Assembly (NCBI GenBank): GCA_965205655.1
Contig: CBDBIJ010000091.1
Span: 18,916-82,915 of the forward strand
DNA length: 64,000 nucleotides
Source of the DNA: Candidatus Latescibacterota bacterium
GTDB lineage: Bacteria > Latescibacterota > UBA2968 > UBA8231
Reading direction: 5' to 3'
Shown here: one piece after another, positions 1 through 64,000 of the stretch
Numbering within the stretch: position 1 is the stretch's first letter
How the letters are laid out: each line of letters begins with the position of its first letter
Translations under genes and position numbers: made by a program
The notes under the pieces: generated by a model
The model's database searches: none
What the model was told of the DNA's origin: nothing
Seen by the model: the letters and a program-made list of their open reading frames with translations, nothing else

Positions 1-636
1 GACGTCATTATGTATCTGGGGGAAGAGTATGAAGCCCTCCACGAGCTGGCCGGAAAAAACGAACTCCTCGGCAGGGTAGGATGTACGCGTGACGATGTCT
101 CGGCGTTCGGTGAAGCGCTGATAGGCCAGGCCGGTGTAGCCGACTGCGAAGCGACGGAAATACTCCACAATATCGAAATCTCCCCACGGATAATAGGTGC
201 GGCCGTTGTCAGACTCGATGGTCGCCTGCAGTGGGTCGAGTTTCACCTTCGGATATTCGTAGTTCTTGACGCTGACCTTGAACACGGAGAACCGCAGCGG
301 CGGACCACCGGTCTGCGGGTCCTCCCAGTCGCCGAAGGTCATGGGGATCGTGGGCAGCTCGCCCCCCGGCCCGCCGCCGTCTTTGGAGAAGGATATGAAC
401 TGACGATTGAGCTCATCGTCGGTCATAGGCCGGACCGAGACCTCGAGGCGGCCTCGGATGTAGGCCGCGGTGCCGTCATCGTACACCTGGATCGCAGCTG
501 CGGCACCCGGCTCAGGCTGCTGCTTGGCGTTGAAAGGCTTGAAGTGGCCGGGCACCAGGTAGTAGCCGCAACCCCATATCAGGGCCAGGGTAACCGGAGC
601 CACAAGAAACCGCTCAATATGGATCCGCATAGTCAT
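1..636 (-). CDS. Uncharacterized lipoprotein, 3' end runs off the window
   Basis: Not in the ORF track because it has no stop in the window. Manual translation is open from ATG 636 to base 1: MTMRIHIERFLVAPVTLALIWGCGYYLVPG...KNYEYPKVKLDP...GFILFPQIHNDV. AGGAG RBS upstream; lipobox-like IWG-C. Confidence 0.85.
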   Translation of the reverse strand, partial: MTMRIHIERFLVAPVTLALIWGCGYYLVPGHFKPFNAKQQPEPGAAAAIQVYDDGTAAYIRGRLEVSVRPMTDDELNRQFISFSKDGGGPGGELPTIPMTFGDWEDPQTGGPPLRFSVFKVSVKNYEYPKVKLDPLQATIESDNGRTYYPWGDFDIVEYFRRFAVGYTGLAYQRFTERRDIVTRTSYPAEEFVFSGQLVEGFILFPQIHNDV

Positions 637-664
637 GATCGTTTCTCCTGCCAGTGCCGCGCCG

Positions 665-2062
665 TTAGCGATCGACGCCGTCCGGCGCGATGGGGTCTGC
701 CTCTCTTCTCTTGCGCGCCACGAAGGTGTGAAAACGGTCCTCCTCCACCGACACCAGCTGTTGATGCCTGGCTCGCAACTCCTCCAGGTAGGTCTCGAAC
801 AGAGGGGCGGCTCGCTCTTCCCGGAGGTCGCGGAGCACCCTGGATTGGACCAGCGCTGCTCCCCTGGAGTCGAACAGCTCCCCGGCGTAGCGCTCCCTGT
901 TGCGCTCGAAGTAATCCTGTATCTCCGCTCCGGTGACAGGGATCTGACTCAGCCCGTCGCGGGACCACAGGGCATCGATCGCCTTCTGTTCCCTCACCGC
1001 CTGCCGCTGCTCGGCCAGGCGGCTGTGCAGACCCTTTTCCCTGGCCTCTTTGTCGAGGAGCTGATCCAGCACATACGTGCGTCGGATGCGTAGAGCGAGG
1101 GACGTGGCCTGGTCGGAAACGGTCAGTTCCTCAACAGGGTGGCGGAGATAGTCGCCAACCGTCCACTCACCGAGGGCGCTGCGCACCAGCGGGAGCGCGG
1201 GATCCACTTCCGCGGGGTCGGAGGCCACCAGCAATCGGTGGACCGCGGAGCTGTCGAGATCCACGTCGTATTTGCTCATGAGCGATTCCAGATACGCCAG
1301 GCTTGCATCAAAGTGTGTCTGCCGCTCGATCGCCAGCTCAGCGAGGCCGCGGCGCTCCTGCAGCGAAACGGTGCGCTCTTCCAGAGCCACGATCAGGACG
1401 TAGCGCCCCTCCGTCTCGACGAGTTCAGCCGCACCGGTCCCCTGCTGGAAAAGGGGAAGAAGGCGCGGCTCTCTCACCGTCAGTGGATTGAGCCAGCGCA
1501 TATCGCCGCCGCCCGCATCCGCTCGCGGGGACCGTGAGGAAGGAAGGGCGTGGAGCTTTGCAAAGCTCATCCCGTCTCTGGCCCGCTCGAGAGCGTCCAG
1601 GGCCTCGGCGCGGTCCGCAAAGACCAAGCGACCGATACGCAGCTCGCGACCGGCACCCGACTTCGAAAAGAATTCCCTGAGCTCCTCTTCACCCCACTGG
1701 AGCGCGGCGCCCATCTCCAATTCGATGAGACTGTCGATGAGGCGGTTGGTCTCCCACGCCTCGGCCTCGCGCACCACCTCCGGGCCGTCGTACAGGCCCC
1801 GCTCCCGCGCTTCCAGGAGCAACAGCTGCCTGTCGACGAGCAGCTGAAACCGTGCTCGCCATTCCTCCAGAGTCGAAGCCGGGGAGCCGCCGCCCTCCAG
1901 CTTCTGCAGGGCGGCGGCAAAATCGGCATCGGTGATTTCCACCGTGTCCACGTGGGCGAGGATGATTGGCTCCCGCGGGCGATCCGTCGTGCTCGCGCCA
2001 CACCCCGCCCACTGCAGCGCGGCGACGCCTACGAGCGTCCCGAGGATCCCACCACCGGCCAT
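665..2062 (-). CDS. SurA/PrsA-like parvulin (PpiC) foldase, lipoprotein
   Basis: Lipobox WAG-C; SurA-N-like 'LAHVDTVEIT...LVDRQLLLLEARERGL'; degenerate rotamase segment 'GMSFAKL...GGDMRWL'. Confidence 0.8.
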   Translation of the reverse strand: MAGGGILGTLVGVAALQWAGCGASTTDRPREPIILAHVDTVEITDADFAAALQKLEGGGSPASTLEEWRARFQLLVDRQLLLLEARERGLYDGPEVVREAEAWETNRLIDSLIELEMGAALQWGEEELREFFSKSGAGRELRIGRLVFADRAEALDALERARDGMSFAKLHALPSSRSPRADAGGGDMRWLNPLTVREPRLLPLFQQGTGAAELVETEGRYVLIVALEERTVSLQERRGLAELAIERQTHFDASLAYLESLMSKYDVDLDSSAVHRLLVASDPAEVDPALPLVRSALGEWTVGDYLRHPVEELTVSDQATSLALRIRRTYVLDQLLDKEAREKGLHSRLAEQRQAVREQKAIDALWSRDGLSQIPVTGAEIQDYFERNRERYAGELFDSRGAALVQSRVLRDLREERAAPLFETYLEELRARHQQLVSVEEDRFHTFVARKRREADPIAPDGVDR

Positions 2063-2085
2063 TCGCCTATGAAGGCGCGAATTAC

Positions 2086-4706
2086 TCAGTACAGATAACC
2101 TCGGCGCTGGGTCGGTCTGCCGCCCTGTCTCTCCTGCTCGAGCCCGGCAAAGACCTCCACAAAGGCGATGGTATTGCTCACGTCAAAATCCGTCAGATTG
2201 TCGAAATTGATGTCGTTTACCTGGAATCCGACGTTGGCGATGATATCGTATCCCAGGTACTCCACCCTGTTGGAATGCTGAGCAGTGAAGACCTTGCCGA
2301 CGAAGTCGTCTACGTACTCCGGCGACACGGGGTCGGGGATGGGTTCGGAGTTCCAGAACAGCACGCCTTCGACGCCCACCTCGATGCTGCTGTGGCTGAG
2401 CAGGGGGAACATGCCGCTCAACGACAGGATCTGGCTCAGCTCATTTATATCAAGCTGCGACGCGTGGGACGGGGTCCGCTTGCGCCACATGCTCTTCCAT
2501 CTCGGAGTCACGATGATGCCATCCCCAACTTCGAACGGGCGATCCGCCTTGTTGATCAGACCGAGAAAGAAGCTGTTGTCGAGCCTGTCAGCTTCGTCAC
2601 CTCGCTGACGGAAGTGATCGAGGCGCAGCTTGTTCCTCACTGTCAGGTTGCCCGCGACGTAGGTGTGGCCGACAAAGCCCTCGTTGACGACGGTGTCCCT
2701 GCTGATCGAGGGATCGCTGAAGGGCCTGAGACCTCCGGACGAGCCGGGCCGCTGAGCCCACAGGACGACATCGTCGTCGATGTCATCCGAGACAGACTTG
2801 AGCATGTGAAACAGCTCGATCAGACCAAGGCGCGGGTGATCCCTGGAGAGGGAGACGAGGGAATACCACATCTTGCTGCGAGCCTCACCGGCGGGGATCC
2901 ACTCGCGAGAGCGGCCAACCGTCACATTGACACCGGGGTAGATTTCGCTCCCTCCGTACACGTTGTAGCCGCGGTGGCCTTTCTTGTACGGGTAATCGGC
3001 GTCCAAGTCGTTTTCGAACCGATCCACGACCGAGTTGTTGTTCATGTCCACGCCGAAGAGAAAGTCGGGCGGGTCTACATAATGTCGTAGGAACGGCTCG
3101 TCGTAATCCGGAGTGAGGTTCTGGTTCTCATTGAAGTCCGAGATCAAGTCGTTGTTTTCGTCGAATCCGGGGAAGATGCTGATGTCGGCGGTGCCGCCGC
3201 CGGCGCGGGCCCAGTCCACTTCGCGATCCTGGTCGTCGTTGTCGTCGACGTACTCATACCAGTTCCGTCGCGAGTCCGAGTAGTCCACGGAGTTGTTCAA
3301 AGCGTTCGTGATATACCCGCGGGTAGTATAGTCGTGCTCCATCCCGAAGACTTCCCCGTACCCGAAGAGACGACCGCTGCGCTTGGTGACGTTGAGGAAG
3401 AAGGCGTCAGCGGTACGCTCGCTCTTATGCAGATCGCTCAACTTCGCAAAATTGATGTTCGGATACCGATAGTACTGGGTGTTTCTGGCGAACTCGCCGC
3501 GAAGTTGAAACCCGAGCACGTCCTCCACTTCGAGGGTTACGCTGCCGATCTGATTGGCCGATGGTACGCCGTAGTGGAAGCTGACCAGTCGCTGATTCGT
3601 GTTGTCCCGCACGTTGCCGCTGGCACGGGTCACCGGCAGGAAGATGGGGCTGATCACCTGCGTTCACCTGAAGGTTGGAGGTGACATCAACCCGATAGTC
3701 GTTGGACAGCACGAGGTCGAAGCGGACCTTTTCGACACCCAGAGGATCGGGGACCGGGAACCTCAGCTCGATCGGGGCTTCCGAAACCGCTTCCAGGAAT
3801 CCCTCTCTGAGGCGGCCGCCCGAGACGAATGGCTCCACGGCCGAGAGTTCCCCATCGACAATCATCTCTGAGAAGAAATAGAGCGCCCCGGAACCGTCCC
3901 CGGGCGAATCGTCCGTAATTCGGATAATGACTTCGTTGACGTTGCCCGAGTTCATCTTGGCGGGCAACAAGCCGGCCAGCGATGTCTCGGAGAAGTCGCT
4001 GCGGCTGGAGCCGAAGTGGGTGTTCACGAAAGCGACGCCGAGCTCGACGAAGTCCCCGAGCTGGGCCGTGCTCCGCAACCCGATCAGGTTTGTGTAATCC
4101 TGGCGCGGGTCGAGCCTCGTCTCACTCGAAGCCAGGAATAGGCTCGCTGACGCGCGAGAGCAGCACCGTGCCATTGTACTTGTCGGAGGCGACATCCCAC
4201 TGGATGCCGTTGAACCGGGCGCGACTGAAGGTCAATGGCGTGAGTGTAGTCCGGATCTCATCTCCGATAGTAAGAGCCGTGTGGTACTGGCCTTTCGAAT
4301 CGGAGGCCACTATCACCTTGCTGAACCAGTTGTTGTACCGCGCCTCCTTCAGCACCGTGCTGCCGAAGGACCGCGGCTGCTGCTGGCGCCAATCGTAGAT
4401 CTGCCAACCCCGGGTAAGCCAGTTCCCGAAGATGTCGTACTTCCCGCGGCCCTCCAGCTCCGTGCTCACATATCGCTCGAAGGTATCCCGGCCGTAGTTG
4501 GTGTAGTTGTAGCCACCCCACTGGTAGTAATTGTAGAGATCGTGGGGCACATACCATTTGCGCAACGTGGGAATGAGCGGGTCATACCCCTCGATCCGCA
4601 CCTGCGAGGTGGCTCCCCTCTCCCTGCCGGGCGTAGCCGCCAAAAGGCCGGAGGCCCAGCAGCTGATGCAGATCAAAACCATCCAGCAGATCGTTCGGTG
4701 GCGCAT
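2086..4706 (-). CDS. Large secreted, probably outer-membrane beta-barrel protein of about 870 aa, split by two frameshifts (about 4138 and 3648)
   Basis: ORFs 4122-4706, 3425-4195 and 2086-3657 overlap in successive frames and join as SRVSEP/FLASSETRLD and AGDQP/IFLPVTRASGN. N-terminal signal peptide; alternating hydrophobic beta-strands in the C-terminal third; Asp/Asn-rich loop. Confidence 0.7.
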
Positions 4707-4720
4707 GATTTCTCTCTTTC

Positions 4721-6529
4721 TCAGTAGGCCACGGCCACGAGGCGGACAAGAGTCTCGTCGCCTTCATCGGTCTCGACCTCGACCCGAAGCAGGTACAACC
4801 CCGGAGGGACGAGATCTTGCGCATCGTCTCTTCCGTCCCAGGTCAGCGTCATTGGTCCAGATAGACCCAAGTCATTGTGTATCTCGCTGACCTGCAGTCC
4901 CGCCAAATCGTGTACGACAGCCCTCGTCCTGACGTGATTCGTGGCCTTCAGCAGAATGTACTCCAGGCTCACCGCATCGTTGGCGCCATCGCCATTCGGA
5001 GTCAGGACCGGAGAGGATAGCCGGACGCGGGCGATGAGGGGGTCCTCGACGCCCGCCTTCACTACGAGGGCATCGCCGTCAAGAGCCTCATTGGCGTCAC
5101 CGGCGACGACGTACTGTGGGAACCCATCGTACTGGCTGTCGACTACCTGGCCTCGAAACTCGGTGCCAGCCACGGTAAGCAGCGCTTCGAAGTCCACTTC
5201 TACCATCTGGCCCGAGGCTTCCACCCGGTCGCCCTCAAACGCGACTGCAAGCTGATTCGATGCGGCAATCCAGGTCGGATCGAATTGGACGGAAGCTCCG
5301 TCGACGCGCACAGCGGTTGCTCGAGCCTCAAAAGGGGTTGTGATGAAAACGGTGTCAAAGCCCGGTTGGCCAGATGAAAGCACGGATCGAAGGTGGTAGG
5401 TGAAGGCGGTCGTGTCACCGAGCACGGCCTCGGCGGGCGAGATTTCACCGACAACGGAATCTGCGATAGCCGGGACCGAGTACAGAATGGTCAATGAATC
5501 GACGACGGCCCTGTCGCGAACCCCGTTCGAGCTGAAGTCGAGATCGAACTGCACCCACTGCCTCGCGTCCGGCGAGTCGAACGGCCCCTCGAGGTAGGGG
5601 TACGAAGGGCTCCAGGGGCTCCAGTCGCGGTTGTTTACCACACTGAAACTCCGGAACGAGCGAAGCTGGCCGGACGGGACCTCATCCCTGGTGATTTCCC
5701 TCACCTGGCCGGCAATACCGGTTGGCATGAAAAAGAGGGAGTCGTCGGCTGCGGACCCGGATTTGGTGCGCAACGTGACACGCGCCGCGGGATCGATACG
5801 GGAGTGGACCTGCATCGGTCCGAAATTCGCCGGCTCCTGCAGGTCGAGGACTTCGCTCACATAGCTCGCGGTGCGCGTTACGCCGATGCCGTACACCTCC
5901 ATATCCCCCATGAGAAAGAAGCCCTGATCAGTGGTGCTGCGTAACCTGAGGAAACGGATTCGCTCGACGGGGAACTGAAGATCCAGCTCTATGTCCGAGT
6001 GGTTGGGGTCAGCAGCAAACAGGGTATACACAGGGTCCGAACCTCTGAAATTGCTGCCGTTGCTGACGTACAACTCGTAACCCCGGAGGGACAGAGAGCC
6101 GAGGTCTATGAAGCGTTCGAAGGATTGCCAATTCGGGTCATTGGGGTCGCTGCCGCGCAGGAGACGTATGCGATGCAGAAAGTAGGTTCCCTTCAGGTCG
6201 ATTTCGAGCTCCGCCCCCTTGGTGTGGACCCACACCCGCCATCCGGTTCCGTAGTCACCGTCGGTGAGGTCGGCCATGATAGATCCCTCGTCCACCGCCG
6301 CGGTCACCGAGGTCACGGCCTTTCCGCCGGTTCCCGGCAACAGGTTCTTCGTGCTGTCCAACTCCACGGGAGACAGGCGGTTGCCGGCTGTTGATAGGCC
6401 CTTCAAAACGAGATCGTGATCTGTCCAGGTCCGACCGGACCCGCCGAATTTGAGGGTCGAGACTCTAGCCGCCACTCCGCCAGAGGATATCGCCAAGGCA
6501 GCCAGAATCAGGATCAAGATTCGCGTCAT
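4721..6529 (-). CDS. Secreted discoidin/F5/8-like domain protein with FlgD-Ig / T9SS type-B-like C-terminal domain
   Basis: Signal peptide; 'LTDGDYGTGW...LEIDL' discoidin-like region; 'DWSPWS'; 'LTPNGDGAND...WDGRD...PPGLYLLRV...RLVAVAY*'. Confidence 0.85.
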   Translation of the reverse strand: MTRILILILAALAISSGGVAARVSTLKFGGSGRTWTDHDLVLKGLSTAGNRLSPVELDSTKNLLPGTGGKAVTSVTAAVDEGSIMADLTDGDYGTGWRVWVHTKGAELEIDLKGTYFLHRIRLLRGSDPNDPNWQSFERFIDLGSLSLRGYELYVSNGSNFRGSDPVYTLFAADPNHSDIELDLQFPVERIRFLRLRSTTDQGFFLMGDMEVYGIGVTRTASYVSEVLDLQEPANFGPMQVHSRIDPAARVTLRTKSGSAADDSLFFMPTGIAGQVREITRDEVPSGQLRSFRSFSVVNNRDWSPWSPSYPYLEGPFDSPDARQWVQFDLDFSSNGVRDRAVVDSLTILYSVPAIADSVVGEISPAEAVLGDTTAFTYHLRSVLSSGQPGFDTVFITTPFEARATAVRVDGASVQFDPTWIAASNQLAVAFEGDRVEASGQMVEVDFEALLTVAGTEFRGQVVDSQYDGFPQYVVAGDANEALDGDALVVKAGVEDPLIARVRLSSPVLTPNGDGANDAVSLEYILLKATNHVRTRAVVHDLAGLQVSEIHNDLGLSGPMTLTWDGRDDAQDLVPPGLYLLRVEVETDEGDETLVRLVAVAY

Positions 6530-8607
6530 CAGTAGGCCAGGCGCACGAGCCGAGTCTGTGTTTCGGAGCCGGTATCTGTCGAAACCGAGAGCCGAAGCAG
6601 GTAGAGCCCGGGAGGCACGAGCCGCTCATGGTCATCGCGGCCGTCCCAGGAGTCGAGCGAGGTTGACGCGGGACCGTTGGGCTGATCGGCCTGCAATTGG
6701 CGCACCCGCCGGCCGGTTAGATTGTGAAGTGTCAGCTCCACGGGTACGGCGGCCAACGCCTTCATGAGGACGTAGGTGATCGTCAGCTCGTCGTTGATTC
6801 CATCTCCGTTCGGGGTGAATACGGCAGGCTCGACCTGAAGATCCTTCAGCAAGGTCCGCAGCAATTCTCCGTGGATGGAGAGTCTATCCGCGTCGGAGTC
6901 CGCTGTGGCGTCGCCGGGCAGCACCTCCTGGCCGAACTCTCCCCTTCCAAAGTCGAAAATCCGACCGGAGAACCTGGTTCCGAAAACGGTGACGAGACCG
7001 CGGAAGCGGACCTTCAGGACCTGGTCCGAACTCTGGATGCGGCGCTCCATGAGCCGCACGGTCAAGCTGTTGGGATCGTCGAGGCCGATTTCCTCGAATT
7101 GATCCGGCGGTACCGTCTCTCCGTCCAGCTCGACGGATTCGAGAATTGCCGGGAATGGAGTCGTGATGCGAATGGCGTCCAGTCCCGGAACGCCTCCCGG
7201 CTCCACCAGAATCTGATACTCATACGACACCGCGGACTCTCTTTCCGGGTCAGTGAAAGAGGCATCGCTGACGTCTTCTATCCGCGCGATCACCTCGAAC
7301 CGGCCGTCGTCGACGGGCCGTCGCTCGACTCGATACGCCCCGAAACTGGCGCCCGAGAATGGACTCCACCGCAAGTTAGCCGAGGTACCCTGAGCCCCGA
7401 TCTGGACGGCGAGCAATGGCGCTTCGATGGCGAACTCCGGACGGATGAAGTAGTCGAAAGTCTGCTCCTGTCCCAGGACGACGGTGGCGGGGATGATCTC
7501 ACCCACCACGCCCCCCCCGGCCAGCGACGGGGTGGAGAATTCGATCTCGAAGGACTCGACGGCCGCGGTCTGGCGAACGTGACCGGAAGTGAAGAGGAGA
7601 CGAAACTGGACAAATTGCCTGTTGCCAGCAGATCGGAACTGGTCCGACAGGTCGCCGGAGGGAGCCGACCAGCGACTCCAGTCCTCCAGGTTGTCCCGCT
7701 CCACACGGTCATCGGAATTGAGCGTGGCGAATATCGCGGCGGCTTGCGGAAAACCCACAGGTTGGATCGGCTCTTCCGTTATTCCGCCTGCCCGGAGGTC
7801 TTCGACCTTCCGGTAATAGATGTGCGGGTCGAGCACCGAACCAGTACGGGTCTGTAGCACGACGTCGGTCTCGGGATCCCGCAGCACCGACGCAAACATG
7901 TCGCCGAAGTTCGCCGGTTCCTTCAGATCTCTGATCTGCGAGGTGAACTGACCGGTTGGCGCGAAGCCGTCTCCAAAGACCTCCAACTCAGTGATGGTGA
8001 AGATCTTCTCAGCGCGGTTTTCCAGTTTGATGAACCTCACGTACTGCAAAGGGAAGGCCATATCGATGACGGGGGAGTCCTCATCGGCACTTGAGAGCTT
8101 CGGATCCCCGAAGTCGATCGGGAGATCATGGCGCAGCCTTTCCGGATCGCCGTCGTGCAGGAACAGTTCCCACGCACGCATGAAGCTCTCCTCTTTGCCG
8201 CTGACAATGATCCGTTCGATCGGCAGAATCGCTCCCAGGTCGATGCGCACGGAAAACCCGGTAAAGTCCGTCCGCTTTGCCGGGGGCTGCCAGGAGGTGG
8301 CGTGGTTGTCATCGGTCAGCGGAAGGATGAGATTGGCGTGTTTGTCCTGCGCTGCGAAAATATGTCCGCCGCGCTCTTTGATGTCAGATAGAGCGTCCCT
8401 GGCAGGATCCACTCGCGACAGTCTCAGGACGCCGTTCACAGTAGAGACCCCCTCAAGCTCGCCGATATCCTCCCAATCGATACCGCCAACACCGATGCGC
8501 AAGATGTCGGCAGCCGCCACCGGGCCAACGCCAAGGGGGAGGCAGACCGCAGCCGACGAGATCAATACGATCAGGATCGACATGACTGGATCGCGGTTGC
8601 GAGTCAT
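6529..8607 (-). CDS. Secreted discoidin-like / FlgD-CTD paralog with an inserted FN3-like domain
   Basis: Same architecture (NFG, RTG, DWSRWS, GEIIP, FTPNGDGIND, WDGRD, RLVRLAY*). Its stop overlaps the next start (TGATG at 6527-6531). Confidence 0.85.
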   Translation of the reverse strand: MTRNRDPVMSILIVLISSAAVCLPLGVGPVAAADILRIGVGGIDWEDIGELEGVSTVNGVLRLSRVDPARDALSDIKERGGHIFAAQDKHANLILPLTDDNHATSWQPPAKRTDFTGFSVRIDLGAILPIERIIVSGKEESFMRAWELFLHDGDPERLRHDLPIDFGDPKLSSADEDSPVIDMAFPLQYVRFIKLENRAEKIFTITELEVFGDGFAPTGQFTSQIRDLKEPANFGDMFASVLRDPETDVVLQTRTGSVLDPHIYYRKVEDLRAGGITEEPIQPVGFPQAAAIFATLNSDDRVERDNLEDWSRWSAPSGDLSDQFRSAGNRQFVQFRLLFTSGHVRQTAAVESFEIEFSTPSLAGGGVVGEIIPATVVLGQEQTFDYFIRPEFAIEAPLLAVQIGAQGTSANLRWSPFSGASFGAYRVERRPVDDGRFEVIARIEDVSDASFTDPERESAVSYEYQILVEPGGVPGLDAIRITTPFPAILESVELDGETVPPDQFEEIGLDDPNSLTVRLMERRIQSSDQVLKVRFRGLVTVFGTRFSGRIFDFGRGEFGQEVLPGDATADSDADRLSIHGELLRTLLKDLQVEPAVFTPNGDGINDELTITYVLMKALAAVPVELTLHNLTGRRVRQLQADQPNGPASTSLDSWDGRDDHERLVPPGLYLLRLSVSTDTGSETQTRLVRLAY

Positions 8608-8630
8608 CTCTTCATCTTTGCACCAAAGCC

Positions 8631-8667
8631 AAGAAAAAAAGGGGAGGGGAATGGCTCCCCTCCCCTT
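8631..8667 (-). terminator. Rho-independent terminator-like hairpin inside the minus-strand gene run
   Basis: aaggggagggga/tcccctcccctt inverted repeat (8639-8667), adjacent to an A-run on + that gives a U-tract on the minus transcript. Confidence 0.8.
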
Positions 8668-8708
8668 CGGGACTGAATGGAACTGCCGCCAGGTGGCGAC
8701 GGGTTTCT

Positions 8709-9611
8709 CTACAGGCCTTGACCGGACAGGGCCTTGATCTGGCCCCAGGAGGTCGCCTGGACCGCCGTGGCTCCCGCTGGAACAGGAGTCAAGTAGACGT
8801 CCGGGATGCCGCCGTCATTGACGAAGGCCTCGGCCGTGGAAACGGCGAGCTGCCAGTAATTCTGGCCTTCCACTCCGCCTTCCCCGCCGCCCTGGTTGAT
8901 GCCGGGATCGGCGTCAGAGATGAACTGCGCCAAGCCGGTGGTAAAATCGGGCGTCAGCGTAAAGACGGTGCTGGCGTCCGGGCCGTCGGTGGCATGCCAG
9001 GGGTCGAACAGACGGGCGTCCCACTCATAGGTGGTTTCCTCGCCAATTCGAGTGATTGCCCGGCGAAAGAATCCCGACGATGCCCACCAGTGGTCCGGGC
9101 AATTCCCACTGCACTCACCGCGAAAGCTGGTGATCAGGGGAAAGAAAGCCGGATCCTGGCGGTTGCCAAAGCTGACCTGCATGGTGACGCGGTCGAGCTC
9201 CTCAGCGGCCTGGCCGTGGGGTCCACTGCCCTGATTGTCCGGATCGAAGATCAACTCCATGGAGTCTTCGAAGAAAGGACAGATGTTCAGGCCGAAGTCG
9301 ACGATCTCAACATCGTCGTGGACTTCGCAGATGCCAGCCAGCTTGTTGGTGGCACCATCCCAGCCGTAGAGTATCTGGGCGAAGAAGTCGTCCGCATCGG
9401 TCGCCTCTCCCTTGACGACGAACATGTCATCGGAGGTGATCTCGAAGCCTGACCTGTTGGCCCAGCCCCAATCACCACTGCGGCCGTCGATGGTGGGAGT
9501 GCCACCCGGCGGGATTCCTATAGCAGAGTACAGGGGCACCTCTGCCGGCTCCTGGGCCACGGCGATCGTGGCAACCAGGGCTACTAACACAGCTGAAAAA
9601 AGCGTGCGCAT
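8709..9611 (-). CDS. Secreted CBM9/DOMON-like putative sugar-binding protein with C-terminal TAVQATSWGQIK motif
   Basis: Signal peptide (..TIAVA-Q); 'PTIDG..DW', 'EVHDD', 'EDSMELIFDPDN', 'TYEW', 'FISDAD' pattern; AGGAGG RBS. Confidence 0.75.
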   Translation of the reverse strand: MRTLFSAVLVALVATIAVAQEPAEVPLYSAIGIPPGGTPTIDGRSGDWGWANRSGFEITSDDMFVVKGEATDADDFFAQILYGWDGATNKLAGICEVHDDVEIVDFGLNICPFFEDSMELIFDPDNQGSGPHGQAAEELDRVTMQVSFGNRQDPAFFPLITSFRGECSGNCPDHWWASSGFFRRAITRIGEETTYEWDARLFDPWHATDGPDASTVFTLTPDFTTGLAQFISDADPGINQGGGEGGVEGQNYWQLAVSTAEAFVNDGGIPDVYLTPVPAGATAVQATSWGQIKALSGQGL

Positions 9612-9637
9612 ACGCTTCCTCCTTCAGAAGGATGAAA

Positions 9638-9772
9638 CTTTGACGCGAGCCCGCGTCAAAGGTGGATTAAAAACAGCACCTATTTATTAAAAACAGCACC
9701 TTAGGTACACCGAAATGATCGCACCGCTAACACCTAAGATGTCTAAAGTAACTCGTGTAACTTCGAAGTCAA
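9638..9772 (-). promoter_or_regulatory. Putative sigma70 promoter, tandem operator-like repeats and 5'-UTR hairpin
   Basis: Minus strand TTGACT (9772-9767), N16, TACTTT (9750-9745). 16-bp direct repeat attaaaaacagcacct at 9666 and 9686. Perfect 10-bp inverted repeat at 9638-9661. AT-rich compared with flanking genes. Confidence 0.6.
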
Positions 9773-9786
9773 GCGATTTGTGCGCC

Positions 9787-11478
9787 TCAGCCGCCTCTCC
9801 CGGCCGGATCGCCATCGGAAAGGAAGGCTTGCAGGTGGTCCTCGTAGATGGTGACCCGATCTTCGTATCTCTCGGTGAGCTGTCCGAGAAACTCGTCGAA
9901 CCTTTGCCTGGAGAGCTCCTGGCGCAGTTCCTTCGCCGCCCGGAACCTCGCCTTCTCAAAGGGCAGATGATAGCCCGGCCTCCTGCCGAGAACCCGAAAA
10001 ACGGAGTAGCCTCGATAGGTCTTGACCGGCCCGACGAGCTCACCCACTTCGGCGTCTGCCGCTTCGTAGCCGAGTCGTTCGTAGGTGTGGCGCTTCACCA
10101 GGCGCACACGCCCACCGGCGCGGCGAACGTTGGGGCTGCGGATGGAATGCCGCCTCGCCAGGTCGTCGAAATCCGCGCCGCCTTCGAGCAGGCTCCGGAG
10201 GGAATCGGACTCTGCCCGGGACTTCACCAACACCTCCTGGATGCTGACGTGGTCATCGATGACGTACTCGTCCCGGTTTTCCTCGAAATATCGCCGAATC
10301 TCGTCCTCGGACAGATTGATCCTCTCCTCGACCTCTACCTCCACGATGCGGTCCACGAGGGCTGCGCGCAGGGTCCTTTTCACTCCCTTTTCGACGTACT
10401 CCGTTTCGCGCAGACCGAGCTCATCGGCCCATCCCGTCAGCAGGCTCTTGTGAGCGAACAGGCGGCGGGCGTAGAGACGCAGATCCTCGACCGTCCTGAT
10501 CTCCACCTGTTGGCCGCGTTCGCTGCGAATGGCCGACATGAACTGACCGATGGTCCAGCTCTCTCCCTCGGCACTCAGCAGAGGTTTGCGCCCCTCGTTT
10601 TTTCCGAGTTTCGGCTGCTCATCCCCGGCCTCGGTGAAGCGGGCGAAAAGCAGTTGCAGCGCCTCATTTCGTTCCCGCACCCCGGCGCGCTCGGCCAGAT
10701 CCTCGAGAAACCTGGCCGTCGTCACAGCCCGATTCTGCTCACGCACCACCTGCTCGACCTCAACGGCGACGGAATCGAAGGGGACGTGGCGCAGGTCGGT
10801 CACCATGAGCCAGGTGAACTCGCCTTTTCCCTCGGGGATCGGTCCGATAAGCTCTCCCACGACGGCTTTGAAAACCGCGCTCACCAATTTCGGCGACGAG
10901 AGGGACAGGCGGCTCATCCAGCCCATGTCTCCCCCTATCTGAGCCGTTTCACCGTCGTCGGACAGCTCCCGCGCGAGCTCGGCGAACTCCTCGCCTGAGT
11001 CGACGCGAGCCTTCACTTCACGGGCGGTATCGGGATCACCCACGAGGATGCGGCGGAGGCGGCGCTGTTCACCAATGTGATAGCGGTCGTAAAAATACCG
11101 GGCCTCTTCTTTCGTCACCTCCGTCGACTCCTCGAGAATGCCGCGGCGATAGAGCTCCTCCACGAGCAGCTGACGCTCATGATCATCCACTCTGGACGTC
11201 ACCCTCCAATCGTGCTGGAGACCCCGCGCCCTGGCCGCGATGACGAACAGCTCGGTTTCGATCAAACGCTGAAGGGCGCGACGCTCCACGTCATCGGCGC
11301 GGGGGACGCCCTCGACGTAGAGCGTTTCCAACGCTTCTTCGACGCTTTCGACGGTCAACTCCCTCTCTCCGACTCTGGCGAGGACCCGATTGTCGACGGG
11401 CTCGTCAAGCGGCGAATCGCAGCCCAGGAGAGCAGTTGCGAGTACGGGAATGCAGGCGAAAACGCGCGGAAGGTGCAC
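9787..11478 (-). CDS. Parvulin (PpiC) foldase with two rotamase-like domains, lipoprotein
   Basis: Lipobox LLG-C; 'GEEFAELARELSDD...GGDMGW' and 'GADFDDLARRHS...GPVKTYRGYSVFRV'. Confidence 0.88.
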   Translation of the reverse strand: MHLPRVFACIPVLATALLGCDSPLDEPVDNRVLARVGERELTVESVEEALETLYVEGVPRADDVERRALQRLIETELFVIAARARGLQHDWRVTSRVDDHERQLLVEELYRRGILEESTEVTKEEARYFYDRYHIGEQRRLRRILVGDPDTAREVKARVDSGEEFAELARELSDDGETAQIGGDMGWMSRLSLSSPKLVSAVFKAVVGELIGPIPEGKGEFTWLMVTDLRHVPFDSVAVEVEQVVREQNRAVTTARFLEDLAERAGVRERNEALQLLFARFTEAGDEQPKLGKNEGRKPLLSAEGESWTIGQFMSAIRSERGQQVEIRTVEDLRLYARRLFAHKSLLTGWADELGLRETEYVEKGVKRTLRAALVDRIVEVEVEERINLSEDEIRRYFEENRDEYVIDDHVSIQEVLVKSRAESDSLRSLLEGGADFDDLARRHSIRSPNVRRAGGRVRLVKRHTYERLGYEAADAEVGELVGPVKTYRGYSVFRVLGRRPGYHLPFEKARFRAAKELRQELSRQRFDEFLGQLTERYEDRVTIYEDHLQAFLSDGDPAGRGG

Positions 11479-11674
11479 GGAAAATGCTCCGAAAAGAGGT
11501 TTGCAGAAGTATAACGCGGCGAAACGGAGCGGACCACAGCCGTGGCTCGCAATGTCTCAATCGGGGGTTTCTCTGTAGATTTTTGAAGGTGCGTAGACGT
11601 CGTGTGCGCCAGCTGCTGCGCACAAGAACGTCGCCGAGGGGCGCTCGAGGAGAGGAAAAGGGAAAGGTGAGAGA

Positions 11675-13330
11675 ATGAAGCTCGAGGCGCGGTTACTCCC
11701 GCTGGCCGTCGTCGCCTCCGTGGCCGGTTCTGCGGGAGCGGTGCCGCATTTCACCGATGTCACCGAAGACGCCGGAATCGATTTCCTGCACGCAAACGGG
11801 GCGAGCGGTCGAAAGTACGTGATCGAGACCGTCGGCCCCGGCGTCGGCTTCCTCGATGTCGACGGCGACGGCAACCTCGACATCTACTTGATCAACGGTG
11901 CCGAGGTACCCGGTACGGTGCTGGCCGAAAAGCCGACGAACGTCATTTACCTAAATGAGGATGGCGTTCGCTTTCGCGACGTGACCGCGGCCACGGGCGC
12001 CGGCGACACAGGGTACGGCCTGGGATGCGCGGCCGCCGACATCGACAACGACGGCGATGAAGATCTCTACGTGACCAATTTCGGACCGAACGTCCTCTAT
12101 CGAAACGACGGCGACTGGCCGGGCGGTCGCTTCACCGACATCACGGCCACGGCCGGCGTGGCGGCCGGGCTGTTCAGCAGCAGCAGCGCCTTTGCGGACG
12201 TCGACGGCGACGGATCGGTCGACCTGTTCGTCGCCAACTACAACGACTTTTCCTACGAGAACCACGTGATTTGCCGCGCCGCCGGCAGCGATCTGCAGCT
12301 CTACTGCGGACCGGAGGCCTATGTGGGCGTTCGCGACATCCTCTACCACAACAGCGGAGACGGCAGTTTCGAAGACGTGACCGAGTCGGCGGGGCTCATC
12401 AATGCGACGGGCAAGGAGCTTGGGGTCGTCTTCGGGGATGTAGATGGCGACGGAGATCCGGATCTGTACCTGGCGAACGATAAGATGCTGAATTTCCTCT
12501 ACCTCAACGACGGCAGCGGCCGATTCGAGGAGGTCGGCTATTTCGCCGGTGTCGCTCTCAACGAAGACGGCGAATTCGAGGCGGGAATGGGTGTGGATAT
12601 GGGGGATGTGGACAACGACGGCAGGCCAGATTTGTTCGTTACAAACTTCCAATGGGAGACGAATACCCTCTATCGAAATATGGGAGACGGCACCTTCGTC
12701 GACGACACGTTCAGTTCTGGTCTGGGTCTGGGCAGCATTCCATATTTGAGCTGGGGAACCCGTTTCGTCGATTTCGACAACGACGGGGATCGCGATATCT
12801 TCATCGCCAACGGCCACCTCGAAAGCGATGTGGCGTTGATCCAGAGCACGACATTCCCGCAACGCAATCAGCTGTTCCTCAACGACGGTACGGGCAGCTT
12901 CCGGGAACATAAGGACGTGGCGGGCAGCGCTCTGGCAATCAAAAAGGTGAGCCGCGGCGCCGCCTTTGGCGACTATGACAACGACGGCGATATGGACATT
13001 TTGGTGGGCAACTGCGGGGGCACGACGACGCTGATGCGAAACGATGGGGGCAACGAAAACAACTGGCTCCGGCTTCGCCTGGAGGGGACGGTCAGCAATC
13101 GCGCCGCCATCGGCACTCGAGTAGAGCTCGTCAGCGGCGATCTCGTTCAGGTAGACGAGGTGCGCAGCGGTGCGAGCTACCTGTCCCAGAGTGACCTGCG
13201 GCTGTTTTTCGGTCTGGGCTCCCGGGACCGGGTCGACCGGCTCACGGTGATGTGGCCCGGCGGTGCGTCGGATGTCCACGAGGGTCTGTCGGTCAACAGG
13301 GAAATCATCTTGACCGAGGCGAATCCGTGA
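11675..13330 (+). CDS. CRTAC1 family protein (FG-GAP/VCBS repeats plus ASPIC/UnbV domain)
   Basis: Multiple DxDxDGxxD repeats, 'AGMGVD', 'SRGAAFGDYDNDGD', C-terminal 'SNRAAIG...GASYLSQ...FGLG...WPGG'. Confidence 0.93.
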   Translation: MKLEARLLPLAVVASVAGSAGAVPHFTDVTEDAGIDFLHANGASGRKYVIETVGPGVGFLDVDGDGNLDIYLINGAEVPGTVLAEKPTNVIYLNEDGVRFRDVTAATGAGDTGYGLGCAAADIDNDGDEDLYVTNFGPNVLYRNDGDWPGGRFTDITATAGVAAGLFSSSSAFADVDGDGSVDLFVANYNDFSYENHVICRAAGSDLQLYCGPEAYVGVRDILYHNSGDGSFEDVTESAGLINATGKELGVVFGDVDGDGDPDLYLANDKMLNFLYLNDGSGRFEEVGYFAGVALNEDGEFEAGMGVDMGDVDNDGRPDLFVTNFQWETNTLYRNMGDGTFVDDTFSSGLGLGSIPYLSWGTRFVDFDNDGDRDIFIANGHLESDVALIQSTTFPQRNQLFLNDGTGSFREHKDVAGSALAIKKVSRGAAFGDYDNDGDMDILVGNCGGTTTLMRNDGGNENNWLRLRLEGTVSNRAAIGTRVELVSGDLVQVDEVRSGASYLSQSDLRLFFGLGSRDRVDRLTVMWPGGASDVHEGLSVNREIILTEANP

Positions 13331-14781
13331 GCGGGACTTCAGCCTTCCTCATCGCCCTCGCCTGCTGGAGCGTATGGTCGTGCGGGGGTAGTGCAGACCG
13401 TGCGGAGCGAACGGCGAGGAGAGAATCCGATGCAGCACTGGTGGAGGAGGCATCACCATCGGCTGCCGAGGCCTCTTTCGAGCTCGGGGTGAGGCTGGCT
13501 CGGGAAGGACGCTACAAGGAGGCGGCCGAAGCCTATCTCAAAGCCCTCGAGGCGGCTCCCGACGACACGAGTACGCTCTACAATCTCGGCAACGCCTACG
13601 TGAATCTGTCCGAGTACCCGAAGGCCATCGAGGTCTACCAGAAGGTACTCGAGCTGGATTCCACCCACGTCTCAGCTCGTCACAATCTGGCGGGCACCTA
13701 CTGGAAGCAGCTCAACGCAGCTATGGCGATCGCCGAGTTCGAGAAAGTCCTGGTTCTCGACCCGGACCACGTAACGGCTCACTACGATCTGGCCTATCTC
13801 TACTCGCACCGAGGAGACCACGAACGGGCAGGCACCTATATCGAGACCGGCCTCGAACGCGGGCCCGAGGACCCCGCGTTCTATCGACTCATCGGCCAGA
13901 TGCGAACCAAGGAGCTCAAATACGACGAGGCTCGCGCTGCCTTTGAGCGAGCGCTGGAGCTCGACGGCACCCACGCGGCTACCTTTGCGGACATGGCGAA
14001 AGTTGAGCTCAAATCGAAACGCTACGAAGAGGCAATAGTGGCATGTGAGCGGAGCATCGAGCTGGATCCTTTCGCCAAGGAGCCGCATCTGATGCTCGTG
14101 AACGCCCTACGGCGGCTCGGCCGCACCGAGGAGAGCCAGAAAGCGTTCGAGGAGTTCCGCAGGGTGGAGGAGGACTTCAGAGTCATACGGTCGAACTTGC
14201 GAGTCATCCAGAATGACCCCTACCATCACGCCGCGCGCGCCAACCTCGGGCTGCTCTATGGCCGCCACGGGCGGTTGAAGGAGGCCGCGGAGGCCTATCG
14301 CCTGGCGGCGCGCGCCGCGCCAGACAGCGCGCGCTACTTCAACGGTCTGGGCAGTGCCTATTTACGCCTCGAAGAGCACGGGTCAGCACTGGCTGCGTTT
14401 GACGAAGCGCTGCAGATCGATCCGGAGTTCGCCGACGCCTACTACAATACCGGATTGGTCCATCAGCGATTGCGCCAGTTCCCCGAGGCCAAAAAGGCCT
14501 TTCTGGCGGCGAAAAAGAGGGAGGACGGCGATCCGGACGTGAACTTCGCCCTGGGGCTGATCTACGGCAGGGAGGGCGACTACGAAAACGCCGCCCTGGC
14601 TCTCGAGCAGGTCGTTCGCAGCAGGCCGGAATTCCTCGACGCGCGTCACAAGCTGGCGGTTTCCTATCTGAAACTCCGTCGGGTCGAGGACAGCAAGCGA
14701 CACCTCCGGATCTTCAAAGAGATGACGGAGCGGGGCGTGGCCGAGAAGGCCGAGGAAACAGAAAGCAGAAAGGCCACATGA
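13327..14781 (+). CDS. Tetratricopeptide-repeat lipoprotein
   Basis: Many TPR units (LYNLGNAY, AHYDLA, AYYNTG). GTG at 13327 overlaps the upstream stop and gives a signal peptide ending VWS-C. Confidence 0.88.
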   Translation: MSGTSAFLIALACWSVWSCGGSADRAERTARRESDAALVEEASPSAAEASFELGVRLAREGRYKEAAEAYLKALEAAPDDTSTLYNLGNAYVNLSEYPKAIEVYQKVLELDSTHVSARHNLAGTYWKQLNAAMAIAEFEKVLVLDPDHVTAHYDLAYLYSHRGDHERAGTYIETGLERGPEDPAFYRLIGQMRTKELKYDEARAAFERALELDGTHAATFADMAKVELKSKRYEEAIVACERSIELDPFAKEPHLMLVNALRRLGRTEESQKAFEEFRRVEEDFRVIRSNLRVIQNDPYHHAARANLGLLYGRHGRLKEAAEAYRLAARAAPDSARYFNGLGSAYLRLEEHGSALAAFDEALQIDPEFADAYYNTGLVHQRLRQFPEAKKAFLAAKKREDGDPDVNFALGLIYGREGDYENAALALEQVVRSRPEFLDARHKLAVSYLKLRRVEDSKRHLRIFKEMTERGVAEKAEETESRKAT

Positions 14782-16319
14782 CGAGACGGGTTCTTAGCCT
14801 CGCCGGCCTCGTGCTGACAGTTGTCGCCGGCTGCAGCACGGGCGAAGTGGAGGCGCCGCCAGCTAGCGGAGCGGTCCCGGCCAGCGAAGCCCGCAAGGAA
14901 GAGAGCCAGGTCGTGGCGCAGGTGAATGACGCCGTCATTACGCTCTCCGATTTCCGACGATCCTTGGCGCGAGCGCCCGGAGGACGCGCAGAGCTCTCCC
15001 CGCAGCGGTACCTGCAGGCCCTCATCGACGAGGAATTGCTCGTCCAGGAAGCCGAGCGCCGCCGCCTGGGCCAAGCCACCGATCTCGAGCAGTCGCTTCA
15101 CAGGGAGACGCGGCTGCTGGCTCTGCGGGAGTTGTATAGCCGTGAAGGCATCTCGCTGGACCCGCCCACGGATGAGGAAATGCGGGCGTATTTCGAGTCG
15201 AGTCCATACAGGCAGCGGGTCCGCTTCAGCGCCCTGATGGTCAGCAGCGCCGAGCAGATTCCGGCGATTCTGGAAGAGCTCGAGAGCGGAGCCGAATTCG
15301 AGGCTGTGTCGATGAAGTTTTCACAGGACAGTCGAATCCTCGCCCGAAATGCCGATATGGGGTTCCACCGGTGGGCAACGACGAGCCCGGCGTACCGACC
15401 AGTGGCGGACATGGCCTTCTCCACTGCCCCCGGCGAGATCGGCGGACCGCTCGAGGCGGCTGATGGGCATTTCCTCATCAAGGTTACGGAGGTGCGGCCC
15501 GTCAGTTTCGAGGTCGAGCGCGACGCCATCGAAAGGCTGATGGTCGAGGAGCGACTGGCCCGCCCCCTGGCGGACTACTACGACAGGCTGCGACAGGAAT
15601 ACGACCTGCAGATCGATGAAGACGGGCTGGCCGCCCTGGCGGCAGAGCTCGTGGACCCGTCAGCGTCGAGTCAGCACCACGGGCACCACGGGGGCGGGCA
15701 TAGCAGCGGTCATCACGAGGGACATGTGCAGATGTCGATGACGGCTTCAGACGACGACGACCCCTCCGCAATCGTGGTGACATTTCGCGGCGACAGTCTG
15801 AGCTTGGCCCAGTGCCGCACTCTGCTCAGAAAATCCCGAAAAGGGGCCTATCCGACAATCGAGGCACTTCGGAATCATCTGACGCAGGTCGCTAGTCGCG
15901 AGGCGCTCGCCGTTCACGAGATTCTGCGCCTGGAGCTGCTCCAAACGGCGAATGTGCAGGACGGCCTCGCCCGAGCGCGCAGGAGACTCCTGTTGCGTCG
16001 AATGCGAGAGAAGTTGACGGCCGATGCCGCCCCCGCCGACGAAAACAAGGAGCAGCTCTATTACGAGATCCACCGGGAGCGATATCTCGTGTCTGGAGAG
16101 GAGCCGGGTCTCGAGGCGGTCCTTGAGCGGGTGAGGGCGGACTACCTGCGAGACATGCGGGAGAAGCTGTTTCAGCTGGCCCTGGGCCGCCTGAGGAAAC
16201 GTTACGAAAACGGCATCGTCGTGTACGACGACCTCCTTCAACAGGGGGCTGATCTCTGGCGCCAGGAGACCGACGATGAGCGTGGTGTTCCCTTTGACCA
16301 GCTGGGGTCAGATAAGTAG
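14778..16319 (+). CDS. Parvulin-like foldase lipoprotein with His-rich insert
   Basis: Lipobox VAG-C; 'VVAQVND..IT', 'LQALIDEELLVQEA', 'GAEFEAVSMKFSQD...DMGF', 'GHFLIKV'. Confidence 0.82.
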   Translation: MTRRVLSLAGLVLTVVAGCSTGEVEAPPASGAVPASEARKEESQVVAQVNDAVITLSDFRRSLARAPGGRAELSPQRYLQALIDEELLVQEAERRRLGQATDLEQSLHRETRLLALRELYSREGISLDPPTDEEMRAYFESSPYRQRVRFSALMVSSAEQIPAILEELESGAEFEAVSMKFSQDSRILARNADMGFHRWATTSPAYRPVADMAFSTAPGEIGGPLEAADGHFLIKVTEVRPVSFEVERDAIERLMVEERLARPLADYYDRLRQEYDLQIDEDGLAALAAELVDPSASSQHHGHHGGGHSSGHHEGHVQMSMTASDDDDPSAIVVTFRGDSLSLAQCRTLLRKSRKGAYPTIEALRNHLTQVASREALAVHEILRLELLQTANVQDGLARARRRLLLRRMREKLTADAAPADENKEQLYYEIHRERYLVSGEEPGLEAVLERVRADYLRDMREKLFQLALGRLRKRYENGIVVYDDLLQQGADLWRQETDDERGVPFDQLGSDK

Positions 16320-16368
16320 GTTGCGGAGCAGGGGAAGTAGACCTCAGTCCACGGCAAAGGAGCGGCTT

Positions 16369-18822
16369 GTGAAAGCTCTGATGAAATGTTGGATTCTCGT
16401 CGGTTTTGCCGCCACCGTCGGGGCGGACGAGTTGCGCTTTGATGCAAAGCGTGACTGGGAGAAGTGGCGGCTTCCCCTCGGCGCGGTGGAACTGGAGCTG
16501 AACGGGACCATACGGCCGGTTTCGGTGCAAAAGAACATCAATGCCGTGCTGAATGCCCCGGCTTTCGAGGGGGGCATTCGCGAGGCCGGCTCCAACGAGA
16601 GCGCCGCTCGATTCGTCATGGACGGGAGGGAGGACACCGGATGGGCGCCGGACCCCGAGGATTCACCCCAGGACTGGTATATCGAGGTCGACCTGGGCCG
16701 CGTCGTCAGCGCCACGGCGATAACATTCGTGTTCGATGAGGCGGCGGAGCCCTTCGAGCTATTCAACGTGCTGCTGTCGGGCGGCGAGCCCCTGCAGGCG
16801 AGCGGCAATATTGCGATCGAGGGCACCCTCGTCTACAAGATCAAGGATATCATCAGGCAGAACAAGCAACACCGAGTGACCTACGCTCCCGGCGAGGTGC
16901 TCGAGTACACGGCGATCCAGGCGGTGCGCATCGAGGTTCTCGACTTCGAGCCCGGTGGCAGGCTGATGGAGGTGGAAGTCAACGCCATCGGGCACAATGT
17001 GGCTCTGCACATGGTGCCGAACAACGGCAGCGCCCAGATGATCCTCGATCCCGATGTGACAAAGGAGGAAATAGCGGTTGCCAACGTGCTGCCGCTGGTG
17101 GATGGGGCGGTGTTCACCCGCTTTCTCGACAAGCGCGAAGCGAAATATTCGTATGACACGTGGTGGGATTTTACGGTCGATCTGGGCGCGACTTACTGGC
17201 TGGACCAGGTGAGGATGTACGGCTGGACGGCGCTGCGGCCGAACCACACCGGTAGATATTCGGTCAGAGATAGAGAGGGGAACCTCATTCTCGTAGGCGA
17301 CGGCACCACGACCCAGGTCACCAGGGCATTCAACATCGGGTCACAGGAGCTCCGCAACACCATCGATGCCCTGGGGCGTCGCGATTTTACCCTGAAATTC
17401 TATGAAGTGCTCACCTCCGACGGGTCCCTGGCTCCGGATGGCAGTTTCTTATGGACGAAGCACTTCTCCGGTCGAACGACCCTTCGAGACCAGCGATTGG
17501 GAGTCGCCGACCATCACTTCGATCTGACGCAGGCGCGCCTGTTCCGGATCCGCTGGCTCGCTTGGGACGCGGCTTGCAGCGATAGATTCAGATTCCTGGC
17601 AGCGGGGGCTCAGGGCAATGCGCAGGGCGGCCCAGAGTGCTACGGGCACGGCACGGCGGATGAGTACCAGGTTTTCGGGGAGGGTCTTCCCGCGGATGTG
17701 GAGATCACGTCCGGACCGATCGAGCTGGGCGGAGACAAGAATCTTATGAGCGTGAGCTGGGAGGCGGAGACACCGCCGGGCACGCGAGTGGAGATCAGGA
17801 GCCGCACCGGGAATCAGATCCGCGTTGACACGAGCGGGTGGTTCGACAACAAGGGAGGCCCGGTCAGCGAGAGGAGATGGAACAGTCTGAGGAAGCAGAA
17901 TCGGGCAGGTGACGTGACGGAGATACGCAACGCCGGCGACGACTGGAGCCCGTGGAGCAACATCTACGCCTCTTCCGGCCAGCCCTTCCAGTCACCCTCG
18001 CCGCGCCGAAAGATGGAGCTCAGCGCCCGTCTGGTGAGTGAATCGCCGCAGACTGCGGCCAGTCTGGACTGGATCGCGGTGGAGTTCTCGGCGCCCATCG
18101 CCGACAGCGCCTTCGGGGAGATCGTCCCGACTCAGGTGGAACCGGGCGAGCTGACCGAGTTTTCGTACTACGTCCGCCCCATGGGACAGACTCGAGACCT
18201 CGACCAGGTAACTGTAGCCGCGCCGGTGCCGATTAAATTCATGGGCGCGTCTATCGGCGGTGAAGCAATGGAGGTGGGGGAACCGGAAAGTCTCGCCGAC
18301 GGTTTCCAGATCACTTTTCCCCAGACGGTCCGACGGAATCAGGTCGTCGAGGTGCGTTTCGAATCCTCTGTGTTCGTCCAGGGTACGCGGTTCGAGGCGT
18401 TTCTGGGCGACAGCAGTCGCGAGACGGTCAGACAGCGGGTGGATCCCGGTGACGCCAACAGAGTAGTCGATAGCAGCACGAATGTCGTCAGACTGCCAGT
18501 CACTGGCGACCTCATTTCGGACTTGCTCGTCGAGCCGCAGGTCCTCACTCCGAACGGCGACGGAATCAACGACGAGCTCGAGCTCACCTTCTTCGTGGCG
18601 AATGTGCTGAGTCCGCGCTCGATGCGCTTGCGGGTGTTCGACCTGTCCGGGCGCCTCGTTCACGAAGAGGACAGAGACGCGCTAGCCGGCCAGCAGACAT
18701 TCGTCTGGGACGGCAGCGGCGGCGGCGCGGTGGTGGCGCCCGGTGTGTACCTGCTGGAGCTCCGCATGGCCGGCGATGCCCGCGACGACGAGTTGCACCG
18801 ACTCATCCCAGTGGCGTACTGA
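16369..18822 (+). CDS. Secreted discoidin-like / FlgD-CTD protein, tandem copy A
   Basis: GTG 16369 after an AAGGAG RBS; 'MDG..DTGW...WYIEVDLGR'; DWSPWS; LTPNGDGINDEL; ends RLIPVAY*. Confidence 0.87.
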   Translation: MKALMKCWILVGFAATVGADELRFDAKRDWEKWRLPLGAVELELNGTIRPVSVQKNINAVLNAPAFEGGIREAGSNESAARFVMDGREDTGWAPDPEDSPQDWYIEVDLGRVVSATAITFVFDEAAEPFELFNVLLSGGEPLQASGNIAIEGTLVYKIKDIIRQNKQHRVTYAPGEVLEYTAIQAVRIEVLDFEPGGRLMEVEVNAIGHNVALHMVPNNGSAQMILDPDVTKEEIAVANVLPLVDGAVFTRFLDKREAKYSYDTWWDFTVDLGATYWLDQVRMYGWTALRPNHTGRYSVRDREGNLILVGDGTTTQVTRAFNIGSQELRNTIDALGRRDFTLKFYEVLTSDGSLAPDGSFLWTKHFSGRTTLRDQRLGVADHHFDLTQARLFRIRWLAWDAACSDRFRFLAAGAQGNAQGGPECYGHGTADEYQVFGEGLPADVEITSGPIELGGDKNLMSVSWEAETPPGTRVEIRSRTGNQIRVDTSGWFDNKGGPVSERRWNSLRKQNRAGDVTEIRNAGDDWSPWSNIYASSGQPFQSPSPRRKMELSARLVSESPQTAASLDWIAVEFSAPIADSAFGEIVPTQVEPGELTEFSYYVRPMGQTRDLDQVTVAAPVPIKFMGASIGGEAMEVGEPESLADGFQITFPQTVRRNQVVEVRFESSVFVQGTRFEAFLGDSSRETVRQRVDPGDANRVVDSSTNVVRLPVTGDLISDLLVEPQVLTPNGDGINDELELTFFVANVLSPRSMRLRVFDLSGRLVHEEDRDALAGQQTFVWDGSGGGAVVAPGVYLLELRMAGDARDDELHRLIPVAY

Positions 18823-18937
18823 TCAGATCTCGCAACCCTCGATGCTCCGCCAGCGGGGCTGGTTCATCCCCCTTCCTCGTTCATCGTCAAATCAGCTCGA
18901 CCGCAACTCTGACGGGTAATCGGGGTCGCAGTGTGAC

Positions 18938-19152
18938 ATGAGCGCCAAGCCGTCCTGGTCGGGGCCATCAGCATTCATTGTCTGCCCGTGGGCCATACTC
19001 GCGGTCAAAGGGCCCCTCGGTCGCCTGAGGAAACGTTACGAGAGCGGATCGTCGTGTACGACAACCGCCTACAACAGGCGGCAGATTTAAGGCGCCAGGA
19101 GACCGCTGATGAGCCGGGTGCTCTCTTTGACCAGCTGGGGTCAAATAAGTAG
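18938..19152 (+). pseudogene. Chimeric relic at the duplication junction: decayed 5' end of the DUF6785-like gene joined to the decayed 3' end of the foldase gene
   Basis: 18938-19012 matches 21765-21875 with a deletion of about 40 bp between agccgtcct repeats; 19012-19152 matches 16178-16319 with indels. Confidence 0.88.
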
Positions 19153-19202
19153 GTTGCAGAAAGGGGAAGTAGACCGGGCCCACTATGCCGGAGGAGCGGA
19201 CA

Positions 19203-21656
19203 GTGAAAGCTCTGAAGAAATACTGGATTCTCGTTTGTCTTCCCGCCCTCGCCGGGGCGGACGAGTTGCGCTTTGATGCAAAGCGTGACTGGGAGAAGTG
19301 GCGGCTTCCCCTCGGCGCGGTGGAACTGGAGCTGAACGGGACCATACGGCCGGTTTCGGTGCAAAAGAACATCAATGCCGTGCTGAATGCCCCGGCTTTC
19401 GAGGGGGGCATTCGCGAGGCCGGCTCTAACGAGAGCGCCGCCCGCTTCGTAATGGACGGGAGGGAGGATACGGGATGGGCACCGGACCCCGAGGATCCAC
19501 CTCGGGACTGGTATATCGAGGTCGACATGGGCCGCGTCGTGAGCGCCACGGCGATAACCTTCGTGTTCGATGAAGAAGCAGAGCCGTTCGAGCTGTTCAA
19601 CGTGCTGCTGTCTGGCGGCGAGCCCCTGCAGGCGAGCGGCAATATTGCGATCGAGGGCACCCTCGTCTACAAGATCAAGGATATCATCAGGCAGAACAAA
19701 CAGCACCGCGTGACCTACGCTCCCGGCGAGGTGCTCGAGTACACGGCAATCAGGGCAGTGCGCATCGAGGTTCTCGACTTCGAGCCCGGTGGCAGGCTGA
19801 TGGAGGTGGAAGTCAACGCCATCGGGCACAATGTGGCTCTGCACATGAAGCCGAACAACGGCAGCGCCCAGATGATCCTCGATCCCGATGTGTCAAATGA
19901 AGAAATAGCGGTTGCCAACGTGCTGCCGCTGGTGGATGGGGCGGTGTTCACCCGCTTTCTCGACAAGCGCGAAGCGAGGTACTCGTATGACACGTGGTGG
20001 GATTTTACGGTCGATCTGGGCGCGACTTACTGGCTGGACCAGGTGAGGATGTACGGCTGGACAGCGCTGCGGCCGAACCACACCGGTAGATATTCGGTCA
20101 GAGATAGAGAGGGGAACCTCATTCTCGTAGGCGACGGCTCCACGACCCAGGTCACCAGGGCATTCAACATCGGGTCGCAGGAGCTCCGCAACACCATCGA
20201 TGCCCTGGGGCGTCGCGATTTTACCCTGAAATTCTATGAAGTGCTCACCTCCGACGGGTCCCTGGCTCCGGATGGCAGTTTCTTATGGACGAAGCACTTC
20301 TCCGGTCGAAGGACCCTCCGAGACCAGCGATTGGGAGTCGTCGACCATCACTTCGATCTGACGCAGGCGCGCCTGTTCCGGATCCGCTGGCTCGCTTGGG
20401 ACGCGGCTTGCAACGACAGATTCAGATTCGGGGCAGCGGGGTCGCAGGGCCTTACACAGGGGTTCGGAACGTGCTACGGGCATGGCACGGCGGATGAATA
20501 CCAGGTTTTCGGGGAGGGCCTCCCCGCGGATGTGGAGCTCACATCCGGACCGATCGAGCTGGGTGGAGACAAGAATCTCATGAGCGTGAGCTGGGAGGCG
20601 GAAACGCCGCCGGGCACGCGGGTGGAGATCAGGAGCCGCACCGGGAATCATATGCGCGTGGACACGACCGCGTGGTTCGACAACAAGGGAGAACCGGTCA
20701 GTCAGAGGAGATGGAACAGTCTGAGGAAGCAAAATCGGGCGGGTGACGTGACGGAGATACGCAACGCCGGCGATGACTGGAGCCCGTGGAGCAACATCTA
20801 CACCGCTTCCGGCCAGGCCTTCCAGTCACCCTCGCCGCGTGAGGCCATGGAGTTGAGCGCCCGTCTGGTGAGCGAATCGCCCCTGACCGCGGCCAGTCTG
20901 GACTGGATCGCGGTGGAGTTCTCGGCACCCATCGCCAGGAGCGTCTTTGGGGAGATCGTCCCGACTCAGGTGCAACCGGGCGAGCTGACCGAATTTTCGT
21001 ACTACGTCCGCCCCATGGGATCAACGCAACAGCTCGACCAGGTAACGGTTGCCGCGCCAGTGCCGGTTCGATTCATGGGGGCGTCCATCGGCGGTGAAGC
21101 TGTTGAGGTAGGGGAACCTGACAGTCTCGACGACGGCTTCCGGATAACGTTTCCGCGGACGGTGCTAGAGAATCAACTCGTGGAGGTGCGATTCGAATCG
21201 TCCGTGTTCGTGCAGGGTACGCGCTTCGAGGCGTTTCTGGGCGATAGCAAGCGCGAGGCGGTCAGACAGCGGGTGGATCCCGGTGACGCCAATAGGCAGG
21301 TCGAGAGCAGCACGAATGTCGTGAGGCTTCCCGTCAGCGACGACCTCATTTCAGATCTGCGCGTCGAGCCACAAGTCCTCACCCCGAACGGAGACGGGAT
21401 CAACGACGAGCTCGAGCTCACGTTCTTCGTGGCAAATGTGTTGAGCCCGCGCCCGATGCGATTGCGGGTGTTCGATTTGTCCGGACGCCTCGTTCACGAG
21501 GAGGACAGAGATGCGATCGCCGGCGAGCAGACGTTCGTCTGGGACGGCAGCACCGGCGGCACAGCGGTGGCGCCCGGAGTCTACCTGCTGGAGCTCAGCC
21601 TGGCCGGCGATGCTCGCGACGACGTGTCGCACCGACTCCTGCCCGTGGCTTACTGA
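19203..21656 (+). CDS. Secreted discoidin-like / FlgD-CTD protein, tandem copy B
   Basis: GTG 19203 after GGAGGAG; collinear with copy A; ends RLLPVAY*. Confidence 0.87.
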   Translation: MKALKKYWILVCLPALAGADELRFDAKRDWEKWRLPLGAVELELNGTIRPVSVQKNINAVLNAPAFEGGIREAGSNESAARFVMDGREDTGWAPDPEDPPRDWYIEVDMGRVVSATAITFVFDEEAEPFELFNVLLSGGEPLQASGNIAIEGTLVYKIKDIIRQNKQHRVTYAPGEVLEYTAIRAVRIEVLDFEPGGRLMEVEVNAIGHNVALHMKPNNGSAQMILDPDVSNEEIAVANVLPLVDGAVFTRFLDKREARYSYDTWWDFTVDLGATYWLDQVRMYGWTALRPNHTGRYSVRDREGNLILVGDGSTTQVTRAFNIGSQELRNTIDALGRRDFTLKFYEVLTSDGSLAPDGSFLWTKHFSGRRTLRDQRLGVVDHHFDLTQARLFRIRWLAWDAACNDRFRFGAAGSQGLTQGFGTCYGHGTADEYQVFGEGLPADVELTSGPIELGGDKNLMSVSWEAETPPGTRVEIRSRTGNHMRVDTTAWFDNKGEPVSQRRWNSLRKQNRAGDVTEIRNAGDDWSPWSNIYTASGQAFQSPSPREAMELSARLVSESPLTAASLDWIAVEFSAPIARSVFGEIVPTQVQPGELTEFSYYVRPMGSTQQLDQVTVAAPVPVRFMGASIGGEAVEVGEPDSLDDGFRITFPRTVLENQLVEVRFESSVFVQGTRFEAFLGDSKREAVRQRVDPGDANRQVESSTNVVRLPVSDDLISDLRVEPQVLTPNGDGINDELELTFFVANVLSPRPMRLRVFDLSGRLVHEEDRDAIAGEQTFVWDGSTGGTAVAPGVYLLELSLAGDARDDVSHRLLPVAY

Positions 21657-21764
21657 CCGGATCAGCCTGCCCTCGATTTCCAGCCCGGCGGGCTGGTTCA
21701 TCCCCTTCGTCATCCATCGTCGTCTCAACCGCAGCTCTGATGGCAGCTCGGGTCGCGGTGTGAC

Positions 21765-23702
21765 ATGAGCGCCAAGCCGTCCTCCGGGGTGTCCTGGCCG
21801 GCAGTCCTGACAGGAGCCGTCCTCGTCGGGGCCATCAGCATTATCTGCCCTTGGGCCATCCTCGTGGTCAAGGGCTCGCAGTTCGCCGGCAACGCCCTGC
21901 CCGTCATCGCCGTCATCCTGCTCTTTCTGCTCGTCGCTCTCGTCGTTCCAGCTCTCAAGCTCCTGCGCTCCCGGCTCGCTTTCTCAAGGGCCGAAATAAT
22001 CACCATCTACATCATGATGCTCGTGGGAGCGGTGGTGGTCACTGACGGATTCAGCGGCAGCTTTCTCACCGTCATAACAGGGGCCGTTTACTACGCCACC
22101 CCCGAAAACAGGTGGCTGGAACTCTTCGCTCCCAACATCCACCCCTGGTTGGCGCCCACCGATCGCGATGCGGTGCGCTGGTTCTACGAGGGACTTCCGG
22201 CTGGAATGGCAATCCCGTGGTCGGCGTGGGCGCGACCGCTGGCGGCGTGGCTTCCCTTCATGCTCGTCTTCTACTGGGTTTTGTTCTGCGTCGGCGTGTT
22301 GCTGCGGGGGCAGTGGGTGGAAAACGACAGGCTCGTGTTTCCCCTCACCCGCCTGCCACTGGCCATGACCGAGGATGCTGACGATGGCGGCAGGCTCGTG
22401 GAGCGGCTGTTGAAACACCCGCTGCTGTGGCTGGGATTCTCAGTCCCTTTCCTGTTTCACTCGTGGAATGGGCTCACCTTCTACTACGACGGTCTTCAGA
22501 AACTATCCGTGGGCGGTGCTCTGCAGCTGCTGAACGGTGAGGTACTCGTACAGTATCGGCTGAATCTCCCCGTCATCGGATTGGCGTGGCTGATGCCCCT
22601 GGGCATCTCCTTCAGCATCTGGTTTTTCCACTCTCTCGGCGTCTTTCAGGATTGGATACTGAAGCGCCTCGGCATCGTGGTCGGCAGCCTCGACGTGTGG
22701 GATTCGGGCGGCTCGCCGATCAGCATTCTGCACGAACAGGCCGGGGCGCTCACGGTGCTGTGCTTTTTCGTGCTGTGGACGGCGCGCCGGCATCTGAAGG
22801 AATTCTGCTGGGCCGCCCTGCGCGGAGAAAGGAGAGAGCGGGAGCCACTATCCCCCAGACTTGCCCTGATCGGGCTGCCGGTGGGGCTGGTCCTGATGGT
22901 GAGCTGGCTGACGATCACCGGCCTCTCGCTCTACGTGGCCGTCCTGCTCGTGGCCGGGTCTCTCGTCGTCTTTATCGCCCTGTCCCGCATCGTCTGCGAG
23001 GTGGGTCTGCCCAGCATCCAATCGCCGATGGTGCCCCAGACCTTCATTACCCGCGGTTTCGGACCGGGTGTGCTGCAGCTGAAGAACATGACGGGACTGG
23101 GCCTGAGCACGGTGTGGATGGGCGACACGGTCACCAACATGATGAACGCGGTGATGCACAGCATGAAGCTCACCTCTACGAGGGCAGCGGCTGACCGCCG
23201 GTTGCCGCTGGCCATGCTGCTCGCCATCGTCATCGGACTGGCGGGGTCGCTGTGGTGCATCATGACGCTGGCCCATACCCACGGCGGCATCAACCTGCAG
23301 CCCTGGTGGTTCAGCGCGGCGCCGAGGTGGCCCTTCCGATTCATGGCTTCGGTCTACAACTCACCCGAACCGAGCTTTGCCCCGCGAGCGCTGTTTACCG
23401 CCATCGGGGCGGGAATCATGTCGGCGCTCCTGTTCCTGCGGGCACGCTTCCCCTGGTGGCCCCTCAACCCGATAGGCTTTCCGATCGCCAAGACGGTGAC
23501 CATCGTCTACTGGAACTGGCTCGCCATATTCACCGCATGGGTGTTGAAGTTCCTCGTTCTGCGCTACGGCGGCGTCCGCGTATTTCGCACCCTGACGCCA
23601 TTTTTCCTTGGTTTGATCCTCGGCGAATTCTCGACAGCCGGTCTGTGGCTCGTCATAGACGGTGTCAACGGCGTCGAGGGAAATATCATCTTCAGGCAAT
23701 GA
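21765..23702 (+). CDS. Polytopic membrane protein, DUF6785/DUF6784-like (putative transporter)
   Basis: Many TM helices; motifs 'YYATPEN.W', 'IPW.AW', 'QWVE..RL.FPL..LP', 'WWPLNPIG', 'RYGG...PFFLGLILGE'. Confidence 0.8.
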   Translation: MSAKPSSGVSWPAVLTGAVLVGAISIICPWAILVVKGSQFAGNALPVIAVILLFLLVALVVPALKLLRSRLAFSRAEIITIYIMMLVGAVVVTDGFSGSFLTVITGAVYYATPENRWLELFAPNIHPWLAPTDRDAVRWFYEGLPAGMAIPWSAWARPLAAWLPFMLVFYWVLFCVGVLLRGQWVENDRLVFPLTRLPLAMTEDADDGGRLVERLLKHPLLWLGFSVPFLFHSWNGLTFYYDGLQKLSVGGALQLLNGEVLVQYRLNLPVIGLAWLMPLGISFSIWFFHSLGVFQDWILKRLGIVVGSLDVWDSGGSPISILHEQAGALTVLCFFVLWTARRHLKEFCWAALRGERREREPLSPRLALIGLPVGLVLMVSWLTITGLSLYVAVLLVAGSLVVFIALSRIVCEVGLPSIQSPMVPQTFITRGFGPGVLQLKNMTGLGLSTVWMGDTVTNMMNAVMHSMKLTSTRAAADRRLPLAMLLAIVIGLAGSLWCIMTLAHTHGGINLQPWWFSAAPRWPFRFMASVYNSPEPSFAPRALFTAIGAGIMSALLFLRARFPWWPLNPIGFPIAKTVTIVYWNWLAIFTAWVLKFLVLRYGGVRVFRTLTPFFLGLILGEFSTAGLWLVIDGVNGVEGNIIFRQ

Positions 23703-23740
23703 TCTCGCGGGGATAGAGTGTTGGAGATCCACGGAGCAAG

Positions 23741-25684
23741 ATGAGCGACAGATCCACCTCCGGCGTGAGCGGCCGAGCCATTCTGACCGGCGCTGTCCTG
23801 GTAGGCGCCATCAGCATCATCAGCCCCTGGGCCATCCTCATCGTCAAGGGCTCGCAGCTGGCCGGCAACGCCGTGCCCATCATCGCCGTCTTCTTCCTGT
23901 TCGGCCTCGTCGCCGTCTTCGTACCGGCACTCAAACTGCTCGGAGCCCGGCTCGCTTTTTCCAGAGCCGAGCTTATCACCGTCTACACCATGATGCTGGT
24001 GGGCTCGGTGATCGTCACCGTGGGGTTCAGCGGCAGCTTTCTCACCGTCACGACGGGCGCCATCTACTACGCCACGCCGGAAAACCGGTGGCACGAGCTC
24101 TTTGTCTCCAACCTCCACAAATGGCTGGCGCCCACTGATCACGAGGCCGTGCGATGGTTCTACGAAGGCCTCCCCGAGGGCGTGCCGATTCCGTGGTCGG
24201 CATGGGTGCGTCCACTGGCGGCGTGGATACCCTTCATCCTCGCCTTCTACTGGGTGCTCTTCTGCATCGGGGTACTGTTGCGGGGACAGTGGGTGGAGAA
24301 CGAACGGCTCGCCTTTCCGCTCACCCGCCTGCCGCTGGCAATGATCGAAGACGTCGACGATCGCGGCAGGCTCGTAGGACGACTGTTCAAGAGGCCGCTG
24401 TTGTGGGTGGGTTTTCTGATTCCCTTTCTCTTCCACTCGTGGAACTCGCTCAGCGGCTACTTCGACGGCATCCCGAGAATGGCCGTGGGTGGTGCCTATC
24501 CGCTGCTGAACGGGGAGGTGATGATCCAGTATCGACTCAATCTTCCCGTCATCGGACTGGCTTACCTCATGCCGCTCGACGTCTCATTCAGCATCTGGTT
24601 TTTCCACGTCCTCGGGCTCGCTCAGGAGTGGGTATTGAAGCGCCTGGGGATCGGCACAGGTCTCGGTCTCGACATCTGGGACTCGGGCGGCTCCCCGGTG
24701 AGCATGCTGCACGAGCAGGCCGGCGCCCTGGCAGTGCTCTGCATTTTCGTGTTGTGGACGGCGCGCGGGCATCTGAAGGAATTCTGCCGGGCAGCCATCC
24801 GAGGAGACCGGAGAGAGCAAGAGCCGGTCTCTCCTCGCGTGGCAATCGTCGGACTGCCGCTGGGCCTGGTGATCATGGTGGGGTGGCTGACAACGACAGG
24901 CCTCCTCTCGCTTGGAGTGGCCGTCCTTCTAGTGGGAGGGGCGCTCGTCGTCTTCATCGGCCTTTCGCGCATCGTCTGCGAAGCGGGTCTGCCCAGCGTT
25001 CAATCGCCGATGGTGCCCCAGGCGTTCATCACGCGGGGCTTCGGGCCGGACACGCTCCAGTTGCACAACATGACCGGACTGGGCCTGGCCACGGTGTGGA
25101 TCGGGGATACGATCACGAACATGATGAACGCCGTGATGCACAGCCTCAAGCTCACGTCGACACAGAGCAGGGCTGACCGCCGGCTGCCGCTCGCCATGCT
25201 GCTGGCTGTCGCCATCGGTATGACGGGATCGGTGTGGTGCATCATGACGGTGGCCTACGCCCACGGCGGCATCAATCTCCAGGGCTACTGGTTCGAGCTG
25301 TTGCCCAAGTGGCCCTTCAGCTACATGGACTCGGCCTACAACTCGCCGGAGTCGAGCTTCACTCCGCGGGTGCTCTTTACCGCCATCGGAGCGGGTGTCA
25401 TGTGGGTGCTCCTCTTCTTGAAGAGTCGCTACATGTGGTGGCCTCTCAACCCGATCGGGTTTCCGATCGCCAAGACGGTGACTATCGCCTATTGGAACGG
25501 GCTCGCCATTTTCACGGCGTGGATATTGAAGGCTTTCATTCTGCGCTACGGTGGCGTACGCCTGTATCGCAATCTGACACCGTTTTTTCTCGGATTGATT
25601 TTGGGAGAGTTCTCGACCGCCTGCATGTGGGCGTTCATCGACGGGCTGAACGGCGTCGAGGGGAACATCATATTCAGGAACTGA
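23741..25684 (+). CDS. Polytopic membrane protein, DUF6785/DUF6784-like, tandem paralog
   Basis: Collinear over its full length with 21765-23702. Confidence 0.8.
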   Translation: MSDRSTSGVSGRAILTGAVLVGAISIISPWAILIVKGSQLAGNAVPIIAVFFLFGLVAVFVPALKLLGARLAFSRAELITVYTMMLVGSVIVTVGFSGSFLTVTTGAIYYATPENRWHELFVSNLHKWLAPTDHEAVRWFYEGLPEGVPIPWSAWVRPLAAWIPFILAFYWVLFCIGVLLRGQWVENERLAFPLTRLPLAMIEDVDDRGRLVGRLFKRPLLWVGFLIPFLFHSWNSLSGYFDGIPRMAVGGAYPLLNGEVMIQYRLNLPVIGLAYLMPLDVSFSIWFFHVLGLAQEWVLKRLGIGTGLGLDIWDSGGSPVSMLHEQAGALAVLCIFVLWTARGHLKEFCRAAIRGDRREQEPVSPRVAIVGLPLGLVIMVGWLTTTGLLSLGVAVLLVGGALVVFIGLSRIVCEAGLPSVQSPMVPQAFITRGFGPDTLQLHNMTGLGLATVWIGDTITNMMNAVMHSLKLTSTQSRADRRLPLAMLLAVAIGMTGSVWCIMTVAYAHGGINLQGYWFELLPKWPFSYMDSAYNSPESSFTPRVLFTAIGAGVMWVLLFLKSRYMWWPLNPIGFPIAKTVTIAYWNGLAIFTAWILKAFILRYGGVRLYRNLTPFFLGLILGEFSTACMWAFIDGLNGVEGNIIFRN

Positions 25685-25726
25685 GCTCACATGAACAATT
25701 GAGCGCGGCCGTGGGAAGGACGCTGT

Positions 25727-26791
25727 TCAGGACGGGTCGACGTGGCGGCGGACGATATCTATGAGCAGAGCCACATCGTCGCGGGCGGCATCGACGGGCG
25801 TTCTACAGGTCTCGCCGTCGACGATGCAGGCGTGAAAGTGACGCAGCTCGCGCATGAAGGCGCCCTCCCACTCGATGGCTGGCTCTGACGTATAAGCCCG
25901 GTCATCGGCGTCGACCCCGTGAATGGTCACCGTCGAGAGGATCCCCCGCGCATACCCGGTGGGATAAGACAACGTGATCCTGCGGTCGTCGGCGTAAACT
26001 TCCACCGTTTCCTTGAAGGCGCGAACGTCCGGGGATTCCACCCAGGTGAGCGCGCATCGAGCGCCCATCCCATACTCCAGGATCGTCGTAATTCCCTGGC
26101 CACCGTTCCAGATTTCCGTGCTCACAACGCGCTCGGGCAGACCGAAAAGGAGTCGCAGGCCGTAGATATCGTGGATCATGCTGCCGGTGGCGACGAAGAA
26201 AGCCCGCTCCACGTGAGGTGGGATCTCCCCCAACGGGGTACGCGGCCCAGGTGGAGTTCGCTGCTTCGGTCGCTCGGGAAGATCGTCAGCCTGCCTGAGT
26301 CGGAACTGCCGCAGGTAGTGGGCGTTGGCCGTGTGCATGTGGTTGGCCTGGATGAAGCGGATGGAATCGAGGGCTGAGACCTCGCGCTGAGCCAGTTCGA
26401 AGGCCGGGTCGTACACCTTCATGTAGCCCATCTGGGCAATGCGATTGCTCGTACGGGCGGCGTCGATGATGGCGTCGGCGTCGGCAAGGGTGTAGCACAT
26501 CGGCTTCTCGATGAAGGTGTGGACACCCGCCTCGAGGGACGCCACGGCGATCTCCGTCTTCGGATCGCCATGGCATAGCAGGACAGCGTCTACGTCGGCG
26601 GCCAGCAGATCGCGGTAATCGGTGACGTGGCGGGAGACGTGGAAATCTTCGGCTACGGAGCTGGCGAGGCGGGCCGAACGGTCGCAGAGCACGGCGATCT
26701 CGAAATCGTCAGGGCGCGCGGCGAGATTGGGCAGGTGTTGCACCTGAGCGATGCCTCCGCAGCCGACGACGCCTATTCGAATGCGAGCCAC
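25727..26791 (-). CDS. Gfo/Idh/MocA family oxidoreductase
   Basis: 'IGVVGCGGIA', 'FIEKP', 'SMIHDI'; likely GTG start at 26791. Confidence 0.92.
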   Translation of the reverse strand: MARIRIGVVGCGGIAQVQHLPNLAARPDDFEIAVLCDRSARLASSVAEDFHVSRHVTDYRDLLAADVDAVLLCHGDPKTEIAVASLEAGVHTFIEKPMCYTLADADAIIDAARTSNRIAQMGYMKVYDPAFELAQREVSALDSIRFIQANHMHTANAHYLRQFRLRQADDLPERPKQRTPPGPRTPLGEIPPHVERAFFVATGSMIHDIYGLRLLFGLPERVVSTEIWNGGQGITTILEYGMGARCALTWVESPDVRAFKETVEVYADDRRITLSYPTGYARGILSTVTIHGVDADDRAYTSEPAIEWEGAFMRELRHFHACIVDGETCRTPVDAARDDVALLIDIVRRHVDPS

Positions 26792-26798
26792 GAGCGCC

Positions 26799-27446
26799 TC
26801 AGTCGCCGGACTTTCTCTGAGGAGCTCGAGGAGCCACCTCGTTCCAAATTTCGGACAGCGAGTACAGCTGCGTGAAGGTTTCGCAGACGCCGTTCCACAT
26901 AGAATTGCGGAGCTCGGCCGCAGTTTCCCCATCTCCGGCGGACAGTGCCTCTTTTATACGCTCGCTCGACTGGCGATGGACATCGGCGCTGCGCCCGGCA
27001 ATCTCCGCGAGTTTCGCCGACGCAGCTGTGAGGCGATCCAGCAGTTCGTCCTCTGAGATGTCCATGTCGGCCTCGACCTGGTAGTTCGCTGACGGCTGAA
27101 AATCGTGCGGGAGGTGTGCGCCATCCTCGGTCCGATTGGTGTGGGTTGGCTGGACATGGGGCGTCACGGAGAGGTACATGATCACCGGCTCGTCGCCCAC
27201 GGCCTCCACCGTGTGCGGTTCGTCGGCCAGGGCGATGCACAGCTGGCCCGGCCCGACTACTGCCTCCTCGCCGGAGATCACGAAGCGGGCCCTGCCCTGC
27301 AACATGAGAAAGATCTCATGCCCCAGATCGTGACTGTGAAGATTCGCTTTGTCGCCCGGCTTCATGGGCATGAAGCGGCAGCGGATGTGGGGCGTGACGA
27401 GGAGGTGACGAATGTCCTCGCGGAAGTCGTAGACCTGCAGCGCCAT
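26799..27446 (-). CDS. Cupin domain protein
   Basis: 'HSHDLGHEIFLMLQG...PGQ...ADEPH' cupin motifs plus a helical C-terminal part. Confidence 0.88.
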   Translation of the reverse strand: MALQVYDFREDIRHLLVTPHIRCRFMPMKPGDKANLHSHDLGHEIFLMLQGRARFVISGEEAVVGPGQLCIALADEPHTVEAVGDEPVIMYLSVTPHVQPTHTNRTEDGAHLPHDFQPSANYQVEADMDISEDELLDRLTAASAKLAEIAGRSADVHRQSSERIKEALSAGDGETAAELRNSMWNGVCETFTQLYSLSEIWNEVAPRAPQRKSGD

Positions 27447-27535
27447 GTCGATGCTCCTGTTCAGTCACGATGGGGAGGTCACCGGGTAGTACCGCACCAG
27501 CGACGTCGGGAAGGTCAGGCACCGAAGCGATCAGA

Positions 27536-29092
27536 TCAAGGTGTACCCTCCTCGAAGCAGTCGTGCTTCCAGAGCGAAATTCTCTCAGGAGCCCGGATCC
27601 CACTCCCGGGAAGAGTGATCTCCTTCATGAAGACGATCTCGAAAGTGCGCAGCCTCTGCGGGCCGGTATGCGCGGAATTCCACTCGCGGCAGAGATAGCT
27701 GCCGTAGTATGGACGGTGCGGTGCATTGCGCTTCAGCCACAGGTTCGTCATGTATTTGCGCCACCTGAGATCGGTGAAGGACGCCGCGACAGAGGAAGGC
27801 TTTGAGTAGAAAAACTGTGTCTGCACCTGCGGTCTGCCAGTCTCGGCGCGAAACAAATCTACCTGGGAGCCATCGGCGAGCTTGCCGGGAATGACGAACC
27901 ACCCATCCTCCTTCGTCGGAGAGGGCGCGAACATGTTCCAGATCTGATCCACGCGCAGAAGGAATCCGAAAGAGTCGATATCGGTGGGGAAATAGCGGGC
28001 GTATTGGTCATGGTCGAGGGTTCTGACATTCCAGGCGGTGACGTAGACGAGGACGAGAGCTGCAAAAAGCTGCGAGGCAAGGCCGGACCTGCCAGGACGT
28101 CGCCCGAAGCGGAGGGGAGCGAGGAAGGGCGGCATCGCAGCGCCACGCGAGGACAGCTGTCTGTACAGAAAATCGCTGGCGCCGGCGATGGGAGGCGAAC
28201 TCAATACCGGCGCGCATGTTCGCTGGAGATAATTCCACACACCTGTCGGAATGACCGCCAACCAAGCCACCGAGCATATGGCGGGAAACAGGCCGAGCTC
28301 CATGGTCAACGCCAGCCCGACATGAAAGCAGACGAAGCAGGCGATGAGGGCCGCTCTGATGTAACAGAGAAAAAATGGAAAGAGCAGGAACAGGGGGAGA
28401 ATCCACTCCAGGATAAAGGTGGCCCTCGTCATCAACTGCAGGAGTTCGGTGTGGTCGAGAAGCCGCTGCCCGAGTGGCGTCGCAACCCAGTCGATGCTCA
28501 GGGCGTAATACACCGCATCGGCTCGGTGCCACCAGTAGTCGGGAGACTTCAGCGCCGCCGAAAACAGATAGATGCAAGCGATTTGCACCAGGAGGGCCAC
28601 CGAACCTGCAGAGACGATGCGATCCGGTGCTTTCGTCGAATCATTGTCCATCGCCGCATCGACGGAGTATCGCGCTCCCAGGGGCAGAAAGAGGGCCCAG
28701 AACAGGATGAGTCTGAGGACGACGTCGCCGCCGTGAATGAGCATCGGGTTGCGGGTGTGGATGGAGATGAGCAGAAGCCACGAGGCGATGGCCGAAAAGC
28801 GGGTGCCGAAACCGAGCGCGAGCGACAGCGCGAAACCGGCGGCCAGCGTCATCAATGCCGCCTGGAAGAATGGCTCGCCGCTGATTGAATGGAGTGACAC
28901 AAGCCAGCCAGCCTGAAATTCCAGGAGGGCGTCCCTGGGCAGCACCCCGTCGTCGCTATAGTGACTGACGAGTCCGGGCAGGCGACCGGCGAGATCGAGG
29001 AGCAGGATGAAGCCGAGTCCGATGCGGAGCAGGGCCAGCGATCTGAGGTCGAGGCCGAACATCTCGCCGAGCAGATGTCGAGCTCGAACCAT
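27536..29092 (-). CDS. HTTM-domain membrane protein (vitamin K-dependent carboxylase-like superfamily)
   Basis: 'DLRSLALLRI', 'RNP...GGD', 'LPLG.RYSVD', 'FHVG...LGLFP', 'QIWNMFAP'. Confidence 0.87.
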   Translation of the reverse strand: MVRARHLLGEMFGLDLRSLALLRIGLGFILLLDLAGRLPGLVSHYSDDGVLPRDALLEFQAGWLVSLHSISGEPFFQAALMTLAAGFALSLALGFGTRFSAIASWLLLISIHTRNPMLIHGGDVVLRLILFWALFLPLGARYSVDAAMDNDSTKAPDRIVSAGSVALLVQIACIYLFSAALKSPDYWWHRADAVYYALSIDWVATPLGQRLLDHTELLQLMTRATFILEWILPLFLLFPFFLCYIRAALIACFVCFHVGLALTMELGLFPAICSVAWLAVIPTGVWNYLQRTCAPVLSSPPIAGASDFLYRQLSSRGAAMPPFLAPLRFGRRPGRSGLASQLFAALVLVYVTAWNVRTLDHDQYARYFPTDIDSFGFLLRVDQIWNMFAPSPTKEDGWFVIPGKLADGSQVDLFRAETGRPQVQTQFFYSKPSSVAASFTDLRWRKYMTNLWLKRNAPHRPYYGSYLCREWNSAHTGPQRLRTFEIVFMKEITLPGSGIRAPERISLWKHDCFEEGTP

Positions 29093-29097
29093 ACTTC

Positions 29098-30834
29098 TCA
29101 CCGACGGCGACGACCTGACGCCAGCGCCAACAGGCGTCGTCGGTGCCGATCAAAGGTGACGGGGTTCTGAACGTAGGAGGTGCCGCTGCGGATTACCTGG
29201 TCGACAATCTCGTCGGCTCGAGCAGCGCGCTTCGGGTCCTCGCGGAGCATGGCCATCAGCTCGTAGTCCTCGATGCCGTTGCGCATGGCGGTGAATCGCA
29301 GGGAGCCGTAGACCCGCTTGCCACCCGGCCAGATGATGTGGGTGTCGCCAGGCGGCAGCTTCAACTTTCCGTCGGGTGTCTGCTCAGCCTCGGCGGGGAC
29401 GGTCCATTTCCACGGGTCCTGCCCCGGGCGGTAGAAATTGAGCCCCCAGTGCAAATATCCGGTCGTCCCCGTGATGTAGTTGTACCAGTGGAGCAGGCGG
29501 GTGCGGATCAGCGGAAAATCGAGCAGCCGGTTCAGCCATTTCCCCCGAGGCCCACAGCAGGTGTAATACCACGTCTCGACACCGCAACGTCGGTTCTGTT
29601 CGGCAAATGTCCTCTCGCGTCTCGGACCGCCAAGGTAGGACGGCACGATGACATCGGAGGCGCCATTGAGACCTTCGATGTGCACGGCATCGATGGTTTT
29701 CACCCCCGGCAGGAGCTGGCGCACGATGAGGCTGAGGTGGCGGTAGTGCTCGCCCTGTTCGGGCAACGGCTCGTCGAACAGGTGCTGGTAGTAGATGTCC
29801 TGCCAGCCGTGCCGGCCGAGGAATTCCCAGAAGGGGACGAGCCACTCACGCAGCAGGGCATGGCCTTCCAGTGTCGTCGGCACCGGTCCGAGCACGCTCG
29901 CCTTCTGCTCGTTTTTGCCGCGCGGCCGCTGGGCGCTTCTCGTTTCATCCCCGAAAGCACCGCCGGGAGCCGCCCAGTTCATGAAGGTGACACTGTCCTT
30001 CAGCGCGTGGCGGTGACTGATGTGCGGGCCCTCGATCTGCGTAAAGCCCTGAGCCAGGAACAGGCGGATGTAGCGCGCCAGGCGCTCGAGATTCATGTGG
30101 ACCTCGCCGTCCACCAGTCTGAGATCGAAGACCTCCGGTTTCACCCAGAACATGGTCTGGCGGTGGGCGGCCATCAGCTTGGCGCTCTCGCGTAGCACCC
30201 TCCAGAACGGTTCGCTCCACATCTCGACGCCGTGGACCTGAGCCATGCGGGTGATGTTGAACCAGTTCGTGACCTTCAGCTTCTGCTCTTCGGGCAGGGT
30301 GGCGGCGTACACCTCCAGCTCGACGGGCACCTCGACGCTGTGGCTATCAGAGAGAATCTCCACCTGTCCGCTGTAGAGGCCGGGTTTGGCATCGGCAGGG
30401 ATGGCGTAGTCCACGAACAGCACGACCGGACGACCCGGCCGCTCACGAATGCCGCGTCTGGCCGGCACGAGCGGCTCGGCCAGTTCAAAGGGGGCCTCAC
30501 GCACGACCTGGCGACGCGCCTTGGCCGTCAGATCCGTGGTGGTCATGTGGTAGAGAAACCCCTTCGGCGCTGGTTCGTCACCGAAGGTCGAGTTCTCCTC
30601 GCACGGCACGAAGACAACGTGATAGGTCGCGGGGGCCGGCAGCGTCCCTCCGCCCCTGCGGCGCAGGTCCCCCGCTCGCACTTCGACCGCCCCCTCGGAC
30701 CCCACTACCAACTGGCAACCGCTGTGCCCCCGGCGCGGACCGAACAGCTCGACCGCCGGAGCGGTGCGGCGTCGCCTCGGCCAGCTATCGTGAAAGGCCC
30801 GGTCCAGTTCGTGCAATACTTCGACTGTCAACAT
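29098..30834 (-). CDS. DUF4091 / GH123-like glycoside hydrolase
   Basis: 'LFDEP', 'WYYTCCGP', 'GYLHWG', 'PPGD..I.WPG', 'SLR...R.GIEDYE'. Confidence 0.85.
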   Translation of the reverse strand: MLTVEVLHELDRAFHDSWPRRRRTAPAVELFGPRRGHSGCQLVVGSEGAVEVRAGDLRRRGGGTLPAPATYHVVFVPCEENSTFGDEPAPKGFLYHMTTTDLTAKARRQVVREAPFELAEPLVPARRGIRERPGRPVVLFVDYAIPADAKPGLYSGQVEILSDSHSVEVPVELEVYAATLPEEQKLKVTNWFNITRMAQVHGVEMWSEPFWRVLRESAKLMAAHRQTMFWVKPEVFDLRLVDGEVHMNLERLARYIRLFLAQGFTQIEGPHISHRHALKDSVTFMNWAAPGGAFGDETRSAQRPRGKNEQKASVLGPVPTTLEGHALLREWLVPFWEFLGRHGWQDIYYQHLFDEPLPEQGEHYRHLSLIVRQLLPGVKTIDAVHIEGLNGASDVIVPSYLGGPRRERTFAEQNRRCGVETWYYTCCGPRGKWLNRLLDFPLIRTRLLHWYNYITGTTGYLHWGLNFYRPGQDPWKWTVPAEAEQTPDGKLKLPPGDTHIIWPGGKRVYGSLRFTAMRNGIEDYELMAMLREDPKRAARADEIVDQVIRSGTSYVQNPVTFDRHRRRLLALASGRRRR

Positions 30835-30868
30835 GTATGGAAGGGCAACTCCCCGCCGGCTTGTCCGG

Positions 30869-31729
30869 TCAAATGATGGCCAGTGGATTCACCGGACTCG
30901 CCGTGGCGCCGGCGATTCGCAGCGGTGCCGCCACAAAGAGGAATTCGTACACCTGATCCGCAGCAAGTTCCTCGAGGTTGAGGTACTCCATGAGGTGCAC
31001 CCCGAGGTCGCGCAGCATGTAGTGGTGGAGCGACTTGCCCTGCGGCGGCCACGCCTCCACGGCGCCGTTGTCGGCGCCCAGGACGCCGATGTCGCGCTGC
31101 GCCAGCCACTCCCAGCACACCGAGGCGAGTCCTGGAAAGCAAGCGCGCACGCGGTCTCCCTCGCGGCAGAATCGGCCGTACCAGCCGGTGCGCACGAGGA
31201 GGATGTCGGCAGCGCGAATCTCGACACTCTGCCGTCGGATGGCCTCGTCCAGGTCCGACGCTGAAATGGCATGGCCGTCATCCAGAAAGTCGACGTCAAA
31301 AAGTGGGGGGATGTCCAGCAGAATGCCGCGGCCGACGATGGCGCCAGCCTTCGAGATGTCGCATCTGGCAGCGCCATCGCTCGAGACGACGTCGCAGTGA
31401 TGACGATTGTAGAGCTGGCCGTCGTACCAGGTGTGGGCGAAGGCGTCGAGGTGACTGGACGTGTGGAGGTTCATGGTGAGCACATCTTCAGCGCCCCCAC
31501 CTCCGCCCGGCGACGGGTCGTTGTGGTAGCTGGTGCTGATCCCGGGCTTGGCCCGGCTCGGTCCGGCTGCTGATTCTTCGCCGACGGTGGTTCCGAGGCA
31601 GTAGACCCTCCCCTCTTTCACCAGGTCAGCAGCCCGCTTTACGATCTCCGGCGTCAGGAGATTGAGAGCGCCACGCTCGTCGTGTTCACCCCAGCGTCCC
31701 CAATTCGATTGACGACCGGGATTACTCAT
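30869..31729 (-). CDS. Cyclase family (kynurenine formamidase-like) metal-dependent hydrolase
   Basis: 'NWGRWG..DE.GALN', 'HTSSHLDAFAH', 'GRGILLD', 'VRTGW', 'GATASPVNP'. Confidence 0.92.
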   Translation of the reverse strand: MSNPGRQSNWGRWGEHDERGALNLLTPEIVKRAADLVKEGRVYCLGTTVGEESAAGPSRAKPGISTSYHNDPSPGGGGGAEDVLTMNLHTSSHLDAFAHTWYDGQLYNRHHCDVVSSDGAARCDISKAGAIVGRGILLDIPPLFDVDFLDDGHAISASDLDEAIRRQSVEIRAADILLVRTGWYGRFCREGDRVRACFPGLASVCWEWLAQRDIGVLGADNGAVEAWPPQGKSLHHYMLRDLGVHLMEYLNLEELAADQVYEFLFVAAPLRIAGATASPVNPLAII

Positions 31730-33966
31730 TTTTTCATGACGACGCGAAAGATACGCGCGTCGTATGGCTGGTAATGGACGACAAAAGACGTCGTTTCGGT
31801 AAAAGACCTCGCGCTGCCAGCTTCTTCTTCATCGGGAACGAGGTTGTCCGGATCGTTCTCGAACATGATATGGACGCTCGCCAGCTCTCCGGGAAAGGTC
31901 CACTCCGCGTTCAGGACCGCCTCGTCGATGTTGACTGTGAGAAGCACGAAGCCGCCGTCGGGATGGGGCTTGAGCATGGCTCGGATGTCGGCAGGGGTCC
32001 GCATGGTGCCCTTGGTTATGCTCACGGAGTAGTCGACCTCCGGCCCCACCGTCGGGGAGAGGATGACCGGTTTCAGTTCTGCGAACTCGGCATTGAACTG
32101 AGCCGCCGTCTCCCAGACCGCTTTCGATTGCTGCAGCTTGAGCGGCGACGCAGAGCCCTTCGTGTCGGAGTGGGGTTGGGGGTCCGCGTGCAAGCCGATG
32201 ATACGCGTGGCGCGCCAGGCCCTGTGATCCCAGGTCCAGTAGATGATTCCAGTGGCGCCGTGTATGACGGAGGACCAGGCGGCGGCGCGCAATTCCTCAG
32301 GGCTTGGGAAGCGGAAATACCAGGGTGCGTCCGGATTGGCCTGCTCGAATCCGGGAAGGATCATCCAGACCGGTTTGGCCTCGTCCGTGGCTGTGGCGGC
32401 GGCCCAGACCATACGCGGGATACCGATTGTATCCGATGAGAGCTCACTGACTCGCACGCCGCGATGCTTGAACGGGTAGTTGTCCAGGCAGACGATGTCG
32501 ATGTGGCGCAGCCAATCGCCCCAGCCGTACTGCGGCGCGTCGAGCTCCGGCGACATGTTGACGTAGGTGGGCATATCGGGGAAAACGCGATGGAGCGCTT
32601 CCCGATTGCTGTCGTAGACATCGCGCCAGCCACGTTGGATCTCATCCACCGGATCGTCGCTCGAACGCCCGGAGCCGCCGGTGAAGACGTAGGGTTCGTC
32701 GATCGTGTACTGGGCCAGCACGTGGGAGCGATCGACAAATTCGCCGTGACTGACCCAGTGATCGCCCCGGCCCCGTCCGGTGATGAGCACCTGGAGATCG
32801 TGCTCCTGCGCCAGCGGATAGAGCTCCTTCGGCGAGATCCAGATGTGAGTGATGGTGTTGAAATGGGCCGCCTTCAGACTCTCGAAGTCGGAATCGAGGC
32901 CGACGCCGTAAATGCCGATGGGGAGGAACGATCTCTCAGGGTCGTACTCGGTCATGACATGACCCTGGCTGTCGGTATGAGGCACGCCGTTGCGGTACAG
33001 AGTCTGAATCGCCGTCTGCGGGGCTGGCTGTCGCCACCGCGGGACCTCGGTGAACGTCCACTCCGGCGGCACCCGTCCCCACTGCACAATGGAGCCGTCC
33101 TTCCGCAGGCCCAGGTTGTGCCATCCGCCGGCGTCGATGGCGACGAGGTCATCGGCAGGCGCCGGATCGCACTGACCCCAAAGGCTGTGCCCCCAGCAGT
33201 CGACGTTGCCGTCAGCGCGCAGGGCGAGGCTGTGAAACTTGCCGGCGGCGACGGCCGTGAACCCCCTACCACCGGGAGCCTGGCTCTGTCCGTGCTCGTC
33301 GCTTCCCCAGGCGGCGATCGATCCATCCTCTTTGAGCGCCAGGGTGTGATAGTTGCCGGAGGAGAGAGCGACGAAGTCGTCTCCGGCAGGCGTGCCTTCG
33401 GCATTGCTCTCCTGCCCCCAGGAGCGCAGGGACCCGTCGCGCCGCCGCACCACGCTGTGTCGACCACCGGCAGAGATTGCGACCGCGTCCGCCACATCGG
33501 CGGGCACGTCGATCTGGCCGTTGCGATTCATGCCCCAGGCGGCGACCGTTCCGTCCGAACGGAGGGCGAGGCTGTGATACACGTAGCGGTTCGAGTTGGA
33601 GGCGGCGACGGCGATGAAGTCACTGCCGGAGGGTGCCTGAAGACGCGCATCTGGATCGAGGAATTGACCGATCGGGTTGTGGCCCCAGACGACGAGCGAG
33701 CCGTCCGCACGCAGGGCGATGCTGTGAAAGTGGCCGACGGCAATGGTGGTGAAGTCGTCACCCTCCGGCACGTCGGTTTGGCCGTAGTCGTTCCAGCCCC
33801 AGGCCACCAGAGATCCGTCATCGCGCAGGGCGAGACTGTGATAGGCGCCGGCGGCGATGGCTGCGAATCCCGTACCCTCCGGGGCTTCAGCGGGCGATGA
33901 CGCGGAGGACTGCGCCACTGGCGGAATAAAGGCGATGAATGTGATCAGCAAGCGTAGCGTTCGCAT
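31726..33966 (-). CDS. Secreted RCC1/BLIP-II repeat protein fused to a TIM-barrel glycoside hydrolase-like domain
   Basis: Signal peptide; about seven 'AG..HSLALR.DGS..WG' repeats; then 'FLPIGIY', 'IDEP', 'DNYP', 'KPVW', 'IHGATGI'. Confidence 0.8.
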   Translation of the reverse strand: MRTLRLLITFIAFIPPVAQSSASSPAEAPEGTGFAAIAAGAYHSLALRDDGSLVAWGWNDYGQTDVPEGDDFTTIAVGHFHSIALRADGSLVVWGHNPIGQFLDPDARLQAPSGSDFIAVAASNSNRYVYHSLALRSDGTVAAWGMNRNGQIDVPADVADAVAISAGGRHSVVRRRDGSLRSWGQESNAEGTPAGDDFVALSSGNYHTLALKEDGSIAAWGSDEHGQSQAPGGRGFTAVAAGKFHSLALRADGNVDCWGHSLWGQCDPAPADDLVAIDAGGWHNLGLRKDGSIVQWGRVPPEWTFTEVPRWRQPAPQTAIQTLYRNGVPHTDSQGHVMTEYDPERSFLPIGIYGVGLDSDFESLKAAHFNTITHIWISPKELYPLAQEHDLQVLITGRGRGDHWVSHGEFVDRSHVLAQYTIDEPYVFTGGSGRSSDDPVDEIQRGWRDVYDSNREALHRVFPDMPTYVNMSPELDAPQYGWGDWLRHIDIVCLDNYPFKHRGVRVSELSSDTIGIPRMVWAAATATDEAKPVWMILPGFEQANPDAPWYFRFPSPEELRAAAWSSVIHGATGIIYWTWDHRAWRATRIIGLHADPQPHSDTKGSASPLKLQQSKAVWETAAQFNAEFAELKPVILSPTVGPEVDYSVSITKGTMRTPADIRAMLKPHPDGGFVLLTVNIDEAVLNAEWTFPGELASVHIMFENDPDNLVPDEEEAGSARSFTETTSFVVHYQPYDARIFRVVMKK

Positions 33967-33988
33967 GACGTCGTCTCACAGGGAGGGG

Positions 33989-35002
33989 TCAAAGGGGCCT
34001 TATCACCACGTCCTTCAGATACTGGTTTCCGAAGTCGCTCCGGTCCCCGATCCTGGCCCTTCCGTCCGATACGAAGCGGGCCGACAGTGGTTTGTCGTAG
34101 CGTCGGGACAATCTCTGCAAAACGTTCAGGATCTCCAACACTCTGTTCGGGGATTCATCGATCCCGATCGGGTAGGTGTCGACGCCCAGCCCGCTGTGCA
34201 AGGACAGAAAGATGTTTCGCTCTATCGAAAAACGCCCCGCTTCGTACTCCCGAGCAAGCTCGAAATCCTCGAGGCAGGGAAACATGAGCCTGCAGAACCC
34301 AACCGGTCTGGGGTTGTGTTTCACGATGAATTCGGAGATGCGCAGGTACAGGTCCGTGCTCGCTGAAGCGGCAAAATCGCCGCTCACTCTGTTGACGAAA
34401 TTGACAAAGCTGCTCCTCCCTTCGAAAAGCGACGCAATGGACGAATCGATTCCCAGAAATTCCGTCTCATCGCGGAAGAGGGAAAGGATCTCATCCCACA
34501 CAGCTCGCATGCGGTCGAACCACTCCTCGAGTGACCGGCAGTCAGCGGCCAGGTCCGTCGGCTGAAGGCCAACGGCAAAACCATCTGAGCCGTACGAGGC
34601 GGAGGGGAAGTAGGGACTCGATTCCACGTTTCGAAAGGTGTGAGTGAAGTTGAAGGTCTTGCTCGGTTGGCGGCGAATGATCGCGAACAGCAGAGCGGTG
34701 TCGTCGATGCCCACCCCGTCGCTGAGGTCGACATTGAAAGCCACGTTGCCAGCGCTGAGGAAGTCGTCCAGCTGGGCGCGGGCCGAGGATCTGTTGAGTG
34801 TGCCGACGCTCAAATAGAGCGTTTCGTCAGGGAAGGCCGCATCGATCTCGGCAACCGACATGCCGCCGGCGCAGATCCGCTTCGTCTGAATGTCGAAGCC
34901 CCGATTCTCCATCATCAGCGACAACCGCTCGATCTCCTCCACGACGGTAGGGCCCGGCCGGCGGGAGAAGAAACAGATGGTTCTGACGGTTTTGTCCGGC
35001 AT
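33989..35002 (-). CDS. DUF711 family protein
   Basis: 'VRTIC', 'SPYFP', 'GIDSS', 'GF..LMFP.LED..LA', 'G.DT.P', 'KPLSARF'. Confidence 0.75.
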   Translation of the reverse strand: MPDKTVRTICFFSRRPGPTVVEEIERLSLMMENRGFDIQTKRICAGGMSVAEIDAAFPDETLYLSVGTLNRSSARAQLDDFLSAGNVAFNVDLSDGVGIDDTALLFAIIRRQPSKTFNFTHTFRNVESSPYFPSASYGSDGFAVGLQPTDLAADCRSLEEWFDRMRAVWDEILSLFRDETEFLGIDSSIASLFEGRSSFVNFVNRVSGDFAASASTDLYLRISEFIVKHNPRPVGFCRLMFPCLEDFELAREYEAGRFSIERNIFLSLHSGLGVDTYPIGIDESPNRVLEILNVLQRLSRRYDKPLSARFVSDGRARIGDRSDFGNQYLKDVVIRPL

Positions 35003-36711
35003 CAGGGGCTGCGTCGGTCAGCGAGCCGGGCAGCGATCTCGTGGATTTCCGCCGCTCGCCCCGGCCGCAAACGAGCCGCGGTGTCGAAGTGACTGAGGGC
35101 GCTGTCGATCTCGCCTCGCTGGCCGAAGACCATGGCGAGATTGTAGTGCGCCTCGGCCAGGTCCGGGCGCAGCTCGAGCGCGCGGCGCAGGTGCTTCTGG
35201 GCAACCGCGAACTGCCGCCGAGTCGCCTGGACAATCGCGACGCTGAGGTGGGCGTCGGTGTAATCGGGCTCGATCCGCAGGGCTGCCTCGAGCCGCGGCA
35301 AGGCGCTGTCCGCGTCGCCGGCTGCCAGGTGGAGCGACCCCAAGCCGAACTGATAGCCGGCGTTGTCGGGATCGACCTCCAGCATGGTCTCGTAGCCGGC
35401 GATTTCCTGTTGCAGCCACTTGCGGGAAAAATCCCGCTTGAGGGTGTCGAGATCGGCCTCGCTGGAGGGCAACACCTGCAGCACGAGGTCCCCCATTTCG
35501 TCACTCGACCGGACCCCGAACAGAACGCGCCGCGGTGGGTCGCTGGGGTTGCGCACGTTGGCGCTCGAGTTGTCGTAGGTGTGGCGCATGACCAGGGTGG
35601 TGCCACCGGGCAGGAAGACCGGCCGGGCATAGCGGTAGTAGTCCTGCCAATCGAAATCCCAGTCGTCGATGCGGATGAGCCATTTTCTGTCGCCTCCCGG
35701 CAGCAGCGCCAGGGCCTCGATTGTCTTGCCGAGGTAGTGAGCGTGCGGAAACACGCTGAGAACCTGGACGTCGACGGGCAACTCATACGTGTCTTCATAC
35801 TCGACGCTCGGCGCTCCGGCCGGAAGGTCGATATCCTTGCGGCTGAGCCGCAGCAGGGTGGGGGTTCGGGTCGGCGGTTCGTCGCTGAAGAAGAAGCCGG
35901 CCTTTGCCTTTATAGGCTCGGGCTTGCCGCTGGGAAGCAGGTGCAGCATCAGCACGAGGTCGGTGCCCGGATGTGCTGTCCAGGCGAGGCTGTCCGGGAC
36001 GGCGAAAGGCATCGTGCCTGGCGCCCAGCCGAGAAAGTGTCCGTCAGGCTTGAAGGCCTCACCAAAGTCCATGCCCTCGAACCCCGGCCCGGGGTCTCGA
36101 ACGTCGCGCTTTCTGGCCGCCCCCGATCGATCGAACATGATGACGCCATGATGGACGATGCGGGGGTTACCGGGCCGCAGCTCCACCGCCACCACGTGCC
36201 GTGGCTCGCTCAACGGGAGGGGGATCACGAAGTTGCGGAACACATCGCCGCCGCCCGCCTGCAGCGAGTAGGCCTCCGTCATTTCAACCACCAGATCGGG
36301 CTGGCCCAGCTGCCACCCTTTTGGCCACTCCGGTTGAGGCGGCAGGTCTGCAGGCTCACCTTCCAGTGCCCCCTCGTCGACCCACCTCTGAATGCGCCCG
36401 ATCTGAGCCTCGCCCAACCGACGCACACCGACAAAATCACCGTAGCCGGGCTCCGGCTTCCACGGCGGCATGTAGCGCTTCTGAGTCACGTCGGCGACAA
36501 GGCGGGCCCGCCTTTTGACGTCGGTGTAGGTCAGGAGACTGAACGGCGCTGATTCGCCCGGCCGGTGGCAGCCGGAGCAGTGCTGGAAGATGATGGGAGC
36601 GATGTCTCTGTTGAAGGAAAGCGCCTCAGCGCCCGATTCGGGTCGGTCGGCGCCACACCCCAGCCACATCGCGACTCCGGCGAATGCGAGGGCGCTTTGG
36701 AATCGACTCAT
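35002..36711 (-). CDS. Lipoprotein with CxxCH motif, Cu type II (PHM/DBM-like) monooxygenase domains and C-terminal TPRs
   Basis: WLG-C; 'CSGCH'; 'RYMPPW'; 'VHH', 'FPHAH', 'DEM'; TPR tail. Confidence 0.85.
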   Translation of the reverse strand: MSRFQSALAFAGVAMWLGCGADRPESGAEALSFNRDIAPIIFQHCSGCHRPGESAPFSLLTYTDVKRRARLVADVTQKRYMPPWKPEPGYGDFVGVRRLGEAQIGRIQRWVDEGALEGEPADLPPQPEWPKGWQLGQPDLVVEMTEAYSLQAGGGDVFRNFVIPLPLSEPRHVVAVELRPGNPRIVHHGVIMFDRSGAARKRDVRDPGPGFEGMDFGEAFKPDGHFLGWAPGTMPFAVPDSLAWTAHPGTDLVLMLHLLPSGKPEPIKAKAGFFFSDEPPTRTPTLLRLSRKDIDLPAGAPSVEYEDTYELPVDVQVLSVFPHAHYLGKTIEALALLPGGDRKWLIRIDDWDFDWQDYYRYARPVFLPGGTTLVMRHTYDNSSANVRNPSDPPRRVLFGVRSSDEMGDLVLQVLPSSEADLDTLKRDFSRKWLQQEIAGYETMLEVDPDNAGYQFGLGSLHLAAGDADSALPRLEAALRIEPDYTDAHLSVAIVQATRRQFAVAQKHLRRALELRPDLAEAHYNLAMVFGQRGEIDSALSHFDTAARLRPGRAAEIHEIAARLADRRSP

Positions 36712-37286
36712 TTCAGGTCAGCGATGTAGCAGCCCACGGCGCGGGTCGTCTCGACTCTGGCCGGGCGTCCGGCGATGACGGCGTCGAGAGCATCCTCGAG
36801 GTCGCGCCTGGTGGGGGTGTCGCGTCTGCGGTCGAAATCAACGTAGCGATTGTCGATGCGGCCGCGGTAGGCCATCTCACCGGCAGCGTCGAAAACGGCG
36901 ACCTCCGGCGTGACCTCGGCCCCGGTCAGTCTCACGAGTTCGTGCTTGGTGTCGCGCAGTGCCGCGAGGGGGTAGTCGTACTCGGTGAGGTGCCGGCGAA
37001 TCGCACCGGGCGTCTCGTCCGGATCGACATAGACCAGGACAAATTGCACACCTCTGGATGCGAACCTGTCGTGGATGCGGCGGACTTCCGGAGCGTAGCG
37101 ATTAGAAATAGGACAGTCGGAACGTGTGAAGATCAGGACAGACGTCTGATCGTCCACCATGCTAAGCGGGTCGACGATGCGGCCATCCAGGTCGACGACC
37201 GCCGAGAATCGCGGTGCAGGCCAGGTGAAAAACACCACCACCACCGCCGTCAAAGCCAATCCGATGATGACCGCTCTGCGATTCAC
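36708..37286 (-). CDS. Membrane-anchored redoxin (AhpC/TSA-like)
   Basis: 'DCPISNRY', 'TPEV', 'YRGRID', terminal 'AVGC.I'. Stop overlaps the downstream start; start codon uncertain. Confidence 0.88.
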   Translation of the reverse strand: MNRRAVIIGLALTAVVVVFFTWPAPRFSAVVDLDGRIVDPLSMVDDQTSVLIFTRSDCPISNRYAPEVRRIHDRFASRGVQFVLVYVDPDETPGAIRRHLTEYDYPLAALRDTKHELVRLTGAEVTPEVAVFDAAGEMAYRGRIDNRYVDFDRRRDTPTRRDLEDALDAVIAGRPARVETTRAVGCYIADLK

Positions 37287-37322
37287 GATGCTTCGTCTTT
37301 CATTCAAGAGATGTCCGAGCGC

Positions 37323-38322
37323 TCAGCGCCGATCCTTTGCGGCACCCCAAGAGATTCTGGACACCGCGGTTGGATCACCTCCGATCCAACGGGGATACAG
37401 AAGAATCCGCCATCGGCTCATTCGTCAGATTGACAAGCCCTGTTCCATCGATTCGCATGGCAAAAATGTCGTGATTCGGCACCCCGGAAAGCCCGCCGGA
37501 CTCACCCCTGTCAAAAGTGGCGTCGGAGGCGAATGCGATCCAGGCTCCATCCGGTGACCAGGCCGGACTGAATTCCGTTGCACGACTGCTCGTGAGGTTC
37601 GTCACCTCCCCGCCGTGCAGACCTACGAGGTAAATGTCGAAATTGCCATCTCTAACACTGGCAAAGGCGAGTTGAGAGCCATCCGGGGACCATGAGATAT
37701 CGACGGAATCGCCCGGAAGTTCCGCCACGAGCTCTTTTTTCATGGTCCGAAGGGTGACCGAAGAGACCTGACTGCCGGCGCCACCTCGATCGGCGACATA
37801 TGCGATCCGCTCGCCGCCGGGCGCCCAGGCGGGGAAAAGCTCGGGGAGGAGTCGCGTCCCGGTAATGTTGATGAGCCTGGAGCCATCCAGATTCATGGTG
37901 TAGACATCGAGGTTGCGAAATCCCTGGCCATCCAGATCGGAGCAGAAGACGATGCACTCCCCATCCGGCGACCACGACGGATACAGATCGACGGCAGCGC
38001 TGTTCGTGAGGTTGACCGGATCGGGCCAATCCACTCTCTGGAGGAAGATATCGCTGCCGCTGAGTGCCCCGTCAAACCAAAACGCGGCAAACAGGGCGGC
38101 CCTGCCGTCAGGCGACCAGGAGAGCGAACCGAAATCACCGTGGAGAGCACCGGCCAACAACCCGGTATTGGTCAGTTCGCGTGCTGTCGAAGCCTCAGCG
38201 CTAAACAGATGATATTCGCGGGGCTCTCTATCGGAGGGGTCCGTTCCGGCATACATCAAGCGCAGATCGGCCTGCGCCATTTGAGAGCACATTCCGATGA
38301 GCAGCAGATGGCGGAGCAGCAT
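37323..38322 (-). CDS. TolB-like PD40 beta-propeller, secreted; frameshift near 37402
   Basis: Repeated 'P.WSPDG..I.F.S' units. A shift in TTCTTCT completes the last repeat (LYPRW) and gives GGDPTAVSRISWGAAKDRR* ending at 37323; the ORF track stops at 37375. Confidence 0.8.
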
Positions 38323-38411
38323 CGACGAGAGAGCGCCAAACGCGACCTGGGCGCTGACTGGGGGGCCGAGGTCTGTTGTCCTAAGATCGCGTATGGATAG
38401 AGGTACAGCTG

Positions 38412-41400
38412 CTACTTGAGAAGCAACAGTCTGCGTTTGACTTCGTGCATATCGGTCGCCAACGAGTATAGGTACACGCCGCTGCCGACCGGCCTTCCAG
38501 TATTGTCCCTTCCATCCCAGCCGACACTGTAATGTCCCGCCCCCTGCGTGTCGCGCACAAGGTGTCTGACCGGCTGGCCGAGAATGTCGTACACCGTCAG
38601 CGTGACGGGCGTTTCGCCGTCGAGCACGTAGGAGATGGTGGTCTCGGCATTGAAAGGATTCGGAGAGTTGGACAGAGAAGGAACCTGAACTGAAGCCTTC
38701 AGCGACGGCGCGATTTGGGGTGCCGGTTGCTCGAGCAGGTACCCGATGCTGGATCCGAGCAGTGGACGAACGATGTCTTCCTCCTGAAGACCTATGTCAA
38801 AGGGCAGATAGACGAGCCGGTAGGTGCCGGTATCCAGACGCATTCCCGCTACTTCGCGCCTGCTGTTGAGCAGGATCGGCTCCGCCGGAGCTATCAGTGC
38901 GAGCGGAGCGTGATGCATGGTGAAATCCAGCGGCTCGCTGAGCCCCACGCTCTCGATCGGCAGGAGTCGCTGCCCCCACCTTCGCACACTACTCACATGC
39001 AGAATCTCGCGGTAGAAGGGTCCCATGCCGCCGCCCCGGACCCGGCTCGTCATGTTCCGCGAACGATTGAGCCAGAGTGTAGCCAGCATGAGGCGGCCAT
39101 CGTCCTCGAGGAAATCTCGAAAGGTTTCCCGCGTCCTCTCATCCATCGTGCGCCCCATCCAGATGACGAGCCCATTCTGTGCAGCATAGTGAGGCAGGAT
39201 CGTTCGATAGAGTGCTCCCCTATCGGGCGCCACATCGAAGATACGGACGCTCAACCCCTGGGCGGCCGTCTCCCTGGTTATGATCCGCCTCAGACTCTCT
39301 ACCTCACTGGCTTCATACTGGTCCCCGACAAAGACCACGATGTCCGGCAGTGTGGTCGTCTCATTGGCCCAGAGAAAGAGGTCCTGTTCGCTCAGCACGA
39401 CGGAACCGTCGCGGGCGTGCATTCGCACCTGGGCTTGGTACTGATCCGACGCAGTCGGCCAATAGGCCGCAGAGAATACGGACTCCCCGGGCAAGCTCCG
39501 ACTCCGGGTCATCGGAATCTCATCGAACGAGGTGGGATTCGATAAGGAACGGACGATCATGTAAGCCTTCTCTATTTCGCCTTGAGCAGAGGCGCGGAAA
39601 TAGCTGTGCCGGCCTACCAATGCCGACTCCGAGCGGACGTCTCCGTAGACCTCGATCTCGCTCCCCCGCACCGGAGATCTGCCTTCTATCTCGAACTCGA
39701 GCGTGTCTCGGAAGGCCTCCAGCTGGTAGCCGGTCGCTTCGAATACAAACCGCAGGGGCTCGCCGGAGTCGGCATCGGGGCTCACAGTAAGACTGGGCAA
39801 CCGCGGCGTCGTGCGAGACCCAGGCGAGAGAGTGAATGGTTCGCTCCGCACGATCAGGTCGTCTCCAGTGACGTCTGTCGACCAGCTGGGATAGACGGCA
39901 GACGTATTCCAGCTGAGTCTCAAATGGATATCGCGGTATCCGGTCAATGTCCAGTTGCCGATTTCGACATCGAACCGGAAGGATTCGCCCGGGCTGAGCC
40001 GGCCGTCGTCGTTGCCGGCAGTCTCTCCGCGCGCCGAGTCGATCAGATCAATCCTTCTGGTTATCTGTCCGCTCGAGTCTGCCGGAGCGTCCAGCAGGAC
40101 AACGCTATTGGCCGCGTTGCGTATCGAATAGCTGTCATCCGGCGCCTCGATGACGCTGGAACTCGTGGGCGAGAACAGAATGCCATACCAGGGCCGCTCC
40201 GGGTCCAACGCATCAAAAACGACGGAGGCTGCATCGGAGTCGGTCAGGATTCTGAAGTCTCCCTCGATCTTGAACTCGATGAGGCCGCTGTCCCGGCCAC
40301 TGCGCAAGCGATCGGAGCCCGCGAACCGCACCTGCGTGTGGTCGTGAATAACGAGGGCGCCCTCCGGGCCGACTCGGAAATCGCCGTCAACGAGCACGTT
40401 CCCACCCCAGTGTATCTCCTCGTCGATGGTCCCGGCCCAGCGAGGCTGGAGCAGATCCACCGACATGGCGGACCCCAGCCGTGAGAACGTCATATCGAGG
40501 CCGGTGTACGCAGACGAACCCATCCTCAGCAAATTGCTGGATGGATTGGAGCGAACCCTCAGCTGCCTGAAGCGGACGCCGTCAAAAGGGTCGGTGGCGT
40601 CGCCAAGGTTGCCGTCACGCGCCGAGGCGTATCCTCCGTCGTGAGCCCAGTAGTCGAGATTGTCCAATCCCTCCTCGCCATCTGCCTGGCGCCCCGACGG
40701 ATACCCCGCGTCGCGAAAGAGGCCATCGGCACAGACGAGATCAACGAGTTTCGACCGCTCTTCATTGTTCGAGGTGGCCTGTGGACGGATGTGCCAGACG
40801 AGCAATCCCTCAGCGGCGACGTTGCGGTTATAGCGCGTTCGCGTTCGTTGCTCCAGCAGCAGATACTCTTCCTCGAAATCGTTTCCCGGATCGGAGGCCA
40901 ACCCCAGGGGGATCTTGTAAACGTATCCATCATTCCGAAGGTCTTCGACCACGAGTCCGGTCGTGTCCTGGAAGATCTCTACCAGGCGATCGTTTCCAGG
41001 CCCGATCCAGCCCAATTGCTCCAGGCTCCAGGCAGAAAAGGCGACCGGACCGTCGCCACCATTCCAACCGTGTGCGCCCCACCCCATCAATCCCCAGAAG
41101 CCGATCCCGGCACTGTCTTCGGACGGTGCGCCGTAAGCGAAATCGTACAAGTCGGGCAGGAGCAGTGCGTGGCCGAACTCGTGTGCCATCGATCCAACTG
41201 TTTGCGAAAAACTTCCTTCGCGCAGAACCGCGCCGCGGTCGCTGGCGCCTGAAACGACTATCGATAGTCCGCTCAGTCCCACATCAGCTGTCGCCAGACT
41301 CGAGTCGAAGCCCAGCCCGGCTCGCCCAGTCGCACCACCGCCCAGGAAACCCCGCGGTGTGGAAAGCATGTTGATGAAGACGTAGTCGACGATGCCGTCG

Positions 41401-41900
41401 TCGTCGCCGGAGTTCGGCAGGCCGTCTGGTCCGTCGTTGTCATACTGGCGCCAGTCGACATCATCGTCCGCCTGGCGAAGAATTTCCTCGACAAGATCCA
41501 CGTAGCCGCCAGCTTCACCGTCGGACAGATAACTGGCAGCCGGCCGACTCGAGACATATCGTTCGGGAAGCACAGTGCCCCGAATCTCCATCTGGCCGAA
41601 TGACATGGTATCGTAGAAATGGGACAAGCTGCCAGGCAGCCTGAGATCGAAAATGGCGTTCGCGTAGTCCGGGACGGGTTGCCGTCCTTCGCTTGCGAAC
41701 TGGGCGTATACGACTACGACGTCAACGCGGTTGGAGATGGCGGCAAGATCGGAAGGGGCAGTGGGCTGCGTGGTCTTGGCGGCGATACGGGGCGAGGCGG
41801 CCGGCACGTGCCCGGCGCAAAGAAAGCCCTCGGCCGCAACTTCGCTGTGCACGAAGAAACCCACGAGCGCTGCAAGTATCAGGTGCGAGACTTTGGCCAT
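38412..41900 (-). CDS. M6 family (immune inhibitor A-like) metalloprotease with FlgD / T9SS type-A-like CTD
   Basis: 'AHEFGHALLLPDLYD', 'WGLMG.G', 'EGLLVWHI', 'NSPNPFN..T.I.Y...YDILGQ.VR.L...WDGRD...GSGVY...LLLLK'. ATG 41900 gives a signal peptide. Confidence 0.9.
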   Translation of the reverse strand: MAKVSHLILAALVGFFVHSEVAAEGFLCAGHVPAASPRIAAKTTQPTAPSDLAAISNRVDVVVVYAQFASEGRQPVPDYANAIFDLRLPGSLSHFYDTMSFGQMEIRGTVLPERYVSSRPAASYLSDGEAGGYVDLVEEILRQADDDVDWRQYDNDGPDGLPNSGDDDGIVDYVFINMLSTPRGFLGGGATGRAGLGFDSSLATADVGLSGLSIVVSGASDRGAVLREGSFSQTVGSMAHEFGHALLLPDLYDFAYGAPSEDSAGIGFWGLMGWGAHGWNGGDGPVAFSAWSLEQLGWIGPGNDRLVEIFQDTTGLVVEDLRNDGYVYKIPLGLASDPGNDFEEEYLLLEQRTRTRYNRNVAAEGLLVWHIRPQATSNNEERSKLVDLVCADGLFRDAGYPSGRQADGEEGLDNLDYWAHDGGYASARDGNLGDATDPFDGVRFRQLRVRSNPSSNLLRMGSSAYTGLDMTFSRLGSAMSVDLLQPRWAGTIDEEIHWGGNVLVDGDFRVGPEGALVIHDHTQVRFAGSDRLRSGRDSGLIEFKIEGDFRILTDSDAASVVFDALDPERPWYGILFSPTSSSVIEAPDDSYSIRNAANSVVLLDAPADSSGQITRRIDLIDSARGETAGNDDGRLSPGESFRFDVEIGNWTLTGYRDIHLRLSWNTSAVYPSWSTDVTGDDLIVRSEPFTLSPGSRTTPRLPSLTVSPDADSGEPLRFVFEATGYQLEAFRDTLEFEIEGRSPVRGSEIEVYGDVRSESALVGRHSYFRASAQGEIEKAYMIVRSLSNPTSFDEIPMTRSRSLPGESVFSAAYWPTASDQYQAQVRMHARDGSVVLSEQDLFLWANETTTLPDIVVFVGDQYEASEVESLRRIITRETAAQGLSVRIFDVAPDRGALYRTILPHYAAQNGLVIWMGRTMDERTRETFRDFLEDDGRLMLATLWLNRSRNMTSRVRGGGMGPFYREILHVSSVRRWGQRLLPIESVGLSEPLDFTMHHAPLALIAPAEPILLNSRREVAGMRLDTGTYRLVYLPFDIGLQEEDIVRPLLGSSIGYLLEQPAPQIAPSLKASVQVPSLSNSPNPFNAETTISYVLDGETPVTLTVYDILGQPVRHLVRDTQGAGHYSVGWDGRDNTGRPVGSGVYLYSLATDMHEVKRRLLLLK

Positions 41901-42027
41901 GGCTACCTTCAAAGTTAACATCTCCAAGATCACGCTCAAGCGCGGATCACCTGATGCCACCTTTAGACAGCTGTGCACGGCAATCGTTCAGTGCGAAGAG
42001 GACTCCCGTATCGACGTCATTCTCAAC

Positions 42028-44325
42028 ATGTGGGCCATTGATTCAGTGAGAGCACGACAATCGCGAAAGCTTTTCAGGTTCGCGGTCCACGTGCAGGTTC
42101 GCCGTGTCGCTCTCGTGGCCATCTCAATCGCGACATTCGAGCCGGGGACCGCACAAGCTCAGGCGGACTGGGCCACTTTCACGAGCATGCGGGAGATCAA
42201 CGGCGTCCAGGCCACTCCAACCTCAATCTGGGCCGCCACGTCCGGCGGCGTGCTGCGCTATAACAGTCGCTCCCGGCGCTATGACAGGTTCACAACCCTC
42301 GACGGGCTCGCCGGAAATGAGGTCCTCAGCGTGGCGCACGACGACCGAGGGGATCTGTGGTTCGGAACAAGGGGCGCCGGCCTCTGCCGGTTCCGGATCG
42401 ACTCGGAGACGTTCGACGCGCCGTTTCTCGAATTCAGGGGGCTCAGCATCAACGCGTTACTCGTCATGGGGAACCAGCTCCTAGTGGGAACCGATGAGGG
42501 CGTGAGCGTCTTCGACATCGACCGGGAGGAGGTCAGGGAGACCTACAGCCGGTTCGGGACCCTTCTCGACAAGAACACGCCAGTAACAGCCCTGACCATC
42601 AGCGAGGGGGTTCTGTGCGTCGCCACCGGCCTCGGCATCGCCTGGGCAGACCTGGCGCAGCCCAACCTGAAGGATCCCAACAGCTGGGATAGCGCTACGT
42701 TTACCGGGGAGGTGAGTGACGTCTTAGCTGTGAACGGTAGAGTATACTTGGCCGCCGAGCGCGGCATCTTCTCCTTCGCCCCCACGATCGGAACGGTACG
42801 CGACGAGAATCGCGATATACGGCCGACGAGTCTTTCAGCACTGGAAGGACGACCCGTCGCCGCGGCTGCTGAGGGCTACCTTCTCCGTCGGGAAGAAGAC
42901 GGCCAATGGGCGCGGTTACCGGGCGGCAGCATCGCCGATGTGAGAGGCATGTCGAGCAGTGGCGCGTCCCTGTGGCTCGGCACCGGCTCCGGCTTGAGAG
43001 TGATCGGGGAGAGGGCGCCGTCACGGTCGCGGGAGCCGGCGGCCAACAGGTTCTTCGACATGGAAGTTCTCGACACCGGTGAACTGTGGGTCGCCACCGT
43101 GCCCAACGACCACTTCGATTCGTTCGGTCTCTACCAGCTTGCCCCGGCCGGATGGACTGTCTGGGACAGAGCAGCCGGCATGCCGACCGATGACATTGTC
43201 AGCCTCGCCACCGACGCTCGCGGTCGGCTGTGGGCGGGCACCTGGGGAGCGGGAGTCTCCATCCGCAGTGCAACCGGGGCCCTGTTCCGGCTCCACCATC
43301 AGAATTCGGACCTCCAGGGTCTCGGCTCCGGAGGTGATTTCGTCGTCATCAGCGATATCGCGCGCGACACTGCCGGCAACATGTGGCTTGTGAACGTGAA
43401 GTTTGGAATCGTCGTCATCGACGGCTTTCCGGTCAGGCGGAGCCACGTATTCGACCAGGTCGCCCTCGGCTTTCCCCCCGGAGAAGACTTGAACAAGATC
43501 ACAGTCGGGCCGGATGGGCTGAAGTGGCTCACCAGCCCGACTCACGGCTTCGGGATCCTCGATGACGGTGGCACCCCGTTCGACGGCACCGACGACCAGG
43601 CTCTGTTCATCGACGTGATTGAAGAAGACCGACTGTCCAGCAACAGGGTGTCCGATATCGAAATCACGCCTGATGGAACGCTCTGGGTCGCCACGGACAA
43701 CGGCATCAATCGCGTCCGCGGCAGCTATTCCCGAGCATCGAATTCATACGTCGTCGAGCAGTGGACGGTGCTGTCCGATAGAGACGGCCTGCCAGCCAGT
43801 CAGATCAACGATCTCGAACTGGATGCCTGCGGCAACCTCTGGGTGGCAACCGAAGGCGGGCTGACCCATATATCGCCGGGCGGTGAGATCGCCCTTCCCC
43901 TGACCAGCAGGAACAGCCCTCTGATCAACAATCGAGTGAACTCCCTCTTGTTTGACGCCTCACGCGGACAGCTGTGGATCGGCACCTTCGACGGGCTCAG
44001 CCGCACCCGTCTTCCGGACTGCGATCGGGAAGTGAGTGGCGACAGCGGGGAGGGCGGTCTGCAAATCTATCCCAATCCATTCACTCTCTCTGACGGCGAG
44101 AGCTCGCTGATTCTCGACGGTATCGCCGCCGGCATGACGGTGCAGATTTTTACCATCTCCGGCGAACTCGTCCGGCGACTCGAGGGCACTTCGGGTCAAC
44201 GAATGCTGACCTGGGATGGTCGAAACGACTCCGGCTTCCCGGTCAGCTCCGGCATCTACGTGCTTGTCGCCGATGACGGAGCAGGCAAGCGCATCCGCGG
44301 CAGGTTCGCAGTAGTGCGCCCGTGA
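42028..44325 (+). CDS. PorZ-like double beta-propeller (two-component-regulator propeller repeats) with type-A-like CTD
   Basis: 'DGL..N.V...LW.GT' repeats; 'LDDGGTPFDGTDD' insert; 'IYPNPF...IFTISGELVR...WDGRN...SSGIY...FAVVRP'. Start uncertain (42028-42091). Confidence 0.72.
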   Translation: MWAIDSVRARQSRKLFRFAVHVQVRRVALVAISIATFEPGTAQAQADWATFTSMREINGVQATPTSIWAATSGGVLRYNSRSRRYDRFTTLDGLAGNEVLSVAHDDRGDLWFGTRGAGLCRFRIDSETFDAPFLEFRGLSINALLVMGNQLLVGTDEGVSVFDIDREEVRETYSRFGTLLDKNTPVTALTISEGVLCVATGLGIAWADLAQPNLKDPNSWDSATFTGEVSDVLAVNGRVYLAAERGIFSFAPTIGTVRDENRDIRPTSLSALEGRPVAAAAEGYLLRREEDGQWARLPGGSIADVRGMSSSGASLWLGTGSGLRVIGERAPSRSREPAANRFFDMEVLDTGELWVATVPNDHFDSFGLYQLAPAGWTVWDRAAGMPTDDIVSLATDARGRLWAGTWGAGVSIRSATGALFRLHHQNSDLQGLGSGGDFVVISDIARDTAGNMWLVNVKFGIVVIDGFPVRRSHVFDQVALGFPPGEDLNKITVGPDGLKWLTSPTHGFGILDDGGTPFDGTDDQALFIDVIEEDRLSSNRVSDIEITPDGTLWVATDNGINRVRGSYSRASNSYVVEQWTVLSDRDGLPASQINDLELDACGNLWVATEGGLTHISPGGEIALPLTSRNSPLINNRVNSLLFDASRGQLWIGTFDGLSRTRLPDCDREVSGDSGEGGLQIYPNPFTLSDGESSLILDGIAAGMTVQIFTISGELVRRLEGTSGQRMLTWDGRNDSGFPVSSGIYVLVADDGAGKRIRGRFAVVRP

Positions 44326-44383
44326 TCGTTGCGAGCGCACAGCAGGTTGACCGTTAGCCAAAATCTGGCGGTATTCTGCTGGC

Positions 44384-47040
44384 ATGCGACAAGATGTGGA
44401 AACCATCGAGACGCGGGAGTGGCTCGACTCCCTCGACTACGTGTTGAGCCACGGCGGACCGGAGCGAGTGCGCCAGCTCCTGGACCGGCTGCAGAGCTAC
44501 GCTCGCGAGCAGGGCGTGGCGATCCCTTCCGCCTCGAATACGCCCTACGTCAACACCATCCCTCCCGACAGGCAGCCACCCTACCCGGGTAGTCACGGGC
44601 TGGAGCGCCGAATCCGCAATATTCTGCGCTGGAACGCCACCATCCTGGTGGTGCGGGCCAACCTGGAGGACCCCAGCATCGGCGGTCACATCGCCACATA
44701 CGCATCGGTGGCCACCCTCTACGAGGTCGGCTTCAATCACTTCTTCCGCGGAAAAAGTGACGACTTCGAGGGGGACCAGATCCTTTTCCAGGCCCACACT
44801 TCGCCGGGCATCTACGCGCGGGCCTACCTTGAGGGTCGGCTCAGCGAGGAGCAGCTGATCAACTTCCGGCGCGAACTGCGGAAGGGAGGCGGCCTGCCTA
44901 GCTATCCCCACCCGAGATTGATGCCGGAGTTCTGGCAGTTCCCCACCGCCTCCATGGGCCTGTGCCCGATCACGGCGATCTACCACGCGCGCTACAACCG
45001 TTACCTGGAAGACCGGGGCCTGAAGCAGCCATCTGACGCCAAGGTCTGGGCCTTCATCGGCGACGGGGAGACGGACGAACCCGAATCGCTGGGGGCCATC
45101 TCGCTGGCTGCCCGGGAGCGGCTCGACAATCTCATCTTCGTCGTCAACTGCAACTTGCAGCGGCTGGACGGTCCCGTACGGGGGAACGCCAAGATCATCC
45201 AGGAGCTGGAAACCGTCTTCCGCGGCGCCGGCTGGAACGTGATCAAGGTGATCTGGGGCAGCGACTGGGACCCACTGCTGGCCCAGGACGACGAGGGCTT
45301 GCTGGCGAAGCGCATGGGCGAGCTGGTGGATGGGCAGTATCAGAAATACAGCGTATCGGACGGCAAGTACCAGCGGGAGCACTTCTTCGGCGTGGATCCG
45401 CGGCTGATGGAGATGTCGAGGCAGTTGTCCGACGAGCATATCCGCACGATTCGCCGCGGCGGGCACGACCCGGAGAAGGTGTACGCGGCTTACAAGGCGG
45501 CAGTGGAGCACGAGGGGGCGCCGTCGGTGATCCTTGCCAAGACGATCAAGGGTTACGGAATGGGCAGAGCGGGAGAAGGCACCATGTCGACCCATCAGCT
45601 GAAGAAACTCGATGTCGACGTCCTGCGGGAGATCCGCACACGCTTCGGGATCCCCATATCGGATGCGGAGGTGGAGAATCTGCCCTTCTACCGGCCTCCG
45701 GACGACAGTCCCGAGATCGAGTACCTGCGCGAGCGCAGAGAGTCGCTCGGCGGTTTCGTGCCGCGGCGGACAGTGCCGAAGGCGACGGTGTCGGCGCCGC
45801 AGTCAGCTCTCTACGAGGAGTTCTACCGGGGAACGGATCGCGAGGTGACCACGACGATGGTTTTCGTCCGCATCCTGTCGCGGCTCATGCGGGACGAGAG
45901 CATTGGCAAGCTGATCGTGCCCATGGTGCCCGACGAGGCCCGTACTTTCGGGTTGGAGGCGTTGTTCAGGCAGTACGGCATCTACTCCCGCATCGGCCAG
46001 CTCTACGACCCGGTGGACAGCGAGACTCTGACCTACTACAGGGAAGCCCGGGACGGACAGCTGATCGAGGAAGGAATCACCGAGGCGGGAGCGCTGTGCT
46101 CGTTCACGGCGGCGGGCACCGCCTACGCGACACATGGCATTCCGACGCTGCCGTTCTTCGTGTTCTACTCCATCTTCGGTTTCCAGCGAGTGGCGGACCT
46201 GGTGTACGCGGCAGGCGATACCCAGGCGCGGGGATTCCTGATCGGCGCCACGTCGGGGCGCACGACCCTCAACGGCGAGGGACTGCAGCACCAGGACGGT
46301 CACAGCCACCTGACGGCCTACACCTTCCCCCACGTACGCGCCTACGATCCCGCCTACGGGTACGAACTGGCAGTCATCATCCGCGAGGGGATCCGGCAGA
46401 TGTATGAGGAGGGGCAGGACGTCATCTACTACCTGACCGCGTGCTCAACGAGAGCTACCAGATGCCGGCGATGCCCGATGGCGCCGAGGACGCCATTTTG
46501 AAGGGGATGTACCGGCTGCGTCGTGCAGGGAAGGGCCGCAGGAAAGTGAGAGCTCACCTGTTCGGGAGCGGCGCGATCCTGAACGAGGCAGTGCGCGCCC
46601 AGGAGATCCTGGAGGGGGACTACGACGTGCCGGCCGACGTGTGGAGCATCACCAGTTTTCGCGAGCTCCATCAGGACGGCTGCGACGCCGATCGCTGGAA
46701 TGCGCAGCACCCGGAGGCCGAGCCGCAAGTGCCGCACCTGGCCGCGTGCCTGCGCGGTGCAGAGGGCACCTTCGTGGTGGCGTCGGATTATCTGAAGGCG
46801 TTGCCAAACTCTATCGCCAGGTGGTTCCCGCGGCCGCCAGTGGCGCTGGGCACCGACGGGTTCGGGCGCAGCGACAGCAGGGAGGCGCTCAGGCGGTTCT
46901 TCGAGGTGGATCGGCGGACGATCGCGTACGCGGCGCTGGGCGATCTGCACCGGCAGGGGTTGCTGCCGGCGAAGGTGGTGGAGCGGGCGCGGAAGGAACT
47001 GGATGTAAGGGCCGAGAAGGCGAACCCGGTGTACTCGTAA
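44384..47040 (+). CDS. aceE: Pyruvate dehydrogenase E1 (homodimeric type), frameshift at about 46440
   Basis: 'ETREWL', 'GGHIA', 'SYPHP.LMPEFWQFPT.SMGL', 'GDGE.DEPE', 'GEGLQHQDG'; continues in the 46441-47040 frame (VLNESY...LGTDGFGRSD.REALR.FFEVD). Confidence 0.95.
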
Positions 47041-47049
47041 GGAGTCCCT

Positions 47050-48195
47050 ATGCAATCCTCCAGCGACGTGGCGCGGATGAAAGTTCCCATCCACGATCTC
47101 AAGATCCAGCACGCCACGCTGAAGACGGAGATGGATGCGGCACTCTCGAAGGTCATCGACGACTGCGCATTCATCCTGGGTCCGCCGGTCCAGGAGTTCG
47201 AAACTGCTTTCGCCAACTACGTCGGTGCCAAGCACTGCGTCGGAGTGAGCAACGGGACCGACGCACTCAAACTGGCGCTGCGGGCAGCTGATGTGGGCGA
47301 AGGCGACGAGGTCATCACGGCCCCCCATACATTCGGCGCGACCACCGAGGCCATCTGCGAACTGGGAGCGCGGCCTGTGTTCGTCGATATCGAGGAGCGC
47401 TCCTTCACTCTGGACGGATCGCAGCTTGAGAGCAAAATCACAGAGAGAGCTAAGGCGATCATCCCCGTCCATATCTATGGCCACCCGGCAGACATGGACG
47501 TTGTTTCGGAGATTGCTGCAAAGCACGATCTGGTCGTCATCGAGGACTCGGCCCAAGCGCACGGGGCCCGTTACAAGGGACGCATGGCCGGGTCTTTCGG
47601 TGCTCTCGCCTGTTTCAGCTTCTACCCGGGGAAAAACCTGGGGGCCTTCGGGGACGCGGGGGGCGTAGTGACAAGCGACGATGGATTGGCGGAGCGCGTG
47701 CGCCGTCTGCGCAATCACGGTCAGGCCCCGGGAGGCAAATTCTCGTACCTGGAGTTGGGATATAACCACCGTATGGACGGGATTCAGGGTGCGGTGCTCG
47801 GGGTAAAGCTACCATACCTGGAAACCTGGAACGAGAAACGGCGCGAGATTGCAGCGCGGTACGTCATCGGACTCGGGGAAATCGAAGCTTTGACACTTCC
47901 ATCCGAGGCGCCCGGTGTTCATCACGTCTATCACCTCTACGTAATCCGGGCACCAGACCGAGACCGGCTTGCCGCCAGTCTGGAGGCAGAGGGAATCAAA
48001 ACGTCCGTGTATTTTCCGCGTCCGCTACACCTGACCGAGGCGTACCGATTCCTGGGTTACGCGGAGGGGGCCCTGCCCGTCAGCGAGCAAGCCTGCCGGG
48101 AGGTGATTTCGCTGCCGATGTTTCCGGAGATGGAAGATGATCAGGTGGACTACGTCGTCTCGCGGATCAGGCGGCACTACCAGATGGATGAGTAG
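47050..48195 (+). CDS. DegT/DnrJ/EryC1/StrS PLP-dependent sugar aminotransferase
   Basis: 'NGTDAL', 'IEDSAQAHGA', 'SFYPGKNLGAFGDAG'. Confidence 0.95.
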   Translation: MQSSSDVARMKVPIHDLKIQHATLKTEMDAALSKVIDDCAFILGPPVQEFETAFANYVGAKHCVGVSNGTDALKLALRAADVGEGDEVITAPHTFGATTEAICELGARPVFVDIEERSFTLDGSQLESKITERAKAIIPVHIYGHPADMDVVSEIAAKHDLVVIEDSAQAHGARYKGRMAGSFGALACFSFYPGKNLGAFGDAGGVVTSDDGLAERVRRLRNHGQAPGGKFSYLELGYNHRMDGIQGAVLGVKLPYLETWNEKRREIAARYVIGLGEIEALTLPSEAPGVHHVYHLYVIRAPDRDRLAASLEAEGIKTSVYFPRPLHLTEAYRFLGYAEGALPVSEQACREVISLPMFPEMEDDQVDYVVSRIRRHYQMDE

Positions 48196-48233
48196 AGAAA
48201 TCCGCGGAAGCCCGCTGCGAAAAACAGCAGCTG

Positions 48234-49421
48234 CTATTCCGGAAGTCGCTTCAGGAAGTCGTGGATGGCGGCTGCAGCAACAGCGTGCCCGGCGGCATTC
48301 CAGTGACTGTCTCGGTAGTAGAGAGCAGGCCCGCTAAGGCTCTCAACGAAGTCCTCGTGGAGGTCGAGAAAGGGCAGGCCGAGATCGGCGGAGATACGGC
48401 GAAGTCGGCGATTGGGCTTAAGCAAATCGAACTCTCCAACCAGACCGTGCAGCTCACGTTTCATGCGCCAGTTTTGCTCCTCGACTTGCACGATTGAGGG
48501 TACGTACACCAGGATCATCTCGGCGCCGGCGTCCCGCACTCTGTCTTGAAACTCCTGTATGATCCGTGCCGTGAGCCGCCACACTTTTTCGAACCGGGGC
48601 GACGAACCGGTGCCGTAGAGGCCCTCGTAGAAATCGCGTTGCTGCCGCATGGGCACCGGCTTCGTCAACGCTTTGTGCTTCAGATGGTAGACGTGCCAAT
48701 GCTCGTAGAGATGGCGACCCAGGCGCTCCGACCACACACGTTCCCGTGATCTTTCCCCCTCGTCATCCCAGTGCCGGTTCCTCTTCACCGGCACACCACG
48801 CAGGCGAAGATGACCGTCCTGTGCGAGACGGAAGAACGGTTTGTAGCCGCGTTCCATCCCGATGCCCATCTTGGTCGTGTTGTTCCACAGGTCATTGCCA
48901 TAGAACAGGACGATCACCAGATCGGGTCGATAAGAACGCCCGGAACGATCGAACAACAGCATCTCCTGGTCTGTTCCGAATCCAGCCATTCCGAAGTTGA
49001 GCACCTGGACGGCGCCACCGCCGTTCGATTCTCCCGTCGGTTCGGTTTGGAGCAAACTCTCCAACACCTTGCTCACGGACTCGTTCAGCGACACCCCCCA
49101 TCCCTCCACGAAGGAGTCGCCGAACATGAGGATCCTCCGTGTGTCCGCACGCCTCTGGAGCGCGTACTCCCGATCTCGCAGCCCGTTGCTGTTGATGGAC
49201 ACTTCTACATCGAACTCAGGCGTGATCATGCGGCCGGAGGCCAAAGGGATATGGTCCCATCCCAGTTCCGGGTCGAACTGCCACAACTTGGCTCGACGCG
49301 AGAGCTGCGGACTGGCCTGGCTCACAACCAGCTCCCCCAGCAGCACCGCTGTCGCCAGGCCGGCCACGGCGAGCGCGACCCTGCCGCCCCAACCGCCAAG
49401 CCTTGCCTTGGAATCCGTCAC
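48234..49421 (-). CDS. SGNH/GDSL hydrolase (AlgX/AlgJ-like) with N-terminal TM segment
   Basis: 'NSNGLRD', 'FGDSF', 'YGND', 'DSHWN..GH'; GTG 49421 after GGGAG. Confidence 0.88.
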   Translation of the reverse strand: MTDSKARLGGWGGRVALAVAGLATAVLLGELVVSQASPQLSRRAKLWQFDPELGWDHIPLASGRMITPEFDVEVSINSNGLRDREYALQRRADTRRILMFGDSFVEGWGVSLNESVSKVLESLLQTEPTGESNGGGAVQVLNFGMAGFGTDQEMLLFDRSGRSYRPDLVIVLFYGNDLWNNTTKMGIGMERGYKPFFRLAQDGHLRLRGVPVKRNRHWDDEGERSRERVWSERLGRHLYEHWHVYHLKHKALTKPVPMRQQRDFYEGLYGTGSSPRFEKVWRLTARIIQEFQDRVRDAGAEMILVYVPSIVQVEEQNWRMKRELHGLVGEFDLLKPNRRLRRISADLGLPFLDLHEDFVESLSGPALYYRDSHWNAAGHAVAAAAIHDFLKRLPE

Positions 49422-49597
49422 AATCGCTCCCTTCAAAGTGCTACGTATCGCGTTCGACGACTTGCACCCAACAGATGATTCTGACTACTGTCAAACGGAA
49501 TCTGCCAATTCTCGTGCCGTGGGGTGAATTCGATCATCAATCCGTGACATATGGCCAGCAAGAAACTCCTGTGTCTATCGCTTCTCAAAATACGCCT

Positions 49598-50356
49598 ATG
49601 ACCTTGTCCGGGGACGAGCTCGAGACCTACCACAACAACGGTTTCGTGGTGGTCGAAAATCTGCTGTCGGGGGACGAAGTCGAGAGGCTGCGCCGGCGCG
49701 GCTACACCCACGGAAAGCGACCAGCTGGTGAGCTGCGCATCCAAGTGGAGCCCCGGGTGCAGCGCGGCGAGCTCGAGGTGGCCGAACCCGGCGACGGCAT
49801 CCGCAAGGTCGAGGGACTGGTGGAGGGGGACGATTTGTTCCGCGGCCTCGGCCTTCACGCCAACATCGTCGGCATCGTAGAGCAGATCCTCGGACCCGAT
49901 CTCAAGATGTTCAGGAACTCGCTGCTGCTCAAACCGCCCGAGGTCGGTTCGCAGAAGGGCATGCATCAAGATTCCCCGTATTGGCCGATCGAGCCGATGG
50001 ACCTGTGCTCCTGCTGGTTCGCCCTGGACGACGCCACCGAGGAGAACGGCTGCCTGGGTGTGATCCCGAGGTGGCACCGGAAGGGACCCCTACCGCACGT
50101 CAAAGTAACCGACGACTACGTTGTCGAAGGCGGACACTTCGATTTTGCCGACATGGTCATGGCGCCGGTGCGGGCCGGCGGTGGGGTGTTCTTTCACTCG
50201 TTACTGCCCCACTACACCGCTGCCAATCGCTCCGCCAACTGGCGTCGCGCTATCGTCCTTTCGTACATGTCGGCGAAGTCCAGCTACACCCACGACGGGG
50301 AAGGCCCGCGGTATTTCCCGGTGAAGGGGCAAACCTATTCAGGTGCCGTGCTGTGA
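49598..50356 (+). CDS. Phytanoyl-CoA dioxygenase (PhyH) family Fe(II)/2OG enzyme
   Basis: 'HQD', 'WFALDDAT.ENGCL', 'PH....N.S...RRA'. Confidence 0.92.
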   Translation: MTLSGDELETYHNNGFVVVENLLSGDEVERLRRRGYTHGKRPAGELRIQVEPRVQRGELEVAEPGDGIRKVEGLVEGDDLFRGLGLHANIVGIVEQILGPDLKMFRNSLLLKPPEVGSQKGMHQDSPYWPIEPMDLCSCWFALDDATEENGCLGVIPRWHRKGPLPHVKVTDDYVVEGGHFDFADMVMAPVRAGGGVFFHSLLPHYTAANRSANWRRAIVLSYMSAKSSYTHDGEGPRYFPVKGQTYSGAVL

Positions 50357-50381
50357 AGCTAACCCAGGCTGGGAGGATCGG

Positions 50382-51494
50382 ATGAAGACGCGGGTCGCGT
50401 GGACGCGGGTCTCGTGGGCGCGGATCGCGCTCTGCCTGGTTTCAGTATCACTTTCAGGTGTGGCATGTACAGGCAAGCAGACCGAGCCGGCTGAGATTTC
50501 AGAGAAGACGATCATGTCAGGCGTGTTCACAGTCGACAAGACATACAAATCAATGCTTGGACCCACGATGTCGGGCTGGGCAGTCCCTTTTTCGAACGAG
50601 GCGGAGTTAGTCTGGATCACGGGTTTTCAGTCTATCGTGGTGAGCCCGGACGGCAAGGGGCTGTCCCAGGAATTCATGTGTCATTCCAATTTCAAGTATG
50701 ACCCATCGTCCAATCAGTTGACAGCAATCAAATCCACCAGACACAAGTACGGCAGGTTGTTTACCATATCTCAGGGCCAGGTAGAGGTAGAGTTTCCGGC
50801 TGGTTTCGGCATTCCGGTCATGGGGAATGAGAAATTCCGTCTGGACAATCAGGTGTTGAACATGAACGTGGATACCGTCAGTAGCCAGAATCCGCTAAAA
50901 CTGCGTTACAAAAATGTGGTGTCCCACATAAAGGATAGCGATACGACTGAGAAGATGACGCCTCTCTACCAGTCCGAAGCAGCCGTCTACGCCTCACTCA
51001 ACGGGACGGAATCCTACTTCGGTACGCTGGAGCCGAGCGCCGTGCAGGAGGACGCTGCCTGTCTGCCCGGGATGGACTCATCGGGACAGATGAAGATGTC
51101 GCGCCGAGACGAGCACGGCCAGAATTTTACCTATCACTGGGTGCTCAAGCCAGGCAAGGAAACGAGGAGCACCCTGATCACCGGAATGCTCGATCTTCCG
51201 TTCGACACAACCATTCACTTCATAGCGGTACACATGCATCCTTTTGCAGAGTCTTTGACTTTGAAAGATCTGACGGAGGACGAGGTACTCTTCGAGAGCA
51301 CGATCGAAAGCTTCGAGGACAAGATAGGCCTGAAGAGGACCGAATTTTTCTCTAGTACAGCCGGGATCCCGGTATTCGAAGATCACGAATACGCGCTCGT
51401 CAGTAGTTACAACAACACGACCGAACAGGATCAAGATGCAATGGCGCTGATCTACCTGTACCTGCGCGACAGGGAATTCGAAGGAAATCTGTAA
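50382..51494 (+). CDS. Lipoprotein with PHM-like (Cu type II monooxygenase) C-terminal domain
   Basis: GGAGG RBS; lipobox GVA-C; 'FMCH', 'VHMHPFA', 'YNNT...DAM'. Confidence 0.65.
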   Translation: MKTRVAWTRVSWARIALCLVSVSLSGVACTGKQTEPAEISEKTIMSGVFTVDKTYKSMLGPTMSGWAVPFSNEAELVWITGFQSIVVSPDGKGLSQEFMCHSNFKYDPSSNQLTAIKSTRHKYGRLFTISQGQVEVEFPAGFGIPVMGNEKFRLDNQVLNMNVDTVSSQNPLKLRYKNVVSHIKDSDTTEKMTPLYQSEAAVYASLNGTESYFGTLEPSAVQEDAACLPGMDSSGQMKMSRRDEHGQNFTYHWVLKPGKETRSTLITGMLDLPFDTTIHFIAVHMHPFAESLTLKDLTEDEVLFESTIESFEDKIGLKRTEFFSSTAGIPVFEDHEYALVSSYNNTTEQDQDAMALIYLYLRDREFEGNL

Positions 51495-51532
51495 GCGGAT
51501 GCAGAGTTGGTAGGTCGTTTCAAACGGAGAAC

Positions 51533-53695
51533 GTGATGGCATCGGCAGCAGCTCCACAGGGCAACGATTTCAAACAGATCGCCGGCGGCGGCTACCACAG
51601 CCTGGCCTTGCGCACCGACGGATCCCTCGCGGGCTGGGGCTGGAACGACGACGGCCAGGCAGGTCCGACAGACGGCGAATTCGGCGCCATCTCCGCCGGA
51701 CACTTTCACAGTGTGGCGCTGCGACGCGACGGCAGCATCGCCGCCTTGGGCGTCAACGGAAGCGGCGAGAGCGAGGCTCCGCAGGGGAATGACTTCGTCG
51801 CCGTGGCGGCGAATCAGGAGTCCAGCATGGCCGTCCGCAGCGACGGCGCCGTCGTCGGATGGGGCCGAAACAGCAGCGGCCAGCTCGACGTGCCCGAAAG
51901 CGGAGATTTCGTCGCGGCGGCATTGACAACGCGCACGGCAGCGTGCGTGCGACGGGACGGATCGCTCGCCGCGTGGGGTTTTGCCGACACGGGCGCCTGC
52001 GATGTCCCCGAAGGTGAGTTCGTCGTCGTCGACGGGGGCATGTATCACTTCGTCGGGTTGAGGAAGGACGGCACGATCGCCGTTTGGGGAGAGTACCGAC
52101 CCAAGGACGACATCGTCGAGCAACCCGCCGGCGCCAACTTCACCGACGTCGCCGCCGGGAGGCATCACTGTGTCGGCCTGCGCGACGGGTCGCTGTGCGG
52201 TTGGGGATTCAACGGCTACGGCCAATGTGAGACGCCGGAGGGCACCGACTTCGTCGCCGTCGCCGCCGGAGGATGGCACAGCCTCGCCGTGCGCAGCGAC
52301 GGGTCGATCGTCCAGTGGGGGCATATCCCAACCCCGGCGGAGGGGCCGGTCCCCGATTGGAAACGGCTACCGGAGCCGACTGTGGTCCAGACCCTGTATA
52401 GAGACGGCGTGCCCCACACCGACAGCCAGGGTCGACTGATGATGGAGTACGATCCCGCCAGATCCTTTTTCCCTATCGGCATATACAGCGGGCCCTACGA
52501 GGCCGACTTCGACAGCCTCAAAGCGGCGGGGTACAACTGCATCCAGGCGCCCCACATGTCGGACGAACAGGCGCTGGAGAGGATCGAGGAGTACGATCTG
52601 CAGCTCCTCTGGCAGAAGTACGGCGACGACGAATTCTGGGAGAAGCGGGCGGCGCTGAAGGGCTTCAGGCGCGAGAGAATCCTGGCGAACTACGCCATCG
52701 ACGAGCCCTACGTCTTCACCACGGGCTCGGGAAAGACCCACAACGACCCACTCGACGAGATTCAAAAGGGATGGCGGCAGACCTACGAGAAGAACGAGGC
52801 GGCTGTCAAAAAGCTGTTCCCCGACCTGCCGGTGTTCCTCAACATGTCGCCGGTTGCGGACTCGCCCCAAAACGGCTGGGGGGAATGGATCCGCAGGAGC
52901 GACATAGCCAGTCTCGACAACTATCCGTTCAAGAACGCGCATACCCGGATCAGCGAATTGTCCTCACCCACGATCGGCGTGCCGCGAACGGTGTGGGCGG
53001 CGGCGACGGCGGTAGAGCAGAAGAAGCCGGTATGGTACATCGCGCCAGCCTTCGAGCAGCCGATCGGCGGCGCGGACTATTACTTCCGCTTTCCCACTGA
53101 GATGGAACTGAGGGCTGCTGTCTACGCAGGCCTCATCCATGGCGCCACCGGAATCATCTTTTTCGCCTGGGACGGCTGGCAATCCCGGGGTGGGCAGGTA
53201 GTCGGCATAAATCCGGCTCCGGAAGGGGACCCCGAGCATGAGGAACGGAACGAGCGCTCATCGATCGCCTCGGCGACTCAGATGCTCTCGTCGAAATCGC
53301 TGTGGCACGCGGCGGCGCAGATCAACTCGGAGTTGCACGAGCTGATTCCTGTCATTCTGGCGCCCACAGTGGGTCCGGAGGTCGGGTACTCTCTGGAGAT
53401 AGATACGCCAAGCCGGCAGATCACCAAGGCTGACATCCGCGCCATGCTCAAGCCGCATCCCGACGGCGGCTACGTGCTGCTCACCGTGAACATCGACGAG
53501 GCGACGCTGAACGCGACCTGGACCTTTCCCGAGGAGCTCGAGTCCGTCGAACTGCTGTTCGAGAGCCGTCCCGACAACTTTATGAAGGGTGAGTGCGGAA
53601 CCATGGATCACCCGTCCCAGCCCGCATCAAACCGGTCCTTTTCCGTTCATTACCCGCCCTTCGCAACGCACCTGTTTCGAATCCGACCAAAGTGA
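51533..53695 (+). CDS. RCC1 repeat / glycoside hydrolase-like fusion, paralog of 31726-33966
   Basis: Collinear with the paralog (QTLYR.GVPHTDSQG..M.EYDP.RSF, IDEPYVFT, ADIRAMLKPHPDGG). Confidence 0.8.
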   Translation: MMASAAAPQGNDFKQIAGGGYHSLALRTDGSLAGWGWNDDGQAGPTDGEFGAISAGHFHSVALRRDGSIAALGVNGSGESEAPQGNDFVAVAANQESSMAVRSDGAVVGWGRNSSGQLDVPESGDFVAAALTTRTAACVRRDGSLAAWGFADTGACDVPEGEFVVVDGGMYHFVGLRKDGTIAVWGEYRPKDDIVEQPAGANFTDVAAGRHHCVGLRDGSLCGWGFNGYGQCETPEGTDFVAVAAGGWHSLAVRSDGSIVQWGHIPTPAEGPVPDWKRLPEPTVVQTLYRDGVPHTDSQGRLMMEYDPARSFFPIGIYSGPYEADFDSLKAAGYNCIQAPHMSDEQALERIEEYDLQLLWQKYGDDEFWEKRAALKGFRRERILANYAIDEPYVFTTGSGKTHNDPLDEIQKGWRQTYEKNEAAVKKLFPDLPVFLNMSPVADSPQNGWGEWIRRSDIASLDNYPFKNAHTRISELSSPTIGVPRTVWAAATAVEQKKPVWYIAPAFEQPIGGADYYFRFPTEMELRAAVYAGLIHGATGIIFFAWDGWQSRGGQVVGINPAPEGDPEHEERNERSSIASATQMLSSKSLWHAAAQINSELHELIPVILAPTVGPEVGYSLEIDTPSRQITKADIRAMLKPHPDGGYVLLTVNIDEATLNATWTFPEELESVELLFESRPDNFMKGECGTMDHPSQPASNRSFSVHYPPFATHLFRIRPK

Positions 53696-55872
53696 GCCAG
53701 GGCGAGGACTATCCCGGCTGGCAGACTCCCTATCCCTGGCTCGTGGATGGGGTGTCTCGGGAAATGCTGTTCGAGTTTCACCTGTCGCTCTACGACGGTG
53801 CGCTCGAAGAACGGCGGCGCCTCTACGAAAACCTGACGCTCGATTCCTGGGAGACCGAACGGAATCGCCTCCGGCGTCTCTTTCGGGAGATGTTCGGGCC
53901 ATTTCCGGACAAATGCGATCTGGCGCCTCGGACTACGGGGAGTCTCGAGCGCGATGGCTACCGGGTCGAGAATGTCATCTTCGATAGCGTCCCCGGGCTG
54001 CAGATAACCGCCAATCTCTACCTCCCCGAACCGCTGGACGAGCAAGTACCGGGTATCGCGCTCGCCTGCGGCCATTCCAATATCGCCAAAGCCTATTCCG
54101 GATATCAGAAGGCGGCCATCGACATGGCTCGCCGCGGCATGGTGGTGCTGTGCTTCGACCCCTTCGGCCAGGGCGAGCGAATGATGTGGGACCGCGTCCG
54201 CAATCGCATGCTCACCTACCCCGAGCACGACGTGCTCGACCGCGCCGCCGTCCTCGCCGGGACGAGCTCTTCTGGCGAGTACACCTGGGACTGCGTGCGC
54301 AGCATCGACTATCTCGTCTCGCGGCCCGAGGTCGACGGGGCCATGATCGGTCTCACCGGCTGCTCGGGCGGTGGCACCCAGACGACCTTCGCGGCGACGG
54401 TGGACGACCGCATCGCCGCCGCCGTGCCGATCTGCTTCGTCACGAGCATGCGCGAGCGCCTGCTCTCGCGCGAGCCGGGGGACAGCGAGCAGTACCCCTA
54501 CAACCTGCTCAAACTCGGACTCGAGTACGCCGATTTCCTCGCCATGTTGGCGCCGAAGCCCGTTCTCATAGCGGCGGCAAAGGAGGACTACTTCCCCCTC
54601 AAGGGGGCGCGCGACACAGTGGCGATGCTGAAACGGATCTACGACCTGAGCGGCGATGCCGAGAAAGTCGATCTGTTCGAGGGACCGGGGAAGCACGGCC
54701 TGAGCGACGAGATCCGGCGGGCCACGAGCGATTGGTTCTGCCGCTGGTTCGGCCTGCCGATACCGGACGAGGATCCGGCAGCCGAGCCCGAGCCCGAAAA
54801 GGCGTTGTGGTCGACGCGCTCCGGACAGCTGGCTGCAGACGGCAGCGGCAAGAATTGGTACGTCGCCTCGGAACAGCTGGTGCCGCCGATGGAGGAGCTG
54901 CGTGAAAAGGGAGTCGATGTGAATGAGCTGCGCCGCACGCTCGCCTTACCCGCCACGTCGGCGTCTCTGAAGGTCGAATCGAGGCAGGAGGAAGAGGGCA
55001 TCACATGTTTTCGCGTCCAGTCCGAGCCCGGGATCATCATTCCGGCCGTGCTGTTCGGCCCGGACACCGGGGCATCCGAGCTCGCGGCTTCAGGGGCTCT
55101 CGTTCTGTACTGCCACGAAGACGGCATGCAGGCGGAAGCGGGACCCGCCGGCATGATCGACCAACTCCGGAAGGCGGGCCATCACGTCCTCGCCTTCGAT
55201 CCGCGAGGTGTCGGCCTTACCCGCGGCGAGTCCCACGGCTGGTGGGGGAACTCCACAGCCCAGCACTTCAAGGAGATGGAGATAGACGGGTCCTTCTCGC
55301 CCGAGGCGATTCTCGGTTTCAACGATCCCGCCTACGAAGGGCCGATGGCGACGGAGTGCGAACACTCGTGGACGGCGCGCATGTTGGGTCGACCGCTCTT
55401 CGGACAACGGGTTCTGGATGTGCTGCGGGTCGTCGAGCTGGCGGGTTCGCGCCAGGATCTCGCCGAGCTTCCCGTGATCCTGATGGGGTCGGGGATCGGG
55501 GCGCTGTGGGCCCTCTACGCCAGCCCTTTTGCGCCAGAGCGAGTGCGCGCGCTGCTGCTTCACGCGCCACTGGCCAGCTACCGGCTCCTGCTCGAAGAGC
55601 CGCGAGCGATGTGGCATCACCAGGTGCTGGTGCGAAATCTGCCGGCGGTGGGCGACTGTCCCGCCCTTTTGACAGCCTGGTCGCCGCGGCCAGCTCTCGT
55701 GATGGATCCAAACGGCGCCTTCCGCACGCCGATCTCAGCCTGGGAAGCGGAGCGGATCCTCGGTCGGCAGCTCGCTGAGGGGCTCACGGTGCGATGGACC
55801 GGAAGCGAGGCGACGGCAGCCGGACTCGTGGTCGACAACCTGAAGCGATTCCAGCCGGTATCGTCTGCGTGA
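53692..55872 (+). CDS. Acetylxylan-esterase-like tandem alpha/beta hydrolase
   Basis: 'CGHS', 'GQGER', 'RSIDYL..RPEVD', nucleophile motif 'GCSGGG', second hydrolase-like half. GTG 53692 overlaps the upstream stop. Confidence 0.87.
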   Translation: MSQGEDYPGWQTPYPWLVDGVSREMLFEFHLSLYDGALEERRRLYENLTLDSWETERNRLRRLFREMFGPFPDKCDLAPRTTGSLERDGYRVENVIFDSVPGLQITANLYLPEPLDEQVPGIALACGHSNIAKAYSGYQKAAIDMARRGMVVLCFDPFGQGERMMWDRVRNRMLTYPEHDVLDRAAVLAGTSSSGEYTWDCVRSIDYLVSRPEVDGAMIGLTGCSGGGTQTTFAATVDDRIAAAVPICFVTSMRERLLSREPGDSEQYPYNLLKLGLEYADFLAMLAPKPVLIAAAKEDYFPLKGARDTVAMLKRIYDLSGDAEKVDLFEGPGKHGLSDEIRRATSDWFCRWFGLPIPDEDPAAEPEPEKALWSTRSGQLAADGSGKNWYVASEQLVPPMEELREKGVDVNELRRTLALPATSASLKVESRQEEEGITCFRVQSEPGIIIPAVLFGPDTGASELAASGALVLYCHEDGMQAEAGPAGMIDQLRKAGHHVLAFDPRGVGLTRGESHGWWGNSTAQHFKEMEIDGSFSPEAILGFNDPAYEGPMATECEHSWTARMLGRPLFGQRVLDVLRVVELAGSRQDLAELPVILMGSGIGALWALYASPFAPERVRALLLHAPLASYRLLLEEPRAMWHHQVLVRNLPAVGDCPALLTAWSPRPALVMDPNGAFRTPISAWEAERILGRQLAEGLTVRWTGSEATAAGLVVDNLKRFQPVSSA

Positions 55873-55913
55873 TCACCCGGCCACTCCAGTCCGAGCTTCA
55901 GTAAGGCAATCCA

Positions 55914-57584
55914 ATGTCACTGACCCTCACCGTCATCGACGAACTCGATCGCGCCTTCCAGGACAGTTGGCCGCGAGCGAATGGGCCATCCGAGCCGATC
56001 GAGCTCATGGCGGCTCGAGGTGGACACGTCGGGACTCAGCTCGTGGTGGGAGCTGCCGGCGAAGCCGTGAATGTGCGCGCCGGGGACCTGAGGCGCCGTC
56101 GGAGTGGAGCGCTTCCTGCTCCCACCGTCTTCCATGTGCGCTTCGTGCCACTCGAAAAGAACACGTCATACAACGACTCCTTTCTGCCGGAGGGGGTCTT
56201 CGACATGACGACGAGCGACCCGACGCCGAAGGAGTTGCGCCAGCTCGTGCGGCGGGCGCCGTGTGAGATCGCCGAGGTCCTCGTGCCCGCGAATGAAGGG
56301 ATCAGCGAGGACAGTCGGCCGGTCGTCCTCTTCATCGACTACGAGATCCCCCGCGATGCCAGTCCGGGACGCTACAGCCACCTCGTCGAGGTTCGCTCCG
56401 GCAGCGAGCAGATCGAGCTACGGATTGAAGTGGAGGTGTTCGCTGCCTCGCTGCCTGAGTCACAGCAGCTGAGGATCACCAACTGGTTCAGCCTGCCCGA
56501 GATAGCATCCAAACACGGCGTCGAGATGTGGGACGAGGAATACTGGTCACTGTTGCGCCAGTACGCCCGGATCATGAAGGCGCACGGCCAGACGATGTTC
56601 TGGCTGCAGCGGCAGGTCTTCGACCTGACAGTCGTCGACGGAGAGGTCGGCGTCGACTGGGGGCAGGTAGAGCGCTATATCAAGCTGTTCCTCGACGAGG
56701 GTTTCACCGAGATCGAAGGTCCACACCTCAGCGATCGCCGTTCTGGTGCCGACAACGTTACGCACCTGACCTGGGCCACTTCGCTCACACAGCGAAAACG
56801 GAGACTTGGTCCCGTACCGACGACGATGGAGAGCCACAAGCTGCTGCGCCAGTGGCTGACGCCGCTGTGGGATCTCGTCAAAACGCGGAGGTGGGATTCA
56901 CGCTACTACCAGCACGTCTTCGACGAGCCGCTCGACGAACAGGCCGAGCACTACCGCCACCTGGCGCTCATCGTGCGGCAGTTGATGCCAGGTGTTCGTT
57001 TGATGGACGCCTTGCACATTCATGGCCTGAACGGCGCCTCGGATGTGATGGTGCCCTCCTACTTGGGCGGGGTTCGCAGGGAACGAAAGTTCGCGGCCGA
57101 GTTCCAGGCTCTCGGCATCGAGATGTGGTACTACACCTGTTGCTGCCCGCGTGGACGGTGGCTGAACCGCTTTCTCGATTTTCCCTTGATCCGCACGAGA
57201 TTATTGCACTGGTACAACTATATCACCGGAACCACCGGTTACCTCCATTGGGGACTCAATCAGTACCGTGGTATGAACCCGTGGAAGCAGACTGTGATTG
57301 ACGCCGAGAATCATCCCGACGGGGTGGTCGTGCTGCCCCCCGGCGACACGCATGTCGTCTGGCCGGGAGAGGGGACGGCGTACGGGTCTCTACGGTTCAC
57401 GGCCATGCGCAACGGTATCGAGGACTACGAGCTGCTAGCGATGTTGCGGGACGAGGAGGGGACGCGCGCCAAGCGAGCCGACGAGATCGCGGATCTGGTC
57501 ATTCGCAACGGCACTTCGTACGTTCAGGATCCGGTGAGATTCACGGGGCTGCGACGCCAGTTGCTCGAGCTGGCGAGCTCCTGA
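55914..57584 (+). CDS. DUF4091 / GH123-like glycoside hydrolase, paralog of 29098-30834
   Basis: Long identical peptides shared with the paralog (DFPLIRTRLLHWYNYITGTTGYLHWGLN; YGSLRFTAMRNGIEDYEL). Confidence 0.85.
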   Translation: MSLTLTVIDELDRAFQDSWPRANGPSEPIELMAARGGHVGTQLVVGAAGEAVNVRAGDLRRRRSGALPAPTVFHVRFVPLEKNTSYNDSFLPEGVFDMTTSDPTPKELRQLVRRAPCEIAEVLVPANEGISEDSRPVVLFIDYEIPRDASPGRYSHLVEVRSGSEQIELRIEVEVFAASLPESQQLRITNWFSLPEIASKHGVEMWDEEYWSLLRQYARIMKAHGQTMFWLQRQVFDLTVVDGEVGVDWGQVERYIKLFLDEGFTEIEGPHLSDRRSGADNVTHLTWATSLTQRKRRLGPVPTTMESHKLLRQWLTPLWDLVKTRRWDSRYYQHVFDEPLDEQAEHYRHLALIVRQLMPGVRLMDALHIHGLNGASDVMVPSYLGGVRRERKFAAEFQALGIEMWYYTCCCPRGRWLNRFLDFPLIRTRLLHWYNYITGTTGYLHWGLNQYRGMNPWKQTVIDAENHPDGVVVLPPGDTHVVWPGEGTAYGSLRFTAMRNGIEDYELLAMLRDEEGTRAKRADEIADLVIRNGTSYVQDPVRFTGLRRQLLELASS

Positions 57585-57613
57585 CGTAGCGCGCGTGCCA
57601 GTCCCGAGCGGGA

Positions 57614-58582
57614 TCACTCTTCAGAAAGCAGAATCTCCGACAGCAGGATCGGCTCGACGTTGCCGCCGCTGATCACCGCCACGGTGGTCTCAGCTTTGGG
57701 CAGTTCGCTCTGATGAAAGAGAAACGCGGCAAATGAGACGGCGCCGCTCGGCTCCGCCATCAACCGAGCGTTGAGAATGAGACGCCGCATCGCCTCCCGG
57801 ATCTCCGCCTCGCTCACGGTGATGATGTCGTCGACGAATTCGCGGATGTGGGCGAACGTGACGTCGCCGATGCGGGTGGCCCGCATACCATCGGCGATCG
57901 TCTGCCGAATCTGCTCGAGAGGAAGCTCGACGATCTCTCCTTTGTAGAAGCTCTGCCGGGCATCGTCGCCCACTTCCGGTTCCACGCCGATCACCTTGGC
58001 GTCCGAGCCGCTCAGTTTTACCGCGGCAGCCACACCGCTGATCAGGCCGCCGCCGCCGATCGGCACCAGAACCAAACCCACGTCGGGCAGATCCTCGATG
58101 ATCTCGAGCCCCGCTGTCCCCTGACCGGCGACGATTACCTCATCGTTGAACGGGGTTACCATGACGAGGTCGTTCTTCTCGGCCAGCTCTTCGGCTGCGA
58201 GACGCCAATCCTCTTCTGACCCCCCTTCCAAAAGTACGATCTCCGCGCCGAGAGCCTTCGTCCTCTTCTTCTTTATTTCCGGGGCGATCGCCGGCATGAC
58301 GATCGTCGACTTGACGCCGAGCGCCCGCGCCGCGTAGGCCACGCCCTGGGCGTGGTTACCGCTGGAAAAGGCGACGACACCCCGGTCTCTCTCCTCCTGC
58401 GACAAGGAGGCGATCTTGTTGTAGGCGCCGCGCAGCTTGAACGCGCCGATGGGCTGGAGGCTTTCGGGCTTGAAGTAGAGGCGCCCGCCGGACTCAGAGC
58501 TCGGGCATTCGATCAGAGGCGTGCGTGCGGCCACTCCCTCAATGCGCCGTTGCGCCGCGCGGATATCGTCGATCGTTACCAT
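57614..58582 (-). CDS. Threonine/serine dehydratase (PLP-dependent, short form)
   Basis: 'K.ESLQ..GAFKLRGA', 'SSGNHAQG', 'PIGGGGL', 'EPSGA', 'SGGN'. Confidence 0.93.
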   Translation of the reverse strand: MVTIDDIRAAQRRIEGVAARTPLIECPSSESGGRLYFKPESLQPIGAFKLRGAYNKIASLSQEERDRGVVAFSSGNHAQGVAYAARALGVKSTIVMPAIAPEIKKKRTKALGAEIVLLEGGSEEDWRLAAEELAEKNDLVMVTPFNDEVIVAGQGTAGLEIIEDLPDVGLVLVPIGGGGLISGVAAAVKLSGSDAKVIGVEPEVGDDARQSFYKGEIVELPLEQIRQTIADGMRATRIGDVTFAHIREFVDDIITVSEAEIREAMRRLILNARLMAEPSGAVSFAAFLFHQSELPKAETTVAVISGGNVEPILLSEILLSEE

Positions 58583-58682
58583 GCATCAGATAATAGCGAA
58601 TCGAGCTTCGATTGACACCTGTCGCGGCGATGGGTAACGTCTGCAGCTTGCCCCCGCAGCCATCTCAGAGATTGGAGCCCTA

Positions 58683-60125
58683 ATGATTCGCTGTTTCCTC
58701 TTCTTCGACGACTGGATGATCGACGACATCCGGGATGTCGAACGCTGTTTCGGTTCGCCCCAACCGGAAGGGCCGCTGATCACCGGCGATTTTGGCAAGC
58801 AGATGCGAACCGTGGAAATGCCCGGCGATCAGTGGCCGACGAAGTGGCGCATGTGGTACGCCAATCCGCCTGACCCGGAGGATCGCTCCGAGCCCGGGCG
58901 CAATCCGCAGGAGTACTTCTGTCTCGCGGAGAGCGACGACGGTTTCGAGTGGCGCTCCGTACACCTGCCCATGGAAGAGAGGCCCTACAAGGAATATCCG
59001 AACGCTGCCTTCGAGCACGGAGCCAAGGAAGTTCGCTACGACCCGTGGGACATTCCGGAGCGCCGCTACAAGGCCGGATTCAACGTGCGCGCCCTGCACG
59101 AGAAGAAGGCCTGGCACAACATGATCATGGGCTGGTCGGCTGACGGTGTGCACTGGGATCACTTCGACAACCCGGACTACGCCTACTTCACCCGGGCCGG
59201 AGGCAGCGACGGCACGCGGACACCATTCTACAGTCCCATCACGAAGCAATGGCACATGGTCATCCGGCCGTACTGTCCAGACCGGCGCGTCGCCGTGACC
59301 AGCTCGCCCGACCTCAAGAACTGGACTGATGTCTACACCATGATGCAGCCGGACTGCCTCGATCCGCCGGGAACCCAGTTCTACGGACTAAGAGTGTGGC
59401 CGTACGGCGTCACGAACGGCTGCGGCACGCCGGAGGACTTCGAAGGCTATTTCGTCGGCTGCCTGCACATCTTCCGATCGGCCATGGGCGAGCGCTGCGG
59501 ATCCGGCAAGTGGACGGGTCACCTCCACGACGAGCTGGCGTACAGCACGAACGGTCTGTTCTGGAACCGCACTCACCGACAGTCGCTGTTCAGGCAGTTC
59601 GAGCACGGCGAGCCGGGCGGGGGCTGGTTCGACTACTTCATCATCGGCTACGACGAAGACGAACGGCTGCGACTCGCTGTGCGGAAGTGGACGCAGACGC
59701 ACATGCTCCGAACTCCCGAAGACTACACGCCCGGGCCGGGCGGGTGGCAGCATCACATCCTGCGCAAGGACGGGTTCGTTTTCCTGCGCAGCATCGGCAC
59801 CGGTCGATTCGGCATGAAGGGGATGAGGCCGGCCAAAGGCGATCTCAACATCAACTTCAAGGCGCCGTACGGCCGCATCAGAGTACAGGCGTCAGACCTG
59901 CACTTCAACCCAATCGAAGGCTTCACCTTCGACGACTGTGTCCCGCTGCAGGGGGACGAGCTGCACGCGCCGGTGCGCTGGAAGAGCAAGACCTCGCAGG
60001 ATCTCGTCGATATGGGGCAGTCCTGCCGGCTCGAGTTCGAGATGTTCGAGGCCAACATCTACGCCGTTCGCTGGACGTGCGAGTACCTCGACTACGCTGA
60101 CCAGCCGGTCTACGACCTGAGGTAA
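58683..60125 (+). CDS. Five-bladed beta-propeller glycoside hydrolase-like protein (GH32/43/130-type fold)
   Basis: 'FFDDWMI', 'AESDDG..W', 'SADGVHW', 'S.DL.NW', 'LRKDGF' followed by a beta-sandwich tail. Confidence 0.7.
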   Translation: MIRCFLFFDDWMIDDIRDVERCFGSPQPEGPLITGDFGKQMRTVEMPGDQWPTKWRMWYANPPDPEDRSEPGRNPQEYFCLAESDDGFEWRSVHLPMEERPYKEYPNAAFEHGAKEVRYDPWDIPERRYKAGFNVRALHEKKAWHNMIMGWSADGVHWDHFDNPDYAYFTRAGGSDGTRTPFYSPITKQWHMVIRPYCPDRRVAVTSSPDLKNWTDVYTMMQPDCLDPPGTQFYGLRVWPYGVTNGCGTPEDFEGYFVGCLHIFRSAMGERCGSGKWTGHLHDELAYSTNGLFWNRTHRQSLFRQFEHGEPGGGWFDYFIIGYDEDERLRLAVRKWTQTHMLRTPEDYTPGPGGWQHHILRKDGFVFLRSIGTGRFGMKGMRPAKGDLNINFKAPYGRIRVQASDLHFNPIEGFTFDDCVPLQGDELHAPVRWKSKTSQDLVDMGQSCRLEFEMFEANIYAVRWTCEYLDYADQPVYDLR

Positions 60126-60140
60126 GAGCGCGGAGACACC

Positions 60141-61580
60141 ATGCAGACGATTCTGTTCATCGACGACTGGATGCTCGACTACAGGGATAACATCGCGCGC
60201 CGCTTCGGTCGTCCGCAGTTGCTAGAGGGGAAGAAGGTCGAGTTCGACAACGACAGGCTGCGGGGCGAGCACGGCTATCCGAACGTGATTCGCGACCGGC
60301 AGTCAGGAGTGTACCGATTGTGGGAGCGGGTCCCCGGCAGCCGACCCCTCCCCGGGGGAAACTTCAGCAGCACCCTGTGCTACGCCGAGAGCGAAGACGG
60401 CATCAGCTTTACGAGCCCCAATCTTGGCTTTTCCGACAAGATGGGCGTCGATGAGTCGCTGTCGAGCTGCGTCGATTTCGATCTGCCACCTCTAGGCGTG
60501 TCGAAGGTCGTGTACGATGCCTTCGATCCCAATCCCGCCAGGCGCTACAAGGTCGTGGGCCAGCAAGCAGAGGCAGACGACCAGCCGAGATTCACCGTGT
60601 GGGTGTCGCCGGACGGCCTCAGCTGGACCCAGGTCCCGGGTTCGAGCTGGTTTCCGGACGAGCCGACGCGGATGGGGTCCGACTGCGACAACAACATATT
60701 GTTCAACCCGATCAGCGGCCGCTACCAGGTGATCTGCCGCGACACCTGCCTGGATCGCCGTGTGGCCATGACGGAGTCGGAGGACCTCATTCACTGGACC
60801 ACGCCCCGAGTCATCGTCTATCCCGACCCGCTGGACGAGACATTGGTGCAGTTCTATTCGATGATTCAGTACTGGTATCACGAGTATTTCATCGGACTGA
60901 TGCCGCTGCAGCACGTGTCGTCCAAGGAGCGCGGGACGGTGAAGTGGATGGGCAAGGTCGACACGGAGCTGACCTACAGCTACAACGGCGTGCACTGGAA
61001 CCGCACCGACAGGCAGCCATTCGTCGGGCGCCTGGAGCCGGGTGTGCCGGGATCCGAGCAGATATACACCACCTGCATGGTGGAGGAAGAGGACGGCACC
61101 CTCCGGTTCTACTCGCGAGCCTACTCCGGCGAGCACGGCGATCAACGCATCGGCCACATGCCCGAGGGCCTAGTGCACGACTGTGAGGTGCTCGTGCACC
61201 AGCTGCGGTCGGAGGGTTTTGCCTACCTCGAGCCGGTCGGGGGCTTCGGATACTTCGGCACCCGAAATCTGAAGTTTCGCAAGGGCGAGCTGCATATCAA
61301 CATGATGGCGCCGAACGGGCGCATATGGGTCCAGGCCAGCCACAGCCACACAACGGGTCCAGACACGAGTGGACCGTATCCCGGATACAGCTTCGACGAC
61401 TGCGAGCCGCTGAGTGGAGACGACATCCGCGCCCCGGTGAGGTGGAAGAACGGGAAGACACTGACGGAGCTGGTCGGCGCCGGCGTGCGCCTCGAGTTCA
61501 AGCTGTGCCAGGCACGGGTCTACGCCGTACACGGCGACTTTCAGATTCAATACGGCGATCCCATTATCGAGCGACCGTAG
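60141..61580 (+). CDS. Five-bladed beta-propeller glycoside hydrolase-like protein, paralog 2
   Basis: Same motifs (LFIDDWML, AESEDG, SEDLIHW, LRSEGF, FDDC.PL.GD...APVRWK). Confidence 0.7.
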   Translation: MQTILFIDDWMLDYRDNIARRFGRPQLLEGKKVEFDNDRLRGEHGYPNVIRDRQSGVYRLWERVPGSRPLPGGNFSSTLCYAESEDGISFTSPNLGFSDKMGVDESLSSCVDFDLPPLGVSKVVYDAFDPNPARRYKVVGQQAEADDQPRFTVWVSPDGLSWTQVPGSSWFPDEPTRMGSDCDNNILFNPISGRYQVICRDTCLDRRVAMTESEDLIHWTTPRVIVYPDPLDETLVQFYSMIQYWYHEYFIGLMPLQHVSSKERGTVKWMGKVDTELTYSYNGVHWNRTDRQPFVGRLEPGVPGSEQIYTTCMVEEEDGTLRFYSRAYSGEHGDQRIGHMPEGLVHDCEVLVHQLRSEGFAYLEPVGGFGYFGTRNLKFRKGELHINMMAPNGRIWVQASHSHTTGPDTSGPYPGYSFDDCEPLSGDDIRAPVRWKNGKTLTELVGAGVRLEFKLCQARVYAVHGDFQIQYGDPIIERP

Positions 61581-61586
61581 CAAAAC

Positions 61587-63203
61587 ATGCTCGACAATAC
61601 GCAGTTGCATATCGGAAACGACCCCCAGTTGTTCGTCGACAGCTGGCTCATCGAATGCACGCAGGGTCTGACGAGACGCTGGCACAAGCCGGTGCGCACT
61701 GAGTCAGGGCCGCTCATATCGAAGGATCGCCCCTGGGAGAAGACGCTGTATTTCACCTACAGCACCTACTGCGTCATCCGCGATCCGGAGGATGGGCTGA
61801 TCAAGTGCTGGTACGAGGATCTGGGGCCGATCGACGGCACCGGCCACCCGCGGCAGACGCGGCTGCTCTACGCCGAGAGCGAGGATGGCGTTGAGTTCCG
61901 AAAACCGGAGCTCGACAACTGCATCATCGATGGGGCGCGCACGAACATTGTTGGGGGCTATGAGGGGAAAGAGCAGCCAACAACGGGAAATCCGTGGGCG
62001 AATGCAGGCGTGCAGTCGTGCGGGCTGGTGATCGACCCCAATCCGCCCTCCGAGGAAGAGCGATTCAGGGCGATCTTCACGAAATATGTGTTCGAAAATG
62101 GCGAATTCGCCGACGAGCGGCAAACTGTATGCGCCCATTCGCGCGATGGAGTGCGTTGGAGTCCCTACGAAGCTCGACCCACCATGGGCAGCAGCGGCAA
62201 CAGTCTCGGGGATGTTTCCGTCCTGCACTACGATGCGGAGGCGCGGCAGTTCGTGCAGAACACGCGCCACTCGAAGATGGGGACAACCGGTCGTCCGCCA
62301 ACAACGCCGAACGCGGGGGGATGGTTCGGGCCTCACTATCCCTATCGGCCCGATCTCGTCAACAAGCGACGTGTCTACCAGAGCCGCAGCTCTGATTTCC
62401 TCAACTGGGCCAACCCGGTGCCTGTTTCACTCCCCGACGACGACGGCGTCGACAATCTCGACACCGGGCACTACGGCATGCAACAGTTCCGCGTCGGCCG
62501 GCTCCATTTCGGGACACTCGGGGTATTTCGCTATGTCGACAACGAGATGGATGTGCGGTTGATGTGCAGCCGTGACGGAGTGCAGTTCAAGTCAACGGAT
62601 TGCGGACAACCGTTCCTGGCGCCGCGCGGTGAAGGGTTCTGGGACGCACACATGGTGTCGATGACGAGTCAACCGGTAGAGATGGGCGACGAATGGTGGT
62701 TCTATCATGGCGGCACCAGCTCGCATCACGACTGGTGGATGAGCCCGCAGGAAGGGATCGACGAACCGGAGGCCCGCGACCCGGCCGGCCACGTGCGCTT
62801 CGGTCTCGGATTGGCGCGCCTCAGGAAAGAGGGGATCGCCTCTCTCGACGGATCGCGCCAGCGGGACGGCTACGTCGTCACTCGCCCCGTCATGTCAGAC
62901 GGCGAGCGACTGGTGATCAACGCGAGATGCCGAGGAGGCGGCTCGATACGGGCGGCCGTGCTGGATGGGAACAACCAGCCAATAGGAGGTTGTTCGCTCG
63001 AAAGCTGCGACGTGTTTACCGACGACAGCACGAATCACGACATAACATGGGGTGGCGATCCGAGCATCCCCGGTAACGGAAATCGCAGCCGGTATGAGCG
63101 CCCCAGGGTCTGTTCGATTTGCTCGAACACCGCCTGTAGAAATGGGATGGAGGAAGCGCCATCGTTGACGTTGCCCGGACGGTTGTGGAGCCGGAGAAAA
63201 TGA
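61587..63203 (+). CDS. Beta-propeller glycoside hydrolase-like protein, paralog 3; native C-terminus replaced by IS-derived sequence after about 63078
   Basis: QLFVD, AESEDG, SRDG, LRKEG motifs. Homology stops after 'ITWGG' and the last about 40 codons are antisense transposase. Confidence 0.7.
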   Translation: MLDNTQLHIGNDPQLFVDSWLIECTQGLTRRWHKPVRTESGPLISKDRPWEKTLYFTYSTYCVIRDPEDGLIKCWYEDLGPIDGTGHPRQTRLLYAESEDGVEFRKPELDNCIIDGARTNIVGGYEGKEQPTTGNPWANAGVQSCGLVIDPNPPSEEERFRAIFTKYVFENGEFADERQTVCAHSRDGVRWSPYEARPTMGSSGNSLGDVSVLHYDAEARQFVQNTRHSKMGTTGRPPTTPNAGGWFGPHYPYRPDLVNKRRVYQSRSSDFLNWANPVPVSLPDDDGVDNLDTGHYGMQQFRVGRLHFGTLGVFRYVDNEMDVRLMCSRDGVQFKSTDCGQPFLAPRGEGFWDAHMVSMTSQPVEMGDEWWFYHGGTSSHHDWWMSPQEGIDEPEARDPAGHVRFGLGLARLRKEGIASLDGSRQRDGYVVTRPVMSDGERLVINARCRGGGSIRAAVLDGNNQPIGGCSLESCDVFTDDSTNHDITWGGDPSIPGNGNRSRYERPRVCSICSNTACRNGMEEAPSLTLPGRLWSRRK

Positions 63204-63433
63204 CCGCTGTCGGCCAGGTAAGCGGTGATGGGATAGTAACTGGGGACCTTGCGATGATGCGGGTTGTACCCACGGCAGGCACCGCCGACCTTGTGGCCGG
63301 TGCACAGCACCGTGCCATCGATGTCGATGCTCAGTGTGCGGGCCTTCAACAGACCGATCACCCCGGCGACGACATCGGCGTTGAGCGTTTTCAACGCCTC
63401 TTCGGCGCCCACCGTGAAGCGTTTGAGCCAGCG
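63078..63433 (-). mobile_element. Internal fragment of an IS1380-family transposase
   Basis: 'RWLKRFT...LSIDIDGTV...GYNPHHRKVPSYYPI.A.L......L.NRPGNVNDG...RLRF'. No N- or C-terminus and no inverted repeats seen. Confidence 0.85.
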
Positions 63434-63532
63434 GCGAGTGGCGCAAGCTGCACTTTCTTCTGAGAGACGCGGAGATATTCTCGTTTCGGATAAAATGACG
63501 GCGCCGGACCGGATCTAACTGGAGACAGGCTG

Positions 63533-64000
63533 ATGACTCAAGTGACCATCGAAGACGTCCGTACCATACTGACGCAACCCAGCGCGCGTCTCGTCATCGT
63601 CAAGATCATCACCTCCGAACCCGGCCTGTACGGCGTCGGCTGTGCCACGTTCCATCAGCGCTACAAGGCGGTGCACACCGCGGTCGAAGAGTTCCTCAAA
63701 CCGTTTCTACTCGGCCGCGATGTGGATCGCATCGAAGAGATCTTCCAGATGTCGATGGTCCACGCCTACTGGCGCAACGGACCCGTCCTCAACAACGCCA
63801 TCTCGGGGGTCGACCAGGCTCTGTGGGACATAAAGGGAAAGCGCGCCGGGATGCCGGTCTACCAGTTGCTCGGGGGCAAGTGCCGCGAGGGGGCCGCCTG
63901 CTATACGCACGCCAGCGGCGGCAGTCGCGAGGAAGTGCTGGAGCGTTTGAGGGAGATCCAGGAAAAGGGTTATCAATACATTCGCGTGCAGCTAGGCAGC
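63533..64000 (+). CDS. Enolase-superfamily acid-sugar dehydratase (RspA/mannonate dehydratase-like), partial
   Basis: Manual translation: MTQVTIEDVRTILTQP..RLVIVKI.TSEPGLYGVGCATF.QR...YWRNGPVLNNAISGVDQALWDIKGK.AGMPVYQLLGGK.R. GGAG RBS; TAAAAT at 63491. Confidence 0.92.
   Translation, partial: MTQVTIEDVRTILTQPSARLVIVKIITSEPGLYGVGCATFHQRYKAVHTAVEEFLKPFLLGRDVDRIEEIFQMSMVHAYWRNGPVLNNAISGVDQALWDIKGKRAGMPVYQLLGGKCREGAACYTHASGGSREEVLERLREIQEKGYQYIRVQLGS

Follow-up and report, generated by a model that had tools for sequence, protein, structure and literature searches.

A multi-copy cassette of CTD-tagged secreted proteins and a new outer-membrane barrel family in Candidatus Latescibacterota

Two papers (PMC9143113, PMC12618676) describe porP/sprF-like genes downstream of the genes for type-B CTD proteins and assign to their products the binding or shuttling of this cargo. 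Such T9SS pairs (SprB/SprF of F. johnsoniae or PG1035/PorP of P. gingivalis), together with SusC/SusD loci, OPT/Yellow-Stripe-like transporters and the parvulins SurA, PrsA, and PpiD, are the described systems with which we have compared a locus found in a 64,000-nt window (the whole stretch of DNA analysed here) from a member of Candidatus Latescibacterota. The host is an uncultured "marine-type" bacterium. Positions 1–25,684 of the window encode 14 exported or membrane products in two divergent runs (from ORF calls, Pfam and NCBIfam), with signal peptides and lipoboxes read by eye from the translations. Neighbouring genes are close together or share bases (1 nt at 6529 and the ATGA at 14778–14781, with gaps of 14, 23, 28, and 38 nt elsewhere), and both gene content and coordinates are as an earlier note on this DNA had claimed; the barrel, three foldases, four CTD paralogs, and two DUF6785 proteins that it listed were all found, one of the foldases (ppi1) having no rotamase match. 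About half of our confidence goes to reading this locus as one copy of a multi-copy "CTD-cargo/barrel cassette" in which T9SS-exported cargo would be held by a cognate barrel. The cassette is real, conserved, and so far undescribed; it is probably an undescribed way of displaying proteins at the cell surface, and perhaps also of taking up food.

As in the type-B pairs, the cargo tail in the cassette is of the CHU_C type with a TPNGDGxND motif, an outer-membrane barrel gene lies directly downstream of a CTD gene (14-nt gap in the window), and several paralogous pairs are found per genome. The earlier note had also proposed a check on sprA, porV, and porU, which comes out positive for SprA (565 bits in the host, cut-off 200, and found in 167 of the 168 genomes of the phylum) and for PorU (650 bits, cut-off 420), while a PorV-like gene adjoining PorU stays under its cut-off (148.6 against 250 bits). 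However, the cassette barrel is unrelated to PorP/SprF and much larger (871 aa when intact), the tails fall under the cut-off of the type-B model TIGR04131, a single barrel can have as many as five cargo genes, and parvulin lipoproteins, a further lipoprotein, FG-GAP/TPR genes, and predicted OPT-fold permeases accompany it. Moreover, the host belongs to Latescibacterota and not to Bacteroidota, and GldL and GldM were not detected in its 84% complete genome (TIGR03513, TIGR03517, and PF12081, the controls for the first two being unmatched too), in which GldK gave generic FGE-sulfatase matches only (at most 80.7 bits against 350). With SusC/SusD loci the cassettes share their high number per genome and a large barrel that is combined with binding proteins at the surface and sometimes with a permease of the inner membrane, but they contain neither a TonB-dependent receptor or Plug signature nor a member of the SusD family, their surface proteins bear T9SS-type tails instead of lipid anchors, and neither glycoside hydrolases nor peptidases were seen among the cassette genes. 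The claim that the locus fits neither system holds for the barrel, which matches neither family, but is too strong mechanistically, because the type-B order of cargo followed by cognate barrel is kept and only the barrel family is new. By analogy, the cassette would echo the cargo-partner logic of the T9SS, the gene order being its known part and the barrel family its new one.

The barrel gene (2086..4706, minus strand) is split over three frames in this assembly. Compared to an intact, 87%-identical homolog it has two 1-nt insertions, near 3646–3659 and 4133–4135, and these breaks are probably assembly errors, because both extra bases are missing from the contigs of two other studies. Homologs are 858–898 aa long. 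No sequence match to the barrel was obtained in Pfam, NCBIfam, or PDB, and the earlier note had recognised no PorP-like or TonB-dependent signature at the locus; Plug and TonB_dep_Rec (Pfam and NCBIfam), the POTRA, usher, and TpsB families, and the SLH and S-layer families were all unmatched. In profile searches the PorP/SprF model PF11751 matched neither the barrel fragments nor the intact homologs P0002, P0114, and P0120, nor anything else in the host genome, with control genomes likewise giving no match, and sequence and fold searches found no similarity to PorP/SprF or PorV. The AF2 model predicts a large beta-barrel of ~22–24 long strands (~22 by DSSP) with an inserted beta-sandwich, the N-terminal 115 aa being conserved yet poorly modelled (pLDDT <50 for residues 24–140), and the strongly conserved acidic DxNxD loops probably bind Ca. 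Foldseek returned generic big-barrel matches only, the top ones being SlpA S-layer anchoring barrels (7zgx, 8agd, and 8ae1, TM ~0.2), with the ushers FimD and PapC also among them and TonB-dependent receptors only among the weaker ones (TM 0.14–0.21). The nearest named Atlas cluster is the "TonB-dependent receptor-like" DUF6029 (score 0.89), a weak lead.

All four CTD proteins in the window have an N-terminal signal peptide (by-eye reading), and the CTD closes each ORF at its extreme C-terminus. The one that adjoins the barrel upstream (4721..6529, minus strand, 602 aa) contains a discoidin-like domain and a CHU_C/FlgD-Ig-like tail, all of its Pfam scores being sub-threshold (F5_F8_type_C 23.9, CHU_C 20.3, and FlgD_ig 19.9 bits), and its orthologs likewise lie directly upstream of a barrel. 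The other three are above the Pfam cut-off of 27 for CHU_C, namely 6529..8607 (minus strand, 692 aa, 28.9 bits), 16276..18822 (plus strand, an 848-aa ORF with a likely start at 16381, 30.8 bits), and 19185..21656 (plus strand, 823 aa, 31.8 bits). The latter two, 91% identical, are the first and second copies within a 2834-nt tandem duplication (seen as direct repeats) and correspond to a single copy in G103, a genome from another genus. Two of the window CTD proteins matched TIGR04131 (type B, cut-off 35) at the sub-threshold scores of 14.3 (6529..8607) and 18.3 bits, tails also remained sub-threshold for TIGR04183 (type A, cut-off 23) at 18.9 and 14.3 bits, and they score about as highly on FlgD_ig as on T9SS-type models. 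Among 32 diverse cassette CTD proteins, 31 match CHU_C at E ≤ 0.001, and discoidin-type binding domains and no enzyme domains were detected in this set, in keeping with the earlier proposal that the displayed proteins bind ligands. Full-length CHU_C matches in the host genome are almost only cassette proteins encoded upstream of barrels (contigs C5, C73, C138, C144 with two, C146, and C91).

Other genomes contain 80 loci in which this gene set is again found around a barrel paralog, so its recurrence is more than chance, and the co-occurrence of the components on which the earlier note depended is borne out by this tabulation of neighbourhoods. Of 74 related Latescibacterota loci with 1.5 kb or more of DNA upstream, 69 have a same-strand CTD gene immediately before the barrel, and this covers 18 barrel subfamilies cut at 60% identity; these counts are not independent, since the source MAGs are closely related. 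Barrel and CTD-protein body are jointly missing from all five near-complete genomes of families f2–f4. The cassette is specific to Latescibacterota, and to this extent the lineage-specific machine suggested before is retained, although not as one machine, given how many paralogs the cassette has (15 barrel genes, fragments included, in the host genome). In G103 the entire window locus is syntenic at ~80% nucleotide identity, with a 5.3-kb insertion splitting its two arms.

In the mechanism that we favor, the one to five secreted proteins of each cassette, which combine a Sec signal with a discoidin/galactose-binding-like domain and a beta-rich body, would cross the inner membrane via Sec and the outer membrane via the SprA-type T9SS translocon, recognised there by their ~90-aa CHU_C/FlgD-Ig-like C-terminal domain. 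The large barrel encoded directly downstream would receive the cargo and hold it at the cell surface, the role that PorP/SprF proteins have toward type-B CTD cargo in Bacteroidota. Lipoprotein parvulin-type chaperones may escort barrel and/or cargo across the periplasm, and the neighbouring permeases (DUF6785/6784) would probably bring in a small solute after its release or capture at the surface.

The lptD–surA neighbourhood of E. coli is an example of a parvulin chaperone gene beside a large outer-membrane barrel gene. The cassette parvulins also lie beside a large barrel gene and resemble SurA, PrsA, and PpiD in having PpiC-type rotamase domains and long helical extensions, but they are apparently lipoproteins (by-eye reading) and are cassette-specific and not housekeeping, and this one locus has three paralogs, in one of which no PPIase domain can be recognised. 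The latter, ppi1 (665..2062, minus strand), is a lipoprotein and a paralog of the parvulin chaperones, its own PPIase domain being degenerate or missing; it had no match in Pfam, rotamase models included, and a weak match to the EpsD PPIase in NCBIfam (E 1.7e-4), is 27% identical to ppi2 across 425 aa, and directly follows the barrel in the orthologous loci (L009–L024). The SurA/PrsA-like lipoprotein ppi2 (9787..11478, minus strand) contains two rotamase domains (Pfam Rotamase_2 83.3 and Rotamase 66.4 bits) and the lipoprotein ppi3 (14778..16319, plus strand) a single one (35 and 33.1 bits). The remaining cassette lipoprotein (1..636, minus strand) is cut by the window start, its complete ORF having 259 aa (G000:C91:18772-19551) with the C-terminal 47 aa outside the window, and gave no match in Pfam or NCBIfam and no informative one in PDB. 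PPIase homologs are present in 48 and lipoprotein homologs in 43 of the 50 fully flanked barrel loci used for all flank counts. Paralogs of both in the host are mostly on the barrel-bearing contigs C91, C144, and C146, while no barrel match is found near the C143 copies.

The plus-strand run ends with two inner-membrane DUF6785+DUF6784 proteins that are 76% identical (21765..23702, PF20581 404.8 and PF20580 97.5 bits; 23741..25684, PF20581 422.4 bits). The AF2 model of the former (pLDDT 85, pTM 0.87) superposes on barley YS1 (7wsr/7wst, Foldseek TM 0.65/0.69, E 1.7e-8), the next match being at E 0.08 and no other fold match significant, and from this model the family is predicted to be a transporter of the OPT/Yellow-Stripe fold. 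It differs from the described OPT/YSL proteins by its ~14% sequence identity, by not matching Pfam OPT (PF03169) even at E ≤ 10, and by a massive paralog expansion in the phylum (tens of copies per genome); in one Atlas cluster 11% of the members also carry OPT. Of the 168 genomes of the phylum, 154 have DUF6785, among them all 56 from three barrel-less families; none of 13 from f10, a family with weak barrel matches, has it. It is found within the flanks of 22 of the 50 barrel loci, which is only a modest enrichment because of the tens of copies per genome, sits inside the cassettes in ~6 of the 18 barrel subfamilies, and begins 52 nt after the barrel in five loci. The coupling to inner-membrane uptake put forward in the earlier note keeps the predicted fold in its favor but is the weakest link, since DUF6785/6784 has a much broader distribution than the barrel.

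A different, rather unlikely reading takes the barrel mainly as a SusC/TBDT-like nutrient import channel and the CTD proteins as surface substrate binders in a SusD or glycan-binding role, with the tail serving for export only, PorU possibly anchoring them, and the OPT-fold permease completing the uptake route. The number of long strands in the model, an N-terminal region that could be a plug, the TonB-dependent receptors and the DUF6029 cluster among the weaker matches, the permease genes placed directly after the barrel in five loci, the discoidin/galactose-binding-like domains, and the PUL-like multiplicity of the cassettes would all suit such a channel, but the missing Plug and TonB_dep_Rec matches in Pfam, Foldseek TM values of only 0.15–0.25, a DUF6785 distribution independent of the barrel, and the lack of glycoside hydrolase or peptidase genes in the cassettes argue against it. 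It seems quite improbable that the barrel is a dedicated pore or usher through which its upstream neighbours are secreted independently of the T9SS, as in two-partner or chaperone-usher secretion, with the parvulin lipoproteins as the periplasmic chaperones; the usher hits, the chaperone genes beside nearly every barrel, and the undetected T9SS motor genes (in a genome 84% complete) point that way, against tails that fall in the CHU_C/T9SS-CTD/FlgD-Ig group in a host with SprA, PorU, and a sub-cut-off PorV-like gene, a barrel without POTRA, usher, or TpsB matches, and fold matches that are generic.

Equally doubtful is a surface coat or adhesin layer, in which the barrels would anchor as SlpA does in Deinococcus and the CTD proteins would be exposed without any transport. 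While the best Foldseek matches, the large number of paralogous surface proteins that lack enzyme domains, and the probably Ca-binding loops are consistent with such a coat, the TM of only ~0.2 and the unmatched SLH and S-layer families are not, and the transporter and chaperone genes of the cassettes would be left unexplained. Finally, the genes could be adjacent by chance or through shared envelope regulation only, having no common function. DUF6785 and FG-GAP/ASPIC genes are indeed very numerous in these genomes, and the two arms are parted in G103, but the conserved CTD-barrel order and the grouping of host PPIase and lipoprotein paralogs on barrel contigs (C143 excepted) make this very improbable, a contradiction that concerns the core (CTD, barrel, PPIase, and lipoprotein) and not DUF6785 or FG-GAP/TPR.

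Other genes accompany the core that we read as a CTD-cargo/barrel cassette. The secreted 300-aa protein s300 (8709..9611, minus strand) is of no known family (no match in Pfam, NCBIfam, or PDB) and has homologs in 26 of the 50 flanked loci. The plus-strand run starts with a secreted beta-propeller protein of the FG-GAP type that also contains an ASPIC/UnbV domain (11675..13330, FG-GAP_3 176 and UnbV_ASPIC 67.8 bits), followed by a TPR protein with an uncertain start codon and a possible lipobox (13252..14781, plus strand, TPR families ~180 bits). FG-GAP/ASPIC gene pairs with a TPR gene are seen beside barrels in several subfamilies, TPR and FG-GAP occurring together in 25 of the 50 loci.

ORF calling combined with Pfam and NCBIfam searches gave 14 genes in two divergent runs between positions 1 and 25684 of the window. 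The minus-strand run comprises a parvulin-type PPIase (ppi2, 9787–11478), a 300-aa secreted protein (s300, 8709–9611), two paralogs with a CHU_C/FlgD-Ig-like C-terminal tail, called here CTD proteins (6529–8607 and 4721–6529), an outer-membrane barrel lying over three frames in the assembly (2086–4706), a degenerate PPIase paralog (ppi1, 665–2062), and a lipoprotein (1–636) that extends beyond the window edge and is 259 aa long when complete. On the plus strand are found an FG-GAP/ASPIC protein, a TPR protein, a third PPIase (ppi3), two more CTD proteins, mutually 91% identical, and two DUF6785+DUF6784 membrane proteins, mutually 76% identical. Signal peptides and lipoboxes were assigned by eye on the translations, and an xxGC lipobox was seen in this way in all three PPIase-like proteins. 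Of the four CTD proteins in the window, three score above the Pfam cut-off for CHU_C, and all scores with the NCBIfam type-A and type-B CTD models were under cut-off. No Rfam family was found in window 1–27000. The two plus-strand CTD genes arose by tandem duplication (16215–21880, period about 2834 nt), which also placed a copy of the ppi3 3′ end in the spacer at 19048–19160; in a syntenic genome of another genus (G103) the CTD gene is single-copy, without this duplication.

The barrel had no match in Pfam or NCBIfam, and a profile of 33 barrel sequences gave 0 matches at E ≤ 10 among PDB sequences. Among 1.84 billion proteins, we recovered 905 representative clusters (50% identity) at E ≤ 0.001, none of them annotated; they make up a new outer-membrane protein family. 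In the AlphaFold2 model (mean pLDDT 69.7, pTM 0.66), about 22 long strands and one short hairpin are accompanied by a beta-sandwich inserted at residues 258–360, a conserved but poorly modelled N-terminal stretch of 115 residues, and an acidic region (485–575) modelled with low confidence. Foldseek against the PDB returned generic large barrels only (SlpA, MtrB, LptD, FimD, porins, and TonB-dependent receptors, TM 0.13–0.25), and the Atlas search returned unnamed clusters and one weak DUF6029 lead. Across representatives of 18 subfamilies, conservation peaks at residues 151–180 and in DxNxD-rich loops at 511–570. The acidic loop region, encoded at about 2980–3250 on the minus strand, carries the motifs FPGLDENND... 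and DMNNN...DRFEND, and we infer that the DxNxD loops are putative Ca sites of the EF-hand or dockerin type.

Intact homologs of the barrel are 858–898 aa long. Compared with the gene of the closest one (87% identical), the window carries one extra base near 4133 and another near 3659, besides a 3-nt indel that keeps the frame. Near-identical contigs from two other studies have one base fewer at 3646 and one fewer at 4135, one of these contigs covering the whole stretch with four other differences in all, and in the likely source run the contigs end exactly at both insertion sites, at a depth of 2–4.5. Because the contigs of the other studies do not have the extra bases and those of the source run break there at low depth, the two frameshifts are probably assembly errors and the gene is intact in nature; on the same contig comparison we set aside a pseudogene. 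A programmed frameshift was also rejected, since shortened database homologs either read through the window sites or break elsewhere, and the independent contigs are without the extra bases. An apparent fusion of barrel and CTD protein (a 1491-aa ORF in one fetched locus, L036, with open frames of about 1500 aa elsewhere) would have served as Rosetta-stone evidence, but it was a tblastn hit read through a stop, the barrel ending at 871 aa. Another barrel paralog of this genome (G000:C144:6893–9526) is interrupted in frame at 8330 (TAG) and at 9191 (TGA). Tryptophan is apparently conserved at both positions, so each stop would have arisen from TGG by a G-to-A change; the copy is a pseudogene or else contains sequence errors.

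The earlier note had suggested that the locus may be a lineage-specific machine. What we find instead is a multi-copy cassette, since an HMM search of this 84% complete genome gave 15 barrel genes or fragments on 10 contigs. With at least 15 copies per genome, the cassette is likely central to the dealings of the cell with its surroundings. The barrel is present in 106 of the 168 genomes of the phylum and in all 75 of the family of the window, in a census that scored at least five matches per genome and gave up to 86 unverified first-look candidates in a genome. We fetched 80 loci around barrel relatives, all from Latescibacterota MAGs, some of which are labelled as Gemmatimonadetes, one as Planctomycetota and one as 'uncultured bacterium'. 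In 69 of the 74 loci whose upstream DNA extends for at least 1.5 kb, the gene immediately preceding the barrel, in the same orientation, is of CTD type; in four of the five exceptions (L074, L083, L086, and L087) DUF6785 starts 52 nt after the barrel, and in the fifth (L085) no cassette gene adjoins it. The earlier note is supported in that its components co-occur in other genomes: among the 50 loci flanked by at least 9 kb on either side, CTD proteins occur near the barrel in 49, PPIases in 48, the lipoprotein in 43, FG-GAP/ASPIC in 27, the 300-aa protein in 26, TPR in 25, and DUF6785 in 22, these counts not being independent because the loci come from related genomes. The 18 barrel subfamilies, defined at 60% identity, differ in gene order, which is shuffled among them. 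G103 shares synteny with the whole locus, at a nucleotide identity of about 80%. It has an intact barrel, and a 5.3-kb insertion (G103:C11, 7776–13120 of the joined stretch L089/L090) parts the FG-GAP arm from the ppi2 arm, between which the window has only 197 nt, so the two arms need not be co-regulated. The public runs listed include no RNA holder of this sequence. Five near-complete genomes of barrel-less families gave no match to the barrel profile and no full-length match to the CTD-protein profile, which found there CTD tails and, for its middle part, a few matches that were short and weak.

The model of the DUF6785+DUF6784 protein (pLDDT 85, pTM 0.87) matches the barley OPT transporter Yellow Stripe 1 (TM 0.65/0.69, E 1.7e-8), with no other significant match, and on this structural resemblance both domains together are predicted inner-membrane secondary transporters of OPT fold. 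An Atlas lead also points toward OPT. The Pfam OPT model gave no match to these proteins, and PDB sequence searches with DUF6785, s300, and the lipoprotein returned nothing informative. The model gives a first clue to the function of these two Pfam DUFs. Most Latescibacterota families have a greatly expanded set of DUF6785 genes, with 13–88 first-look candidates per genome in families f1–f4. It was found in 154 of the 168 genomes, far more widely than the barrel, including all 56 of three barrel-less families, and in 0 of the 13 genomes of f10, a family with weak barrel matches. Coupling of the barrel to uptake through DUF6785 is thus the weakest part of the model in the earlier note: given the much wider distribution of DUF6785, the case comes down to local operon-like adjacency in about 6 of the 18 subfamilies.

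SprA (565 bits, cut-off 200) and PorU (650 bits, cut-off 420) are both present in this genome, and SprA in 167 of the 168 genomes of the phylum. A PorV-like gene adjoins PorU, with a score under cut-off (148.6 bits); this pair is located at G000:C127:23381–27698 and a second PorU-like gene (549 bits) at C121:43304–45973. GldL and GldM gave no match and GldK generic matches only, in searches made without positive controls or on an incomplete genome (84% complete). At least 35 other ORFs have PorU-CTD-like tails, and therefore T9SS-type cargo is abundant in this genome. CHU_C matches over the full length, TPNGDG start included, are here almost confined to cassette proteins upstream of barrels, many other tails matching the second half of the model only. 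Among 32 diverse cassette CTD proteins, CHU_C was found in 31, FlgD_ig in 27, F5/8 type C in 17, and NedA-like galactose-binding domains in 12, and no enzyme domains were detected.

In Bacteroidota, porP/sprF-like genes are reported to follow type-B CTD genes and their products to bind or shuttle the cargo (PMC9143113, PMC12618676). In the cassette, too, a barrel gene follows the CTD gene, with a barrel that is unrelated to PorP/SprF and far larger. The explanation that we find most likely, and hold with moderate confidence, is that CTD proteins would cross the inner membrane by Sec and the outer one through the SprA translocon, and that a cognate barrel would receive and retain them at the surface; the lipoprotein parvulins may chaperone barrel and/or cargo, and adjoining OPT-fold permeases might import the captured solute. 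Complex prediction with the mature barrel (24–871) and the last 150 residues of the cognate upstream CTD protein gave a score of 0.00 in both runs, which were made without controls and speak neither for nor against the pairing. A barrel that works chiefly in import, as a channel for which the CTD proteins form binding lids, appears possible if rather doubtful. It seems improbable that the barrel is a dedicated secretion pore independent of T9SS in a genome with SprA and PorU, and just as little inclines us to see in it the anchor of a surface coat. Chance clustering of genes that keep company in so many loci is hardly credible.

A known arrangement is T9SS cargo with a cognate outer-membrane partner, and we rate as new the barrel family and the extra dedicated parts. 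We found no description in the literature of this cassette, of DUF6785 or DUF6784, or of T9SS in Latescibacterota, and the passages on secretion systems, outer membrane, oligopeptide, and TonB in the 2015 Latescibacteria genome paper contain no such system. If the barrel is the cognate partner of CHU_C-type cargo, then outside Bacteroidota T9SS sorting relies on a receptor that differs from PorP/SprF and is much larger, which would widen the known T9SS design space. The uncultured Latescibacterota occur widely and are thought to be degraders of algal and particulate polymers. A bolder and unlikely proposal is that their outer membrane contains machines of a class not recognised before, Ca-binding barrels with about 22–24 strands and tens of paralogs per genome, each receiving its own T9SS-exported, discoidin-bearing set and serving as a gated entry channel that feeds OPT-fold permeases, with dedicated lipoprotein chaperones. 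This, if true, would set a third architecture of capture at the surface and import alongside TonB-dependent receptors and SusCD.

The second DUF6785 gene is immediately followed, in the opposite orientation, by GFO/IDH/MocA oxidoreductase and cupin genes (25727–27446), for cytoplasmic-type enzymes that might act on an imported solute. To the left of the window (L091, G000:C91:1–19600) the contig goes on with similar kinds of genes: an enolase-superfamily (MR_MLE) gene immediately following the cassette lipoprotein, two FG-GAP/ASPIC genes, an FGE-sulfatase-domain gene, a 1265-aa ORF in which FG-GAP/ASPIC and TPR domains are joined, an AMP-binding enzyme, a HEAT-repeat protein, and parts of an ABC transporter.
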